NCBI GenBank assembly: GCA_964619725.1
Contig: CAZUFC010000066.1
Span: forward strand, 1 to 46,856
Length of the DNA: 46,856 nucleotides
Direction of reading: 5' to 3'
Origin: an uncultured bacterium
GTDB lineage: Bacteria; CSSED10-310; CAZUFC01
Positions 1 to 46,856 of the stretch are shown here, piece after piece (within the stretch, counting starts at the first letter, position 1; the number at the start of each line of letters is the position of its first letter). Position numbers and translations under genes: made by a program. Under the pieces are notes generated by a model. The model had not been told where the DNA came from, did no database searches, and worked only from the letters and a program-made list of their open reading frames with translations.

Positions 1-1
1 C

Positions 2-1312
2 TTAACGAGACTCCTTAGTATAGCGGAACTGGCGAGAAAATCGCCTGAGATGGTACTGACGACGTCGGCACATCACATAGACATCGACTTTCTGCGGGAA
101 GCTTACAGACGAACGAGGAAAGACGGTGCGGTCGGAGTAGATAAACAAACAGCCAAGGATTACGCGAAGAATCTCGAAAAGAATCTGAAAGAACTGCTGG
201 AGCGATTCAAGTCAGGAAAATACAAAGCGCCGCCGGTGAGAAGAACCTACATAGAGAAAAGCGACGGCAAGAAGAAAAGGCCGCCGGGCATACCGACATT
301 CGAGGATAAGCTGCTGCAAAAGGCAGTGCAGATGATATTGGAAGCGGTATACGAACAGGATTTCTACGATTGCTCATACGGATTCAGACCAGGCAAATCA
401 GCACACGGTGCGCTGCAAGCTATCTGGGAAGGATTAACGAAATTAGGAGGAGGATGGGTCATCGATGCAGACATTAAAAGCTACTTCGAGGAAATAGACC
501 ACAAACATCTCAGAAATTTTCTCGACCGACGGGTACGTGACGGAGTGATACGGCGAACCATAGACAAGTGGCTGAAAGCCGGAGTAATGGAAGACAAACA
601 AGTCGTCCACAGAACGGAAGGTACGCCGCAGGGCGGCGTAATAAGTCCACTGCTAGCCGACATATACCTCCATGTGGTGTTGGATGAATGGTTCGAGACT
701 GTGGTAAAGCCGCGACTTAAAGGCAAGGCATTCCTTATCCGATACGCAGATGATTTCGTAATAGTAGTCGAACAGGAAGGAGACGCGAAACGAATAATGA
801 ACGTATTGCCGAAGAGATTTTCTAAATATGGACTGACTATACACCCGGAAAAGACGAAAATGGTTGATTTCAGCAAACCGAACATGAAAGGAAGATCGAA
901 CCGAAGCGGCAAAGGGAAGGTGAAAGCGGGCACATTTGACTTGCTCGGCTTTACCCATTATTGGGGTAAATCAAGGAGAGGAAATTGGATAGTCAAACGG
1001 AAGACGGCGAAAAACCGACTGAGCAGAACGAACAGGAAGATCAACGAATACTGTAAGAGAAACCGGCACAGACCGCTGAAAGAACAGCATCACAAACTGT
1101 CAGCGATGCTCATAGGACACTACTTATATTTCGGACTGACCGGAAACGCGAAATCTCTCAGCAAACTACGGCAAGAAACCATGCGAATCTGGAAGAAGTG
1201 GCTCTCTCGCAGGTCGCAAAAGGGATACCTCACTTGGGAAAAGTTTAAGAAAATAATGGAGAAATACCCGGTACCACAAGTCAAAATGTATCAGTCAATC
1301 TACAGAACGTAG
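2..1312 (+). CDS. ltrA: Group II intron reverse transcriptase/maturase, 5'-truncated by the window, no endonuclease domain
   Basis: Motifs GIPTFEDKLLQ, SYGFRPGKS, DADIKSYF, GTPQGGVISP, RYADD, FDLLGF and the domain X-like GHYLYF. The frame is open from base 2 (LTRLLSIAELARKSPEM...), so the true start is probably upstream. No HNH domain at the C-terminus. Confidence 0.95.
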   Translation, partial: LTRLLSIAELARKSPEMVLTTSAHHIDIDFLREAYRRTRKDGAVGVDKQTAKDYAKNLEKNLKELLERFKSGKYKAPPVRRTYIEKSDGKKKRPPGIPTFEDKLLQKAVQMILEAVYEQDFYDCSYGFRPGKSAHGALQAIWEGLTKLGGGWVIDADIKSYFEEIDHKHLRNFLDRRVRDGVIRRTIDKWLKAGVMEDKQVVHRTEGTPQGGVISPLLADIYLHVVLDEWFETVVKPRLKGKAFLIRYADDFVIVVEQEGDAKRIMNVLPKRFSKYGLTIHPEKTKMVDFSKPNMKGRSNRSGKGKVKAGTFDLLGFTHYWGKSRRGNWIVKRKTAKNRLSRTNRKINEYCKRNRHRPLKEQHHKLSAMLIGHYLYFGLTGNAKSLSKLRQETMRIWKKWLSRRSQKGYLTWEKFKKIMEKYPVPQVKMYQSIYRT

Positions 1313-1329
1313 CGAAACTATGTCCTGAG

Positions 1330-1403
1330 GAGCCGGATGCCTTGATTGGGCAAGTCCGGATCTGTGAGGGGGCTGGGCGAGCAATCGCCCGGCTCTACTC
1401 GAC
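1330..1403 (+). ncRNA. Group II intron catalytic domain V and domain VI
   Basis: GAGCCGGATGCC-TTGATT-GGGCAAGTCCGGATC hairpin with the AGC triad. It is followed by the GGGCGA-GCAA-TCGCCC stem with a GNRA loop and the terminal CTACTCGAC. Confidence 0.9.
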
Positions 1404-1592
1404 AACTCGATTGTCGATTCAAAATTTAATGCTGGACAGTCACTGCGGTTTTTGATCCATAAACGAACGAATTTTTCTTAAGACAAGGATGGTAAGGATT
1501 GGCAAGGCAGGGGTGGGGCTTATACTTTGACTGAGTTAATCCGAAGACAGACTCAGTATTGGGAAAAATTCGCCGTTTATGGACAAAAACTA
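1404..1592 (+). repeat. Composite palindromic repeat, copy A (interrupted by the intron)
   Basis: Colinear with the reverse complement of 4093-4281 (about 80% identity by eye). Internal inverted arms at 1448-1476 and 1564-1590. Confidence 0.88.
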
Positions 1593-1729
1593 ATTAAAAT
1601 CTGTATGATGGATTGTTGCATATTGGTCAAATATTACACAATTTTTTTTCACTTAATGCAGGAAATCCGCTTATACATTGCTAATTCAGTTTACTGTAAA
1701 TTCTGGAATGGAAACATTGCTTTCTTTTT

Positions 1730-1758
1730 TTGACATCCCGTTAATCCGTTCATATATT
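1730..1758 (+). promoter_or_regulatory. Candidate sigma70 promoter of the protease gene
   Basis: TTGACA (1730-1735), 17-nt spacer, TATATT (1753-1758), about 70 nt upstream of the ATG at 1831. Confidence 0.6.
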
Positions 1759-1830
1759 TAAAAGCGCGATGATTCTTGAAACAAAGAGGAATCAGTTCCA
1801 GGGTAAAGGGAAAAACGGAAAGGCAGTGAA

Positions 1831-4095
1831 ATGAAAAACAGAATTTTTTTGACGGTTATTTCTGTGCTGATAATAACGTCTCCGACCGCGTTTTCCGATC
1901 CGCCTCCCACCTTCGATTTGCGTGACGTGGGCGGAGAGAATTACGTGACGTCGGTGAAAAGTCAGTCGGGCGGCACATGTTGGACTCATGGGGTGATGGC
2001 GGCCATGGAAGGCAATTTATTGATGACGGGAGCGTGGGCTGCTGCAGGCGAAACGGGTGAGCCGAATCTGGCGGAGTATCATCTGGACTGGTGGAACGGT
2101 TTCAACGAGCATAATAATGACGATACGGACCCGCCGACCGGCGGCGGTTTGGAGGTGCACATGGGCGGAGATTACCGGGTGGCTTCAGCCTATTTGTCCC
2201 GAGGGGAAGGAGCCGTGAGAGACGTAGACGGTCAATCCTATTATTCGCCGCCCTCGCGCCATGATCCGTCCTATCATTATTTTTATGCTCGGGAGATTGA
2301 ATGGTATACGATTGGGGAGGGATTAAGCGGCATCAATACGATTAAGAACATCATCATGAGTGAGGGAGTGATAGGTACCTGCATGTGTTTCAGCGATTCA
2401 TTCATATCGAATTACAGGCACTATCAACCGCCCGGAAGCGATCTCGATCCCAACCATGCCGTTGCGATCGTGGGATGGGACGACTATAAGACAACCCCGG
2501 CGCCTCAGCCAGGCGCGTGGCTTTGCAAAAACAGTTGGGGGAGTTCCTGGGGATTGAACGGCTATTTCTGGATATCTTATTATGACAAACATGCGTGTCG
2601 TCAACCCGAAATGGGCGCCATATCTTTTCAGGATGTGGAACCGATGCAGTACGACGGCTTCTACTACCATGATTATCACGGCTGGAGAGACGTGAAAACC
2701 GATTGCAGCGAAGCTTTTAACGCCTTTACAGCGGTTAAGGACGATCTCCTGGCCGCCGTATCTTTTTACACAGCGGCTTCAAGCGTGGGGTATAACGTCA
2801 AAATATACGCTGAATTTTCAGGAGGAGAACTGCAGACTCTATTGTCGGAGGAATCGGGAATTCTTCAGTACAGCGGGTTTCATACGATTGATTTAAGCGA
2901 ACCGGTCATGTTGGAGGAGGGACAGGATTTTTATATCTTCCTGTCGCTTTCCGAAGGCGGTCAGCCTTTCGACAGAACTTCTGATGTTCCTGTCCTGTTG
3001 GGAGCCGATTATAAAACTATAGTCGAGTCGTATGCCGAACCTGGTCAGAGCTATTACAAAGAAGGAGGGAGCTGGCTCGATCTTTACTATTCGGATGTTC
3101 CATACAATACGACCGCTAATTTCTGCATTAAGGGTTTAACAAAAGAGCATGGTATTGCGGTCAATCCTGAAACGTCTTTCAAATCTGACGGCGAATCCGG
3201 GGGGCCGTTCGATCCGTCGGAAGGAGGTTACCAGCTCCAGAATAAATTAGATCAGTTTCTGGAATACAATGTTTCTATCGCTCCTTCCGTAGACTGGGCT
3301 GAACTGACCTGTTCAGGTTCCGGATATCTAGCTCCGGGAGCTGATACGAACATTACGTTTAAAATAAATGCCGAAGCTCAATATTTAGAAGAAGGCGTGC
3401 ATCTCGCCGAGATTCAATTTACAAATGTGACCAATCACTATGGCGATACCGTGCGTAAAATTATCCTGTTGGTCGGGCACGAAAGCGTTCATTATGAATG
3501 GACGATGAATGAAGACCCGCAATGGAGCGTCCAGGATTTGTGGGAATTCGGCGAACCGACTGGCCAGGGCGGCGATCACGGCGGACCTGATCCCTCGCAG
3601 GGATTCACCGGCAACAATGTTTACGGCTACAATTTAAACGGAGATTATCAGAATAATCTTCCTGAAAAATACCTGACCACTTCCGCCATTGACTGCACTG
3701 ACTTGTACGGCGTGCAGCTTTCTTTCCAAAGATGGCTTGGAGTCGAGGACCCGGAGTATGACCATGCATATGTTCGGGTGAGCGCTGACGGCGATAACTG
3801 GACTACCGTATGGGCGAATGATGAAGAAATTACCGATTATGATTGGGTTCCCGTTACTTTGGATATTTCGGATGTCGCTGACGATCAACCCGAAGTATAC
3901 GTCAGATGGGTTATGGGAACTACCGACATCGGGTGGGAATATTGCGGATGGAATATTGACGACGTGAGTATAACCGGCATGCGATATTATCCGCCTGCTT
4001 CTGTTCCGGCTCTTTCTTCCTGGGCCGTCATTCTGCTGACGATTCTGCCCTTAGTATTTCAGGCAGTTCGCAAAGGAAGAAGAAATACTCGATAG
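1831..4095 (+). CDS. Secreted C1A (papain-like) cysteine peptidase with lectin-like and other beta-rich domains and an IPTL-CTERM-like tail
   Basis: Signal peptide; QSGGTCW (oxyanion Gln, catalytic Cys), NHAVAIVGWDD (His), KNSWG (Asn), GYFWISYYD; GFHTIDL and NFCIKG as in the lectin-like domain of bacterial C1 peptidases; C-terminal VPALSSW, hydrophobic helix, RKGRR. Confidence 0.9.
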   Translation: MKNRIFLTVISVLIITSPTAFSDPPPTFDLRDVGGENYVTSVKSQSGGTCWTHGVMAAMEGNLLMTGAWAAAGETGEPNLAEYHLDWWNGFNEHNNDDTDPPTGGGLEVHMGGDYRVASAYLSRGEGAVRDVDGQSYYSPPSRHDPSYHYFYAREIEWYTIGEGLSGINTIKNIIMSEGVIGTCMCFSDSFISNYRHYQPPGSDLDPNHAVAIVGWDDYKTTPAPQPGAWLCKNSWGSSWGLNGYFWISYYDKHACRQPEMGAISFQDVEPMQYDGFYYHDYHGWRDVKTDCSEAFNAFTAVKDDLLAAVSFYTAASSVGYNVKIYAEFSGGELQTLLSEESGILQYSGFHTIDLSEPVMLEEGQDFYIFLSLSEGGQPFDRTSDVPVLLGADYKTIVESYAEPGQSYYKEGGSWLDLYYSDVPYNTTANFCIKGLTKEHGIAVNPETSFKSDGESGGPFDPSEGGYQLQNKLDQFLEYNVSIAPSVDWAELTCSGSGYLAPGADTNITFKINAEAQYLEEGVHLAEIQFTNVTNHYGDTVRKIILLVGHESVHYEWTMNEDPQWSVQDLWEFGEPTGQGGDHGGPDPSQGFTGNNVYGYNLNGDYQNNLPEKYLTTSAIDCTDLYGVQLSFQRWLGVEDPEYDHAYVRVSADGDNWTTVWANDEEITDYDWVPVTLDISDVADDQPEVYVRWVMGTTDIGWEYCGWNIDDVSITGMRYYPPASVPALSSWAVILLTILPLVFQAVRKGRRNTR

Positions 4096-4297
4096 TTTTT
4101 GTCAATAAACGACGAATTTCCACCAATGCTGCGTCAGGCTGCGGATTGGCTCAGTCAACTTATAATAAATATGCCTCCTTCGCAAATCCTTGCCTTCCTT
4201 GCCTTAAGAAAAATTCGCTCGTTTATGGATCAAAAAACCAAGTGGCTGTCAAGCATTAAATTTTGAATCGAGATTCGAGTTTTTGGACAGACACTCG
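4093..4297 (-). repeat. Composite palindromic repeat, copy B (complete)
   Basis: Inverted relative to copy A. Fills nearly the whole gap between two convergent genes, and its first TAG is the protease stop codon. Confidence 0.88.
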
Positions 4298-4302
4298 ATA
4301 GA

Positions 4303-6600
4303 TTAATCGGAACCGCGTTTCGTATTCATATGCCACAGAATCAATAAAACAAGATTCAGAATAAACGGAATCATCAGCGTTCTCCTTACCCCTGTCAGAG
4401 GAATGAAAAAAACGCTGATCAATATGGTACCGACGCCGGCGCCCAACAAATCTGCAGCATAGGTCCCGCCGGCCGTTTCTGACGCGCTTTTTCCCTGAAC
4501 AGCGAACGCTTCGGCGCTGAAACGGTATAAAATTCCCTGAAGGAATCCGGAAATGAGGACGAAAAAATAGAGAAGATACTTGCCCCATTTTATTCCGAAA
4601 TATAAAGGAATTTCCGGCTTAATCATGGGAAAACTTATCAGCGCCAACGTCAGTATTCCCGCCGTTTTAATTCCTTTTAAAGGGTCCAGCCGGCGAAACG
4701 CCTTCGACTGATGCGTTATGCTTCCTGCTCCCAGGCCCAGCATGAAAAGAGTAAACAAAATCGCTATAAGCGAATAAATATTTCCGTATATGATCTGAAA
4801 GACCAGTATAAATACTAACTCAAGGCAGATGAAAGTGAATCCGTAGAGGGTCAGTCCGGACAGAAGCAGGAATTTTCGCCTGGATGACTTCCGGCTCACA
4901 ATCGTGGGAATGACCATAAACCCGGCGCTGATGATAATGAAAATCACGGCGATATCCAACTCGGCCAGAAACTTGAACAGATCGCTTAATCCAGACCTCA
5001 GCAATGACGCCCACAGGATAATATTGAAATAATAGCATCTCGGTCTGAAATCCTTGTTGAGAGGTACATTCTTTTTCGACTCCAATTCGGCATGCAACTC
5101 GGAGAGACGGTCAGGCGCCAGTTCAAACGGAATGGTGTACCGGTTGAAATATTCCGTTTCTATGTTCCTTTTTTCAAACCGCCGTATGAGCTCAGACGCA
5201 TCATCGGTGGGATACTCCGAATCAGAAGCGTAAAAACGGGCCGTGCCGCCAGGAAATATCACCACGTAACCAAAAACGCTCTCCAATGATCGTTTCAAAG
5301 AGGACAGATACGATTTCAAATCCTCGGTATAATAGTTTTCCGCTGAAGATGCGTTTAATGCCAATACTCCTTCCGAAGTCAGACGCTCCCTCGCTTCATC
5401 GAAAAATTCCACAGTGTAAAAACGGTTTAATTGCGCATTGATCGGGTCAGGAAGCATTATCAGTATAACGTCGTACCGTTGATCGGATTTTCTTAAGTAT
5501 CCCCGGCCGTCGTCAAAATGAAACCTGTATCGGGTCCTGTCGCGGGGGAAATTCTGAGGTATCAGCTTCAGGGCTGTCCTTACCGTTTGAGGGTCAGGTT
5601 CCGCGTAATCCAGATGTTCCACGGGATGCTTCAGTATCTCCCTGACTGCTCCGGATACTCCGCCTCCAATCAACAGCGCCCTCTTCGGATTCGGATGCTG
5701 AAGCATGCAAAAATGAACCTCTTTCTCCACGATCCATTTGAACGGATGGCTAGCCGTCAGAAAACCGTTTTCAAAAAAAGAAACCTGATCCTCCTGACGA
5801 GTTACCGCTAAATTGCCGTAAAGACCATCCCGGGAAAGGATTAATTCGTAAGGCGACCAGAAATTTGCACGTGTCCAGGTTTCCAGTTTCGACAGAGGTC
5901 CCTGCCAATACGGAAAAGCAGCGATCAGCGCTGAAAATATCAGTATAATCTTGCTTTGCGGGCTCGACGAAGGCGAATGAAAAAAGAGTATTAATAGACT
6001 CATTAACGACAAAACGCAGTAGACCTGGAAAATCGATAACACCGATGCATGACTGGAAAAACATATCCACGTAATTACTCCTCCCAAAGCAGAACCGAAA
6101 CTCTCAAACGCATAAACCGTCGATACGCTTAAACCAGCTCCAAGTCCGCACATCCGAGCCGACCATTCGCTTTCCAATACGAATACCTTCCCCCATATGA
6201 ATCCCACTGGTCCTAAAATCGCCAAAGGAACAAGAAACATTATCCCAGGACCCAATAACTCCCCAGGATGATAGCCCAAACAAAACTTTATGCTTCTTGT
6301 CCCTATTACCGTTATTAAAAAAAGAAATATCTCAGACGCTAAAAATAACGATAGCCGACTTTTCAGTTTTTCGATTCCCCAATTCCCTGACTTCCCGTAA
6401 GAATGCCGACTGCCCGCTCCCACCCAGAATAACCATAACGCCAGCATCATTCCTATGGATAACTCATTACCCGTAAACAATATCAGCATCTCACGCAACA
6501 GAAGAACCTGCGACGTCATCGATGACGCTCCCGTAAATAATACGAGCAATACGCAGCCGAAACCGAATCTCGTCGTTCTGTCACTTGCCGCCGATTTCAT
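4303..6600 (-). CDS. Membrane-bound spermidine synthase-like protein (fused multi-TM/aminopropyltransferase fold)
   Basis: N- and C-terminal TM bundles (GNELSIG, YAFESFGSALGG, YAADLLGAGVG). Central SpeE-like domain: LLIGGGVSG, EPDP, DDGRGYL, LPDP, FYTVEFF. Confidence 0.85.
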   Translation of the reverse strand: MKSAASDRTTRFGFGCVLLVLFTGASSMTSQVLLLREMLILFTGNELSIGMMLALWLFWVGAGSRHSYGKSGNWGIEKLKSRLSLFLASEIFLFLITVIGTRSIKFCLGYHPGELLGPGIMFLVPLAILGPVGFIWGKVFVLESEWSARMCGLGAGLSVSTVYAFESFGSALGGVITWICFSSHASVLSIFQVYCVLSLMSLLILFFHSPSSSPQSKIILIFSALIAAFPYWQGPLSKLETWTRANFWSPYELILSRDGLYGNLAVTRQEDQVSFFENGFLTASHPFKWIVEKEVHFCMLQHPNPKRALLIGGGVSGAVREILKHPVEHLDYAEPDPQTVRTALKLIPQNFPRDRTRYRFHFDDGRGYLRKSDQRYDVILIMLPDPINAQLNRFYTVEFFDEARERLTSEGVLALNASSAENYYTEDLKSYLSSLKRSLESVFGYVVIFPGGTARFYASDSEYPTDDASELIRRFEKRNIETEYFNRYTIPFELAPDRLSELHAELESKKNVPLNKDFRPRCYYFNIILWASLLRSGLSDLFKFLAELDIAVIFIIISAGFMVIPTIVSRKSSRRKFLLLSGLTLYGFTFICLELVFILVFQIIYGNIYSLIAILFTLFMLGLGAGSITHQSKAFRRLDPLKGIKTAGILTLALISFPMIKPEIPLYFGIKWGKYLLYFFVLISGFLQGILYRFSAEAFAVQGKSASETAGGTYAADLLGAGVGTILISVFFIPLTGVRRTLMIPFILNLVLLILWHMNTKRGSD

Positions 6601-7057
6601 GCATGCAGAATCCTGTTCGTTCCGTAGTGAAAGCTTCCTGGAATTTCTTTTTCCTGCGGGAGGAAAAGGCGGGAGGGGACGGAGACTTATTCTCGTCTTT
6701 CCCGTCCCCCGTTTCAGATAGGGTAAAGGGTTGACTGGGTAGGGTTGACATTTAATAATATGACATAAAAAACAAAAGAAATCAACTCAAATTTCAAAAA
6801 AAAACAGTTTTTTTTCAAAAAAAACACAAAAAAATGATTTTTTTGCTCAAAAGTTTCGTCATCCATCATCCTGTCTCTGGTTTTTTGACCTAATGCAACT
6901 TTTTGCAGCCTAAAAAACAGCAAAAACGGCAATAGTTGTAATATATGAAACGGATGGCAACGATAAAGTTGAAAAAATGTAACTTTATGAATCAAGAAGG
7001 TGACGCAGTGGGAGTAAGAGGTTGAATTTAGTCGCGAGGTTTTTTATACTTTAAGGG

Positions 7058-7798
7058 GTGATGGAGGGCGAAAAGAAGATGAAAGAGATATATCGTTGTC
7101 CGAATTGCGGGCATCCAGGAAAGAGTAGACAGAGGAAGTGTGCGAAGTGCGGTTATGTTCGTGAGGGATCGGGAAATCGTTATAAGTTGGTAATGCAATC
7201 GTACAGCGTGGACAAGTCTTCGATAGTATCGGTGGTATCGGCAGCGACGAACAAGATGCCGATGGAGGTCCGGCTGAAGTTAGACCGTTTGCCTTCGGTG
7301 ATAGACGAGGGATTGACGTATGAGGAAGCGAAGGAAACGGCATATCATATATCTCAGGCAGGAGCGGAAGTAATCATCATGTCGGAGGAGGAGAGACTGG
7401 AGGTCAGCGATCATGCGGAGCTGCAGGGGATGGAGCCGGCCCGGAATGCATTGATGCGTCTTCTTCCGTTAATATTTGTAGCGATAGTGGTATTTGTGCC
7501 GTTAATAGCGGACAATTTTGAACGGATAAAGGAAGAGATAAGTCCGATACTGGAGGAGCTGGGAATTGATACAGGAGGTGAATTTGATTATGTTGAGATC
7601 GTTGTTGCGCGGGAGAATATACAGGCTGGTACAGAATTGACGCTGGATATATTGGGAAAGGCGGAAATTCCTTTTGAGAGGGCGCCGGAAGGCGGCGTGG
7701 CGCCTTTGAACGTGAGAAGCTTGTTGGGGAAGAAGGCCTTGAAGGGCATTCCCAGGGGGCTTCCAGTTCTCAGGTCCTATTTCGACGCATCAGAATAA
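7058..7798 (+). CDS. Zn-ribbon / ribosomal L7/L12 CTD-like / TM / SAF-domain protein (start may be 7061 or 7079)
   Basis: CPNC...CAKC; LPSVIDEGLTYEEAKETAYHISQAGAEV resembles the L7/L12 C-terminal domain; one TM helix; VVARENIQAGTELT...LLGKKALKGIPRGLPV resembles SAF/CpaB. Confidence 0.65.
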   Translation: MMEGEKKMKEIYRCPNCGHPGKSRQRKCAKCGYVREGSGNRYKLVMQSYSVDKSSIVSVVSAATNKMPMEVRLKLDRLPSVIDEGLTYEEAKETAYHISQAGAEVIIMSEEERLEVSDHAELQGMEPARNALMRLLPLIFVAIVVFVPLIADNFERIKEEISPILEELGIDTGGEFDYVEIVVARENIQAGTELTLDILGKAEIPFERAPEGGVAPLNVRSLLGKKALKGIPRGLPVLRSYFDASE

Positions 7799-10163
7799 AA
7801 CAGAGAGCAGCAGCGCCCGGCAAGCTGAGAGATAAGAGCATGATATATTCACCCAGCTTAAATGAGAACGGCTGATAAGAAAAAGAGAGCGACTGTTTAT
7901 TTTCTTTGAGGAAGACGCCTCGAAGCATGTGATTAACTTTAAGGAGGGGGACCTGTTTGCCGTCGAGAGCAGCAGTCCAGCCTGGGAAAAAGAGTTCTGA
8001 GAGAACGACGAGTCCGGGATTGCAATTATTGAGGTCTATTTCAATTTTATGAGGGGAGTAGGAGCGGATGGGCAGGCTTATAATTTCTTCGGAGGGTTTG
8101 TCGTTGGATTCTGGTTGCGGGTAAGAATTTTCACCGGCTTCTACGTAGGCATGAAATGAGTCGATCTGACCGATCTGTTTTAGTTTTGCCAGGGTTTCCC
8201 GGTGATTTTCTGTAAACGACCATTTTGAGCTTAAAAAGCAGCGTGGAAAGGACCTTTTATTTTCAAAGATTTTAATACCCTGTTTTTCGAATATTTTCGG
8301 AAAGTTTTCAGGATTGAATTTATCTCCGATGCGCGCCCAATCAAGGAGATTCGTATGGTTGGGTGTGATGATGTATTTGATGTTCAACCAGTGGAGCAGC
8401 GAATGGTTAAAGAGTCGGAATTTTATCAGGCGCATGGCCGGCAGAACCCGGGGCCCGGTTATGGAGGGATCGACGACGTTGAGATATTGCTCGACGGCCA
8501 GAGGCGTGAGGGCATCATTTCCCCTGAAGTCATAGAATCCGTATAATTCGTTTGTATGAGGCGGATAGGCGAACCCCAGAGGCAGCACGCGGAAAATATC
8601 CCGGTCGGAGTTGATGAACTGAGCGCTTTCCATGGGCGGGGCAATCAGGCGGGGATCGAAGGTACGATTATAATGGAAGCTATTCCAGAAAATGTCGATA
8701 ACGTTGAGCAGGAAAAGCGCCGGAACAAGGAACCTGTACCGTCGCTTTTTGATAAGCGAGGCGATTGCGATTGCGAAAACGCCCGATACGATAATCAAAA
8801 TGCTTTCCAGGCGAATATGGTAGAAATGTGACGAGAGGTTCAATTTTCTTATTATTTCCGGGGAAGGCGGGCTGAAGGGGCGAATAGAAATAATGGCGAG
8901 AAAAATCGCTGCGGGGAGTATGAGCGCCAGATGTTCGTATTTACGGGCATTTTTGAGCTGGTCCAGCCCCTTTGCAGCCAGAATGGACAGACAGAAGGCC
9001 GAAACCAGCAGAAAACGGAAGTTGTAGGACATTTTGAAGACGATAAAGCTGTGAAGTATCTGATAGAAGGGAGGAATGCCGAAGGCGACGGCCAGGCTGC
9101 AGAAAAGGAGAATGCCGAAGGCTTGTATGTCTTTATTTTTTAATTTCCTTATCAGGCAATACAAGGCGGCCGTAACAGCCCATATTCCTACGAATCCCGC
9201 CATCGTCTCATTGGAGTTGAATTCTCCGTACCAGAAATTACCCTTGGAATCATTGCCGAAAAGTTGAGGCGTTATGAACGTCATGGCCGTTTCAGGGGGG
9301 AAATAGGGCTGCACTACCACGCCTTCGGACCGGACGTCGTATGCTGAACTGTTGATAAGATATTCGGCGAAGGGAACAATCTGAACGGCGGTCGCTGCCG
9401 CGGAGATGATAAAAGCCAGGCAGAATAAGAAAGCGATCCTGGGGGTATTATTTTTTTCTGTGATGAACAGATAAATCCAGTAGATCGCCAGGGCGGTCAG
9501 GATATGCAACGCGGTTTCAATATGCCCGGAGGTGATCATCATGAAAACAGCGAAAGAAAAAAAGTAAATGAATTTTATTTTTTTTCGTTTAAGAAAAAGT
9601 CGGGAAAAAAGAAACAGAAAGGGCATCCAGGCTGCTGTTTTAAAATGAGGGTGTCCGGTCCAGACGACCATGAAGCCGCAGAAGCTGAAGGTAAGGGCGC
9701 CGAAGAGGGAACAGAGCCGGTCTGTTTTAAGGTTCCGAAGCAGCCAGAAGACTCCCAGGGCAGCGATCCAGAGATGAAGAAGCGACCTTGCAACGGTATA
9801 GGCGGAAAAGGAAAGCGAATCCAGGATGCGGTCCGGGGGGTAAAAAACCGCTGTCTGGCAGACTCCGGTAAAGGGGTAGCCGCAGAAGGAGAAGGGATTC
9901 CATAGCGGTATGATACCAGAGGCGAATGAATCTTTTGCATAGGTGCGCCAGGGCAGGAATTCGAGGATTTCATCAAAGAGAATCCAGTTGCTGGGTTTGT
10001 CGATTCCGGAGGGTTTTATGTTTTTCCAGGGGGAGTAGAAGTAAAAGAGGTCTGCGGGAAAGAGCGCTTCGCCTTTTATTACGCCTGGATAGAGAGCAAT
10101 GAAGAAGGCTGAAACTGCGAAGAGGGCGAGCAGCGATGAGAGGATGAATTTGTATAATTTCAT
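7770..10163 (-). CDS. YfhO-family polytopic GT-C membrane protein
   Basis: PLWNPFSFCGYPF, FYP, many TM helices, and the C-terminal VLSELFFPGWTAALDG...VNHMLRGV typical of YfhO. Confidence 0.85.
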   Translation of the reverse strand: MKLYKFILSSLLALFAVSAFFIALYPGVIKGEALFPADLFYFYSPWKNIKPSGIDKPSNWILFDEILEFLPWRTYAKDSFASGIIPLWNPFSFCGYPFTGVCQTAVFYPPDRILDSLSFSAYTVARSLLHLWIAALGVFWLLRNLKTDRLCSLFGALTFSFCGFMVVWTGHPHFKTAAWMPFLFLFSRLFLKRKKIKFIYFFSFAVFMMITSGHIETALHILTALAIYWIYLFITEKNNTPRIAFLFCLAFIISAAATAVQIVPFAEYLINSSAYDVRSEGVVVQPYFPPETAMTFITPQLFGNDSKGNFWYGEFNSNETMAGFVGIWAVTAALYCLIRKLKNKDIQAFGILLFCSLAVAFGIPPFYQILHSFIVFKMSYNFRFLLVSAFCLSILAAKGLDQLKNARKYEHLALILPAAIFLAIISIRPFSPPSPEIIRKLNLSSHFYHIRLESILIIVSGVFAIAIASLIKKRRYRFLVPALFLLNVIDIFWNSFHYNRTFDPRLIAPPMESAQFINSDRDIFRVLPLGFAYPPHTNELYGFYDFRGNDALTPLAVEQYLNVVDPSITGPRVLPAMRLIKFRLFNHSLLHWLNIKYIITPNHTNLLDWARIGDKFNPENFPKIFEKQGIKIFENKRSFPRCFLSSKWSFTENHRETLAKLKQIGQIDSFHAYVEAGENSYPQPESNDKPSEEIISLPIRSYSPHKIEIDLNNCNPGLVVLSELFFPGWTAALDGKQVPLLKVNHMLRGVFLKENKQSLSFSYQPFSFKLGEYIMLLSLSLPGAAALCFILMRRNRT

Positions 10164-10194
10164 AATACAGAACGGTATCGGAGTTTCCGGGGGA

Positions 10195-11742
10195 TCATGG
10201 TTTATTTTTGAGCCAGACCTGGTAATTTTCCGAGCGCCATTGAATGGAGAATCCGTTATTTTTCAGAAATTCTTCAGACACCGGCAATTCATAATTCGGA
10301 ATAACGGCGCTGATCTTCCCCAGTTTAATATTTTCGATTATATCATTCAGCCAGTATCGGCTGGAATTTCTTCTCAATGCGGCAAAGGACATTTTTGCAG
10401 CCGATTTTTTAAATTTAATGAATTCATTTTTTTGCAGGGATTCTTTGAGCATGCGCATCAATCCGAGATTATCCTTGAAATTAACGGTTTTGATGCGTTG
10501 AGCTTCGAGGGCGATAAATGGAGCAGAGATTATAAGCTGTTGAGGTGGGGTATTATCATAAATAAAGTCGGCTGTGCGTTTGACTTCTGATCTGGCCAGT
10601 CCGTTGAAGCCGCATTTTTCAGCCGTTTTTGTTTTTTTGGGAAAAAAATGGAATGTTGCGGCGCATAAGAGGAGCATGGCGAAGAAACAGGCAAGAGGCA
10701 GTGCGGATTTTTTAATCGGCATTTTTAACGAATTTTTCAGCGAATGGAAAGTTTCTGCAGATAGAACAGCGGTTCCGAGTGCAGCGGGAATGATCGCCGG
10801 TATGAGGTAATGAGGCCAGATAGTGGAGCTTAGTATGACAGAGAAGAATATTTCGGCGGCGAGCCAGAGAATGAGGAGGAGGGCGTATTTTTTTAAATTT
10901 GAAAAGGAGAGGATGAGCAGTCCGAGAGCGCCGGAGAACAGGGGGCATCCGAGTGCCTGAAAGAGCCAGCCGATTCTGATATTAATGGGGGCATTGGCTC
11001 CTTTAATGAAGTGAAAAATAAAAGTTTGGTTAATGGTTTCGATTCCGTAGATCAGAGTAAATATGGCATAAATCAAGGCTATTCCGAGGCATGAGAAAAG
11101 GGCGGTTTTCAAGGCATGAGAGAAGCTGCGGTCCAGCATCAGAAAGATCATCCAGGCTGTCAGGGGAACGACCATGGTTTGTTTGCCGGCGAAGCCGAGA
11201 GTAAAAATGACAGGAAGAAGGAGGAAGTCGACAGAATTTTTTCTGTTTTGATCGGCGACAAGGCAGAAAGCAGCAGCAGCAGCGGCGGCAGTGAGTATTT
11301 CGCGATCGAAGACGTGGTAGCGGAAGATCAGGGGGTGCAGTGAGTAAAGTAAGGGAGCGGTCCAGACAAAGAGGAATTGGTGAGTTTTGGAAGAGCGAAC
11401 GTGATGCATTTTGTAGAGTTTATTCATACCGAGGAAGAGGCAGGAGGCGGTGAATACGGCGGTTAGAGCAGTGAAAATTTCCGCGATCCGGTAGGATACG
11501 CCGAATATTTCGTATAAACCGGCCAGGATAAATTCAAACAGGGGTAAATTAGGTGATGCGAAATCGTGAAATGGGCTCAGGCCGCTTTTAATGAGAAATG
11601 CCGCGTAAATATAGTTGGGGTCTTCTATCCATACGAGCGGGTAGAGGATTCTCAAAATTCTGGGCGCTGCGAGGAGCAGGATTAAGACTAATAAGGCAAT
11701 GGGGTTTAAGGTATCGGATTTGTTTTTGAAGGTCATGCGCAT
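10195..11742 (-). CDS. ArnT/PMT-like GT-C glycosyltransferase
   Basis: First TM followed by an acidic pair (WIEDPNY), PFHDF..PNLP, KQT and WPHYLIP; polytopic. Confidence 0.7.
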   Translation of the reverse strand: MRMTFKNKSDTLNPIALLVLILLLAAPRILRILYPLVWIEDPNYIYAAFLIKSGLSPFHDFASPNLPLFEFILAGLYEIFGVSYRIAEIFTALTAVFTASCLFLGMNKLYKMHHVRSSKTHQFLFVWTAPLLYSLHPLIFRYHVFDREILTAAAAAAAFCLVADQNRKNSVDFLLLPVIFTLGFAGKQTMVVPLTAWMIFLMLDRSFSHALKTALFSCLGIALIYAIFTLIYGIETINQTFIFHFIKGANAPINIRIGWLFQALGCPLFSGALGLLILSFSNLKKYALLLILWLAAEIFFSVILSSTIWPHYLIPAIIPAALGTAVLSAETFHSLKNSLKMPIKKSALPLACFFAMLLLCAATFHFFPKKTKTAEKCGFNGLARSEVKRTADFIYDNTPPQQLIISAPFIALEAQRIKTVNFKDNLGLMRMLKESLQKNEFIKFKKSAAKMSFAALRRNSSRYWLNDIIENIKLGKISAVIPNYELPVSEEFLKNNGFSIQWRSENYQVWLKNKP

Positions 11743-12551
11743 CAGGAGCCGTCATCGGGTTTGTTTTTTCTTGCGGTGATAAACAGGGCGCCTCCTTGAT
11801 CGCAATGAGTGATGACATATTTCTGGATACGGGGGCCCCAGATTTTCCAGACGGGGATTCTGGGTAATATGACCCAACGACTGAAGAGTTTTTTGTTAAA
11901 ATAGGCTGGAGCGCTGAGGAACAGAAGTTTATCGAATAGTTCCAGAGATTTTTGGGGAAGATAATAATCGTATTGGATGGATTTGAAACCGGCTTCCGTC
12001 AGCAACCGGCTCCATTTTTCGGGAGAGAAGCAATTATAGTGCCTGAAAAGGGCTGTGATCGCTTTGGTGTAAGCTTCAGCGAGGAAGTTAAGTTTTAGGG
12101 ATTTAAACAGTTTTGGAAAAAAGAGATAGTCGTTATAAAGGTCGCTGTGTGCGGTAAAAGCATAGATGCCGTTCGGCGAGAGGACGCGGCATATTTCTTT
12201 GAAAGCGGCGAGCGGGTTTTTCACATGTTCGAAGACGCAATTGCTCACGATGGTGTTGAAGTAGCCGTCCGGATAGGGGATATTATTGGCGTTGGAAGTG
12301 ACCAGCTTTTTATAGTTGCCTCTTCGAGCGGCCCTTCTGATTTCTCTTCCCGACAGGTCGAGACCCACATCTATTTTCTGATCCGTCAGTATCGAGAGGA
12401 ACAAACCTTCGCCGCATCCGATATCCAGGACGGGCGGAACAAGTTTGACTGCAGAAAAAAGAGAAGCTTCTGAGCCTCGAACGATGGACAGAGCCAGAGG
12501 CGCGACCATGATATATTTTTTAAAGAAGTTTTGGCTTTCTGTTGATTGCAT
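11742..12551 (-). CDS. Class I SAM-dependent methyltransferase
   Basis: VLDIGCGEG, NCVFEHV, RVLSPNG; one-base overlap with the downstream GT-C start. Confidence 0.9.
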   Translation of the reverse strand: MQSTESQNFFKKYIMVAPLALSIVRGSEASLFSAVKLVPPVLDIGCGEGLFLSILTDQKIDVGLDLSGREIRRAARRGNYKKLVTSNANNIPYPDGYFNTIVSNCVFEHVKNPLAAFKEICRVLSPNGIYAFTAHSDLYNDYLFFPKLFKSLKLNFLAEAYTKAITALFRHYNCFSPEKWSRLLTEAGFKSIQYDYYLPQKSLELFDKLLFLSAPAYFNKKLFSRWVILPRIPVWKIWGPRIQKYVITHCDQGGALFITARKNKPDDGS

Positions 12552-12582
12552 TACGCTCTTCCCGTCGTTTTCGGTAAAAAGT

Positions 12583-13305
12583 CTATGGCTTGAATGCCAG
12601 TCTTATGATGGTCGTTGCCGTATGAATTATTTCATCCATTGAAATTTTGGAAAGTCCGTGAGAACGCGCCGTGTAGGTTATGGGGACTTCGCTTACATTA
12701 AATTTCCGTTGTTCGCAACGATAAAGAAATTCCACCAGGAAAGAATAGCCGATCGACTGTATGGAATCGAACGGAATAGTTTCCAATACCCTGCGCCGAT
12801 AGACCCGGAAACCGGCCGTGCAATCACTGGGCGACAATTTCAGAAGACTTTTGGCGAAAAGATTAGCCGTTCGGCTTATCAAACGACGGTTCCAGGCAAA
12901 TTTTTTCGTTTCCCCTCCGGGAATGTACCGGGAACCGATAACGATGTCGGCGTCCCTCGCGGCCTCAAGAATCGACGGAATAAAACGGGGATGATGAGAA
13001 AAATCGGCATCCATCGTAAGAAAAAGTTTTACATATTCATCCTCAAGCGCTTTTCTGAAACCCGCCAGATAAGCAGTACCTAATCCCATTTTCTTCTCTC
13101 GCCGCAACAACTCTACTCCGGAATCGGAACCCTTTTCTCTTCTGACGATCTCTGATGTGCCGTCAGGACTGTTGTCGTCCACCACGATTATAACGCTGGG
13201 TATTCCCAGATTCTGAATTTCCTCAATGAGTCTTATAATATTTTCCGATTCATTGTAAGTCGGAAGAATTACGGCTGTTTTTTCGATTGACTGATTGCTC
13301 AACAC
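12583..13305 (-). CDS. Polyprenol-phosphate-mannose synthase-like GT2 (DPM1/Ppm1 type)
   Basis: ILPTYNESENI, VVDDNSPDGT, KMGLGTAY, MDADFSHHP, GSRYIPGG, DCTAGFR, GYSF, SKI. Confidence 0.9.
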   Translation of the reverse strand: MLSNQSIEKTAVILPTYNESENIIRLIEEIQNLGIPSVIIVVDDNSPDGTSEIVRREKGSDSGVELLRREKKMGLGTAYLAGFRKALEDEYVKLFLTMDADFSHHPRFIPSILEAARDADIVIGSRYIPGGETKKFAWNRRLISRTANLFAKSLLKLSPSDCTAGFRVYRRRVLETIPFDSIQSIGYSFLVEFLYRCEQRKFNVSEVPITYTARSHGLSKISMDEIIHTATTIIRLAFKP

Positions 13306-13325
13306 TCTCTCTCCGATTATTAACG

Positions 13326-15074
13326 TTATGGATGATCGTTTTTCGCAATATCCGGTTTTTCAAGTCTTTCAATCATTTTTTGTCGGTATGTCTCAGAATT
13401 TCTATATTTTTGAATAATTTCCAGCTCCGGCCGCTCATACTCGGGACATTGGAATGTAACTCTGCGCAAGCGATATTTTTCACGAATCGATTTGTCCTTT
13501 TTCAACCATTCTCTTCGGTCAAAAATTTCCTTATTTTTTATAGCATACAACAACCCTTCATTGACAATAAAAAAATTTTGAACGAGTTCTGCAGAAAGCG
13601 CGGTAAGAAAAACAGGGTTCTGATTCAAAAGTCTGAGTTTCTTGAGCGCTTGGACCAGCAAAGCGTCTTCGGGGTTAATGCGGTCACGCCGGCGAGGAAG
13701 TATAGACCAGGAATTCGGCATTTTCAGCCAGGGATATAACCGTGCGATATCCGCACGAACCCAATGCTCATCCGGCGTCAAAAGGCTTTGATGATGGATC
13801 GCAGCAACGTCATTTCTGTATTTTTCCACTCGCAGCATATACTCAAGAGGAAAATTTTCATCCTGTTCAACGACGACGACAGCCCTGGACCGCGGCGTAC
13901 TAAGGATGTTGAATGTCCAGTCTCTCAACAGGTAGTTTCGGCTTAAATCGTTCCAGGCATAAGATTGAACGGTCAGACAACCTGCTACGACGGAGAGCAG
14001 AACAAGAGCGCCTGTTCGGGTTTTTTTTTCCAGGACTCTCCAGAACATGCCTCCCCAGATTGACCAGATAATCAGTCCGGGAAGGAAGAAAACCTCCGTA
14101 AAAAAATACCATTCTTCAGGTATGTTGAACAGGACGATGCCGATAAGGCTTGAGAGCGCCCAGAGGAGGAAGCAGAAAATCGTCCATTTATTTTTAGTAA
14201 TAACCATCAGAACGAATCCGACCACGGCCCATAACCAGTGTCCCGACGGCAGATTTTCGCGGATCACGGTACCAAAATTATCAAGTGAATGAAGGAAAGC
14301 ATCAAAGGACCTGACGAATCTTTGCTTATGAAATGTTTTCGTGGTAATGAGCCCATGCCAGGAATCGAAATCATCAGGCCTTTCCCAGGAGTATTCAGCG
14401 CCGGCATGAGCTCTCAGGGGGAGGTACAACTGGCTGGAATAACCGAGAAGGACAAAGAGCGCGCCGGCGGTGACGATTTTTATGTCCCATATTTTTTTTC
14501 TGTAATGAGCGACAAGCAGATAGAGAACGGCGGGGAAAGTGAAGACGATCATCTGGTGCACGCCCACTGCTAGGCCTGCCAGAAAAGCGGAGAAAAGCAA
14601 TCGTTTTAGAGATTCTTTTTCGGCTCCGATCAGCAGGTTCCATAAGAATATCAGGATAAGAGAGACGGCAAGCGCATATACCTCTGCAGAAGTGCATTGT
14701 CCCCAGAAAGTATTTCCGAAGCCCCACAGCATTGCTGCAGCAGCAGGGCCGAATATTCCTCCGAAAATGAAACGCGCCAATCCGAAAAGCAGGGCAGCGC
14801 TCAAGGCTCCTGCGAATGCGGAAAACAGGTTTATTCGGAAGGGGAGGTCGCCAAGAGGGGGAAAATTAAAGCTGCCGGCCGTCATTGTATAAACCGGGTA
14901 ACCCGGAGAATGGGGATTCCCGAGCAGAGCGACTGCAGTGATGAATTCAGAGCTGTCGATCAAGGTAATATCGGGGGCTGCGGTTTTCAGATACAAGGCG
15001 AAAAAAAGGAGGAAAATCAGGCAGTACGGCAGTAAGGGATGATTGAAGCGGCGTTTGTTTGATGAAGGTTTCAT
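13326..15074 (-). CDS. DUF2723 / TMEM260-like GT-C protein, paralogue 1
   Basis: DSSEF...LGNPHSPGYP, RINLFSA, WGQCTSAEVY, YLPLRA, DLSRN. Confidence 0.85.
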   Translation of the reverse strand: MKPSSNKRRFNHPLLPYCLIFLLFFALYLKTAAPDITLIDSSEFITAVALLGNPHSPGYPVYTMTAGSFNFPPLGDLPFRINLFSAFAGALSAALLFGLARFIFGGIFGPAAAAMLWGFGNTFWGQCTSAEVYALAVSLILIFLWNLLIGAEKESLKRLLFSAFLAGLAVGVHQMIVFTFPAVLYLLVAHYRKKIWDIKIVTAGALFVLLGYSSQLYLPLRAHAGAEYSWERPDDFDSWHGLITTKTFHKQRFVRSFDAFLHSLDNFGTVIRENLPSGHWLWAVVGFVLMVITKNKWTIFCFLLWALSSLIGIVLFNIPEEWYFFTEVFFLPGLIIWSIWGGMFWRVLEKKTRTGALVLLSVVAGCLTVQSYAWNDLSRNYLLRDWTFNILSTPRSRAVVVVEQDENFPLEYMLRVEKYRNDVAAIHHQSLLTPDEHWVRADIARLYPWLKMPNSWSILPRRRDRINPEDALLVQALKKLRLLNQNPVFLTALSAELVQNFFIVNEGLLYAIKNKEIFDRREWLKKDKSIREKYRLRRVTFQCPEYERPELEIIQKYRNSETYRQKMIERLEKPDIAKNDHP

Positions 15075-16246
15075 TAATTCACGACATTTTTTTCGATTTC
15101 AGCGATGATGCGTTCCGTCACGACATCCCAGGAGAATTCTTTTCGTATCAGATCAATGGAGGAATTCGAGCGCGGGGTTTCCAGAGCTTTAATCAGATTG
15201 TCGCTGAACTGATTTTCATTTTGGGATAAATAAACGTAGTTCTGTTGTCCGAAGCGGTCTTCAACGCTTTTTAAATTGAAGCATACGACGGGTATGCCCA
15301 TGGCGAGGTATTCGAGAAATTTCAGAGTATAGACCATATTAAGATTGAAATTAGGTTTGTAAGGGACCATTCCGACGCGGGCTATGCTCAGGTAATCCGC
15401 TATTTTTTCATAAGGGAGGAAATTGAGAAAAATGACCCGTTTATCCCTTATTTTTTCCTGCAACTGTCTGTAACCTTCGCCCTCGGCAATGACCAGGAAT
15501 CGCACATCTTTTTTATCGAGCGTTTTTCTGATGATGGAAGGCAAGACATTAAGGCCGTGATACGGATCGATAATACCGTGATAAACGATGACCTCTTCGC
15601 TTTCCAGGCCCAGCTCCTTTCGACGCATTTCCTTTTCATGAGGCGAATATTTGTCTGGATTGAAAAGAACCGTATCCACACCGTCGCCTGCTGTAAAGAC
15701 CTTTTGCGGATCGTGAAAAGTTCCATTGATTACAGCATTTTTCATACGTTCAGTCACGACGAAGAGTTTGTCTGCGGACCGGGCGACTTTTTTTTCAAGT
15801 TTTACAAGATAATCGACCAGCTTTTGCGGATATCTTTCATCTTCATAGAGAAAACCGGATATGAAATCGGTCATGCTGATTATGAGGGGAATTTTGCTGC
15901 GTCTGAGCGCTAAAGCGAGTCCTAGGCCCAAAGTGCAATTCCGCAGAAATAAGCAGTCGAAATTCTCCCGCTTCAACATTCTTCGAATCTTGAGAGTGAA
16001 AAGGAGTATGAAAGCGGCGTATCTCAGTTCTCGGCGGCTTGCCGTTCTATGAATATAAAAGGGAGAGCATGGTTCGATTCGTATACCCAGTCGTTTTTCG
16101 ACCGGTTCTTTGTCGATGTAGAGAGGCGTCACAGCCGTCACGTCGTGCCCGCAATGAACCATTTTCTGTAATATTCTCAGATTGCCGGCTGTTCCCCCTC
16201 CGAGAAGAGGCATAAGTTGTTCATTGGAGCAAAACAGTATTTTCAT
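15074..16246 (-). CDS. Glycosyltransferase family 4
   Basis: MKIL..., GHDVTAVT, DGVD, LKFLEYLAMGIPVV, FSWD; one-base overlap with the next start. Confidence 0.9.
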   Translation of the reverse strand: MKILFCSNEQLMPLLGGGTAGNLRILQKMVHCGHDVTAVTPLYIDKEPVEKRLGIRIEPCSPFYIHRTASRRELRYAAFILLFTLKIRRMLKRENFDCLFLRNCTLGLGLALALRRSKIPLIISMTDFISGFLYEDERYPQKLVDYLVKLEKKVARSADKLFVVTERMKNAVINGTFHDPQKVFTAGDGVDTVLFNPDKYSPHEKEMRRKELGLESEEVIVYHGIIDPYHGLNVLPSIIRKTLDKKDVRFLVIAEGEGYRQLQEKIRDKRVIFLNFLPYEKIADYLSIARVGMVPYKPNFNLNMVYTLKFLEYLAMGIPVVCFNLKSVEDRFGQQNYVYLSQNENQFSDNLIKALETPRSNSSIDLIRKEFSWDVVTERIIAEIEKNVVN

Positions 16247-16262
16247 GTCCGGGGCAATCAGG

Positions 16263-16913
16263 TCAGGAATTTTGAGTCTGCAAATCTGATGAGTCGAGTA
16301 TGACGGCGCTCGCGGACTTCATTGCTTTGAGCGCAGCGTCGACGCTTCCATCCGGTTGATTCACCCCGCGGCATGCATCGAGAATCAGGAATACGTCAAA
16401 TTCGAATTCAAGTCCATCCAGGACAGTGGCTTTTACACAAACGTCCGTCGCCAATCCGCAGATGAAGATTCGCTTGACGTTCAGGCTTTGCAGGTATCCG
16501 CGCAACCCCGTTTCCGTTTTCTTGTCGTTATCCCTGAATCCTGAATATGTGTCCACCTCTCTTTTCATGCCCTTGCGGAATATCGTCTTGACCGGAATCA
16601 TGTCAAGCTCCGGGAAAAACTCTGCGCCCTGAGTTCCCCTGACGCAATGGTCCGGCCACAGTATCTGATCCATACCGTTCAACTCTATTGTTTGAAAAGG
16701 TATTTTAGATTGATGCATGGATGCGAAGGATATGTGATTATCGGGGTGCCAATCCTGTGTCGCCGCGCAGATCGAAAACATACTGCTGATCCTGTTTATT
16801 ACCGGCACAATTTCATCTCCCTCCGGGACTTCAAGTGCGCCGCCCGGACAGAAATCGTTCTGAACGTCCACGATGATGAAGGCATCTTTTGGTTTAATGA
16901 GCTCTTTTTGCAT
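16263..16913 (-). CDS. pncA: Nicotinamidase/pyrazinamidase
   Basis: VDVQNDFCPGGAL, TQDWHP, LWPDHCV, RKG, GLATDVCV. Start moved to the ATG at 16913, which follows AAGGAG. Confidence 0.92.
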   Translation of the reverse strand: MQKELIKPKDAFIIVDVQNDFCPGGALEVPEGDEIVPVINRISSMFSICAATQDWHPDNHISFASMHQSKIPFQTIELNGMDQILWPDHCVRGTQGAEFFPELDMIPVKTIFRKGMKREVDTYSGFRDNDKKTETGLRGYLQSLNVKRIFICGLATDVCVKATVLDGLEFEFDVFLILDACRGVNQPDGSVDAALKAMKSASAVILDSSDLQTQNS

Positions 16914-17000
16914 CAAAAACTCCTTTTTGATCATTTTAACGGGAATGGTATTATTTCTGCTTCTGTCATTCCCTGGCAGCACTCGCATTCATATCACATT

Positions 17001-17030
17001 TTGACTTTTTTCTTAATATGTTTTTATGAT
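17001..17030 (+). promoter_or_regulatory. Candidate sigma70 promoter for the disrupted rightward gene
   Basis: TTGACT, 18-nt spacer, TATGAT, upstream of the ATG at 17115. Confidence 0.35.
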
Positions 17031-17114
17031 TCAACGCGATTAACCCCGCTATAGGTTTTTTCAATAAACAGGGAGTCAAATCAGAAAGCAGGATCGAGCG
17101 CCGGAAAAAAGGAA

Positions 17115-17282
17115 ATGGGATTGAATTCTGATCAGGAAAAGCGCAAAAGAATCGCGTGGAATATCATCGTAATCATTCCGGCGACGTTGTGGCTGATTCC
17201 TTTGTTGATGAAAGGGTTAAACTCAGAATTTATCGAGGGGTTGATTGCTCGATTGATCTCTGAGCGAATCATGCAAAGCTAA
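17115..17282 (+). pseudogene. Short membrane ORF, probably the 5' stump of the disrupted YfhO-like gene
   Basis: AAGGA, then MGLNSDQEKRKRIAWNIIVIIPATLWLIPLLMKG... (55 aa, one TM) running directly into transposase sequence. Not in the ORF track. Confidence 0.45.
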
Positions 17283-17806
17283 AAGCAGTAGCGGGAGAAA
17301 TGTTCAACGCGATCAATACGAAGAAATTCGAGAAAAAATTGCAAAGCATATGGCGAAGCAAGAAAATGAGGGCAGATATCGAAAGCGCTTGCACATAGCT
17401 GAAACGCCTTTTGCTTGTATAAAAGCGATGATGGGCATCAGACACTTCTTAACAAGAGGAATGGACAATGTTAAAAGGGATTGGATGTGGATATGTTCGT
17501 CTTACAACATGGTAAAATTGGTCGGCAAGAGAGGAGCGCTGTGTACGTTTAAATCGAAAATGAAGGATTTTTGCTATGTTGCCGAGTAAAAACTGCCGAA
17601 AGGAGGGGTGTGCTCGAAAACAATTCGGGTTGATCAAGGCAAAGCAGATGATTCTAGGATTCAGAATTTCAATTTTTTGTTCTCGGTTTCGAGAAATTTC
17701 GAAAATTTGCTTTTTGACCGCAAAGTCGGCAAAAATTTCACCGGAATTTCCGGCTTCAGCGGTATTCTGAAAAACTTAAATCAACAGCCCCCCGACTCCG
17801 ACCGGA
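17272..17806 (+). mobile_element. IS1182-family-like remnant: transposase C-terminus (17272-17589) and 3' flank
   Basis: CKAKSSSGRNVQRDQYEEIRE...YRKRLHIAETPFACIKAMMGIRHFLTRG..NV...W...C.SYNMVKL fits the IS1182-type DDE C-terminus. The N-terminal part is absent and the element boundaries are approximate. Confidence 0.75.
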
Positions 17807-18058
17807 GGCCTGCTGACGCTCTGCGATAACTACTTTGCCGGCTGGAAATGCTTTATCGACGGACGGGAAGTTCCTGTCTTGCGAGCAAATTACACTTTTA
17901 AAGGAGTCCTTGTGAATAAAGGCGAACATATTGTAGAATTTAAATTTGAACCTATGTCCTTCCGTGTGGGCTTGTATGGGGCTCTGCTCGCTTTGGGACT
18001 CTTTTGTATGATCATGTCCATCGCAGTCAGGGCAAAAACGCAGGGGATGAAAGGATGA
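17807..18058 (+). pseudogene. C-terminal fragment of a YfhO-family gene
   Basis: My translation GLLTLCDNYFAGWKCFIDGREVPVLRANYTFKGVLVNKGEHIVEFKFEPMSFRVGLYGALLALGLFCMIMSIAVRAKTQGMKG* aligns with the C-terminus of 7770-10163. No start codon. Confidence 0.85.
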
Positions 18059-19896
18059 ACAACAAGCAAGATGCTCACGAAGACGAAAAAGATCGTATGA
18101 TCGATGACGCGCTCAATGAATTCAAAAAAAACATAAAATCATCCTCAGATCAAAAGAAAACAAATGATGATTGGGATATATCTTTTTTGGACCAGGTGAA
18201 GGATTTTTTATTGATCTATGATGATCAGAATTTTCCTGAGAAAGCTCTGAAGGAATTGATGAAACGAAGCGGAGCGAAAAAAGGTTTGTTGAGGCTCAGC
18301 AGAAACAGGACTTATGGCCGGGCTGCAGAGATCATATTGTCGACCGGCGGACTTTCCCGTAAAAAGTATGATCTTGAAAGATATAGACGTCTGATAAAAA
18401 AGCTGGAGTTTGTAAAATCGGACAAAGATGGGGTAATTCCATCTGAAAGGCTGAAGGAAATAAAGGCGGTTTTTCCGGAATCGGCTGCGGTATATTTTCG
18501 TTCGTTTGAATTTTCCGTATCATTGCCGGAGGATGAAGAAGTTCGCGGGTTCTATGGATGGTTTTGCCTGGAGATCGCCGGAGAGGGGAAAGGTGACAGA
18601 GAGGTCAGAGTCCGTGCCCTCGAAATGTGGGTAAACGCAATGGTGCCTTTGATAGAAAAATATTCAGCTCGCAAGCGTGAAGAAGAACGTCTGTCGGAAA
18701 CCAGGGTTCGTTTGGACCGTTACCGTCGTCTGAATGAAATCGCCAAAGCGCTGGCTTCTGTTGTTGAACTGGATGAACTGCTTGAATTGATCATGGAGCA
18801 TGTGATGAGAGTAACGAAGGGGGAACGGGGATTTCTCATGCTGATCGACAGATTCGGAGAATTACAGATAAAAACGGCGCAGAATATCCGGTGTGATGCC
18901 ATCGAGTCTGAACCCTTCCGGTTCAGCCGAACAGCCGCTGAGTCCGTCGCTGAAAGCGGAACACCGCTCTGCGTCGTAGATGCCCAGAGAGATGAACGCT
19001 TTACAGGAAAAACCAGCGTTATGGACCTGGACCTCAGAACAGTCATGTGCGTCCCGTTGAAAATCAAGCAAGAAATACTCGGCGTTATCTATGTGGACAG
19101 CCGTGATATCACGAAACCATTCTCGCAGGACGATCTGGAATTTTTCCAGTCTCTGGCAGGTCAGGCTTCCGTCGCACTGGAGAACGCCAGGCTGACGCAG
19201 GAAAAAATCGAATCTGAAAGATTGTCTGCGATTGGAAAGATGGCCGGTACTATTATCCATGACCTGAAAAGTCCTCTGAATACCATCAGAGGTTATGGTC
19301 AGGTCCTGAAAAATAAAAGCCGTGAAGAAACAATCAGGCAATCCGCAAATTTCATCATTGATCAGGCTGATCGCATGAACGGCATGATCGCTGAAGTGCT
19401 GGAATTCACCCGGGGAAGTTCAGATTTAAAAATTAAAACGACCAATCTCGCTGAATTTTTTAAAATGCTTATGAACATCTTGAAAAACAGAAGCGATGTT
19501 CAGGATAAACAGATGAAGATCGAATGCAGCCTGGCAGTCAATGAATCCTTTTTCGTCAACATGGATGCACAGAAGATGGTGAGGGTTTTTGAGAATCTAA
19601 CATCAAATTCGACGGATGCGGTCGCCCAGGAAAACGGCAAATTCGTCATTAAGGCTCAAAAAAGCGGCAATTTCATTGAAATAACCGCTCAAGACAATGG
19701 AACAGGCATACCGGAGAAATATCGAAAAATAATTTTTGAACCTTTCGTTTCGTTTGAGAAAAAAGGAGGAACAGGTCTGGGGCTGGCTACGGCGAAACGC
19801 ATTGTCGAGGCGCACGGCGGCGCTCTGTTTTTAAAAGATTCTGGCAAAAAAGGGACATGTTTTTTGATACGATTACCGTTTTTCGATAAAAAATAG
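18055..19896 (+). CDS. GAF-domain sensor histidine kinase (cytoplasmic)
   Basis: GAF (VMCVPL, GVIYVDS, ALENARL), H-box IIHDLKSPL, ENLTSNS, DNGTG, FEPF, GTGLGL. Start moved to 18055, giving an ATGA overlap with the YfhO fragment stop. Confidence 0.92.
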   Translation: MNNKQDAHEDEKDRMIDDALNEFKKNIKSSSDQKKTNDDWDISFLDQVKDFLLIYDDQNFPEKALKELMKRSGAKKGLLRLSRNRTYGRAAEIILSTGGLSRKKYDLERYRRLIKKLEFVKSDKDGVIPSERLKEIKAVFPESAAVYFRSFEFSVSLPEDEEVRGFYGWFCLEIAGEGKGDREVRVRALEMWVNAMVPLIEKYSARKREEERLSETRVRLDRYRRLNEIAKALASVVELDELLELIMEHVMRVTKGERGFLMLIDRFGELQIKTAQNIRCDAIESEPFRFSRTAAESVAESGTPLCVVDAQRDERFTGKTSVMDLDLRTVMCVPLKIKQEILGVIYVDSRDITKPFSQDDLEFFQSLAGQASVALENARLTQEKIESERLSAIGKMAGTIIHDLKSPLNTIRGYGQVLKNKSREETIRQSANFIIDQADRMNGMIAEVLEFTRGSSDLKIKTTNLAEFFKMLMNILKNRSDVQDKQMKIECSLAVNESFFVNMDAQKMVRVFENLTSNSTDAVAQENGKFVIKAQKSGNFIEITAQDNGTGIPEKYRKIIFEPFVSFEKKGGTGLGLATAKRIVEAHGGALFLKDSGKKGTCFLIRLPFFDKK

Positions 19897-19979
19897 AAAA
19901 ATAACCTTGAAAACATTTCGTTTCCACATTAAACTTTTGCAAGCTAGAAGCGGGTTTGGTTTTTTGAAGGAGGTAGTGA

Positions 19980-20414
19980 ATGAAAAAAGAATACGTTGCC
20001 TGGATGAGAATACGGAGTCTTGCCGTCGCAGTTGTATTCCTGATGATTGTTCCCCTCAATATTTTCGCTCAGGAAACGGGCGAAATGACAGATGCGGCGG
20101 AAACTGACGTTGCGGAAGAAGAAATGATGCAGGAGGAGACGCCCGGCGTGGAACAAACTGTAATGCCTTCAGAGGGAGAACAAGAGGCGGATGAAATGGA
20201 ATCGGAGGCGGAAGAGGATTCGGCTGCTGCAGCGCCGACGCCGGAAGATAAGCCGATGTTTCAGGACCCTGTGGCTGCAATTCCCACCTTTATTTTGTTT
20301 TTCGGCATACTTGCCTTTTTAATCTATGTTATCGTCACTCGCATTCAGGCCAAAAAAATACCCGTTAGTCCCAACAACTACCTCAAAAAAAAGAAAAAAA
20401 GCGAATTGGAATAA
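19980..20414 (+). CDS. Small single-pass membrane protein with an acidic low-complexity exported region
   Basis: RBS AGGAGG, signal peptide ending IFA-Q, Glu-rich stretch, TM helix, Lys-rich tail. Confidence 0.75.
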   Translation: MKKEYVAWMRIRSLAVAVVFLMIVPLNIFAQETGEMTDAAETDVAEEEMMQEETPGVEQTVMPSEGEQEADEMESEAEEDSAAAAPTPEDKPMFQDPVAAIPTFILFFGILAFLIYVIVTRIQAKKIPVSPNNYLKKKKKSELE

Positions 20415-20632
20415 GAGTCGACCTGCTCGTCCGCAAACTCTTTTTCATTCTTTCGCTGCAGGTACGGATTATATTTCAAATCGAATGCAACTCGATTCTT
20501 AGCTCCTGCCTTCGCTTCTTAATCAATCCAGGAAAAAGAAACAAAAAATTCGTTAAAGCGATTTCAATATATTACGGAGCGCGCGTTAGAGCTTCCGAAG
20601 AGGGATGACGTTAAGATCAGACGTCAATATAT

Positions 20633-22612
20633 TTAACGAATTATGGTTGTTTGAAGTTCTTTTTCTGAGGCGAGGAAGGTTGTTTCTCCGTATGTAAGGG
20701 CTAATTTCATCAAGGGAGAGCGGAAGTCTGCCAGCAGAGTCATTTTAATATTTTTATCCTGATCGTTGATGACGATGGATAACCGGGAAGCGACGGGTAT
20801 TCGACCGAGTTTTTCCATAAGGGGTCTGTGTCTGTCGGAGATGAAGAATCGTCGTTTTCCGAAAACCGAATGGCGTTGAAATAATTCCTGCCGTTCGACG
20901 GAAGAGATATGTATTTTATCCGCTTCTGGGATGAGGTGTGGAGGTTTTTTAACGGAGAAATCGGGATTGAGGACGACAAAGCCGTTTTTGATGCTGTTTT
21001 TAATTTGATGGAGTTTCAGATAAACGTTTTGATTTTGCGATGAGGTGAAAAAGCCTTCCAGGTGAACTTCAGGTGTTTCGTAACGGTAGATTTTCCAAAG
21101 AGGCATATGGGGATCGGGAATCTCTTCGAAGGGTTTCAGATCAGAAAACAAGGGTATGGGGGAGAGTGTGCGGACCAGGTAGAATGCTTGAGCGGCAACG
21201 GGCGCTTGACCTTCATAGTATCCCCGGGGCAATGACAGGACAGGTTCGATTTTCATCTGAGGGAGAAGAAACGTGCATTGTGGAAAGCCTCCTTCAAAAA
21301 CATAAGGCACAAAAAGAACGCTGTTTTTCCGGCTTGATTTCCTGATCGTCTCGCACGCTTTTCTGATGCCCCTCCGCCAGCGACCGACATCTCCATTTTT
21401 AACGGCAGGATAAAGCTGGAAAAGCGAATAGGCGGTGTGATCGATAACCAGGAGGAATCCGATGATTAACAGGGCGGTTTTCGCCGGTCTTTTTGCGGTT
21501 CGCAAAGGTTTAAGAGCGAAAAGCCGGGCTGGCAGCAGCATGGAGACAGGAAAGATTATATCCAGATAATGAGGGATGGAAGGAAGGATGAATCCCAGTA
21601 TTTGAGGTTCTGTGCGATGTTTGCTGATAAGCGGAATAATAACTGCCGAGGGTAGAATCCATCCTAATATCATTCTGTCTGTTTTGTTTTTTTCAAAGAC
21701 CGCTTTTTTAAAGCTGATGAGAAAGGATACCGCTGCCAGAGGGAGGAGGAGAAGAAGGGGGCGACCGGGAGGACGTACGTCGAGCCACGGCATTTTACCG
21801 GTCCAGGCGGCAAAAGTCGTGTAAAGGTAACCCAGGATGCGAGCCGGGACCGAAACTAGGAGATTGGAGTCTTTGGTCACGGAATGCGCTTCTCGGCCGA
21901 GGAAAATTTTGACGCTGGGGAATCCATGGATAGTGTTGTAGACTAGGACAGGCGAAAAACTGAGGATAATTCCTCCTGTGAAAAAAAGAGAGATGGAAGC
22001 GCGTTTACCGGAATCCGGCCGGTTGATGAAAAGCGCGTATAAAAAGACAGGAAAAAGAACCATAACGTAGAAATGTCCATGCATGGAAAGACCCAGAAAA
22101 ATTCCTGCGGCAACGGATCGCAGGATATATCTCTTTTTCGTTGCGACTGCCGCCAGGAAACCGGCTGAAAGAGTGAATGGGACGAGATTGCAGGCGTATA
22201 TGATCCGGGATGCGCATAATCCCCAAGGAAAGAAAGCTCCGGTCCATATGACGAATGGAGCGGTTGCTGCGCCGAAGAGCCTGGCGGAAAGGAGAGATAC
22301 GCAGATTAACGCCCCTAAACCGGCCGTCGCCATGATATATCGAATAGATTCGACCGATTCTCCGAAAATTCTGAAAAAAACTGCGGAGATATATTCCAGG
22401 AAAGGGCCTTCATAGACTTTGTCGCCGGTTAAAGGAAAAGTTTCGCCTGCAGCGATCATCTGCGCACCGAGCGCTATCAGCGATTCATCATGTTCGAAGC
22501 CGCACAATTTTCCGATCTGATAATAGCGGGGCCAGGCGGCGAAAAGAATTCCCGCAATCCATATAGCGATGATCAATTTTTTGTTTTTATCGGCGTTTGT
22601 GATGTGACTCAT
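20633..22612 (-). CDS. ArnT/PMT-like GT-C glycosyltransferase
   Basis: TM1 followed by FEHDES (DE motif), YEGPFLEYI, many TM helices and a soluble C-terminal domain. Confidence 0.75.
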   Translation of the reverse strand: MSHITNADKNKKLIIAIWIAGILFAAWPRYYQIGKLCGFEHDESLIALGAQMIAAGETFPLTGDKVYEGPFLEYISAVFFRIFGESVESIRYIMATAGLGALICVSLLSARLFGAATAPFVIWTGAFFPWGLCASRIIYACNLVPFTLSAGFLAAVATKKRYILRSVAAGIFLGLSMHGHFYVMVLFPVFLYALFINRPDSGKRASISLFFTGGIILSFSPVLVYNTIHGFPSVKIFLGREAHSVTKDSNLLVSVPARILGYLYTTFAAWTGKMPWLDVRPPGRPLLLLLPLAAVSFLISFKKAVFEKNKTDRMILGWILPSAVIIPLISKHRTEPQILGFILPSIPHYLDIIFPVSMLLPARLFALKPLRTAKRPAKTALLIIGFLLVIDHTAYSLFQLYPAVKNGDVGRWRRGIRKACETIRKSSRKNSVLFVPYVFEGGFPQCTFLLPQMKIEPVLSLPRGYYEGQAPVAAQAFYLVRTLSPIPLFSDLKPFEEIPDPHMPLWKIYRYETPEVHLEGFFTSSQNQNVYLKLHQIKNSIKNGFVVLNPDFSVKKPPHLIPEADKIHISSVERQELFQRHSVFGKRRFFISDRHRPLMEKLGRIPVASRLSIVINDQDKNIKMTLLADFRSPLMKLALTYGETTFLASEKELQTTIIR

Positions 22613-24431
22613 GTAATCCCGTTCCTAGTTTTTTATAAATTAACGAAAGTTTAAAGGCTGATGAAAATTTTTCTGTTTCATCCCTGTTTCGATAAACTTC
22701 TGCCATATCGAAATACACCTTTGACAACACGTCGGCGCTCCACGGATCAATCTGCGAATGATCCGTTCCTCTGGCGATGTTCACGGGAAAAGCGGATTCC
22801 CGGCTTTCCTGCTGTGGAGCAAGACGATAGGTCAATCCTGCGGGGACAGCTTGCAGGGCAGGTTCGTAACGTTTATAATCAGGTATGATTCGAGGCTCTC
22901 CGCAGTATACTGATGGGTTCAATAAATTCAGCCGTATCATGGCTTCGGTCACGGCATTGCTCCAACCCGGCGCATCCTCGAATTGATTCGCCTGGACTGC
23001 AGGAAAACTTATTCGGGGGTACCGGTCGCGCATTTCCGCAAAAAACCATTCAAAACACAGAAGATGTTTAAAAATTATAAGTTGTCCTTGCCCGCGATAT
23101 TCCATAAATTGCTGATACCACAGTAAAAAACTCAGGTCCGAACGACGCGTGATAAAAAGCGATTTCTCTCTCACTTCATTCCAAACTTGCTTGCCGTAAT
23201 CCATGGCGACATAGTTCCGGCTTAAATCAGGCAGTTCCCTTGATGCTGCCGAAAGCCCCGCTGCAACTCCCAATAAAACGAAAAAGAGAATTCGAAGAGT
23301 CGATGTTCTCAACTTCAATCTGGAAAGCCATGCCGCAATTTTACCTGCTCCTGCGGCGGCTGGTTCCATGAACAAAAATACGGCCGGCAAAAGAAAATAT
23401 CCCGGTTCGTTCGTATTGTAAAAGGTTACGGCTGATAAAAAAAGAAGCTCCGTTACTACGAACATCAGCGCCTTAGAAGGCTGCCGGATCAGAAAAAAAA
23501 TAAGTCCTAAAAAAACGAGCGCCCATAAGGGGACCGGCAATTGTTCCAATACAATGGGAAATGTATTGTGCAGCAAAGAATGAATGAATTCTCCTCCGGT
23601 CGGTCCGGATTCCAGCGAAGGTACGGCTTCTTCGGCCGCGCTCGTCAAAGTGAAGAAGCCATCAAATGTCGCAGACTCTCCCCAGCTCCAGAAAGACCCA
23701 TGAAAGGCCCTGATCGGATCGTAAATCAACAGTGAAGAGCTGAATATCAAAAGAAAAAAGCAGATCGCTGCAGCAGATTTGCGTCGTTTGGAATACCTTA
23801 AAGCGCCTGAAAATTTATAAACAAGAAGCGGCGTTATCAGAACAAAAGTCATATGATTGGATAATCCGAATCCTGCAATGAAAGCAGCCAGAAACATTTT
23901 TTTTGCTGGATTCTTCCCCGGATTCGCAGAATGTACGTAAGATACCGGTGTATGGTTTTTCAGCGTAAAATTAGTCCCCAGTAAAACAAAAATCGATATA
24001 ATGAAAAAGAGATTCAGACTGTATATTTCAGCCCTTACGGCGCTCATTGTGAAAACAGGATTCAAGATAAAAGCAAAAGCCACCAAACCGGCCGACTCAA
24101 TGAAGCAATATTCGGACAGAAAGCGCGCCAGGAAGGCTATGGTCAGAGCTCCGAGTATGACGGAGAGCAAATTGACGCGGTATATGGCGGAGCCCATAGG
24201 CAGTTTGTTCACGATAAAAGAGAGGAGGCAGAACAAGGGATATCCGGGAGGATGAGAGATGCTCAGTTTGCCGCCCATAAGACAAAGAAGCGGCCCTTCA
24301 CCCCAGTAAGGTTCGGGGCACATGCGGGCAATTAAAAAAGAAAAAGCGCCCAGAAAAACCAAGCAGTATAAAATGATCCGCCAAATTGTTTTTTTCTTTT
24401 GTTCTTTTTTCAACTGGAAAGCCTTCAACAA
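22587..24431 (-). CDS. DUF2723 / TMEM260-like GT-C protein, paralogue 2
   Basis: ISHPPGYPL, YRVNLLS, RAEIYSL, LSNH, YDPIRA, DLSRN. Confidence 0.82.
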   Translation of the reverse strand: MLKAFQLKKEQKKKTIWRIILYCLVFLGAFSFLIARMCPEPYWGEGPLLCLMGGKLSISHPPGYPLFCLLSFIVNKLPMGSAIYRVNLLSVILGALTIAFLARFLSEYCFIESAGLVAFAFILNPVFTMSAVRAEIYSLNLFFIISIFVLLGTNFTLKNHTPVSYVHSANPGKNPAKKMFLAAFIAGFGLSNHMTFVLITPLLVYKFSGALRYSKRRKSAAAICFFLLIFSSSLLIYDPIRAFHGSFWSWGESATFDGFFTLTSAAEEAVPSLESGPTGGEFIHSLLHNTFPIVLEQLPVPLWALVFLGLIFFLIRQPSKALMFVVTELLFLSAVTFYNTNEPGYFLLPAVFLFMEPAAAGAGKIAAWLSRLKLRTSTLRILFFVLLGVAAGLSAASRELPDLSRNYVAMDYGKQVWNEVREKSLFITRRSDLSFLLWYQQFMEYRGQGQLIIFKHLLCFEWFFAEMRDRYPRISFPAVQANQFEDAPGWSNAVTEAMIRLNLLNPSVYCGEPRIIPDYKRYEPALQAVPAGLTYRLAPQQESRESAFPVNIARGTDHSQIDPWSADVLSKVYFDMAEVYRNRDETEKFSSAFKLSLIYKKLGTGLHESHHKRR

Positions 24432-24550
24432 GAATAACGGTTTGTCTTATGAACGATGAAGCATCAGGAATTATTGTTTTTGCTGCTGTTTCATGAGAAA
24501 AGGGAGCAGCAGGAAGCTCCCGTCTTTATCCACGGGAATGGTGGAGAGGA

Positions 24551-26587
24551 TTAATGAAATATATGCCTTTCCATACGCTCAGCCGCGTTAAAATTCCCGG
24601 CCTGGCGGAGGGTTAAGGCGAAATTCTTAAACAAATCTTTTCTGTATTTTTGGGCCCCTGTGAGCCAGGCGCGTTTGTATTGTTTGACGGCGGCTCTAAA
24701 GAGGTTTTGAGCGCCGCAGGTTACTCCCTGATTGATAAAAAGGGCCTGGAGAATATTTTGTTGTCTTGTCCAGGACTCGTAGTCAGGATGTAAAATAATT
24801 TCCGAATAAATACGGTCCCATATTTTTTCATCTTCCTGCGATAATTGATTTTTTTTGAATACTCCATCAGGATCGAATTGAAAGGACGTGCCGTGAGGTC
24901 TTAAAAAGGTCCTCAGCAAATGGTCGTCTCGACTGCTGGCCCAGTAGACCGTCCGTTCGCGAAAATTCATTCTAACGATAAGTTTAATTAATTCATTAAA
25001 ATAGCGCCGCCTGTCTTCCCGGGTCAGTTCATCTTTATTGAGGATTTCTGAAGCGTAGTAGAGAAAAGCGAGATCAGCGCTTTTATGTCCGAGATCGGGC
25101 AGGATAACTTGAGGATACTGATCGCGTATATTTTCAAAGAAGCCATGCCAGTGATGGAGTCCGGCCCGGTTTATTTCCATCACGTCCGGTCTGTACCGGA
25201 TAACTTTTTGAATATAGGAAAGCACAAAATTCAGATTGCTCCGGAACCCCGTCAGAAACACCGAGTTTTTATCAAGTCCGTCCAGGAGCAGCCTGGAGTA
25301 AACGAGAGCGGAATTGTCGCGGCTTAAATCGTTTTGGCTGTAGAAGGCGAGAAATCGATGGGAACACAGGAGCGACATAGAAAGAACCAATCCATATGTC
25401 CAGATTCTTTTTCTGAGGGTATTGCTTACGCGGAGAGCGGTCAACTGAATTATTCCGGCGGTTCCGCCTGCAGCGAATATCCCGAAAACCACATAGGCGA
25501 ACATGAGATATGCTTCACCGGTATCGGGATTCGCTCCGAAATTCAGATTTACCAAAGGACCGAAGGCATTACCCAGAAACAAAACCGACAGGACTGCTCC
25601 TTGCCGGACATTGCGCCTGAAAAGTTCAACGATGCCCACCGCACCCAGAAAAAGCAGCATGACTCCCAGTTGTCGGTAGAAATGACGCAACAGACTGGGA
25701 ACCATTTTTAAAATAACCGGGATGTCTGACCCGAAAAAACGGTTGTAACTCGATTTTCTCGTGAAAGAAAGTAAGAACATTTCACTGTTTTCGGGATTCC
25801 CCAGGTCGATCGGAGGATCGGTCGCTGAGCGAACCGGTAAATAAAGGTATAAAGAAACGCCTATCAGAAAAAAGAAAAAAAATGATAAAACAGAACGCAC
25901 GCTGAGACATGATTTCAGAGGACTCAGGAAAATGAGGGCGATTATGCCGGGAACAGAAAAAAACAGAAGCAACGGATGATTGCAGAAAGCTAATCCGAAG
26001 ATAAAAGAGGAAAGGTAGAGGAGCTTCATAGCGTGGGCTTTCGAGAATGTTCGTCCGGGCGCCGGATAAGCGCTTTTCCACAACATATAAACAATCAGGA
26101 CGGTCAAAAAAGTATGATAACTGTATACTTCCACTTTCACGGACTGAAACCATAGCACGCTTGAGCATAGAAAACAGAGCCATACGAGAAACGTGACGTT
26201 TTCTGAATTGCCCTTTGAACGATAGATATAGGCGCTCAGCATAACAGCCAGAGCAAGAGTGAGAGTTGCCCACAGACAGGAGATGAGATTACTTCGAAAA
26301 GCGATGGAACCGAGAGGAAGAAATAGAAGCGTTTTATTCATGCACAGGAAAGAGGGGAAACTCGGCGAATGAGGCAAGCCCAGGAAATGCAGTCCTGTCG
26401 TCAGTTCGCCGCTGTCCCACCAGTATACGGTCGGACAGGCTGTCTGCAGCAGTACCGCTGCGGAAACAAGAAGAAAAAGAAAAAGAGAAAGATGAAAAAT
26501 AAGCGACCGCTCACTCCCTGCCGGCTCTTCCGAAGTCGGGCCGCTCTCCTCGCTTGATAAAATATTTTTCACCTTACCCTTATTCAT
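24551..26587 (-). CDS. DUF2723 / TMEM260-like GT-C protein, paralogue 3, with a C-terminal TPR-like helix pair
   Basis: PTVYWWDSGEL...LGLPHSPSFP, FRSNLIS, VEVYS, CNH, YLYLPVRS, DLSRD. Confidence 0.88.
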   Translation of the reverse strand: MNKGKVKNILSSEESGPTSEEPAGSERSLIFHLSLFLFLLVSAAVLLQTACPTVYWWDSGELTTGLHFLGLPHSPSFPSFLCMNKTLLFLPLGSIAFRSNLISCLWATLTLALAVMLSAYIYRSKGNSENVTFLVWLCFLCSSVLWFQSVKVEVYSYHTFLTVLIVYMLWKSAYPAPGRTFSKAHAMKLLYLSSFIFGLAFCNHPLLLFFSVPGIIALIFLSPLKSCLSVRSVLSFFFFFLIGVSLYLYLPVRSATDPPIDLGNPENSEMFLLSFTRKSSYNRFFGSDIPVILKMVPSLLRHFYRQLGVMLLFLGAVGIVELFRRNVRQGAVLSVLFLGNAFGPLVNLNFGANPDTGEAYLMFAYVVFGIFAAGGTAGIIQLTALRVSNTLRKRIWTYGLVLSMSLLCSHRFLAFYSQNDLSRDNSALVYSRLLLDGLDKNSVFLTGFRSNLNFVLSYIQKVIRYRPDVMEINRAGLHHWHGFFENIRDQYPQVILPDLGHKSADLAFLYYASEILNKDELTREDRRRYFNELIKLIVRMNFRERTVYWASSRDDHLLRTFLRPHGTSFQFDPDGVFKKNQLSQEDEKIWDRIYSEIILHPDYESWTRQQNILQALFINQGVTCGAQNLFRAAVKQYKRAWLTGAQKYRKDLFKNFALTLRQAGNFNAAERMERHIFH

Positions 26588-27611
26588 CTTTTGATTCTAT
26601 CCCCGCGCCGCTCTGCCTGATCTTACGTTTCAGCTCAGAGTATCTCTCCTCAGCCACAGAATAGATGGGTTTGGACGACAGATCATGATATACCTTGATC
26701 AGTATTTCTCCCAATAATCCTATCGAAAATATCTGAATGCCCGTTATTACCAGAAGGATAGAAAGGAAAAACAAGGGCGCTCTGTACTCCATAATGGAAA
26801 TACCCTGAAAAATCTTTTTCAAAGAGAGAAACAGTAAAATAGAAAAACCGGTCAATCCGAAGGTCGCTCCTACCGTTCCGAAAATTTGCAGAGGCTGGGA
26901 GAGATATTTAAGGAAAAATTTGAGCCTTATGAGGTCGAAGAAGACGGTGAAGGTCCTTTTAATGCCGTACTTTGTTTTTCCATGTTTTCGCTTGAGACTT
27001 CTAATAGGCACTTCTTTGATTTTGGGTTTCAATTCGGCGGCCAGTACGGGAATGAATCTGTGAAATTGTCCATAAAGCCTTATGTTCTCAAGAATGACCC
27101 GGCGATATGCCTTATATGTGGTGCCGAAATCATGCAGAGGTATTCCGGAGAGTTTTGCCATGAAAAAATTAGCCATTTTTGAGGGAAGTTTTCGTGAGAA
27201 CCAGGGGTCTATTCTATCTTTCCTCCAGCCGCTGGCGATATCGTAACCTTCCCGGATGGGGGCGAGCAAATTAGGCAGGTCTTCCGGATCATGTTGAAGG
27301 TCGCCGTCCATGGCGACGATGATATCGCCTTCAGCCCTGTCGAAGCCTGCTGCGAGAGCTGCGGTTTGTCCAAAGTTTCCCCGTAATTTCATCACGTGCA
27401 CCATTTCATTTTTTACGCTTAATTCGCAGAGTATTTTCCAGGTATTATCGATGCTGCCGTCATCAACATAGATAAATTCGAAGGAAATGTTGAGACGGTT
27501 AAGGACTTCGAGCAATTTTCCGTGCAGCGCCGGGATGTTGTTTTCTTCGTTGTAGAAGGGTACGACCACTGAAACATGGATTTGCTTATTTGAAGGCGGA
27601 ACGCTTTTCAT
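26580..27611 (-). CDS. GT2 polyprenyl-phosphate glycosyltransferase (ArnC/GtrB-like, two C-terminal TMs)
   Basis: SVVVPFYNEE, VDDGS, NFGQTAAL, MDGDLQHDP, SGWR, HRFIP, GLLGE, KPIY. Start moved to the ATG at 27611. Confidence 0.9.
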   Translation of the reverse strand: MKSVPPSNKQIHVSVVVPFYNEENNIPALHGKLLEVLNRLNISFEFIYVDDGSIDNTWKILCELSVKNEMVHVMKLRGNFGQTAALAAGFDRAEGDIIVAMDGDLQHDPEDLPNLLAPIREGYDIASGWRKDRIDPWFSRKLPSKMANFFMAKLSGIPLHDFGTTYKAYRRVILENIRLYGQFHRFIPVLAAELKPKIKEVPIRSLKRKHGKTKYGIKRTFTVFFDLIRLKFFLKYLSQPLQIFGTVGATFGLTGFSILLFLSLKKIFQGISIMEYRAPLFFLSILLVITGIQIFSIGLLGEILIKVYHDLSSKPIYSVAEERYSELKRKIRQSGAGIESKDE

Positions 27612-27950
27612 GGCGGAAATTTTATAGAATTTCCATTGAAATGCAAACAGTATTTCATCAAGATTGCTGTTTTCGGGGCGAATATTCAGAGCGAGCAGTC
27701 GCCAGGTTGCGGAGACTGCAGAGAATTTCAGTGGATTTCGTCCGCGAACCGGTAATTTTGCAGATGCTGCGTCAGTTTTGGCTCTCAATGAGAAACCAGC
27801 GGTGAGTTCGTCGGTCAGACGGTAGTGGGTCAGAGATAGTTTTTTATGAGGATTTCAGCAGTCAAATATTTTATGAAAAAGCGTAACTCCAGTTTGATCA
27901 GTCCTGAATAATGCGGCTGTGCTCACTGAGGTTTGATGTGCTGTGTTAGG

Positions 27951-29492
27951 TTATTTCAGGTGAATAGTGCTGGAAAGTTTATTTCCATGGAGAAAATCAT
28001 TGGTGGAATTGAACTGGAAGGCCAAACCTCTGTCCATGTAGTACCATGTATCTGATTCTGAACCGTCCGACATGAACCAGCGGGCGCCTCGATTCAATTT
28101 AGTTGTTTTAATTTCATCCGGTTCTCCGTATTGGAGATAAATACGCCCCTTGTCCGTCGCTGAGCCTGTTTTTCCGGGAATGGAGAAGTTTTTCAGGACG
28201 TATTCCCGTCTTCTGTTGATTTCTTCCCGGGCGGCTTTGGGGTAATGGCTCCAGAAAAAATGCGCCATCTGTCGGCGTTTCTGCCTGTCTGCATTTGAGT
28301 AATCAATAAAGACCCGCTTGCCGAAGGCCAATTCTGCGAAATTCATCAATTCGAGTTCCTGTTTTTCTTCTTCATTCAGGGGCAAAGGTTCAGTTATTCG
28401 TGATGTTCGAGGGCTTTCAGTGATTCTTACAGTCAGTTCTTTAGCGGTTCCGTTTCTTAGAATCTTAACAGAGGTATCCGTACCGATGGGTATACGCTGG
28501 ACGAGGTTTTGAAAAGTATCCAGGTTCGATGTTTTTTCTCCGGCGAACTCGAGTATCAAGTCGTTGGCTTTGAGTCCCGCTTTATCGCCCGGGCTGTCCT
28601 GAAGGACTTTCTGAACTTTCAGACCTTTGAGGCGCGTTCCGTCGATATGTATACCGGCTTTGGAGGGAAGAACGTTTATTCCCAGCCAACCGCGAATAAT
28701 TTCACCCTTAACGATCAGTTCATCGGCGATTTTTTTTATACGATTGGAAGGCAAGGCGAATCCGATTTCTTCACGAATTTCGCTGCTGCCTTCCAGAACG
28801 GCAGTGGTTAAACCCACAACCTCTCCGGAAGAATTAAGTATGGCTCCTCCGCTGTCTCCCGGACCTATGCCTATATTCATCTGGATGTAATCGCTGAAAG
28901 GACCGAGGCGACCCATGAAGCTGCTGCGGGCGCTTACCATGCCGAAAGCGACTGATTCCACGGGACCGTAAGAGCTGCCCACCGAGATGACCCAGGAACC
29001 CGGATGAATGTCGTCAGAATTTCCCCAGGTCGGGTTCTCAGTATCCAGCTCTTCAGCCTGGATAACGGCTATGTTGCTGTATTCGTCCAATCCGACCAAC
29101 CTGGCGCCGGATTCTTCGCCCTCCCGCGTCTGAACCAGAATTTGAATCGCATCCCTGACCACTTCAGCCGTCGTTATTATATGGCCTTCTTTGTCGAATA
29201 TGATCCCGGAACCGATCCGGTTTTCAAACTGATAGTTCCTGTAATCGCTGTCTTCTGTAAAAGACGGACTGCGGGAAGAACCGGAAAAAACTCCGCCAGG
29301 CCCGATTTCTTTCGATACGATAATATTGACGACGCTGTCCTTCGTGTCTTCCAGTATACCGATACATTCTCTTTCAAGTTCCTGCAGGAGACTCAACCCC
29401 CACGCAGGGCATGCGACGACTGAAAGCGATAGGGATAGCAGCAGCGTCAGAACAATTTTTTTCAATATTCGCCTACTCATCCCTGACGTCAT
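27951..29492 (-). CDS. Exported HtrA-like trypsin domain + PDZ + GWxTD-like domain, catalytic triad degenerate
   Basis: Signal peptide, GSGIIF, GDSGG, GIRG-like GEIIRGWLGI, PDZ (SPGDKAGL..NDLI), C-terminal FW...RR..Y....F...GSATDKGRIYLQYGEPD. Start 29492 or 29480. Confidence 0.85.
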   Translation of the reverse strand: MTSGMSRRILKKIVLTLLLSLSLSVVACPAWGLSLLQELERECIGILEDTKDSVVNIIVSKEIGPGGVFSGSSRSPSFTEDSDYRNYQFENRIGSGIIFDKEGHIITTAEVVRDAIQILVQTREGEESGARLVGLDEYSNIAVIQAEELDTENPTWGNSDDIHPGSWVISVGSSYGPVESVAFGMVSARSSFMGRLGPFSDYIQMNIGIGPGDSGGAILNSSGEVVGLTTAVLEGSSEIREEIGFALPSNRIKKIADELIVKGEIIRGWLGINVLPSKAGIHIDGTRLKGLKVQKVLQDSPGDKAGLKANDLILEFAGEKTSNLDTFQNLVQRIPIGTDTSVKILRNGTAKELTVRITESPRTSRITEPLPLNEEEKQELELMNFAELAFGKRVFIDYSNADRQKRRQMAHFFWSHYPKAAREEINRRREYVLKNFSIPGKTGSATDKGRIYLQYGEPDEIKTTKLNRGARWFMSDGSESDTWYYMDRGLAFQFNSTNDFLHGNKLSSTIHLK

Positions 29493-29523
29493 AATACAAA
29501 TTTTGCCCCTTTTGTCGATAATG

Positions 29524-30066
29524 TCATAACGTAAGCCCCTCTTGAAATGCTCCGATATCAAGACGGTTAAGCACAAGCTTTTCCCGGCTTTCTTTCTTTT
29601 CCTCATCCATAAATCCTATTGTCCCTATCACATATTTTTCTTCGGCCGGCGCCGGGGGCGAAACTTCCTGAACCGAAGCAAAATCCGCAATTACGAACGT
29701 ATGAGTTGGAGAAGCTTGATTATTAGGCATCCGTACAGCATCGTCCGATATGAAAAACAGCATCATGATCAGGCAAAAGGCGGTCGCCGTAAAGGAGAAT
29801 ACACGAACCGGCCAGCGACGCATGTTCCAGGTCGCGCGCTGCGATTCCTCACCCCTTACGGCCTTCCAAAACGAACGACTGAACTCATCCTCAGAACTCC
29901 ACTCAGGCTCCTCGCGCAAAACGTCGAGCACATCTCCATAATTCGACAACCAGGCCCGGCATCCATCGCAATTCTTCAAATGGTTCATCAATCTCTGATC
30001 GTCGACGGACTTCTCTTCTGCCGCTTCCATCATCATGATCATGAATTTCCTGCATTGTCTATTCAT
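29524..30066 (-). CDS. Zinc-binding (HxxxCxxC) transmembrane anti-sigma factor
   Basis: HLKNCDGC, one TM helix, directly downstream of an ECF sigma factor. ATG at 30066 follows AAGGA. Confidence 0.85.
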   Translation of the reverse strand: MNRQCRKFMIMMMEAAEEKSVDDQRLMNHLKNCDGCRAWLSNYGDVLDVLREEPEWSSEDEFSRSFWKAVRGEESQRATWNMRRWPVRVFSFTATAFCLIMMLFFISDDAVRMPNNQASPTHTFVIADFASVQEVSPPAPAEEKYVIGTIGFMDEEKKESREKLVLNRLDIGAFQEGLTL

Positions 30067-30079
30067 TACTAAATTCCTT

Positions 30080-30664
30080 TTATTCGGAATATTTTTCAAG
30101 CAGTGAGCGGAATTTCAACCTGCCCCGGTTGACGCGACTCTTTATCGTGCCCACAGGACAGTCCACTATTTCGCTTATCTCTTCGTAAGAAAGTCCTTCG
30201 ACTTCCCTCAGTATAAATACTTCTCTGTATTTTTTCGGCAACTTATGCATCACTTGAAACATCGCTTCTTTCAGCTCTTTCCTCTCCAGTCTCACATCGG
30301 GCCGATCTCCGTCATCTCCTATGGCCGGCGCTCTTTCATATATTTTCCGGCTTCCAGACTCAATCCAGTTGCTCACCAAAACCGGTCGCCTCGATACCCG
30401 ACGCAACTCGTTTCTGCAAATATTGGCGGTGATCCGATATAACCATGACGAAAATTTGCGATCCAGATCAAACCTGTGCAGATTCCTGTACACTCTTAAA
30501 AAAACTTCCTGCGCCAAATCTTCCGCTCTTTCCTTGTCTCGAACATAAGGATAAATGAATCGTAAGAGCTTCGGTCGATATCGTCTTAATAATTCGTCGA
30601 AACACCGAATATCACCGCTTAACGTTAATTCAACCAGTTCCTGATCAGTCCGGGTCATAATCAA
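30080..30664 (-). CDS. ECF sigma-70 factor (RpoE/SigW-like)
   Basis: AEDLAQEVFLRVY, FSSWLYRITAN, EGLSYEEISE, GTIKSRVNRGR. Start 30664 or 30658. Confidence 0.95.
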   Translation of the reverse strand: MIMTRTDQELVELTLSGDIRCFDELLRRYRPKLLRFIYPYVRDKERAEDLAQEVFLRVYRNLHRFDLDRKFSSWLYRITANICRNELRRVSRRPVLVSNWIESGSRKIYERAPAIGDDGDRPDVRLERKELKEAMFQVMHKLPKKYREVFILREVEGLSYEEISEIVDCPVGTIKSRVNRGRLKFRSLLEKYSE

Positions 30665-30678
30665 TATCCGGCAGACTC

Positions 30679-30706
30679 TACTACACTAGTTTCAAGGAAA
30701 AGTTCC
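30679..30706 (-). promoter_or_regulatory. Candidate autoregulatory ECF promoter
   Basis: The minus strand reads GGAACTT (sigmaE-type -35, 30706-30700), and GGAAC-N17-GTAGTA immediately upstream of the sigma gene. The -10 match is weak. Confidence 0.4.
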
Positions 30707-31136
30707 CAATTTCTGAAAAAGATAAAAAAATCAACGTCCGATCATTCATACAGATTATAGTCTCCGTTCGCAATTCTGAAAAAAGAACTACTTTTTGAAG
30801 TGTAACGATTAATCAGGCCGCCGGCAAGACTCAACGCGAAAAACGCCGGATCACTGCGGTAAAAACTGGAAATGCCGTGAGCGAGCATTAGGAGGTTATA
30901 ATTTGAGCTGACCGGAATCCCTATGGATCGTTGAAAAGTTGATAGATACGAGACAGGTTTGGCAGCAGGCGAAAAGAAATACAATGGCGCTATCCTCTGA
31001 TTTTCGATATTTCGGGTATTTAAGCAGGGTAGGATTCGGGTCCCGGAATGAGTTTTGACAGTTTTACTCAGCTATGTTAAAAAACTTTTGTTAAGAAACT
31101 TCAGGAAAGCCTGAGAATTTCCAGAGGAGAAGAGAC

Positions 31137-31481
31137 ATGAATGGTCATCCCAAAAAAGGTTCCAGTTTTATTGCGGAAAACATCATCATACATGGAAACA
31201 TCAATGGCGAAGGCGACGTCAGGATGAGCGGGAGTCTGAAAGGTGAGGTTAGGCTAAATGCGGGCTGTTTCGTCGTAGAGGAATCAGGTTACATTGAAGG
31301 CGACATTTCCGTACCGGATTTAACGATTTCAGGACGAGTAAACGGAACCATAAATTCGGAGAACAGGGTCGAGATAACCTCAACGGGAAAAGTTGAAGGA
31401 AGCATCAAGACTCCTCGTTTACAGATAGCGGAAGGCGCCGTGTTAAACGGAGATTTTGAAGTTAAACGTGAGGAAGAATAG
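31137..31481 (+). CDS. Bactofilin (polymer-forming cytoskeletal protein)
   Basis: I.GNI...GDVR.SG...G, G.IEGDI, ISGRVNGTI, TGKVEGSI...RLQIAEGAVLNG; RBS GAGGA. Confidence 0.92.
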   Translation: MNGHPKKGSSFIAENIIIHGNINGEGDVRMSGSLKGEVRLNAGCFVVEESGYIEGDISVPDLTISGRVNGTINSENRVEITSTGKVEGSIKTPRLQIAEGAVLNGDFEVKREEE

Positions 31482-31493
31482 AGCGGGTGCCGG

Positions 31494-32444
31494 TCACTGC
31501 TTATGCTGAATAGTATGCTGAGTTGTTGAGTCAGCCGTCTTTCTGGGGATGTTGGCGTTTGCATGTCCGATTTGAGCATATTCGTAACCCGGTTTCAAGG
31601 CGGATAGACAAGAAACCGGCCAGTCCCGGCGGGCGCTTGCTGCTGGAAAAATCAGCGGATATTCGGCGGATGAAGCTGACGACAGCCCATGGTAATCGCT
31701 TCCGCCGGCAATAAAAAAATCCATCTTTCTGCTTTTTTCAAGAAGAATATTTATCTGTTCTTCGCTATGAGACGGATGATAAGCCTCCAGCCCCTGAATT
31801 CCCGCTTCTTTCAATTCGATCAAGAAACGGTCGAAATCGATATCGGAACTGAGCAGTCTTCCGGGATGCGCAAGAACTGCTGCTCCTCCGGCTCCTGAAA
31901 TCATCGAGACAGCCTCTCTGCATTTAAAGTAAAACTTCGGCTCATCCAATCTGACAAGGTAAGACTTGAAAGCCGTATGGATATTTTCTGTGATTTTTTT
32001 TTCTACCAGGGCCTGAGCGATATGAGGACGCCCCAGCGTTCCTTTGCATTTCTGTTTCACTAGGTTAAAGTCTATGGGTTCCCGGCCTGCCTTGATCAAT
32101 TCCAAGTTTACCTTTTCCAATATTTTTCTTCCCCGTTCTCGGCGTTCATGCTGGAACTTCTTCAACCTCTCAGACAAGCGATTGTCGCGCGTATCAAAGC
32201 AATAACCCAGAATGTGCAATTCTCCATATGCAGCATGGTGAACGGACAATTCGACGCCGGGTATTACAGAGGGATTCTTATGATGAGCTAAGCCGGGGAA
32301 ATCGCAGTAAGCCTGGACCGTATCATGATCGGTAAAAGAGATAATTGCGACGTTATTCTTGCGGGTGAGTTTCAATAATTCCGGGACGGATTTTGTACCG
32401 TCGGAATAATGAGTATGGATGTGCAGGTCAATGTAAGTTTTCAT
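31494..32444 (-). CDS. PHP-domain phosphoesterase (TrpH/YciV-like)
   Basis: DLHIHTHYSDG, TDHD, GVELS, HILGY, GRPHIA, LAHP, GGSDYHG. Confidence 0.92.
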   Translation of the reverse strand: MKTYIDLHIHTHYSDGTKSVPELLKLTRKNNVAIISFTDHDTVQAYCDFPGLAHHKNPSVIPGVELSVHHAAYGELHILGYCFDTRDNRLSERLKKFQHERRERGRKILEKVNLELIKAGREPIDFNLVKQKCKGTLGRPHIAQALVEKKITENIHTAFKSYLVRLDEPKFYFKCREAVSMISGAGGAAVLAHPGRLLSSDIDFDRFLIELKEAGIQGLEAYHPSHSEEQINILLEKSRKMDFFIAGGSDYHGLSSASSAEYPLIFPAASARRDWPVSCLSALKPGYEYAQIGHANANIPRKTADSTTQHTIQHKQ

Positions 32445-32827
32445 TTATTAAAAAAGTTTCCTGGCCGCTCATCTTCGTTTTTTTCTTTGCAGGCGGGGAA
32501 TTTTGTGTTTCAATGGCGAGGAGTCGGATCGACGATCGCACGAAGATTAGAGAAAATTCCACGGTCAAAGAAATAACACAACTGAGTTTAAGACACAAAT
32601 CCATTCGAAACTAAAGTTGCGAGAATTTGAAAATCATTGGGTATTATTAATGCCTTGGGAAACTCTGATTTTCAAATTTCAGAATTTCTTCAAGCGATAG
32701 GAAAAACAGGCAATGAGTCGCAAGAGAAAAAGAATGTTGATTTCATGAGTATCTTTTTGAAATAATAATGTCGTAAACGGTGCAATAAACGCTGCAATTT
32801 AAAAATCGATTACATAAGGAAGAAACA

Positions 32828-34372
32828 TTGAAAAAAACGAAAGGTTTAGAGTCATCAGCAGTTCAATGGATCATGATCGGGGCTGTTTTTCTTTTCACGG
32901 CGTGGCTTGTCATTGACTTTTTTCAGGGCAATCCTGTTTCACCGGCCGCTTTCATCAGATCGCTGTTGGAAAACAAGGTCTTTATGATTATGACTTTGGC
33001 GCTTGGGGCTATGCTTATACTTTCTCTGGCTCTGAGATTCCTGGGTAAATTTTACAATATGGCGAGAAAGAAGATGCCCGGTTATGCCGAATCCCGGAAG
33101 AAGGCAGGAGAGACAAGTTCATTAAAGTCTGACAAATTCAATGTTAGAGTCTACGATTATTTTGAACCGTCAGAGATCGACACGATGATGAAAAGGCTTT
33201 CGCAACAGGCGAATGTGGATATTCCGGCATTAGTTGATTTTTTTTTAGCCCAGGCTGTAGGACAGGGCGCCAGCGATATTCATCTGGAACCCACAGAGCA
33301 TGAAATCGTATTGAGGTACAGGATTGACGGGGTATTGCATGAGATCAGTTCTTTGCCCAAAAGGCTGCATGCCCGTATCTGTTCCCGATTGCGAGTATTG
33401 TCGAATTTATCGATTTACGAAAAAGGAAAACCCCAGGACGGACGATTACAGGTTAAAATCAAGGAAAAAAGTTTTGAGGTAAGAATATCCATTTTACCGA
33501 CGTTACACGGAGAGAAGGTCGTCATAAGGCTTTTTGAAACTGGAGAACTCAAGTTCAACCTGGATAAACTCGGCTTCGATCAGGAAACGCTGGAAAAATA
33601 CAAGGGATTGCTGACGAAACCCCAGGGAACGGTATTCCTGACAGGACCGACAGGAAGCGGAAAAACCACGACGATTTATTCTTCGATGATCTGGCTGTAT
33701 AAAAGAGCGGAAAAATCTGTGAACATAGTAACGATTGAGGACCCGATCGAAAGAGACCTGTCGCAATTCAACCAGACCCAGGTCGACGTGAATCGCGGAT
33801 TGTCGTTTGCTGCGGGATTAAGGACCATATTGCGTCAGGACCCCGACATAATTATGGTCGGCGAGATTCGCGATTATGAAACAGCCAAGATCGCCATTCA
33901 GGCCGGACTTACCGGGCATCTGGTCTTTACGACCGTTCACAGCGATTCGGCTGCAGGCGTCATAAATCGCATAATCAATATGCAGATCGAACCTTTTCTG
34001 CTCGCTTCATCCACAACCGCTGTTCTGGCGCAAAGATTGATCCGCAAGATTTGTCCCCATTGCCGTTACGAAACCATTCCCCCTTTGAAGCTTCTCAAAA
34101 AGTGCAATTTGCCGGCCGATATGAACCTGAGATATTATGCCTCCAAGGGATGCGAAAAATGCATGAATACAGGTTTCAAGGGAAGAACCGGCATCTTTGA
34201 ATTGATGGAAATCGACGATGATCTCAGGGATAAAATCGTCAAAAAGGTTCCCTCCAGAGAGATTTACAAAATGGCTGTCTCCAAAGGCATGAATACCCTC
34301 ATGAGCCAAGGACTGAAAAAGGTTTCTTCGGGGGAAACGACTCTTTCGGAGCTGTTGCGCGTTATTTCATAA
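32828..34372 (+). CDS. GspE/PilB-family secretion ATPase with two N-terminal hydrophobic helices
   Basis: ASDIHLEP, RIDG, PQDG, Walker A GPTGSGKTT, TIEDPIE, LRQDPDIIMVGEIRD, TGHLVFTTVH, CPHC/CEKC; TTG start after AAGGA. Confidence 0.92.
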   Translation: MKKTKGLESSAVQWIMIGAVFLFTAWLVIDFFQGNPVSPAAFIRSLLENKVFMIMTLALGAMLILSLALRFLGKFYNMARKKMPGYAESRKKAGETSSLKSDKFNVRVYDYFEPSEIDTMMKRLSQQANVDIPALVDFFLAQAVGQGASDIHLEPTEHEIVLRYRIDGVLHEISSLPKRLHARICSRLRVLSNLSIYEKGKPQDGRLQVKIKEKSFEVRISILPTLHGEKVVIRLFETGELKFNLDKLGFDQETLEKYKGLLTKPQGTVFLTGPTGSGKTTTIYSSMIWLYKRAEKSVNIVTIEDPIERDLSQFNQTQVDVNRGLSFAAGLRTILRQDPDIIMVGEIRDYETAKIAIQAGLTGHLVFTTVHSDSAAGVINRIINMQIEPFLLASSTTAVLAQRLIRKICPHCRYETIPPLKLLKKCNLPADMNLRYYASKGCEKCMNTGFKGRTGIFELMEIDDDLRDKIVKKVPSREIYKMAVSKGMNTLMSQGLKKVSSGETTLSELLRVIS

Positions 34373-34461
34373 AAAAAATCTTTCGTTTTTGGATCAGAAA
34401 CCGCAGCGCTTGTCCAGCATCGAAATTTGAATCGGGAATCGAGTTTATGGACAAGCGCTCG
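34373..34461 (-). repeat. Composite palindromic repeat, copy C (partial)
   Basis: Matches about 4209-4297 in the same orientation. Perfect 12-bp arms AGCGCTTGTCCA (34405-34416) and TGGACAAGCGCT (34448-34459). Confidence 0.82.
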
Positions 34462-34670
34462 CTGCTGACGAAGCAGATGTTTTACAGCCGGAGTCGGATG
34501 ATATCTGTTGCTTGCTGTTGTTTCTGTTGAGAATTATGTTGGTCTGCATTATAATAAACTGGTTTCGCCGGTAATTTGAAATGGCGTCGGCGATATGCGG
34601 AAGCGGGTCGAAAACCGGCCTGAACTTCAAATTGAACGGATTGAAAGATGGCTGTTTTCACGGTTGATCC

Positions 34671-35321
34671 TTGCAGCAGGAGATAAAGTTGAAGAATAAA
34701 TGCGTGATATGCGGCAAGCGAAAAGGGAAAAGATTTTGTGTGGCTTTGAGAGAATATATATGTCCCGCGTGTTGCGGAGCAGAGAGAAATGAATCGGTGG
34801 ATTGCCCTGAAGAGTGCGAATTTCTTAAAACAGGACAAGATTTTTCATATTCAAAGACGGCGGAAAAAGACGAAAACCTGTATATGAAATTGTCTGCGGA
34901 GACTATCGATAAATTTGATGATTATAGGCATGTGATTGACGGACTTTTTAGAGACCTGCATGAGAAGTTAAGGGAGGATCAATATTACCGGGATATTGAT
35001 ATCGTATGGGCATTGGAGAACAGGATTAAGGCATACAGGTACGGCGAGGATGAAAAGGAAGAGATAAAACTCAATCGGCAAGGCGTCTTGGAATCGACGA
35101 TAGACGGATTTTTCAAGTCTTATGAATACGAGCAGGGCCGTTTGTCCTCGCTTGAAAAACAGATGGTCGCCAGTACGGCCAGAACTTTTGTATTGAGCAG
35201 CAAAGAATCGGGTTTGCATTCCAGAGCTTTCATAGAAAAACTGGAAAAAATGCAGGTAGAGCAGAAAGAGAAAGAAGGCGAAGAAGGAGCGGGAACCTCC
35301 GGTAATATTATAATGCCATAA
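34671..35321 (+). CDS. Hypothetical protein with an N-terminal 8-Cys cluster (putative metal binding)
   Basis: CVIC...RFC...ICPACCG...DCPEEC followed by a helical region; start uncertain. Confidence 0.7.
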   Translation: MQQEIKLKNKCVICGKRKGKRFCVALREYICPACCGAERNESVDCPEECEFLKTGQDFSYSKTAEKDENLYMKLSAETIDKFDDYRHVIDGLFRDLHEKLREDQYYRDIDIVWALENRIKAYRYGEDEKEEIKLNRQGVLESTIDGFFKSYEYEQGRLSSLEKQMVASTARTFVLSSKESGLHSRAFIEKLEKMQVEQKEKEGEEGAGTSGNIIMP

Positions 35322-35421
35322 TGGAAGCCGGTTTTAGAGGAAGAGAACTAGAGTGATGAGAAATAAAATGGAGGATTCAGCGGAAAGAATAATGATGTGG
35401 GCAGCAGGAGAGGAAGAGTGA

Positions 35422-37464
35422 ATGAGTTCTCGATCTGACGGGCGCGGAAAAAACAGGCAAATAAGCGGAAAGCTTGAGTCTACGAGTATTCCTGAGCTGT
35501 TTTTTCTGGCACATGATTGGAAAATAACAGGAATGCTTTATGTCAAGCATGAAGACCGGAAGAAGGGTTTTTATTTTCAGAATGAAAAGTATATTTATGC
35601 TATTTCGAACGATCCTGCGGAGCAACTGACAAGGTTTTTGATCGACAGCGGGGCTATTTCAAAGAAGGACGTCATGACAGCAAAGCGGGAATGCGATAAT
35701 CCGATAGAAGAGGTCAATTTGCTTGTGAAGCGCGGTCGCATATCCGAGATGGAGGTTCGATGGTGGACGAAGATATGGTTGCGTGAAGTAACGTTTAATA
35801 CTTTTCCCTGGACCAGCGGAAAATACAAATTTAATGTGGGTAAAGCTGCGCCGCCCGGTGCGATAGTCGAGTCGATCGATATAATTGATTTGCTGTATAA
35901 GATGTTAAGGCAGGTAAATGATGTAGAGCTGATAAAGAGGTGGCTGGGTTCGTTCGACCAGGTGCCGGAGCTGCAATCGAAAGCGCAGAAGGAAATGATG
36001 GCCCTCGATACCGATTTTTCGGCATTTGAAGAGTATTTGCTTACATCCATAGACGGTAAAAAATCGCTGAAGGATATTATGAGTCTGGCGGGACAAAAAA
36101 GGCTGATTGCCTTGAAATTCATTTATTATGCCGTCATCACCGGTTTTATTGAATTAAAAACCATAGTCGAAGAAAGTGTTCCGGAAACGAGAAGCGCGAA
36201 AGAGGAGGAGCTGAATATATCGTGGAAGGAATTATCCTCGGTCAAATTGACGCAGGATGATCTGAATAAGATAAGAGAGAGTCAGGAGAAGGAAGAGGAA
36301 GAAGAAAGAGCGGACATTTCGATGTCGGCGAAAACAAGTTATTTTCGAGACGGCCGGGAAGTGAAGGATGATGAGGCTCTTAGCGGAGGAATCGACCCTG
36401 GAGCGCTGAAAGATAAAGCCAGAATTCCTGAGAGCGAGAACGAGAAGATATCTGAGGACAAGGTGATTTACATCATTGACGGTGAAGAAATCGATGGCGA
36501 ATCGGTTTATCTGATTGATCACAGAGGCAGCCGGCAGCAGGAAGAAACGGACGTCAAGAGAAAATCGATCGAGGATATGTGGGAAGAATGGTTGAAAAAG
36601 CACGATGAGCAGCAGAAAGGCGAAGAGTATAGTGAACCTGGAGAGGTTGAGGCTCGATGGTTGGAATGGATTGAATATGAAAACGAAAAGAAAATGCTGG
36701 AAGAGCAGAAGCGGCAATTGGAGCATGAGGAGAAATCCAGGGAAGCATCCGAAAGGGATTCGGACTCCGTTGAAACATTTGAAGATAAACTCAAGCTTTT
36801 GGAATATCGCAAAAAACAGGACATCATAAATTGGTACAGAAGAAGCAAGATATTGAATTACTATGAATTGATGTGCATCGGCGAAAATGCTGAAAAAGAA
36901 GAGATCGATTCTGCCTATCAGCATTGGAATTCTCAGTTCAATCCCGATAAAAAGATATTGAAAACTCTGGGACCTCTGGGAGATTTGCTGGTTGAACTTC
37001 ATGATAAAATTGAAGAGGTATACGATACGCTTTCCGATCCCGAAAAACGGAGCGAATATGATAAACTGCTTGAACAGAAACGGCGGCAGCAGTTATTGAC
37101 TGAGGAGAGAAAACAAGCAATGGCTGAGAATAACTTTATAGCCGCCAAAAAGATGCTTGAGCGGGAGGACATCCGAAGTTCTATTGATTATTGCCGTGCA
37201 GCAATCAGTTTAAATTCCAAAAAGCCGGAATTTTACCGGTTTTATGGAGAGATATTATCCAGCAATCCCAAATGGCGATGGGAAGCAATGAAAAATTTGA
37301 ACAAGGCCATTAAGCTGGAACCGACGAATTCCTCATTTTATATTGATATAGGACGGGTTTTCTCTCAAATGGGACAAAAAAGTTTAGCCAGAAAGGCGTT
37401 CAAAATGAGCATTAGATTTCAGCCGAACAATCCGGAAGCGCTTTTGGAGCTGAACAAGCTGTGA
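35422..37464 (+). CDS. DUF4388-like / acidic linker / J-like domain / TPR protein
   Basis: SGKLESTSIPELF...TGMLYV...FYFQ..., F.W.SGKYKF; NYYELM...EEI..AY...FNPDK...YDTLSDPEKRSEYD; C-terminal TPR-type repeats. Confidence 0.8.
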   Translation: MSSRSDGRGKNRQISGKLESTSIPELFFLAHDWKITGMLYVKHEDRKKGFYFQNEKYIYAISNDPAEQLTRFLIDSGAISKKDVMTAKRECDNPIEEVNLLVKRGRISEMEVRWWTKIWLREVTFNTFPWTSGKYKFNVGKAAPPGAIVESIDIIDLLYKMLRQVNDVELIKRWLGSFDQVPELQSKAQKEMMALDTDFSAFEEYLLTSIDGKKSLKDIMSLAGQKRLIALKFIYYAVITGFIELKTIVEESVPETRSAKEEELNISWKELSSVKLTQDDLNKIRESQEKEEEEERADISMSAKTSYFRDGREVKDDEALSGGIDPGALKDKARIPESENEKISEDKVIYIIDGEEIDGESVYLIDHRGSRQQEETDVKRKSIEDMWEEWLKKHDEQQKGEEYSEPGEVEARWLEWIEYENEKKMLEEQKRQLEHEEKSREASERDSDSVETFEDKLKLLEYRKKQDIINWYRRSKILNYYELMCIGENAEKEEIDSAYQHWNSQFNPDKKILKTLGPLGDLLVELHDKIEEVYDTLSDPEKRSEYDKLLEQKRRQQLLTEERKQAMAENNFIAAKKMLEREDIRSSIDYCRAAISLNSKKPEFYRFYGEILSSNPKWRWEAMKNLNKAIKLEPTNSSFYIDIGRVFSQMGQKSLARKAFKMSIRFQPNNPEALLELNKL

Positions 37465-37560
37465 ACTATATTCGATTTTGAAATGCATCGGCCTGAACGC
37501 GGATGAATCAATCGAATATTTTTATTAATCAGGAACGATCAGAAGAGGGAATATGTACGA

Positions 37561-40500
37561 ATGCGAATTATCATACTTGCATTATTGGGGATAATAGTTT
37601 TCAACGGTGAAGCGGCGGGCATCCGTCACGATATGACGATTGAACTTCTGCCTGAGAAGGGGAAGATAAAGGTAACAGACGAGATAACGAACATAGAGCG
37701 GGAGGTCGGCGATGAGCTTTTATTTGAGCTTAACGGCGCTTTGGATGTAGAGATAAAGGAACCCAGGAGTGCGAGATTAGAGACTACGGACAACGGCAGC
37801 GGCGAATCGGGAAGGGCTCCTGTGAAGAAACGGCGCATAAGAGTAAAAGGCAGTGGAGATGCAGGGGATCGAATAGCGCTGGAATATCAAGGCCTTATAA
37901 AGGATGCTCCGAAAATGGAGGGCGGCGAGTATGCCCGGGGATTTGCGGAGAGTTGGGGATATATCGGTCCCGAAGGCGTATCGTTATCGCCGCAATCCTT
38001 TTGGTATCCGGTATTCGGAGACGAAATGACGACTTTTCGGCTGAAAGTTCGCTGCCCTGAGGGTTGGCGGGCTGTGAGTCAGGGAAAGATGGGGCAGGCC
38101 GCGAGTGAAGAGGAGAACATTGTTGTTTGGGAGCAAAATAAACCCAATGACGGAATTTATTTAACGGCCGGCAGGTATGTTTATTATGAAAAACAATCTG
38201 AGTATCCGGAGGTGGTCGCTCAAGTGTTTTTACGTGAAAAAGACGATGAACTGGCAAAGAAATACCTGGATGCGACTCACAGATATATTCAAATGTATTC
38301 GGAGCTCATTGGGACTTATCCTTATTCGAAGTTTGCGTTGGTTGAAAATTTTTGGGAAACGGGCTATGGAATGCCTTCTTTCACATTGCTGGGTCCCCGG
38401 GTCTTGCGTTTTCCTTTTATTCTCCGGAGTTCCTATCCGCACGAGATTCTGCATAACTGGTGGGGCAACGGAGTATTCACGGATTATGAGAAGGGGAACT
38501 GGTGTGAAGGGATAACGGCTTACCTGGCTGATCATCTGATGAAGGAAAACGAAGGCAGTGCCTGGGATTATCGAAAGGATACGCTGAAAAAATATATGGA
38601 TTTCGTCGGAGAAGAACGGGATTTTCCTCTAAGGGACTTCAGGTCCAGGCATGATCCTGCAACCGAATCGATCGGGTATGGAAAGGCGCTGATGGTTTTC
38701 CATATGCTGAGAATTATGATGGGGGATGAATTGTTTGTAAATGCGCTCAAGATTTTTTATGAGGAACATCTGGGAAAGAGGGCGGCCTGGGAGGATGTTC
38801 AGGTCGTTTTTGAAAAGACGTCGGGTAAAGATTTGGAGTGGTTTTTTTCTCAATGGATTGATCGAACGGGAGCGTCTGAACTGGAGATGTCTCAACCTGT
38901 CATAACCCCGAGTAAAGATGGTTTTTCGTTCAAATTTACAGTGCAACAGAAGCAGAAAAGGCTGTTTCGACTGAAAGCGCCTCTTATGCTGTCGATACCA
39001 GGGGAGGAGATTCCCAGAGAGTATTTTTTAGACCTGGAAGACCGTGAGGAAACGATAGAAATTGAACTGCCGGCAGAGCCTTCCTGCTTCGCTTTAGACC
39101 CGCGTTATGATGTCTTTCGAATGTTGGGGGAAGATGAGTTATTTCCCTCGCTCAGCGGCATCTTCGGAGCTGAAAGAACCTCATTCGTTTTTCCTGCTGC
39201 CGAAGATTCACATTTGATTGATGGGTATAAAATGATGGCTGGGGCCTGGTCTGCAGGAAAAAAGGAACGTGCCGAGATAGTTGAAGAGTTCGACGCAAGC
39301 GACGCGAATCAGTTCAAGGGCCGATCAGTTTGGGTTTTAGGACGTTCTAACAGTGTTCTTAGACGAATTGAGGATAATTTCAGAAAGAAAAAAATTAGAC
39401 TCAGCAATGAAGGCGTATGTATCGAGGATAAATTATATGAATGGGCGGACCATTCGTTCGTTGCTGCGTTTGAAAGCCCTTTCGACAATGAAGAAACGAT
39501 CGTCTGGGTTGCGCTCGGAAACCCTGAAGCGGCAGCGGGTTTAGCCCGTAAAATCCCCCATTACTCTAAATACGGCATGCTGATATTTGAGGGGGTCGCT
39601 CCCGACAACATTTACAAAGCAAAATGGGATACGTCGGTAAATTTTCAATTCAAATTCGACAGGGAAGCATTAGCCGGCCCGGATAATGTTTATGATAGCC
39701 GAAGTTTGATGAAGCATGTTCGATTTCTGGCTTCCGAAGAGCTGGAAGGCAGAGGAGTCGGTTCGGAAGGGCTGAAGAAGGCGACTGAGTATGCGGCAGA
39801 AAAGTTTAAATCAATGGGGCTGAAGCCCGCAGGAGAATACGGAGCTTATTTCCAGAATTTCAACGTTCCCGGACCCCAAGGAAAATCCCTGAGCTGCCGC
39901 AACATTATCGGCGTATTGGAAGGCTCCTGTGCTGAGCTGAAAGAGCAATCCGTCGTCCTGGCCGCACACATCGATCATCTCGGCAGAGGGTGGCCTGATG
40001 TTCGAGCGGGTAACGAGGGAAAAATACATCCGGGTGCAGACGACAATGCGTCAGGAGTCGCGGTCGTTTTAGAAACCGCCCGATATTTTTCAAAAAAAGA
40101 AAGAAATGAAAGAAGCATTATTTTTGCGATTTTCTCCGCCGAAGAATGCGGCGCTCTGGGTTCGCAATTTTATGTGGAAAACCCGCCTGAAGAATATCCT
40201 GTGCACGGAATATGCTCAGTCATCAATCTCGATTCAGTCGGAAGACTCGAAGAAGGAAGGCTTCTTCTTCTCGGAACAGGTTCATCGGATCGCTGGGAAC
40301 AATTGGCGCAAAATTCAGCTTCTGCTGTTGATCTTGAGATTCAAACCGTTACTGAGGACCCCGGCGGATCGGATCAGATATCTTTTATTAAAAAGGAAAG
40401 GCCGGCGGTTCAATTTTTTACCGGACCTCATCAGGATTACAACCGACCGTCAGACACGTGGAATAAAATCGATGATGACGGACTGGTCAAGATTGCCGAT

Positions 40501-40866
40501 TTCACGGTCAATATGATCGAAGTTCTGGCAAATCTTGAATATCCCTTGACCTTTAGTCCCGATGCCGCCGACATCCCCGCTCGACATAAAGGCGGCCCTC
40601 ATCGACAATCGTCTCTGGGGATCGTTCCTGATTTTGCTTTCGCAGGTCCTGGGGTTAAGATTAAGGGTGCAGTCGAGGGTTCTCCTGCTGATAAGGCTGG
40701 TTTGATCGAAAACGACGTTATTCTGGAAATAGATTCCAGGCCGGTAGAAAATTTGAAGTCGCTCAGTGATGCTTTAAAACAAAAGAATCCAGGGGATACC
40801 ATCAATATTAAATTGTTAAGGGAACAAAATTACGTTAATATCGCAGTCGTACTGGTTGGTCGTTGA
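37561..40866 (+). CDS. Exported M1 aminopeptidase + M28 peptidase + PDZ fusion
   Basis: HEILH-X18-E and GYGK (M1); AHIDHLG, GADDNASG, AEE, NLDSVG, SDQ (M28); LGIVPDF...GSPADKAGL..NDVI (PDZ). Confidence 0.9.
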   Translation: MRIIILALLGIIVFNGEAAGIRHDMTIELLPEKGKIKVTDEITNIEREVGDELLFELNGALDVEIKEPRSARLETTDNGSGESGRAPVKKRRIRVKGSGDAGDRIALEYQGLIKDAPKMEGGEYARGFAESWGYIGPEGVSLSPQSFWYPVFGDEMTTFRLKVRCPEGWRAVSQGKMGQAASEEENIVVWEQNKPNDGIYLTAGRYVYYEKQSEYPEVVAQVFLREKDDELAKKYLDATHRYIQMYSELIGTYPYSKFALVENFWETGYGMPSFTLLGPRVLRFPFILRSSYPHEILHNWWGNGVFTDYEKGNWCEGITAYLADHLMKENEGSAWDYRKDTLKKYMDFVGEERDFPLRDFRSRHDPATESIGYGKALMVFHMLRIMMGDELFVNALKIFYEEHLGKRAAWEDVQVVFEKTSGKDLEWFFSQWIDRTGASELEMSQPVITPSKDGFSFKFTVQQKQKRLFRLKAPLMLSIPGEEIPREYFLDLEDREETIEIELPAEPSCFALDPRYDVFRMLGEDELFPSLSGIFGAERTSFVFPAAEDSHLIDGYKMMAGAWSAGKKERAEIVEEFDASDANQFKGRSVWVLGRSNSVLRRIEDNFRKKKIRLSNEGVCIEDKLYEWADHSFVAAFESPFDNEETIVWVALGNPEAAAGLARKIPHYSKYGMLIFEGVAPDNIYKAKWDTSVNFQFKFDREALAGPDNVYDSRSLMKHVRFLASEELEGRGVGSEGLKKATEYAAEKFKSMGLKPAGEYGAYFQNFNVPGPQGKSLSCRNIIGVLEGSCAELKEQSVVLAAHIDHLGRGWPDVRAGNEGKIHPGADDNASGVAVVLETARYFSKKERNERSIIFAIFSAEECGALGSQFYVENPPEEYPVHGICSVINLDSVGRLEEGRLLLLGTGSSDRWEQLAQNSASAVDLEIQTVTEDPGGSDQISFIKKERPAVQFFTGPHQDYNRPSDTWNKIDDDGLVKIADFTVNMIEVLANLEYPLTFSPDAADIPARHKGGPHRQSSLGIVPDFAFAGPGVKIKGAVEGSPADKAGLIENDVILEIDSRPVENLKSLSDALKQKNPGDTINIKLLREQNYVNIAVVLVGR

Positions 40867-40925
40867 AACTTGAAGCCAAAAAGCCGATTACCGGTTGATC
40901 GACGCATGAAAGGGAGTTATGATTC

Positions 40926-41525
40926 ATGAAAAACGAAAATAAAACCGCTGATCATCCCGACTTGAATAATCACGTTAGTATCGCTTACAGACTCAATCGA
41001 ATCAGAAAAGAAAGGAAAATGACTCTTGAAGAGCTGGCCGAAGCTTCCGGATTGTCAGAATCGCTACTGTCAAAAATTGAAAATAACCTGGTTTCTCCGC
41101 CCATCGCTACTTTGCTGAAATTGTCAAAAGCTCTGGGTGTGAACATCTCCTTCTTCTTCAACATGAAAGAAAAAGAAAACAAGCCTTTCGTGCTGACCCC
41201 TCGAGATCGCAGAGAAACTCTGCATCGAAGCGGAGGCGAATACGGTTATTCATACCAGCTCTTGGCTCCCGGTAAAAAAGATAAAAACATGGAACCCTTT
41301 TTCATTCGATTCAGCAACAAAAGAAAAGGCGCACTTTTTCGTCATGAAGGTGAGGAGTTCCTTTTTCTTGTTAAAGGCGTACTGGAATATACGGTCGGAG
41401 ATGAAAAAGCGCTTCTTCATCCAGGCGATACCATATACATCGATTCGGACGTTCATCACCGGATTCGATGCTTAAGCGATGAACCGGCCGAAGCCATTGC
41501 CGTCGTATTCTCGCCTTCTTCATAG
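40926..41525 (+). CDS. XRE-family HTH + cupin transcriptional regulator (PuuR-like)
   Basis: MTLEELAEASGLSESLLSKIENN..SPPIATL; HEGEEF, GDTIYIDSDVHH. Confidence 0.9.
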   Translation: MKNENKTADHPDLNNHVSIAYRLNRIRKERKMTLEELAEASGLSESLLSKIENNLVSPPIATLLKLSKALGVNISFFFNMKEKENKPFVLTPRDRRETLHRSGGEYGYSYQLLAPGKKDKNMEPFFIRFSNKRKGALFRHEGEEFLFLVKGVLEYTVGDEKALLHPGDTIYIDSDVHHRIRCLSDEPAEAIAVVFSPSS

Positions 41526-41864
41526 ACGCCTTATTCCTATTCATGCAGAAATTATTCCATATTTTTAGCGGATGGATCAGATTTTTACGGATGATGATTT
41601 CAATATGAAATGTTGTGCGGAGCCTCACGGTCAAGATAAAGCAAATTTCGGGACCGACCCATCAGGAATACAGTTTCCATAAATCTCTTCTTCTATTATT
41701 CGTGATTCGCGTGATCCAGGGTTGCCGAAGGCCCAATAAATCATTAAGCGGAATGTCGTATCGCTTTCGAAGCATCCGCTTACATCCTTACGCAGCGAAA
41801 GCGCTTTTTAATTTCGCATTGAATACAGGAAGCTTGTGAATGAATTGTTTCCAAATTACCTCGA

Positions 41865-42242
41865 TTAATAGGTTCGGGCCGATTTCCTCATGTCCTCTTT
41901 TTTTTCCTGTTCCTTTTTGCATTCGATACAAAGCGAGGCGACAGGTCTGGCATCGAGTCTTTTAAAACCTATTTCGGAGCCGCATTCTTCACAATACCCG
42001 AAATCACCGCTGTCGATTTTTCTAATGGTAGAGTTGATTTTGTTAATCAGTTTTTTTTCTCGATTGCGGATTCGTGCGACAAAAGCTCTATCTGTTTCAT
42101 CTGCGGCGCGGTCAATGAAATCCCTGTGGATTTCAGAAGATTGGAATTCACCGCCTTCGATAGCTCTGGTCGCCTCCTGAATTAATTTGGTTCTCCAGTC
42201 GATCAGTTTTTTCCTGAAGTATTCCAATTTCTCTTTATCCAT
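41865..42242 (-). CDS. dksA: RNA polymerase-binding transcription factor DksA
   Basis: DFIDRA (DxxDxA), RERKL-like RNREKKLI, CEEC...RLDARP...LCIEC. Confidence 0.92.
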   Translation of the reverse strand: MDKEKLEYFRKKLIDWRTKLIQEATRAIEGGEFQSSEIHRDFIDRAADETDRAFVARIRNREKKLINKINSTIRKIDSGDFGYCEECGSEIGFKRLDARPVASLCIECKKEQEKKEDMRKSARTY

Positions 42243-42370
42243 TTTTTTGCCTCATTTCAAAGTTCTCTTCTCACAACATCTATACAAGAAACTAGATGAC
42301 CGTAACGAATCGGTCATAGACAAATATTATTAACATAAAAATGAGCAATAAATCAAGAGATTAATGAAGA

Positions 42371-43261
42371 TTAGCTCAGCCGGGCGCGGGGATTTTCGAG
42401 TCGGCTGATGATTTTGAGCAGCAATTTAGCGGCTGTGAATTCAGAAATTCTATTGTCTGGCAGGGGCTTAAGTTCCATGATGTCAAAGCCTGCTATTTTT
42501 TTATGAGCGATCAAGCCGTCCAGAAGGAAAAGCATCTCCTGCCAGGAGAAGCCTCCGGGTTCCGGCGTTCCGACTCCAGGAATAACGGAAGGGTCGAAAA
42601 CGTCCAGGTCAATGGAGATGTATACAGTTTCTCTAAGACGATTTAGAAGCTCGTTTCTGATTGAGTGAATATTTTTTTTGTTTTCCGAGGTAGCGGGCAA
42701 CAAGCGGATGCGTTTTGAATTTTCAGCAAAAGCCCATTCTTCGGCGCTTATGCTTCTGATGCCGACGCAAACGGTGGGACATAATTCGCTGATTCTTCTG
42801 GCGGTGCAGGCGTGGCTGAAGGGAGAGCCCTGGTATTGGTTTCTCAGATCGGCATGAGCATCGAAGATAACTGTATCGATTTCCGGGAATTTATTAATAT
42901 AGGCCTGCATGCATGCGATGGAAATCGAATGCTCTCCGCCCAGGGTAATTACCAGTTTATCCAGGTTTAAGTAACGGGAAACGGTTTTCCGTATTATTTT
43001 TAATTGTGTCTCAACGCCTGACTTATCTATCGGCGACGGCGGCAATGTGTAAAACAGACCGTCGGGCGTTTCCCATTTCATTTCCAGATCGAACGTTTCT
43101 ACTTGCGCAGAAGCGGTCAGTAAGCCTGCAGGACCTGCGGAAGCGCCCGTTTCGTAAGAAACCGTTCCCTCATAACCCACCGGATATATGACGTACCGGC
43201 ATTTTTCAAGCGTCTTTTCATTTTCATCAAAACCTAAAAAGGGTACTTTTATTCCATTCAT
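42371..43261 (-). CDS. speB: Agmatinase
   Basis: GGEHSIS, FDAHADLR, SHAC, VGIRS, SIDLDVFDP, GTPEPGG. ATG at 43261 follows GGAG. Confidence 0.88.
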   Translation of the reverse strand: MNGIKVPFLGFDENEKTLEKCRYVIYPVGYEGTVSYETGASAGPAGLLTASAQVETFDLEMKWETPDGLFYTLPPSPIDKSGVETQLKIIRKTVSRYLNLDKLVITLGGEHSISIACMQAYINKFPEIDTVIFDAHADLRNQYQGSPFSHACTARRISELCPTVCVGIRSISAEEWAFAENSKRIRLLPATSENKKNIHSIRNELLNRLRETVYISIDLDVFDPSVIPGVGTPEPGGFSWQEMLFLLDGLIAHKKIAGFDIMELKPLPDNRISEFTAAKLLLKIISRLENPRARLS

Positions 43262-43262
43262 T

Positions 43263-45392
43263 TTAGCTCCCGTTGTCACGATTGTTCTTAGTTTCAGAGG
43301 AGAATTCCTGCAATTTTTTCATCGCATCGTATTTAGCGGGTTCCCAAGCGGGAGCAGAATCTGCGATTTCTTCCAGCAGGCGTTTTGCTTTTTTGCGATT
43401 ATTGAATACGACATCGAGGAGTTCCGCCCATTCGTAACGAAATGTCCATTCTTCCGGGTGATGTTTTATTAAAATTTGATACTGTTCCGCGAGTTCATGA
43501 TATTTTCTTGTGCGCTTGAAGAGTTGAATAAGATTCAAATGGGAGCGTTTGAGTTCTGGAGCTTCTTGGACAGCCTTTTCAAATGCCTTTTTTGCCGGAT
43601 TCAGCATATTATTTTTCGCATAGAGTATTCCGAGTTCGTTAAGCTTCATTGCTCTCGCTCTGGGACTCATATCGGAGGCTTCAGTTTCTTTTTGCAACTT
43701 TTCGATTTGCCGGTTCAGGTTTATGATTTCGGAATGAGATTTCGTAGCTTGCAAGTAATAGTCTAGAATACGGCCCATCAAATAATCATCTCTTAACAGG
43801 GGATTATATATTCCCCGGAAAACGTAATGGCCCCAATTGTCCCATATTTTGAATCGTTCCGTTCCTCTAATGATCCGAAACAATACGCCGTAAGGTTGAA
43901 TGGTATATCCCGGCAAACCTTCCGGAGAACGGTATTCCGAAAAATAAACGTCGTTTCGGGAACGCCTGATTAATTGATATTCAAGCCTGTTGCGCTTTGA
44001 ACCCTTTTCGGGTACTCCCGCGAAAATCAATGATTGAGGCAATATGTCTCCTCCGCGGTGAACGAGTTCAATATCGGGACGTCTGCGTTCGACATATTGA
44101 AGGTAAAGAGTCGTGAATATCTGATTGTCGCGGAGAGTCATCAATATGCCGTTGTGGGACACTGTTTTCAACAAGTTGCTCCCGTAATCGAATGCGATGA
44201 AGTTGCGGCTTTTGTCCTGATGGGCGTAAGAATCGGTCACTTTATATATGAAATAAAATAACAGAACAAAAGCAAGCAGAAGAGGCCCGGTTTTTTTCTG
44301 AAATTTTTTTCGTAATAAATTCAACAGAAAATAAAATGAAATGCTGGAAGAAATGACGACCCCTGTGTAAAACAGCATGAAGTACCTTCTGGTCAGATAT
44401 AGATCATAATAGGAGCCGTGAGAGAATAAAAGAAGAATATTACCGAGGCAGAGAACGCAGACGATATAAAGGAGTTGAACATTCATTCTAATTGAAATAA
44501 TGACTCCTGCAAAAGCCGCCGATCCCAGCAGTATTCCGCTCGCCGTACCCCCGAATTCCTCGCTCAAACTCATCGTCAATCTGCCGACTGCTTTAAAAAG
44601 GTCCTGTCTAGTGCGGATTTCCGATCTACTCCAGAAAGCTTTTCTGGACATTGCATCGACGAAACCCTCCACTGTTTCAGTGTTTTCCCAATCTACCGCC
44701 GGATTTTGCGCTGAGCGAACGGGCATATAAATAAAAATACTGAAACCCAGGATAAAAGATATCGCCGACAGACTCATTCCGACGAAAAAGCGTTTTTTAA
44801 TTGTTTGAAAAGCGAACGGCGCCCATATCAGCATTCCCAAAAGACTTATTAAATGGATTCCGGCCGCGATACCGGAAAGCAAGGATGCCGTCATGACTAG
44901 TCGAAACGATCTCGTTCGTCCGATTCTGAAAGAGAGAAAGACGAACAAAACTATGAAGAATATGTTCAAAGAGTAGACTCGGGAGACTCCGGACTGATAC
45001 CAGAGCGACGATGATAATCCAAGGATGAATGAGACGCTCAGAGCTGGAAGAATTCCGACACAGGAGTAAAGGGTTGCGAAAAGGACCGCCGGCGTTAAGG
45101 CGCTGAAAATAACGGATAGTATGTTTGTGCGAGAGGCGACATTGCCGAATGGAAGAAGCAGTTGGGCGCATTTGGCGATCATGACGTACGATGGATAACC
45201 CGTGGGATGCGGAATTCCTGTCAGATAAGCCGCAGTGATCATATCACCGTCGTCGCCTACGAAAATCGTCGGACAGGATGTCTGTAAATATAATTGAAAA
45301 AAAAATAAAAAAACCAATATGGCCAATAGACTGACAGATTCGCTTCTTCTCATGGAACGTCTCTTTCCAATGCACGGCAATGACGATTTCAC
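43263..45392 (-). CDS. DUF2723 / TMEM260-like GT-C protein, paralogue 4, with C-terminal TPRs (start may be 45353)
   Basis: PTIFVGDDGDM...GIPHPTGYP, RTNILS, RVYSLN, YMPVRS, DKSRN, NELGILYA...AKKAFEKAV. Confidence 0.85.
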   Translation of the reverse strand: MKSSLPCIGKRRSMRRSESVSLLAILVFLFFFQLYLQTSCPTIFVGDDGDMITAAYLTGIPHPTGYPSYVMIAKCAQLLLPFGNVASRTNILSVIFSALTPAVLFATLYSCVGILPALSVSFILGLSSSLWYQSGVSRVYSLNIFFIVLFVFLSFRIGRTRSFRLVMTASLLSGIAAGIHLISLLGMLIWAPFAFQTIKKRFFVGMSLSAISFILGFSIFIYMPVRSAQNPAVDWENTETVEGFVDAMSRKAFWSRSEIRTRQDLFKAVGRLTMSLSEEFGGTASGILLGSAAFAGVIISIRMNVQLLYIVCVLCLGNILLLFSHGSYYDLYLTRRYFMLFYTGVVISSSISFYFLLNLLRKKFQKKTGPLLLAFVLLFYFIYKVTDSYAHQDKSRNFIAFDYGSNLLKTVSHNGILMTLRDNQIFTTLYLQYVERRRPDIELVHRGGDILPQSLIFAGVPEKGSKRNRLEYQLIRRSRNDVYFSEYRSPEGLPGYTIQPYGVLFRIIRGTERFKIWDNWGHYVFRGIYNPLLRDDYLMGRILDYYLQATKSHSEIINLNRQIEKLQKETEASDMSPRARAMKLNELGILYAKNNMLNPAKKAFEKAVQEAPELKRSHLNLIQLFKRTRKYHELAEQYQILIKHHPEEWTFRYEWAELLDVVFNNRKKAKRLLEEIADSAPAWEPAKYDAMKKLQEFSSETKNNRDNGS

Positions 45393-45568
45393 TTCGTCAA
45401 GGCAGTGAACAGTTTACTTTCATCGTGAATTCAAAGCAAGCTGCAATTTCAGTCAAAAAAAGCGGGCAGATGAATTTTTTTGTTGCAGAATGGACAAAAT
45501 TTTCAATTATTGTAAATTGAGAGCGCTGTGAGGGTTTATTGACGGAAAGCGCATTGAGAGGACCTGGT

Positions 45569-46165
45569 ATGAAAAAGTTGTATCTTGCTACGTTAAATAA
45601 TGGAAAAATAAGGGAAATGAAGGCAGCGCTCGAAGGAGCCGTAAACGATTTCATTACTCCCTCGAATGATTTCCCGTTACCGGAAATCCGGGAAACCGGA
45701 CAAAGTTTTGAAGAGAATGCAATTTTAAAAGCCAAAAAGGCGGTAGAATTGCACGGAATGGCCAGCCTCGCAGACGATTCCGGATTGTGCGTCGATGCCT
45801 TGAACGGAAAGCCGGGCATTCATTCATCAAGGTTTTTCGGGCCGGGACTGGATGATCAGGAGAAAGTGGTTCGCCTGCTGGAAATGTTAAAGGACGTAAA
45901 AGACCCCGACAGAACTGCCTTTTTTTTCTGTGCCGCCGCTTTGTATTATCCGTCCGGGCAATATCAAGTAATCACGGGAATATGCCGTGGAAAACTTTTG
46001 AACATTCCGGTCGGTTCAGGCGGTTTCGGATATGATCCCATTTTTTATATCCCCGAAAAGAAGAAAACGTTCGCTCAGTTGACTGTTGAAGAAAAACAAA
46101 AGATCAGTCATCGCGGCAGGGCTCTAAAAAGCGTCAGGGATTATCTTTTGTCAGAAGCCGACTGA
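45569..46165 (+). CDS. rdgB: Non-canonical purine NTP pyrophosphatase
   Basis: LATLNNGKIRE, ETGQSFEENAILKA, ADDSGL, PGIHSSR, GFGYDPIF, KQKISHRGRAL. Confidence 0.95.
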   Translation: MKKLYLATLNNGKIREMKAALEGAVNDFITPSNDFPLPEIRETGQSFEENAILKAKKAVELHGMASLADDSGLCVDALNGKPGIHSSRFFGPGLDDQEKVVRLLEMLKDVKDPDRTAFFFCAAALYYPSGQYQVITGICRGKLLNIPVGSGGFGYDPIFYIPEKKKTFAQLTVEEKQKISHRGRALKSVRDYLLSEAD

Positions 46166-46250
46166 ATTGAAATCGACTGCCCAGCATTTATCATATAAAT
46201 CAGTAGTGAGAGCTTACGTCACACTTCTGTTATGATAAATTCGCCTTAGC

Positions 46251-46300
46251 CCGATTTCAAAGAATCGGTTTCTAAAATGAAATCGATTCTTTGAAACCGG
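46251..46300. terminator. 22-bp-arm hairpin between convergent genes (terminator or REP-like)
   Basis: CCGATTTCAAAGAATCGGTTTC-TAAAAT-GAAATCGATTCTTTGAAACCGG; 20 of 22 positions pair by Watson-Crick rules. Confidence 0.5.
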
Positions 46301-46312
46301 TGGAATGTTTTG

Positions 46313-46855
46313 TTATTTATTCAATTCCCTTCGGAATTGTCTTTGTACGTTGATGATTATCCCGCCGAGACCCAGCAGCAAAATGAAGATTCCCGCGTTT
46401 CCCATAGAGGGAACGGGCGGTGGAGTCGTTACAATCGTGGGAGTGGGCGTCGGGAATTGGAACGGAGTATTGGTGGGGGTGAATGTGGGGAATTGGAACG
46501 GCGTATTGGTCGGCGTATTGGTTGGAAATCCGGAAGGAGTCCCGGTCGGCGTGCGGGTCGGCGTGTTGGTCGGGAATTGGAACGGCGTGTTGGTGGGAGT
46601 GAACGTCGGGAATGAGAACGGCGTGTTTGTCGGCGTATTCGTCGGAAATCCTGAAGGCGTATCGGTGGGCGTTCTGGTCGGAGTATTAGTCGGGAATGAG
46701 AAAGGCGTATTTGTGGGAGTGAATGTGGGTATGGGGGCTTGAGTGTTGGTTGGAGTGAACGTGGGTACGGGAGCCTGAGTGTTGGTTGGAGTGAAAGTGG
46801 GCAGCGGAGGTGATGTGTTGGTTGCGGTCGGAGTGGCGGTTGCTGTGGGCGTCGC
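46313..46855 (-). CDS. C-terminus of a Pro/Thr-repeat (mucin-like) surface protein with an IPTL-CTERM-like tail; start outside the window
   Basis: My translation of an open 180-aa frame: ...[10 protein letters not shown](S/Q)[11 protein letters not shown](D/G)TPSGF... then [33 protein letters not shown]. The repeats differ mainly at synonymous positions in this frame. Confidence 0.9.
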
Positions 46856-46856
46856 T

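Follow-up and report, generated by a model that had tools for sequence, protein, structure and literature searches.

The window, by which is meant the whole stretch of 46,856 nucleotides analysed here, begins inside a group II intron, and this intron ends exactly where a copy of a dispersed, 203-nt MITE resumes. The reading favoured here, with a probability of roughly 0.85, is that an endonuclease-less (En-less) intron of IIB size retrohomes site-specifically into TGTCCATA/AAC (the slash marks the insertion point), a motif of the MITE terminal inverted repeat. The intron's target would then be a short stretch of the terminal repeat, which the host transposon has to conserve and which each of its copies carries on both strands. 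As such, it would provide a natural example of an intron without an endonuclease reaching targets that are both safe and abundant.

The intron and its junctions

The window covers bases 1 to 46,856 of contig C66, from an assembly of 9.17 Mb (~9.2 Mb) in 344 contigs with 47% GC, and the sequence of this genome is present in microbial-mat metagenome runs. Positions 1..1403 (plus strand) hold the 3' 1.4 kb of the intron, comprising the end of domain IV with its ORF, followed by D5 and D6; the contig start truncates the element, which shows 89% identity to C247:33-1435. The intron-encoded reverse transcriptase/maturase (IEP) ORF at 2..1312 (plus strand) is open at the window start and specifies 436 aa, but in C257 and C247 an ATG, read by eye, lies 29 nt upstream of the equivalent of window base 1, giving a protein of ~446 aa. 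It matches TIGR04416 (group II intron RT/maturase) over residues 30-404 of 436 with 353 bits (cut-off 300), and its sole Pfam match is RVT_1 (E 5e-35). Searches with Pfam and TIGR04416 found no HNH match and no domain after the maturase region, and so the absence of an endonuclease, as claimed in the original prediction, is upheld. The ORF is intact in C66 and also in C247, where there is one stop within the 450 codons from its start.

Domains V and VI occupy 1328..1403 (plus strand), with the 3' splice site after ...CTCGAC. RF00029 (D5-D6) aligns end-to-end, covering model positions 1-77 of 77, with a score of 35.3 bits (E 9.6e-5) against a gathering score of 40 bits, and at gathering thresholds there was no Rfam match anywhere in the window. 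One non-standard pair was flagged in D5 (1328-1365), where a G.A replaces the consensus G.U in the catalytic-triad (lower) helix. Because of this mismatch and the score under the gathering threshold, the competence of the ribozyme is not assured. The 3' end of the intron, CTACTCGAC, finishes at 1403, and a boundary between intron and repeat at 1403/1404 had been proposed from the letters alone; it is borne out by RF00029, which stops at 1403, and by the similarities to two other repeat copies in the window, both of which start at 1404. The 5' ends of the intron, found on other contigs, read GTGCG (C302, C309) or GTACG (C171), and together with the 3' end, ...CTCGAC, they agree with the conserved ends of group II introns (5' GUGYG, 3' AY). 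Over its first 30 nt the intron shares 96.7% identity with the start of L010, another intron.

Searches of the assembly with blastn and tblastn placed the intron at four locations. In C66 (the window, with the full ORF) the sequence ...CTACTCGAC is followed by AACTCGATTGTCG..., which is the left MITE end. At C247:33-1435 (89% nt and 90.7% aa identity) it is followed by AACGGCGAATTTTCCC..., the reverse complement of the right MITE end. The copy at C257:1-255 (L095), from which most of the ORF is deleted, runs into AACTCTATTGTCG..., again the left MITE end, and a 5'-truncated remnant at C224:554-932 runs into AACTCATTC..., with recognisable, if diverged, MITE sequence after it. Junctions at the 5' side were located with a regular expression that matched the repeat arm where it runs into non-repeat sequence. 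C302 and C309 both read ...TTAGTGCCTGTCCATA/GTGCGCCAAGAAGC... in the left repeat, the intron starting GTGCGCC and taking up the last 34-36 nt of the contig, whereas C171 reads ...GGTTTTTGTCCATA/GTACGCCAAG... in the right repeat, with an intron start of GTACGCC and 80 nt of intron. The 5' exon ending that had been predicted from the intron-free repeats is thus present in all three. Every junction, three 5' and four 3' (7/7), lies at TGTCCATA/AAC within MITE-family sequence, five of them in the left terminal repeat (in one case a diverged form) and two (C171 and C247) in the right terminal repeat with the intron reversed. Joining the exons restores the MITE consensus exactly; for the junction of the window itself (1403..1404, plus strand), 5' exons taken from elsewhere (...TGTCCATA) and the AACTCG... 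that follows the intron give the uninterrupted consensus AGTGTCTGTCCATAAACTCG.... The proposal that this multicopy repeat serves as the homing site is supported by this uniformity, and the flanks of the additional copies, which had been named as a check, are of the expected kind: the 3' ends in C247, C257 and C224 all abut the MITE family, and no unrelated site was seen in the genome.

Duplications that nearly match were read by eye in the flanks of C171 (CAGGTA) and C247 (TAGGTA), and the two contigs are therefore considered to be the two sides of one occupied MITE. How C302 and C309 pair with C66 and C257 is ambiguous since all four carry TAATT. The number of junctions fits three copies with both ends, namely a full-length and a delta-ORF copy of the form found in C66 and C257 (type 1) and a full-length copy of the form found in C171/C247 (type 2), so that independent insertions are few: three copies with ends, plus remnants. 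The delta-ORF copy of C257 occupies the same MITE site and keeps ~36 codons, a 44-nt RT piece and D5-D6, and a Logan contig of run X1 with a 55-to-1302 joint corresponds to this form. Logan contigs of the same run also show two sequence variants over 575-853. A further remnant, of 59 nt and 78% identity, covers D5-D6 at C103:19883-19941 (L009) and adjoins an inverted copy of MITE hairpin 1 (described below). Upstream of the occupied MITE in C302, at 3590-3628 (L092), there is a terminator-like hairpin with a T run, CCCGCGAGCGGGGGTATTTTTT, lying 13 nt from the MITE and 27 nt from the intron site. It is taken as a coincidence because the other 5' flank, C309, is without one.

Most of the 5' half of the intron is absent from the assembly. 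Searches for domains I-III, by blastn with the L010 5' region and by nhmmer with a profile of 11 related 5' regions, recovered only the first 36-80 nt of the intron, with matches at C171:1-78 and in the final 34-36 nt of C302 and C309. A metagenome scan with the first 24 nt of the intron returned one contig, L010, which is a different, GC-rich intron with ~30 nt in common, and a scan of viral contigs gave 0 matches. Among other genomes, intron DNA was seen in 1/40, as a 77-nt D5-D6 stretch only. No contig in the assembly, and no Logan contig listed, spans a complete intron with both flanks.

Read evidence was sought by comparing the Logan contigs of four runs with window positions 1-4700. None of those listed bridges 1403/1404 and several stop at 1404; the loose ends before 1404 read ...TTAGTGACTGTCCATA and represent other, empty MITE copies, which say nothing of an empty allele of the copy next to the intron. 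Likewise, among the Logan rows listed there was no loose end at 4281/4282 that would indicate an intron-filled form of the second repeat copy in the window, contigs being assemblies that drop rare variants. Word depths in these data were ~10 for unique sequence, 8-36 for the intron and 950-3300 for the MITE, values that are not copy numbers. Given such repeats, chimeric joins of intron and MITE made by the assembler at contig ends should be considered: the MAG of 344 contigs breaks at the MITE, listed Logan contigs stop at 1404, none of the three 5' junctions is farther than 36-80 nt from a contig end, and contig ends cut the intron in C66, C247 and C257. An artefact of this kind is nevertheless extremely improbable, as 1403 nt of sequence precede the C66 junction and 45 kb follow it, and the seven junctions share the same nucleotide, canonical intron ends (GTGCG...AC) and an exactly restored MITE consensus. 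Nested repeats, with an intron inside a MITE, fragment this MAG, and the absent 5' half of the intron shows how elements can be lost from metagenome assemblies.

The repeat that carries the intron

The repeat unit is 203 nt long, non-coding and multicopy. A profile of 111 full-length copies gave 603 matches in the assembly with nhmmer (~69 kb in total), consisting of 149 full-length copies, 231 with the left part only, 80 with the right part only and 143 others, and blastn with the second window copy as query gave 467 HSPs genome-wide. Dozens of contigs terminate within it. The unit is bounded by imperfect terminal inverted repeats, AGTGnCTGTCCATAAAC at the left and, as reverse complement, AGTTTTTGTCCATAAAC at the right. 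Identical 5-bp flanks were found at 82 of the 104 full copies with recognisable boundaries, and flanks identical at 4/5 or more positions at 91, against 5.6 expected with shuffled partners. The duplications have the consensus TANNT, the commonest being TAATT (14/82 copies). Because of these terminal inverted repeats and target-site duplications, the dispersed repeat is a MITE and not just an extragenic palindrome. An earlier description of it as a dispersed palindromic repeat was correct in that it is multicopy, as the 603 matches attest, but a palindrome alone does not account for its ends and duplications.

Three copies occur in the window, all of them intergenic, at gene ends or upstream of a gene. 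Copy A (1404..1590, plus strand; element positions 15-203) follows the intron directly, its first part, AACTCGATTGTCGATTCAAAATTTAATGCTGGACAGTCACT, spanning 1404-1444, and its right terminal repeat, ...CCGTTTATGGACAAAAAC, ends at 1590. The right target-site duplication, TAATT, is at 1591..1595 (plus strand), and the candidate 5' flanks in C302 and C309 both end in ...TAATT before AGTGCC. Copy B (4095..4295, minus strand) is intron-free, lies between two convergent genes and is flanked by TATCG duplications at 4296-4300 and 4090-4094, with the empty site between 4282 and 4281. Copy C (34373..34459, minus strand) is a short form of 87 nt, also intron-free, located between convergent ORF ends and with its empty site between 34446 and 34445. 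A repeat search paired 1404-1592 with 4093-4281 (189 nt, 81%) and 1404-1476 with 34373-34445 (73 nt, 84%), both alignments starting exactly at 1404. On the minus strand, copies B and C read ...AGTGTCTGTCCAAA/AACTCG and ...AGCGCTTGTCCATA/AACTCG, in agreement with the intron-free sequences that had been quoted for them. Insertions of the MITE can be placed right at gene 3' ends: the TAG stop (4093-4095) of a 754-aa peptidase_C1/lectin-like ORF (1831-4095) is made of the duplicated TA and the last base of copy B, and the ORF at 32828-34372 (stop at 34370-34372) ends on the base adjoining copy C. At the far end of the window, positions 46401-46824 hold direct repeats, spaced at 36 nt and at 84-120 nt and rich in GTGGG/GTTGG, which are probably part of a repetitive coding region.

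The left portion of the MITE forms a hairpin (hairpin 1) with 12-nt arms, AGTGnCTGTCCA and TGGACAGnCACT, the 3' arm of copy A being at 1433-1444. This stem is the left terminal repeat pairing with an internal inverted copy of itself. The claim that the intron cuts the repeat 2 nt after the 5' arm of a 12-bp stem is confirmed, with the qualification that all 12 pairs form in only 17 of the 111 full-length copies; 11/12 pairs form in 78, 10/12 in 14 and 9/12 in 2, position 5 of the stem being mostly mismatched. The remainder of the unit folds as a second long hairpin (hairpin 2) closed by the right terminal repeat (copy B: RNA z -3.0, DNA z -0.95). A terminator scan did not flag the MITE hairpin, the loop of which exceeds the length that the scan allows.

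The MITE was found in none of 13 other genomes of the same phylum (completeness 60-96%). A search for an autonomous IS found no transposase-bearing partner, with 85 motif sites outside MITE matches listed and one candidate (C75) inspected. Another repeat family, at the ends of C99, C248 and C274 and at C162:28-81, has an end, GTTCCTGTCCACAAAATAGAAAGTC..., resembling the MITE terminal repeat and is assembled for only ~80 nt; it could be the autonomous partner of the MITE or a second MITE.

Target recognition and spread

The left and right sites have in common TGTCCATA/AAC (about -9..+3) and AGT at -14..-12, and they differ at -11..-9, which is GCC at the left and TTT at the right. Their structural settings are not the same. 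At the left end the site falls within the hairpin 1 loop, where an insertion had indeed been described, whereas the right-end site is inside the stem of hairpin 2, to which that description does not extend. Since the two sites share sequence and not structure, the target is the sequence, with the loop location incidental. On the favoured reading the hairpin is just the MITE's own inverted repeat and not what the intron recognises.

These observations bear on a comparison with IIC introns that accompanied the original prediction. IIC introns target terminator or attC stem-loops (see PMC7923331). They use an upstream hairpin and a very short IBS1. The window intron resembles them in having no endonuclease domain, in its harmless intergenic sites and in the palindrome beside the site, so that the DNA hairpin of the repeat might likewise be recognised and the intron inserted at a fixed place relative to it, as the position of the left-end site, 2 nt past the 5' arm of the 12-nt stem, could suggest. 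Such structural targeting is very improbable. IIC introns insert after a complete upstream hairpin and show no EBS2, but here the 5' exon has one arm only and the sites are in a loop at one end of the MITE and in the stem of a different hairpin at the other. In addition, the relatives of the intron have ~690 nt of RNA before the ORF, which makes them IIB-sized and not IIC-sized, all four of those tested match RF02005 (D1-D4-6) with 116-128 bits, and they pair with the exon through a 6-nt EBS1 and, in some cases, an EBS2-like segment. The IIC comparison is accordingly a misfit.

The nearest reverse transcriptases are at most 59% identical in genomes and at most 55% in plasmids, and these relatives were used as a guide to how the exon is read. 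In an alignment of 11 related 5' regions, a loop GTT-NNNNNN-AGC at about nt 223 is complementary to exon positions -6..-1 and represents EBS1/IBS1. Among the nine relatives with a readable exon, pairing is 6/6 in L048, L055, L065 and L073, 5/5 in L064, 5/6 in L056 and L067, and 4/6 in L085 and L010. The loop has five sequences in these nine, with TGAATG, TCCCAT, TCCCGT and ACACCT in the seven that pair well and the fifth in L010. Further upstream, a GGTTGTT segment is complementary, by eye, to exon positions -14..-8 in three relatives and is EBS2-like. Where a genome has several near-identical copies of a relative, the flanks have only ~5-15 nt of 5' exon in common and beyond that are unrelated.

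Several other features of the relatives were seen in passing. L048, L054, L055, L056, L058, L064, L065, L067, L073 and L085 start with TTGCGCC and not GTGCG, a boundary set in several of them by the EBS1/IBS1 pairing. In L058 the 3' end, ...CCACCCGGT, runs directly into the 5' end TTGCGCC, which could reflect circular permutation of this contig, a tandem copy or an intron circle. In L048, L058, L064 and L067 D5 reads, by eye, GAACCG...CGGGTC, that is, with A.G, and RF00029 gave no gathering-level match in four relatives. The genome also carries a second, unrelated group II intron at C274 ~1105-3110 (L001), located outside the MITE, with an RF00029 match above the cut-off (49 bits at 3033-3110) and an RT 33% identical to that of the window.

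By analogy with these relatives, the intron RNA most likely base-pairs with its target, EBS1 pairing with TCCATA (-6..-1) and EBS3 with the A at +1, while EBS2 would read the segment further upstream, AGTGCCT or AGTTTTT. Integration would proceed by reverse splicing, in the MITE orientation at the left repeat and in the opposite orientation at the right repeat, and could be primed from host replication as for other En-less introns; both the priming and present-day activity are things that we infer.

The supply of sites is large. The 11-mer TGTCCATAAAC occurs 374 times on both strands, compared with 5.1 expected; in 174 cases the next base is T (left type) and in 184 it is G (right type). As the two terminal repeats both contain the motif, a MITE provides one site per strand. 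The occupied form, TGTCCATAGT[GA]CG, occurs three times, so that the 377 exact sites comprise 374 empty and 3 occupied ones. Such a low occupancy points to an activity that is low, recent or extinct. The ~370 empty sites beside 3 occupied ones make this a natural system for studying what limits the spread of group II introns, candidate factors being a replication-strand bias, the match to IBS2, occlusion of the site by the hairpin, and decay of the ribozyme.

With so few insertions, it could be argued that the intron entered one MITE on a single occasion and that the loaded MITE was then copied, whether by transposase, duplication or recombination. The two type-1 copies share one MITE subfamily (AGTGCC..., ATTGTCGATTC...), and TAATT is the duplication at every candidate flank. 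Transposition of a single composite cannot, however, yield the C171/C247 copy, which is reversed and in the other terminal repeat, and TAATT is merely the commonest duplication of the family. Between C66 and C257 the host MITEs are 92.1% identical (174/189), while the shared intron parts agree at 153/157 positions. As the hosts differ more than the introns, a spread of the intron after the MITE copies had diverged is mildly favoured, and copying of one loaded MITE is very improbable.

Repeated homing, the preferred reading, could have gone a step further. The two intron lineages (89% nt identity) may have divided the two MITE terminal repeats between them through changes in EBS2, type 1 (C66, C257) using AGTGCCTGTCCATA and type 2 (C171/C247) using AGTTTTTGTCCATA, but this is a tentative and rather doubtful idea. 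If true, the split between lineages would amount to target subfunctionalisation within one genome. With over 370 sites, the MITE would act as a landing pad across the whole genome, one end of a MITE would be disabled with each insertion, and the intron would be a parasite of a parasite.

Comparison with known systems

Dispersed extragenic palindromic repeats also serve as landing sites in Pseudomonas, and in an account of REP-associated mobile elements the group II intron of P. putida KT2440 is reported at REP sequences in 2/9 copies, or 22% (PMC1525189). REPs are not MITEs, however, and that association is partial, whereas all seven junctions of the present intron are at one nucleotide position. 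Among the open-access papers searched, none was seen to report a MITE as the homing target of such an intron.

Bacterial group II introns are described as often residing in other mobile elements, for example RmInt1 in ISRm2011-2 (PMC1802570, PMC8914252), and for RmInt1, which is En-less, priming from replication has been described (PMC8914252). As presented in these articles, RmInt1 is similar to the window intron in its En-less IEP of ~420 aa and in having a preferred target inside a multicopy mobile element (PMC1802570, PMC8914252). An IEP without D and En domains, a feature of the RmInt1/RmInt2 lineage, is found in the window intron as well, with TIGR04416 ending at residue 404/436 and no HNH match. 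This lineage is bacterial class D. The RmInt1 site is reportedly inside the IS and not in its terminal repeat, so that an element has a single site.

A closer parallel is seen in RmInt2 of Sinorhizobium meliloti GR4, which is described as related to RmInt1, with an IEP lacking the endonuclease and with all copies within the inverted repeats of ISRm17 (PMC4615759). Its authors point out that two opposite-strand sites per element double the number of targets and guarantee a site on the lagging strand (PMC4615759). An En-less IEP, copies located in the terminal inverted repeats of a transposable element, and two sites on opposite strands are all shared with the window intron. The host elements differ, ISRm17 being an IS with a transposase, whereas the present intron uses a non-autonomous MITE of 203 nt, found in hundreds of copies, the terminal repeats of which differ at -11..-9. 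The likeness is one of strategy, any kinship would be putative, and the best Sinorhizobium plasmid match among those listed (S. fredii) is 41% identical. RmInt2 is nonetheless the closest precedent, the same strategy being used here with a far more numerous, non-autonomous host element.

Follow-up and report, generated by a model that had tools for sequence, protein, structure and literature searches.

The question raised by this locus is what a bacterium does with a cluster of membrane glycosyltransferases related to human TMEM260, and on which acceptors they act. The window (the whole stretch of DNA that was analysed, 46,856 nucleotides from a bacterium known from a metagenome-assembled genome) carries four genes of the TMEM260 family (PF11028, DUF2723), all on the minus strand and with intact reading frames. 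A first-pass annotation had joined these four paralogues with the other GT-C membrane glycosyltransferases and the two GT2 glycosyltransferases of the window into a single pathway of extracytoplasmic protein O-glycosylation, acting on Thr/Pro-rich surface proteins such as that encoded at 46313-46855. A Pfam scan of the 32 window open reading frames (ORFs) finds all four paralogues where they had been placed, each above the PF11028 cut-off of 24.2 bits (Pfam gathering score), and NCBIfam has no match for any of them. The scan also agrees that Wzx/Wzy and nucleotide-sugar genes are absent from these ORFs (0 matches to Wzx, Wzy, nucleotidyltransferase and sugar epimerase/dehydratase families), and no flippase gene of the GtrA, SMR or MATE type is found among them.

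The GT-C genes of the window number seven and are spread over three independent minus-strand operons, here called A, B and C. Gene overlaps and short gaps indicate co-transcription within each predicted operon (31, -1, 31, 20, -1 and 16 bases between the genes of operon A; -26, 119 and -8 in operon B; 128 and -17 in operon C). Each operon has its own history: orthologues of paralogues 2 and 3 occur throughout the phylum of the organism, and no orthologue is found there for paralogues 1 and 4, which also have no conserved context. The proposal of one multi-enzyme pathway is thus not sustained. The explanation that we consider, on balance, somewhat better than an even bet is that the three operons are independent, that operon B likely O-glycosylates a pilin and/or Pro/Thr-rich linkers, and that operon A and paralogue 4 are separate from it.

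The membership of the four proteins in the TMEM260 family extends to solved structures. Human TMEM260 (9rql_A) is the only solved-structure sequence match at E<=0.01 for each paralogue (E values of 2.5e-15, 1.3e-19, 3e-17 and 1.1e-30 for paralogues 1 to 4), as expected of the true TMEM260-family GT-Cs that the annotation had proposed. Paralogues 2, 3 and 4 align to it across the transmembrane core and the Rossmann-like part, and in paralogue 1 the alignment is confined to the N-terminal part apart from a weak second stretch. Paralogue 2, the sole paralogue folded with AF2 (pLDDT 85.6, pTM 0.90), has a helical transmembrane core to about residue 400, an alpha/beta domain at residues 408-540 and one C-terminal helical hairpin. 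With this model, Foldseek returned 27 PDB matches at E<=0.001, and the top scorers are GT-C enzymes (STT3/PglB, ArnT, ALG9, AftA, DPY19 and Pmt4). Family membership and fold are established; because the top matches include both the protein-modifying STT3/PglB and the lipid-modifying ArnT, the fold leaves the acceptor unsettled.

The active-site residues separate the paralogues further. As described for human TMEM260, D441 acts as the catalytic base, D52 positions the donor and the acceptor is an extended, proline-spaced peptide (10.64898/2026.03.17.711096). The essential residues compared were D52, H67, R264, Y267, R355 and D441, in alignments at 20-30% identity on which the R355 and D441 assignments rest. 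In this order, paralogue 4 has D, H, R, F, R and D, and paralogue 1 has D, H, T (with Lys next), F, V and D. Paralogue 2 has E, H, A, E, Y and D (the last by HMMER, in an RSD motif). Paralogue 3 has D, H, R, S (with Tyr one position on) and A at the first five positions and R (MAFFT) or N (HMMER) at D441, so that no Asp is present. TPR signals are weak in paralogue 4 (Pfam E 0.0047; designs E 0.006), and paralogue 2 has only the one hairpin. Our literature search found no paper that assigns a function to a bacterial PF11028 member.

The acceptor question is best approached through operon B, which spans 27788-20633 in the order GT2, DUF2723 (subfamily Db), DUF2723 (subfamily Dc), PMT_2:

26580..27788, minus strand: GtrB/ArnC-type GT2 of 402 aa, termed GT2L, first gene of operon B (PF00535, 112.7 bits)
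24551..26587, minus strand: DUF2723 paralogue 3, subfamily Db (PF11028, 74.4 bits)
24432..24550, no strand: 119-base gap at the position of the pilin gene in relatives (no PF07963 on the contig)
22587..24431, minus strand: DUF2723 paralogue 2, subfamily Dc (PF11028, 69.9 bits)
20633..22612, minus strand: PMT_2-type GT-C, last gene of operon B (PF13231, 34.5 bits)

GT2L has a DGD motif and two C-terminal hydrophobic segments, and it shares 8 bases with the start of paralogue 3, in keeping with the annotation of a second GT2 directly upstream of paralogues 3 and 2. Comparison with 13 relatives identifies operon B as the orthologue of an operon kept across the organism's small phylum. GT2L shares 56-57% identity with its counterparts in the operons of six relatives. 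Paralogue 3 matches the Db genes of six relatives (28-33% identity, 198-233 bits), paralogue 2 the Dc genes of seven (119-162 bits) and the PMT_2 protein those of six (25-28% identity, 155-202 bits). The DUF2723 tree supports the clades (SH-aLRT 99 for Db, 100 for Dc and 100 for Da), and active-site signatures specific to each subfamily are common to the window and the relatives. Orthology and synteny are established.

The operons of the relatives contain what the window operon lacks. In 8 of the 13 relatives the two PF11028 genes enclose a type IV pilin gene, an arrangement maintained across three families of the phylum, and Pfam confirms the full series GT2, PF11028, N_methyl pilin, PF11028, PMT_2 in six of the 13. 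A gene for a secreted PT-repeat protein stands directly upstream, on the same strand, in all five arrays whose flank is on the contig. The annotation's idea of a protein acceptor is plausible in the light of both neighbours, and because of them operon B likely O-glycosylates the pilin and/or the PT linkers. This arrangement suggests, from gene content and order, that these bacterial TMEM260-like enzymes may put sugars on surface proteins.

The donor, topology, acceptors and order of action that we infer are as follows. Two operons pair DUF2723 genes with GtrB/DPM1-type GT2s, so that a lipid-phosphate sugar donor and extracytoplasmic transfer, as the annotation had it, are the natural reading. 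In operons A and B, the GT2 would most likely load one nucleotide-sugar-derived sugar onto undecaprenyl phosphate at the inner membrane face, and a putative flippase would turn the lipid-sugar over. The DUF2723, PMT_2 and YfhO enzymes would then move the sugar to periplasmic acceptors, amounting to periplasmic protein O-glycosylation from polyprenyl-phosphate sugars. Dc appears to keep the acceptor-activating Asp of TMEM260 and is therefore the likely initiating enzyme on Ser/Thr; Db appears to lack it, so that Db and the PMT_2 enzyme would likely be extending enzymes. A genome-wide search for flippases of the GtrA type (PF04138) gave a single match, on contig C10.

Several observations stand against this explanation. 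The window holds neither acceptor gene beside operon B: no type IV pilin is found on the contig by PF07963 search or by tblastn, and no PT-repeat protein gene adjoins the operon. The 119-base gap contains, on the minus strand, a terminator-like hairpin (24521-24502) and a promoter-like site (24499-24470), both of them consensus matches only. With both acceptor genes missing, the enzymes of operon B would have to act in trans, possibly on four pilin paralogues and/or at least 140 PT-linker proteins encoded elsewhere. All four pilin paralogues of the genome are away from operon B, and the one on contig C96 is flanked by two Wzy_C-family genes, so another route may glycosylate pilin in this genome. 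Among 20 DUF2723 loci from other phyla none has a pilin gene (0/20), and a GT2 lies within 7 kb in 5 of the 20. Homologues of GT2L (~50% identity) at 79 other loci, mostly in Acidobacteriota, adjoin no DUF2723 gene except for one weak 26-bit match; GT2L is therefore a widespread donor synthase that is not specific to the system.

The most serious alternative, which we nevertheless regard as unlikely, is that the acceptors are not proteins but lipid A, the LPS core or O-chain or an exopolysaccharide, as in the ArnC/ArnT and GtrA/B/V systems, and that the pilin and PT-repeat neighbours are incidental. The top NCBIfam model of GT2L is ArnC, although the score of 198.7 bits is far under the cut-off of 529 and the window is without ArnA, ArnB and ArnD. 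The PMT_2 family includes ArnT, itself among the top fold matches, and three relatives' operons contain additional genes usual in amino-sugar pathways (DegT, WbqC and epimerase/dehydratase). These features are also compatible with lipid or glycan modification, and operon A adds two kinds of gene often found in glycan loci, a GT4 and a methyltransferase. However, the only characterised PF11028 member, TMEM260, acts on protein (10.64898/2026.03.17.711096), paralogues 1, 2 and 4 appear to keep the Asp with which TMEM260 activates the peptide hydroxyl, and the pilin gene stays between two DUF2723 genes across three families of the phylum.

Operon A has no counterpart of this kind among the relatives:

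16263..16988, minus strand: nicotinamidase, first gene of the minus-strand run (NF008623, 221 bits, above the cut-off of 174)
15074..16246, minus strand: GT4-type (GT-B) glycosyltransferase (Glyco_trans_1_4 and Glyco_trans_4_4, ~54 bits)
13326..15074, minus strand: DUF2723/TMEM260-like GT-C, paralogue 1 (PF11028, 80.1 bits)
12583..13305, minus strand: soluble GT2 of 240 aa, termed GT2S, candidate polyprenyl-phosphate sugar synthase (PF00535, 113 bits)
11742..12551, minus strand: SAM-dependent methyltransferase (Methyltransf_11 and Methyltransf_23, ~72 bits)
10195..11742, minus strand: PMT_2-like GT-C, borderline (PF13231; ~8 hydrophobic segments)
7770..10163, minus strand: YfhO-family GT-C membrane glycosyltransferase, last gene of operon A (PF09586, 65.6 bits; ~13 hydrophobic segments)
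17879..18058, plus strand: 59-aa ORF, remnant of a YfhO C-terminus (by alignment to the window YfhO)

Paralogue 1 has no orthologue in the 13 phylum relatives. GT2S, with a DAD motif and no hydrophobic segment, lies 20 bases downstream of it, in agreement with the DPM1-like synthase annotated there; its top NCBIfam matches are PpgS (78 bits), AglJ and a dolichyl-phosphate hexose transferase, all under their cut-offs. The methyltransferase matches best the DVU_1556 family (69.7 bits, under the cut-off of 155). One of the two ArnT/PMT-like enzymes of the annotation, that of operon B, is secure; the other (10195-11742) is graded borderline because it scores 22.0 bits in the window scan and 26.1 bits in the genome scan around a PMT_2 cut-off of 26.1 bits. 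As part of the explanation favoured on balance, the GT4, DUF2723, GT2, methyltransferase, PMT_2-like and YfhO genes would form a lineage-specific module of the chemistry of operon B, in which the nicotinamidase is probably a passenger. The YfhO gene and its relic are both present as annotated. The remnant, which sits in an unannotated stretch between operon A and the following gene, is 32% identical over 41 aa to residues 741-781 of the window YfhO (E 3e-8, for a single comparison).

Operon C and the putative substrate lie at the other end of the window:

46313..46855, minus strand: PT-repeat protein gene cut by the contig edge, with only its 3' end present (from its translation; sorting-signal-like C-terminal tail)
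43263..45392, minus strand: first gene of operon C, DUF2723 paralogue 4, whose C-terminal region is TPR-like (PF11028, 62.8 bits; TPR_1 E 0.0047)
42371..43279, minus strand: agmatinase (TIGR01230, 206.6 bits, above the cut-off of 174.3), sharing 17 bases with the end of paralogue 4

Paralogue 4 is the window copy most like TMEM260; residues 14-445 match 9rql_A and residues 560-662 match TPR designs. Pfam TPR matches are also found in 7 of the 10 DUF2723 genes outside the window. The ORF at 46313-46855 has no family match in profile searches that included Pfam and NCBIfam, and it is a member of a very numerous group of PT-linker proteins that share a C-terminal tail, whose motif occurs at 95 places in the genome and whose profile gives at least 140 matches.

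This ORF was the example substrate in the proposal of a single extracytoplasmic pathway in which the seven GT-Cs and the two GT2s together O-glycosylate Thr/Pro-rich surface proteins, which we now regard as improbable. The proposal draws on the PT-repeat gene upstream of the orthologous operon in every readable relative, on the 172 ORFs of the genome with a stretch of at least 60% Pro+Thr, on the shared tails and on the streptococcal precedent discussed below (PMC12041528). Tail and PF11028 counts also rise together across 14 phylum genomes (Spearman rho 0.72; 0.65 without G000), although these genomes are kin and the tail profile was built from this genome. The correlation has exceptions in G001 (4 tails and 7 PF11028) and G011 (11 tails and 0 PF11028). 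Against a single pathway stand the different histories of the three operons and the pilin, the more tightly embedded neighbour in the relatives. The choice of 46313-46855 as a substrate is not upheld: its only link to paralogue 4 is distance, and a PT-rich ORF is found within 5 kb of 3 of the genome's 14 DUF2723 genes, where 3.2 are expected at random. The same chance-level proximity also speaks against the explanation that we prefer.

The genome has 15 PF11028 matches, one of which Pfam assigns to PMT_2 only, leaving 14 DUF2723 genes; together with 95 PMT_2 matches they make the three operons part of an expansion of GT-Cs throughout the genome. Four of the 14 on one 46.9-kb contig far exceeds an even spread over 9.17 Mb; two of the four form a conserved tandem pair, which tempers the excess. 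It is very doubtful that operon B is a relic, drifting or re-used for another acceptor, and that the clustering merely reflects a genome packed with GT-Cs, as the lost pilin and PT-protein genes, the 119 bases left between the two DUF2723 genes and the YfhO remnant beside operon A might suggest, since the four frames of operon B are intact with their subfamily-specific motifs, GT2L has kept its identity to its orthologues and seven GT-Cs in 46.9 kb is a density clearly higher than the genome-wide mean of roughly one per 90 kb.

The window enzymes resemble several known systems. Human TMEM260 (PDB 9RQL/9RQM/9RQN), a protein O-mannosyltransferase of IPT domains in the endoplasmic reticulum (ER), shares its Pfam family with the window genes and its GT-C transmembrane core followed by an alpha/beta domain with the paralogue 2 model; paralogue 4 keeps D52, H67, R264, R355 and D441 along with a TPR-like C-terminus. 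In contrast, paralogue 2 has Glu for D52, is without R264 and Y267 and ends in one helical hairpin where TMEM260 has a five-helix TPR, and paralogue 3 is without the D441 Asp. Since the window enzymes are bacterial and not of the ER, their donor would carry its sugar on undecaprenyl phosphate instead of dolichyl phosphate, and the acceptor domain probably differs since the TIG/IPT domain has only 4 matches in the whole genome.

Three-component systems (GtrA/GtrB/Gtr*, ArnC/ArnE-F/ArnT and GT136) combine a lipid-phosphate sugar synthase with a GT-C acting outside the cytoplasm and modify mostly glycans or lipid A (PMC11127046), a tendency that favours non-protein acceptors. As in these systems, a GT2 synthase adjoins a GT-C gene in operons A and B; the flippase gene is absent from the window, and the lone GtrA match lies elsewhere in the genome. 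The ArnC/ArnT lipid A aminoarabinose pathway was rejected as a candidate on the low ArnC score, the missing ArnA, ArnB and ArnD genes and the lack of any ArnT model match in the window.

The principle that the annotation had taken for undescribed is already described for streptococcal GtrB with YfhO-type GT-Cs (PMC12041528) and for TfpW on pilin (bioRxiv 10.1101/2020.04.19.049825). In streptococci, a GT2 that makes an undecaprenyl-phosphate sugar works with YfhO-type GT-Cs (GtrB with PgtC2, and the Pgf proteins PgfS, PgfM1 and PgfM2) to glycosylate extracytoplasmic Ser/Thr-rich disordered regions (PMC12041528). A YfhO-family gene is present in the window and GT2L matches the PgfS model at 159.7 bits, although the cut-off of 500 is not reached and YfhO and GT2L lie in different operons (A and B, respectively). 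The streptococcal systems are Gram-positive and use YfhO enzymes only, without DUF2723.

TfpW of Pseudomonas aeruginosa, to be seen alongside TfpO and PglL, is a GT-C pilin D-arabinofuranosyl transferase that has 11 transmembrane helices plus a TPR in the periplasm; its gene directly follows pilA, and it uses a polyprenyl-phosphate sugar (bioRxiv 10.1101/2020.04.19.049825). Dc of the relatives is similar in gene position, 59-198 bases downstream of the pilin gene. The window operon B differs from TfpW and TfpO in having no adjoining pilin gene, an adjacency seen for the orthologues in 8 of the 13 relatives, and it differs from TfpW in that two DUF2723 enzymes, a PMT_2 enzyme and a GtrB-type GT2 share one operon.

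The source genome (G000) is a metagenome-assembled genome of 9.17 Mb in 344 contigs, with 90.9% completeness and 6.5% contamination; its contig C66 makes up the entire window. A Pfam scan of 32 window ORFs bore out the glycosylation genes listed in the first-pass annotation, including the four DUF2723 genes, in all of which PF11028 was matched at 63-80 bits (cut-off, 24.2). Every glycosylation gene is carried on the minus strand.

Glycosylation genes of the window
7770-10163, minus strand, YfhO (65.6 bits)
10195-11742, minus strand, borderline PMT_2 gene (22.0 bits in the window scan, 26.1 in the genome scan)
12583-13305, minus strand, GT2S, GT2 family, 240 aa
13326-15074, minus strand, DUF2723 paralogue 1 (PF11028)
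20633-22612, minus strand, PMT_2 GT-C (34.5 bits)
22587-24431, minus strand, DUF2723 paralogue 2 (PF11028)
24551-26587, minus strand, DUF2723 paralogue 3 (PF11028)
26580-27788, minus strand, GT2L, GT2 family, 402 aa
43263-45392, minus strand, DUF2723 paralogue 4 (PF11028)

The same scan found a GT4, an SAM methyltransferase and a nicotinamidase. As had been noted from the sequence, Wzx, Wzy and nucleotide-sugar genes are absent from the 32 ORFs scanned with Pfam. The "YfhO relic" is a 59-aa ORF (17879-18058, plus strand) that is 32% identical over 41 aa to the C terminus of the window YfhO (E = 3e-8). Adjoining this remnant, between operon A and a histidine kinase gene, is an ORF that by eye resembles a transposase fragment (17350-17589, plus strand).

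The glycosylation genes form three tight units, so that the single pathway proposed earlier gives way to three independent modules. Operon A (16988 to 7770; GT4, paralogue 1, GT2S, methyltransferase, PMT_2-like and YfhO genes) has intergenic gaps of 31, -1, 31, 20, -1 and 16 bases. Three different GT-C families are represented in it, along with GT2, GT4 and methyltransferase genes, and it is without a conserved counterpart. Paralogue 1 lacks an orthologue within the phylum, its best relatives (26-30% identical) being no better than its in-genome paralogues, and a scan of genome and metagenome contig collections found no close relative. Operon B (27788 to 20633; GT2L, paralogue 3, paralogue 2 and PMT_2) has gaps of -26, 119 and -8 bases. 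In operon C (45392 to 41865), paralogue 4 overlaps by 17 bases at its end with an agmatinase gene (42371-43279, minus strand), which is followed by DksA.

Several neighboring features were also recorded. Directly upstream of operon B and sharing its strand is a cluster (27951-30664, minus strand) that ends 162 bases short of the GT2 gene; it encodes an ECF sigma factor, a protein without a family match that is probably an anti-sigma factor, and an HtrA-type protease with a PDZ domain. A link between envelope-stress regulation and operon B is possible. The left of the region encodes a membrane protein of 765 aa that contains a spermidine-synthase domain (4303-6600, minus strand), and an RVT_1 reverse-transcriptase ORF (2-1312, plus strand; 121 bits), maybe of the group II intron type, runs off the left contig end. 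The 140-aa ORF 5' of paralogue 4 (45397-45819, minus strand) is probably not a gene because it has no family match and overlaps an opposite-strand ORF (45539-46165, plus strand) that by eye resembles a Ham1/RdgB-type NTP pyrophosphatase.

Human TMEM260 (9rql_A) is the sole solved structure matched by each paralogue at E <= 0.01, with E-values of 2.5e-15, 1.3e-19, 3e-17 and 1.1e-30 for paralogues 1, 2, 3 and 4. According to a cryo-EM study (2026 preprint, 10.64898/2026.03.17.711096), TMEM260 is built from a GT-C core of 11 helices, a Rossmann-like domain on the luminal side and a TPR domain to which a proline-spaced peptide binds in extended form. The same study states that donor binding requires D52, H67, R264 and Y267 and that D441 of the Rossmann-like domain is the base activating the acceptor Thr. 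Positions were mapped with HMMER alignments and a 30-sequence MAFFT alignment (Y267 and R355 from MAFFT, D441 as read by HMMER); the R355 and D441 assignments are tentative because the alignments are at 20-30% identity.

Residues of the window paralogues at TMEM260 positions
Paralogue 4: D52, D; H67, H; R264, R; Y267, F; R355, R; D441, D
Paralogue 1: D52, D; H67, H; R264, T (Lys next); Y267, F; R355, V; D441, D
Paralogue 3: D52, D; H67, H; R264, R; Y267, S (Tyr one position on); R355, A; D441, N (R by MAFFT), no Asp
Paralogue 2: D52, E; H67, H; R264, A; Y267, E; R355, Y; D441, D (RSD motif; S by MAFFT)

Paralogue 4 is the window copy most like human TMEM260, and it alone of the four has a TPR-like end. 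In an AlphaFold2 model of paralogue 2 built from 30 sequences (pLDDT 85.6, pTM 0.90), helices form a membrane core as far as about residue 400, residues 408-540 fold into an alpha/beta domain, and the C-terminal part has just one helical hairpin. Foldseek found 27 matches to this model at E <= 0.001 in a library of PDB entries to 8 April 2026, evidently without the TMEM260 entry 9RQL; the top-scoring ones are GT-C enzymes (STT3/PglB, ArnT, ALG9, AftA, DPY19 and Pmt4), with TM-scores near 0.5 for the best. Among 8000 candidates, a homology search with paralogue 2 found 16 proteins at E <= 1e-10; the best non-self matches are 22-35% identical, and "DUF2723 domain-containing protein" was the sole informative name. 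Thirteen of the 15 non-self homologues are annotated with both PF11028 and PF28495, a newer Pfam family that may represent the extracytoplasmic domain.

No close relative of the source genome is in the collection: the nearest 13 genomes (G001-G013) are of the same phylum and another family, and GyrB is at most 63% identical to any non-self protein of the protein collection. PF11028 occurs in 11 of these 13 relatives, mostly in 4-7 copies and often in tandem. Seven tandem arrays were fetched and scanned with Pfam. In six genomes (G003, G005, G006, G008, G009 and G010), a single strand carries throughout a GT2 gene (~335 aa), a DUF2723 gene of subfamily Db, a prepilin-type pilin gene (~160 aa), a DUF2723 gene of subfamily Dc and a PMT_2 gene, with the pilin 59-198 bases upstream of Dc. 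A compact operon of the G009/G010 type occupies 7071-14510 of locus L015. Three of these operons (G003, G005 and G006) are extended in front by DegT, WbqC, an epimerase/dehydratase, a 247-aa GT2 and a third DUF2723 subfamily, Da. The coordinates of G012 and G001 place the best-scoring pilin copy between two PF11028 matches, which brings the total to 8 of 13 relatives. The pilin-DUF2723 pair of G001 lies beside pilB, pilT, pilC, pilS and pilR; an AglB/STT3-like oligosaccharyltransferase is encoded 1 kb from it (locus L018, contig C144, 12457-14799, minus strand). PF11028 was not found in G002 or in G011 (60% complete), and G004 has one match. G007 has two and no pilin with the pilin query used, and in G013 (69% complete) PF11028 and the pilin are on separate short contigs.

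Judged from protein comparisons, operon B is the orthologue of this pilin-containing operon, because BLASTP matches, tree placement and active-site signatures all connect the two. GT2L is 56-57% identical to the GT2 of all six operons (351-377 bits), paralogue 3 is 28-33% identical to Db (198-233 bits), paralogue 2 is 24-30% identical to Dc (119-162 bits) and the PMT_2 protein (20633-22612) is 25-28% identical to its counterparts (155-202 bits). In a quick maximum-likelihood tree of 30 DUF2723 proteins, some of whose branches are long, paralogue 3 groups with Db (SH-aLRT 99) and paralogue 2 with Dc (SH-aLRT 100). The signatures are subfamily specific and common to the window and its relatives: Dc proteins have Glu at D52 and Ala/Glu at R264/Y267 (8/8), with the RSD motif in seven and YSN in G001, and Db proteins keep D52, H67 and R264 (7/7) and have no Asp at D441. 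A scan of the metagenome contig collection with paralogue 3 found no relatives.

At the position expected for the pilin gene, operon B has 119 bases containing a terminator-like hairpin and a promoter-like site, both weak consensus matches only, and no pilin was found on the window contig with PF07963 or tblastn. Elsewhere in the genome are four full-length paralogues of the relatives' pilin, 52-72% identical to the pilins of the relatives. The one with the top tblastn score (C96; 68% identical) is flanked by two genes of the Wzy_C (O-antigen ligase) family, one with TPRs, and is preceded by a WecG-type glycosyltransferase and a GT2 (locus L105, C96:14000-30000, at 2789-8371). This locus may represent a second, different pilin glycosylation route in the same organism. 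The C6 pilin lies 3.6 kb from a PMT_2-TPR gene, the C4 pilin has a DUF2723-TPR gene at a distance of about 5 kb, and the fourth paralogue is on C35.

Directly upstream of the relatives' operon, on the same strand, is a gene for a secreted protein of 500-1047 aa with a signal-peptide-like start and 200-550 residues of PTxTPT repeats (65-80% Pro+Thr+Ser). It is present in all five arrays for which the contig includes the flank (G003, G005, G006, G009 and G010), overlapping the next gene or separated from it by up to 83 bases; the G008 and G012 contigs end too early to show this flank. The C-terminal domains are conserved, with a weak MAM-like signal below the cut-off. The family (L012-L016, e.g., L015:4916-6991) has an N-terminal domain, the repeats and a C terminus ending in FGCN[LR]. 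Homologues of its C-terminal domain occur on at least nine contigs of G000.

The earlier proposal of Thr/Pro-rich substrates thus gains from the upstream gene in 5/5 arrays, and the particular ORF that it named, 46313-46855, is unsupported. This ORF is the 3' end of a gene that leaves the contig, with PT repeats followed by a tail resembling a sorting signal (46316-46441, minus strand): T-P-x-P-P-[IV]-P, five residues, Gly, about 17 hydrophobic residues and Arg/Lys. The genome has 172 ORFs of at least 100 aa with a 60-residue stretch of at least 60% Pro+Thr, some longer than 6000 aa and together 756 kb, or about 8% of the genome. Closeness to such an ORF means little because they are so many, and the closeness of the named ORF to paralogue 4 is at chance level: 3/14 DUF2723 genes lie within 5 kb of a PT-rich ORF compared with 3.2 at random positions.

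The tail was found at 95 places in the genome (tblastn, E <= 0.01; e.g., C110:18764-18874 and C211:8566-8673). A profile of it gave at least 140 matches (150 of 375 candidates scored), mostly in giant PT-linker proteins, and 1-24 matches in each phylum relative. PEP-CTERM and other named sorting signals were rejected, as no NCBIfam model matched the tail even at E 10. The sole exosortase-family gene (C134:13003-13455) lies 3 kb from a tail-bearing ORF (C134:16468-16578). As to the suggested co-occurrence of DUF2723 expansions with PT proteins, tail and PF11028 counts rise together across the 14 phylum genomes (Spearman rho 0.72; 0.65 without G000), among genomes that are kin, with a profile built from G000 and with exceptions.

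Enzymes of the GtrB/DPM1/ArnC group make lipid-phosphate sugars, and by analogy GT2L and GT2S would make undecaprenyl-phosphate sugars. GT2L carries a DGD motif and, at its C terminus, two hydrophobic segments; its top models are ArnC (198.7 bits) and PgfS (159.7 bits), and those of GT2S are PpgS, AglJ and dolichyl-phosphate hexose transferase. All of these scores fall below the equivalog cut-offs. Flippase families had no match in the window, and GtrA has one match in the genome, on another contig. GT2L as a query retrieved 80 loci, one a known relative and the other 79, with about 50% identity, mostly from Acidobacteriota. These 79 loci have no DUF2723 beside the GT2, save one weak 26-bit match, so GT2L was no longer regarded as a dedicated DUF2723 partner everywhere.

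The genome contains 15 PF11028 matches, of which 14 are DUF2723 genes and one is assigned by Pfam to PMT_2 only, and 95 PMT_2 matches (81 above the cut-off). With a genome so full of GT-Cs, the window is a dense spot and not a unique island. A scan of 129 ORFs around the 11 other PF11028 places showed C-terminal TPRs in 7 of the 10 DUF2723 genes outside the window, several of them in tandem with PMT_2-TPR or Wzy_C-TPR genes; the copy on C24 alone has GT2 genes as neighbors. About 13 kb from the C17 DUF2723 gene is a TPR protein like Dpy19, a C-mannosyltransferase family (L009, 17232-19643, minus strand). In other phyla, the 20 loci with the best PF11028 matches include none with a pilin near DUF2723, five with a GT2 within 7 kb and two with a PTS-rich ORF.

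The best-supported reading of this genomic evidence is periplasmic glycosylation from polyprenyl-phosphate sugars by three independent modules. The acceptors of operon B are probably proteins, namely the type IV pilin and/or PT-repeat linkers. Dc would be the initiating enzyme, because it keeps the acceptor-activating Asp and is encoded just after the pilin gene. The tfpW and tfpO genes likewise follow directly after pilA (bioRxiv 10.1101/2020.04.19.049825). Db and PMT_2 would extend the glycan, since Db is without that Asp. The window operon B is a degenerate, acceptor-less form of the conserved operon and would act in trans because both acceptor genes have been lost from it.

A non-protein acceptor is a serious rival to protein acceptors, favored by a GT2 that resembles ArnC, a PMT_2 that resembles ArnT and, in the operons of three relatives, amino-sugar genes; on the other side are the pilin and PT-repeat genes of the conserved operon. 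Operon B may also have been re-used for another acceptor after the loss. IPT/TIG domains as acceptors, suggested by analogy with human TMEM260, were set aside because the genome has only four matches.

In a wider and rather doubtful reading, the three specialized TMEM260-type GT-C subfamilies of this small uncultured phylum, fed by GtrB-type lipid-sugar synthases, would assemble O-glycans step by step in the periplasm, with type IV pilins and the PTxTPT linkers of secreted and tail-anchored giant proteins as acceptors. G000 would have scaled this up to about 100 GT-Cs and more than 140 PT-linker proteins with a new C-terminal sorting signal, forming a mucin-like surface coat, and such bacterial enzymes would be the evolutionary source of animal TMEM260. 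The roughly 100 GT-Cs and the 8% of DNA in PT-linker genes point to an unusually glycosylated cell surface.

Human TMEM260 was recognized as a protein O-mannosyltransferase only in 2023, and its loss leads to a severe heart and kidney syndrome. On bacteria, the discovery paper has just "distant homologs in bacteria" (PMC10214176), and no paper on the function of a bacterial DUF2723/TMEM260 member was found in the literature searched. A conserved operon in which two DUF2723 genes enclose a pilin gene, with a PT-repeat protein and a lipid-sugar synthase encoded alongside, offers concrete enzyme-substrate pairs that are cheap to test, and the subfamilies with and without the acceptor-activating Asp are a natural experiment on the TMEM260 mechanism. 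The arrangement suggests that pilin glycosylation has a third type, in addition to those of TfpO/PglL and TfpW.

Both the chemistry and its logic are known already, from three-component systems (PMC11127046), from TfpW, and from streptococcal GtrB/PgtC2 and Pgf, which show that Ser/Thr-rich regions can be glycosylated by enzymes of the YfhO type (PMC12041528). Three points appear to be new: bacteria use TMEM260-family enzymes, these fall into three specialized subfamilies, and a conserved operon encodes them together with a pilin and a PT-repeat protein.
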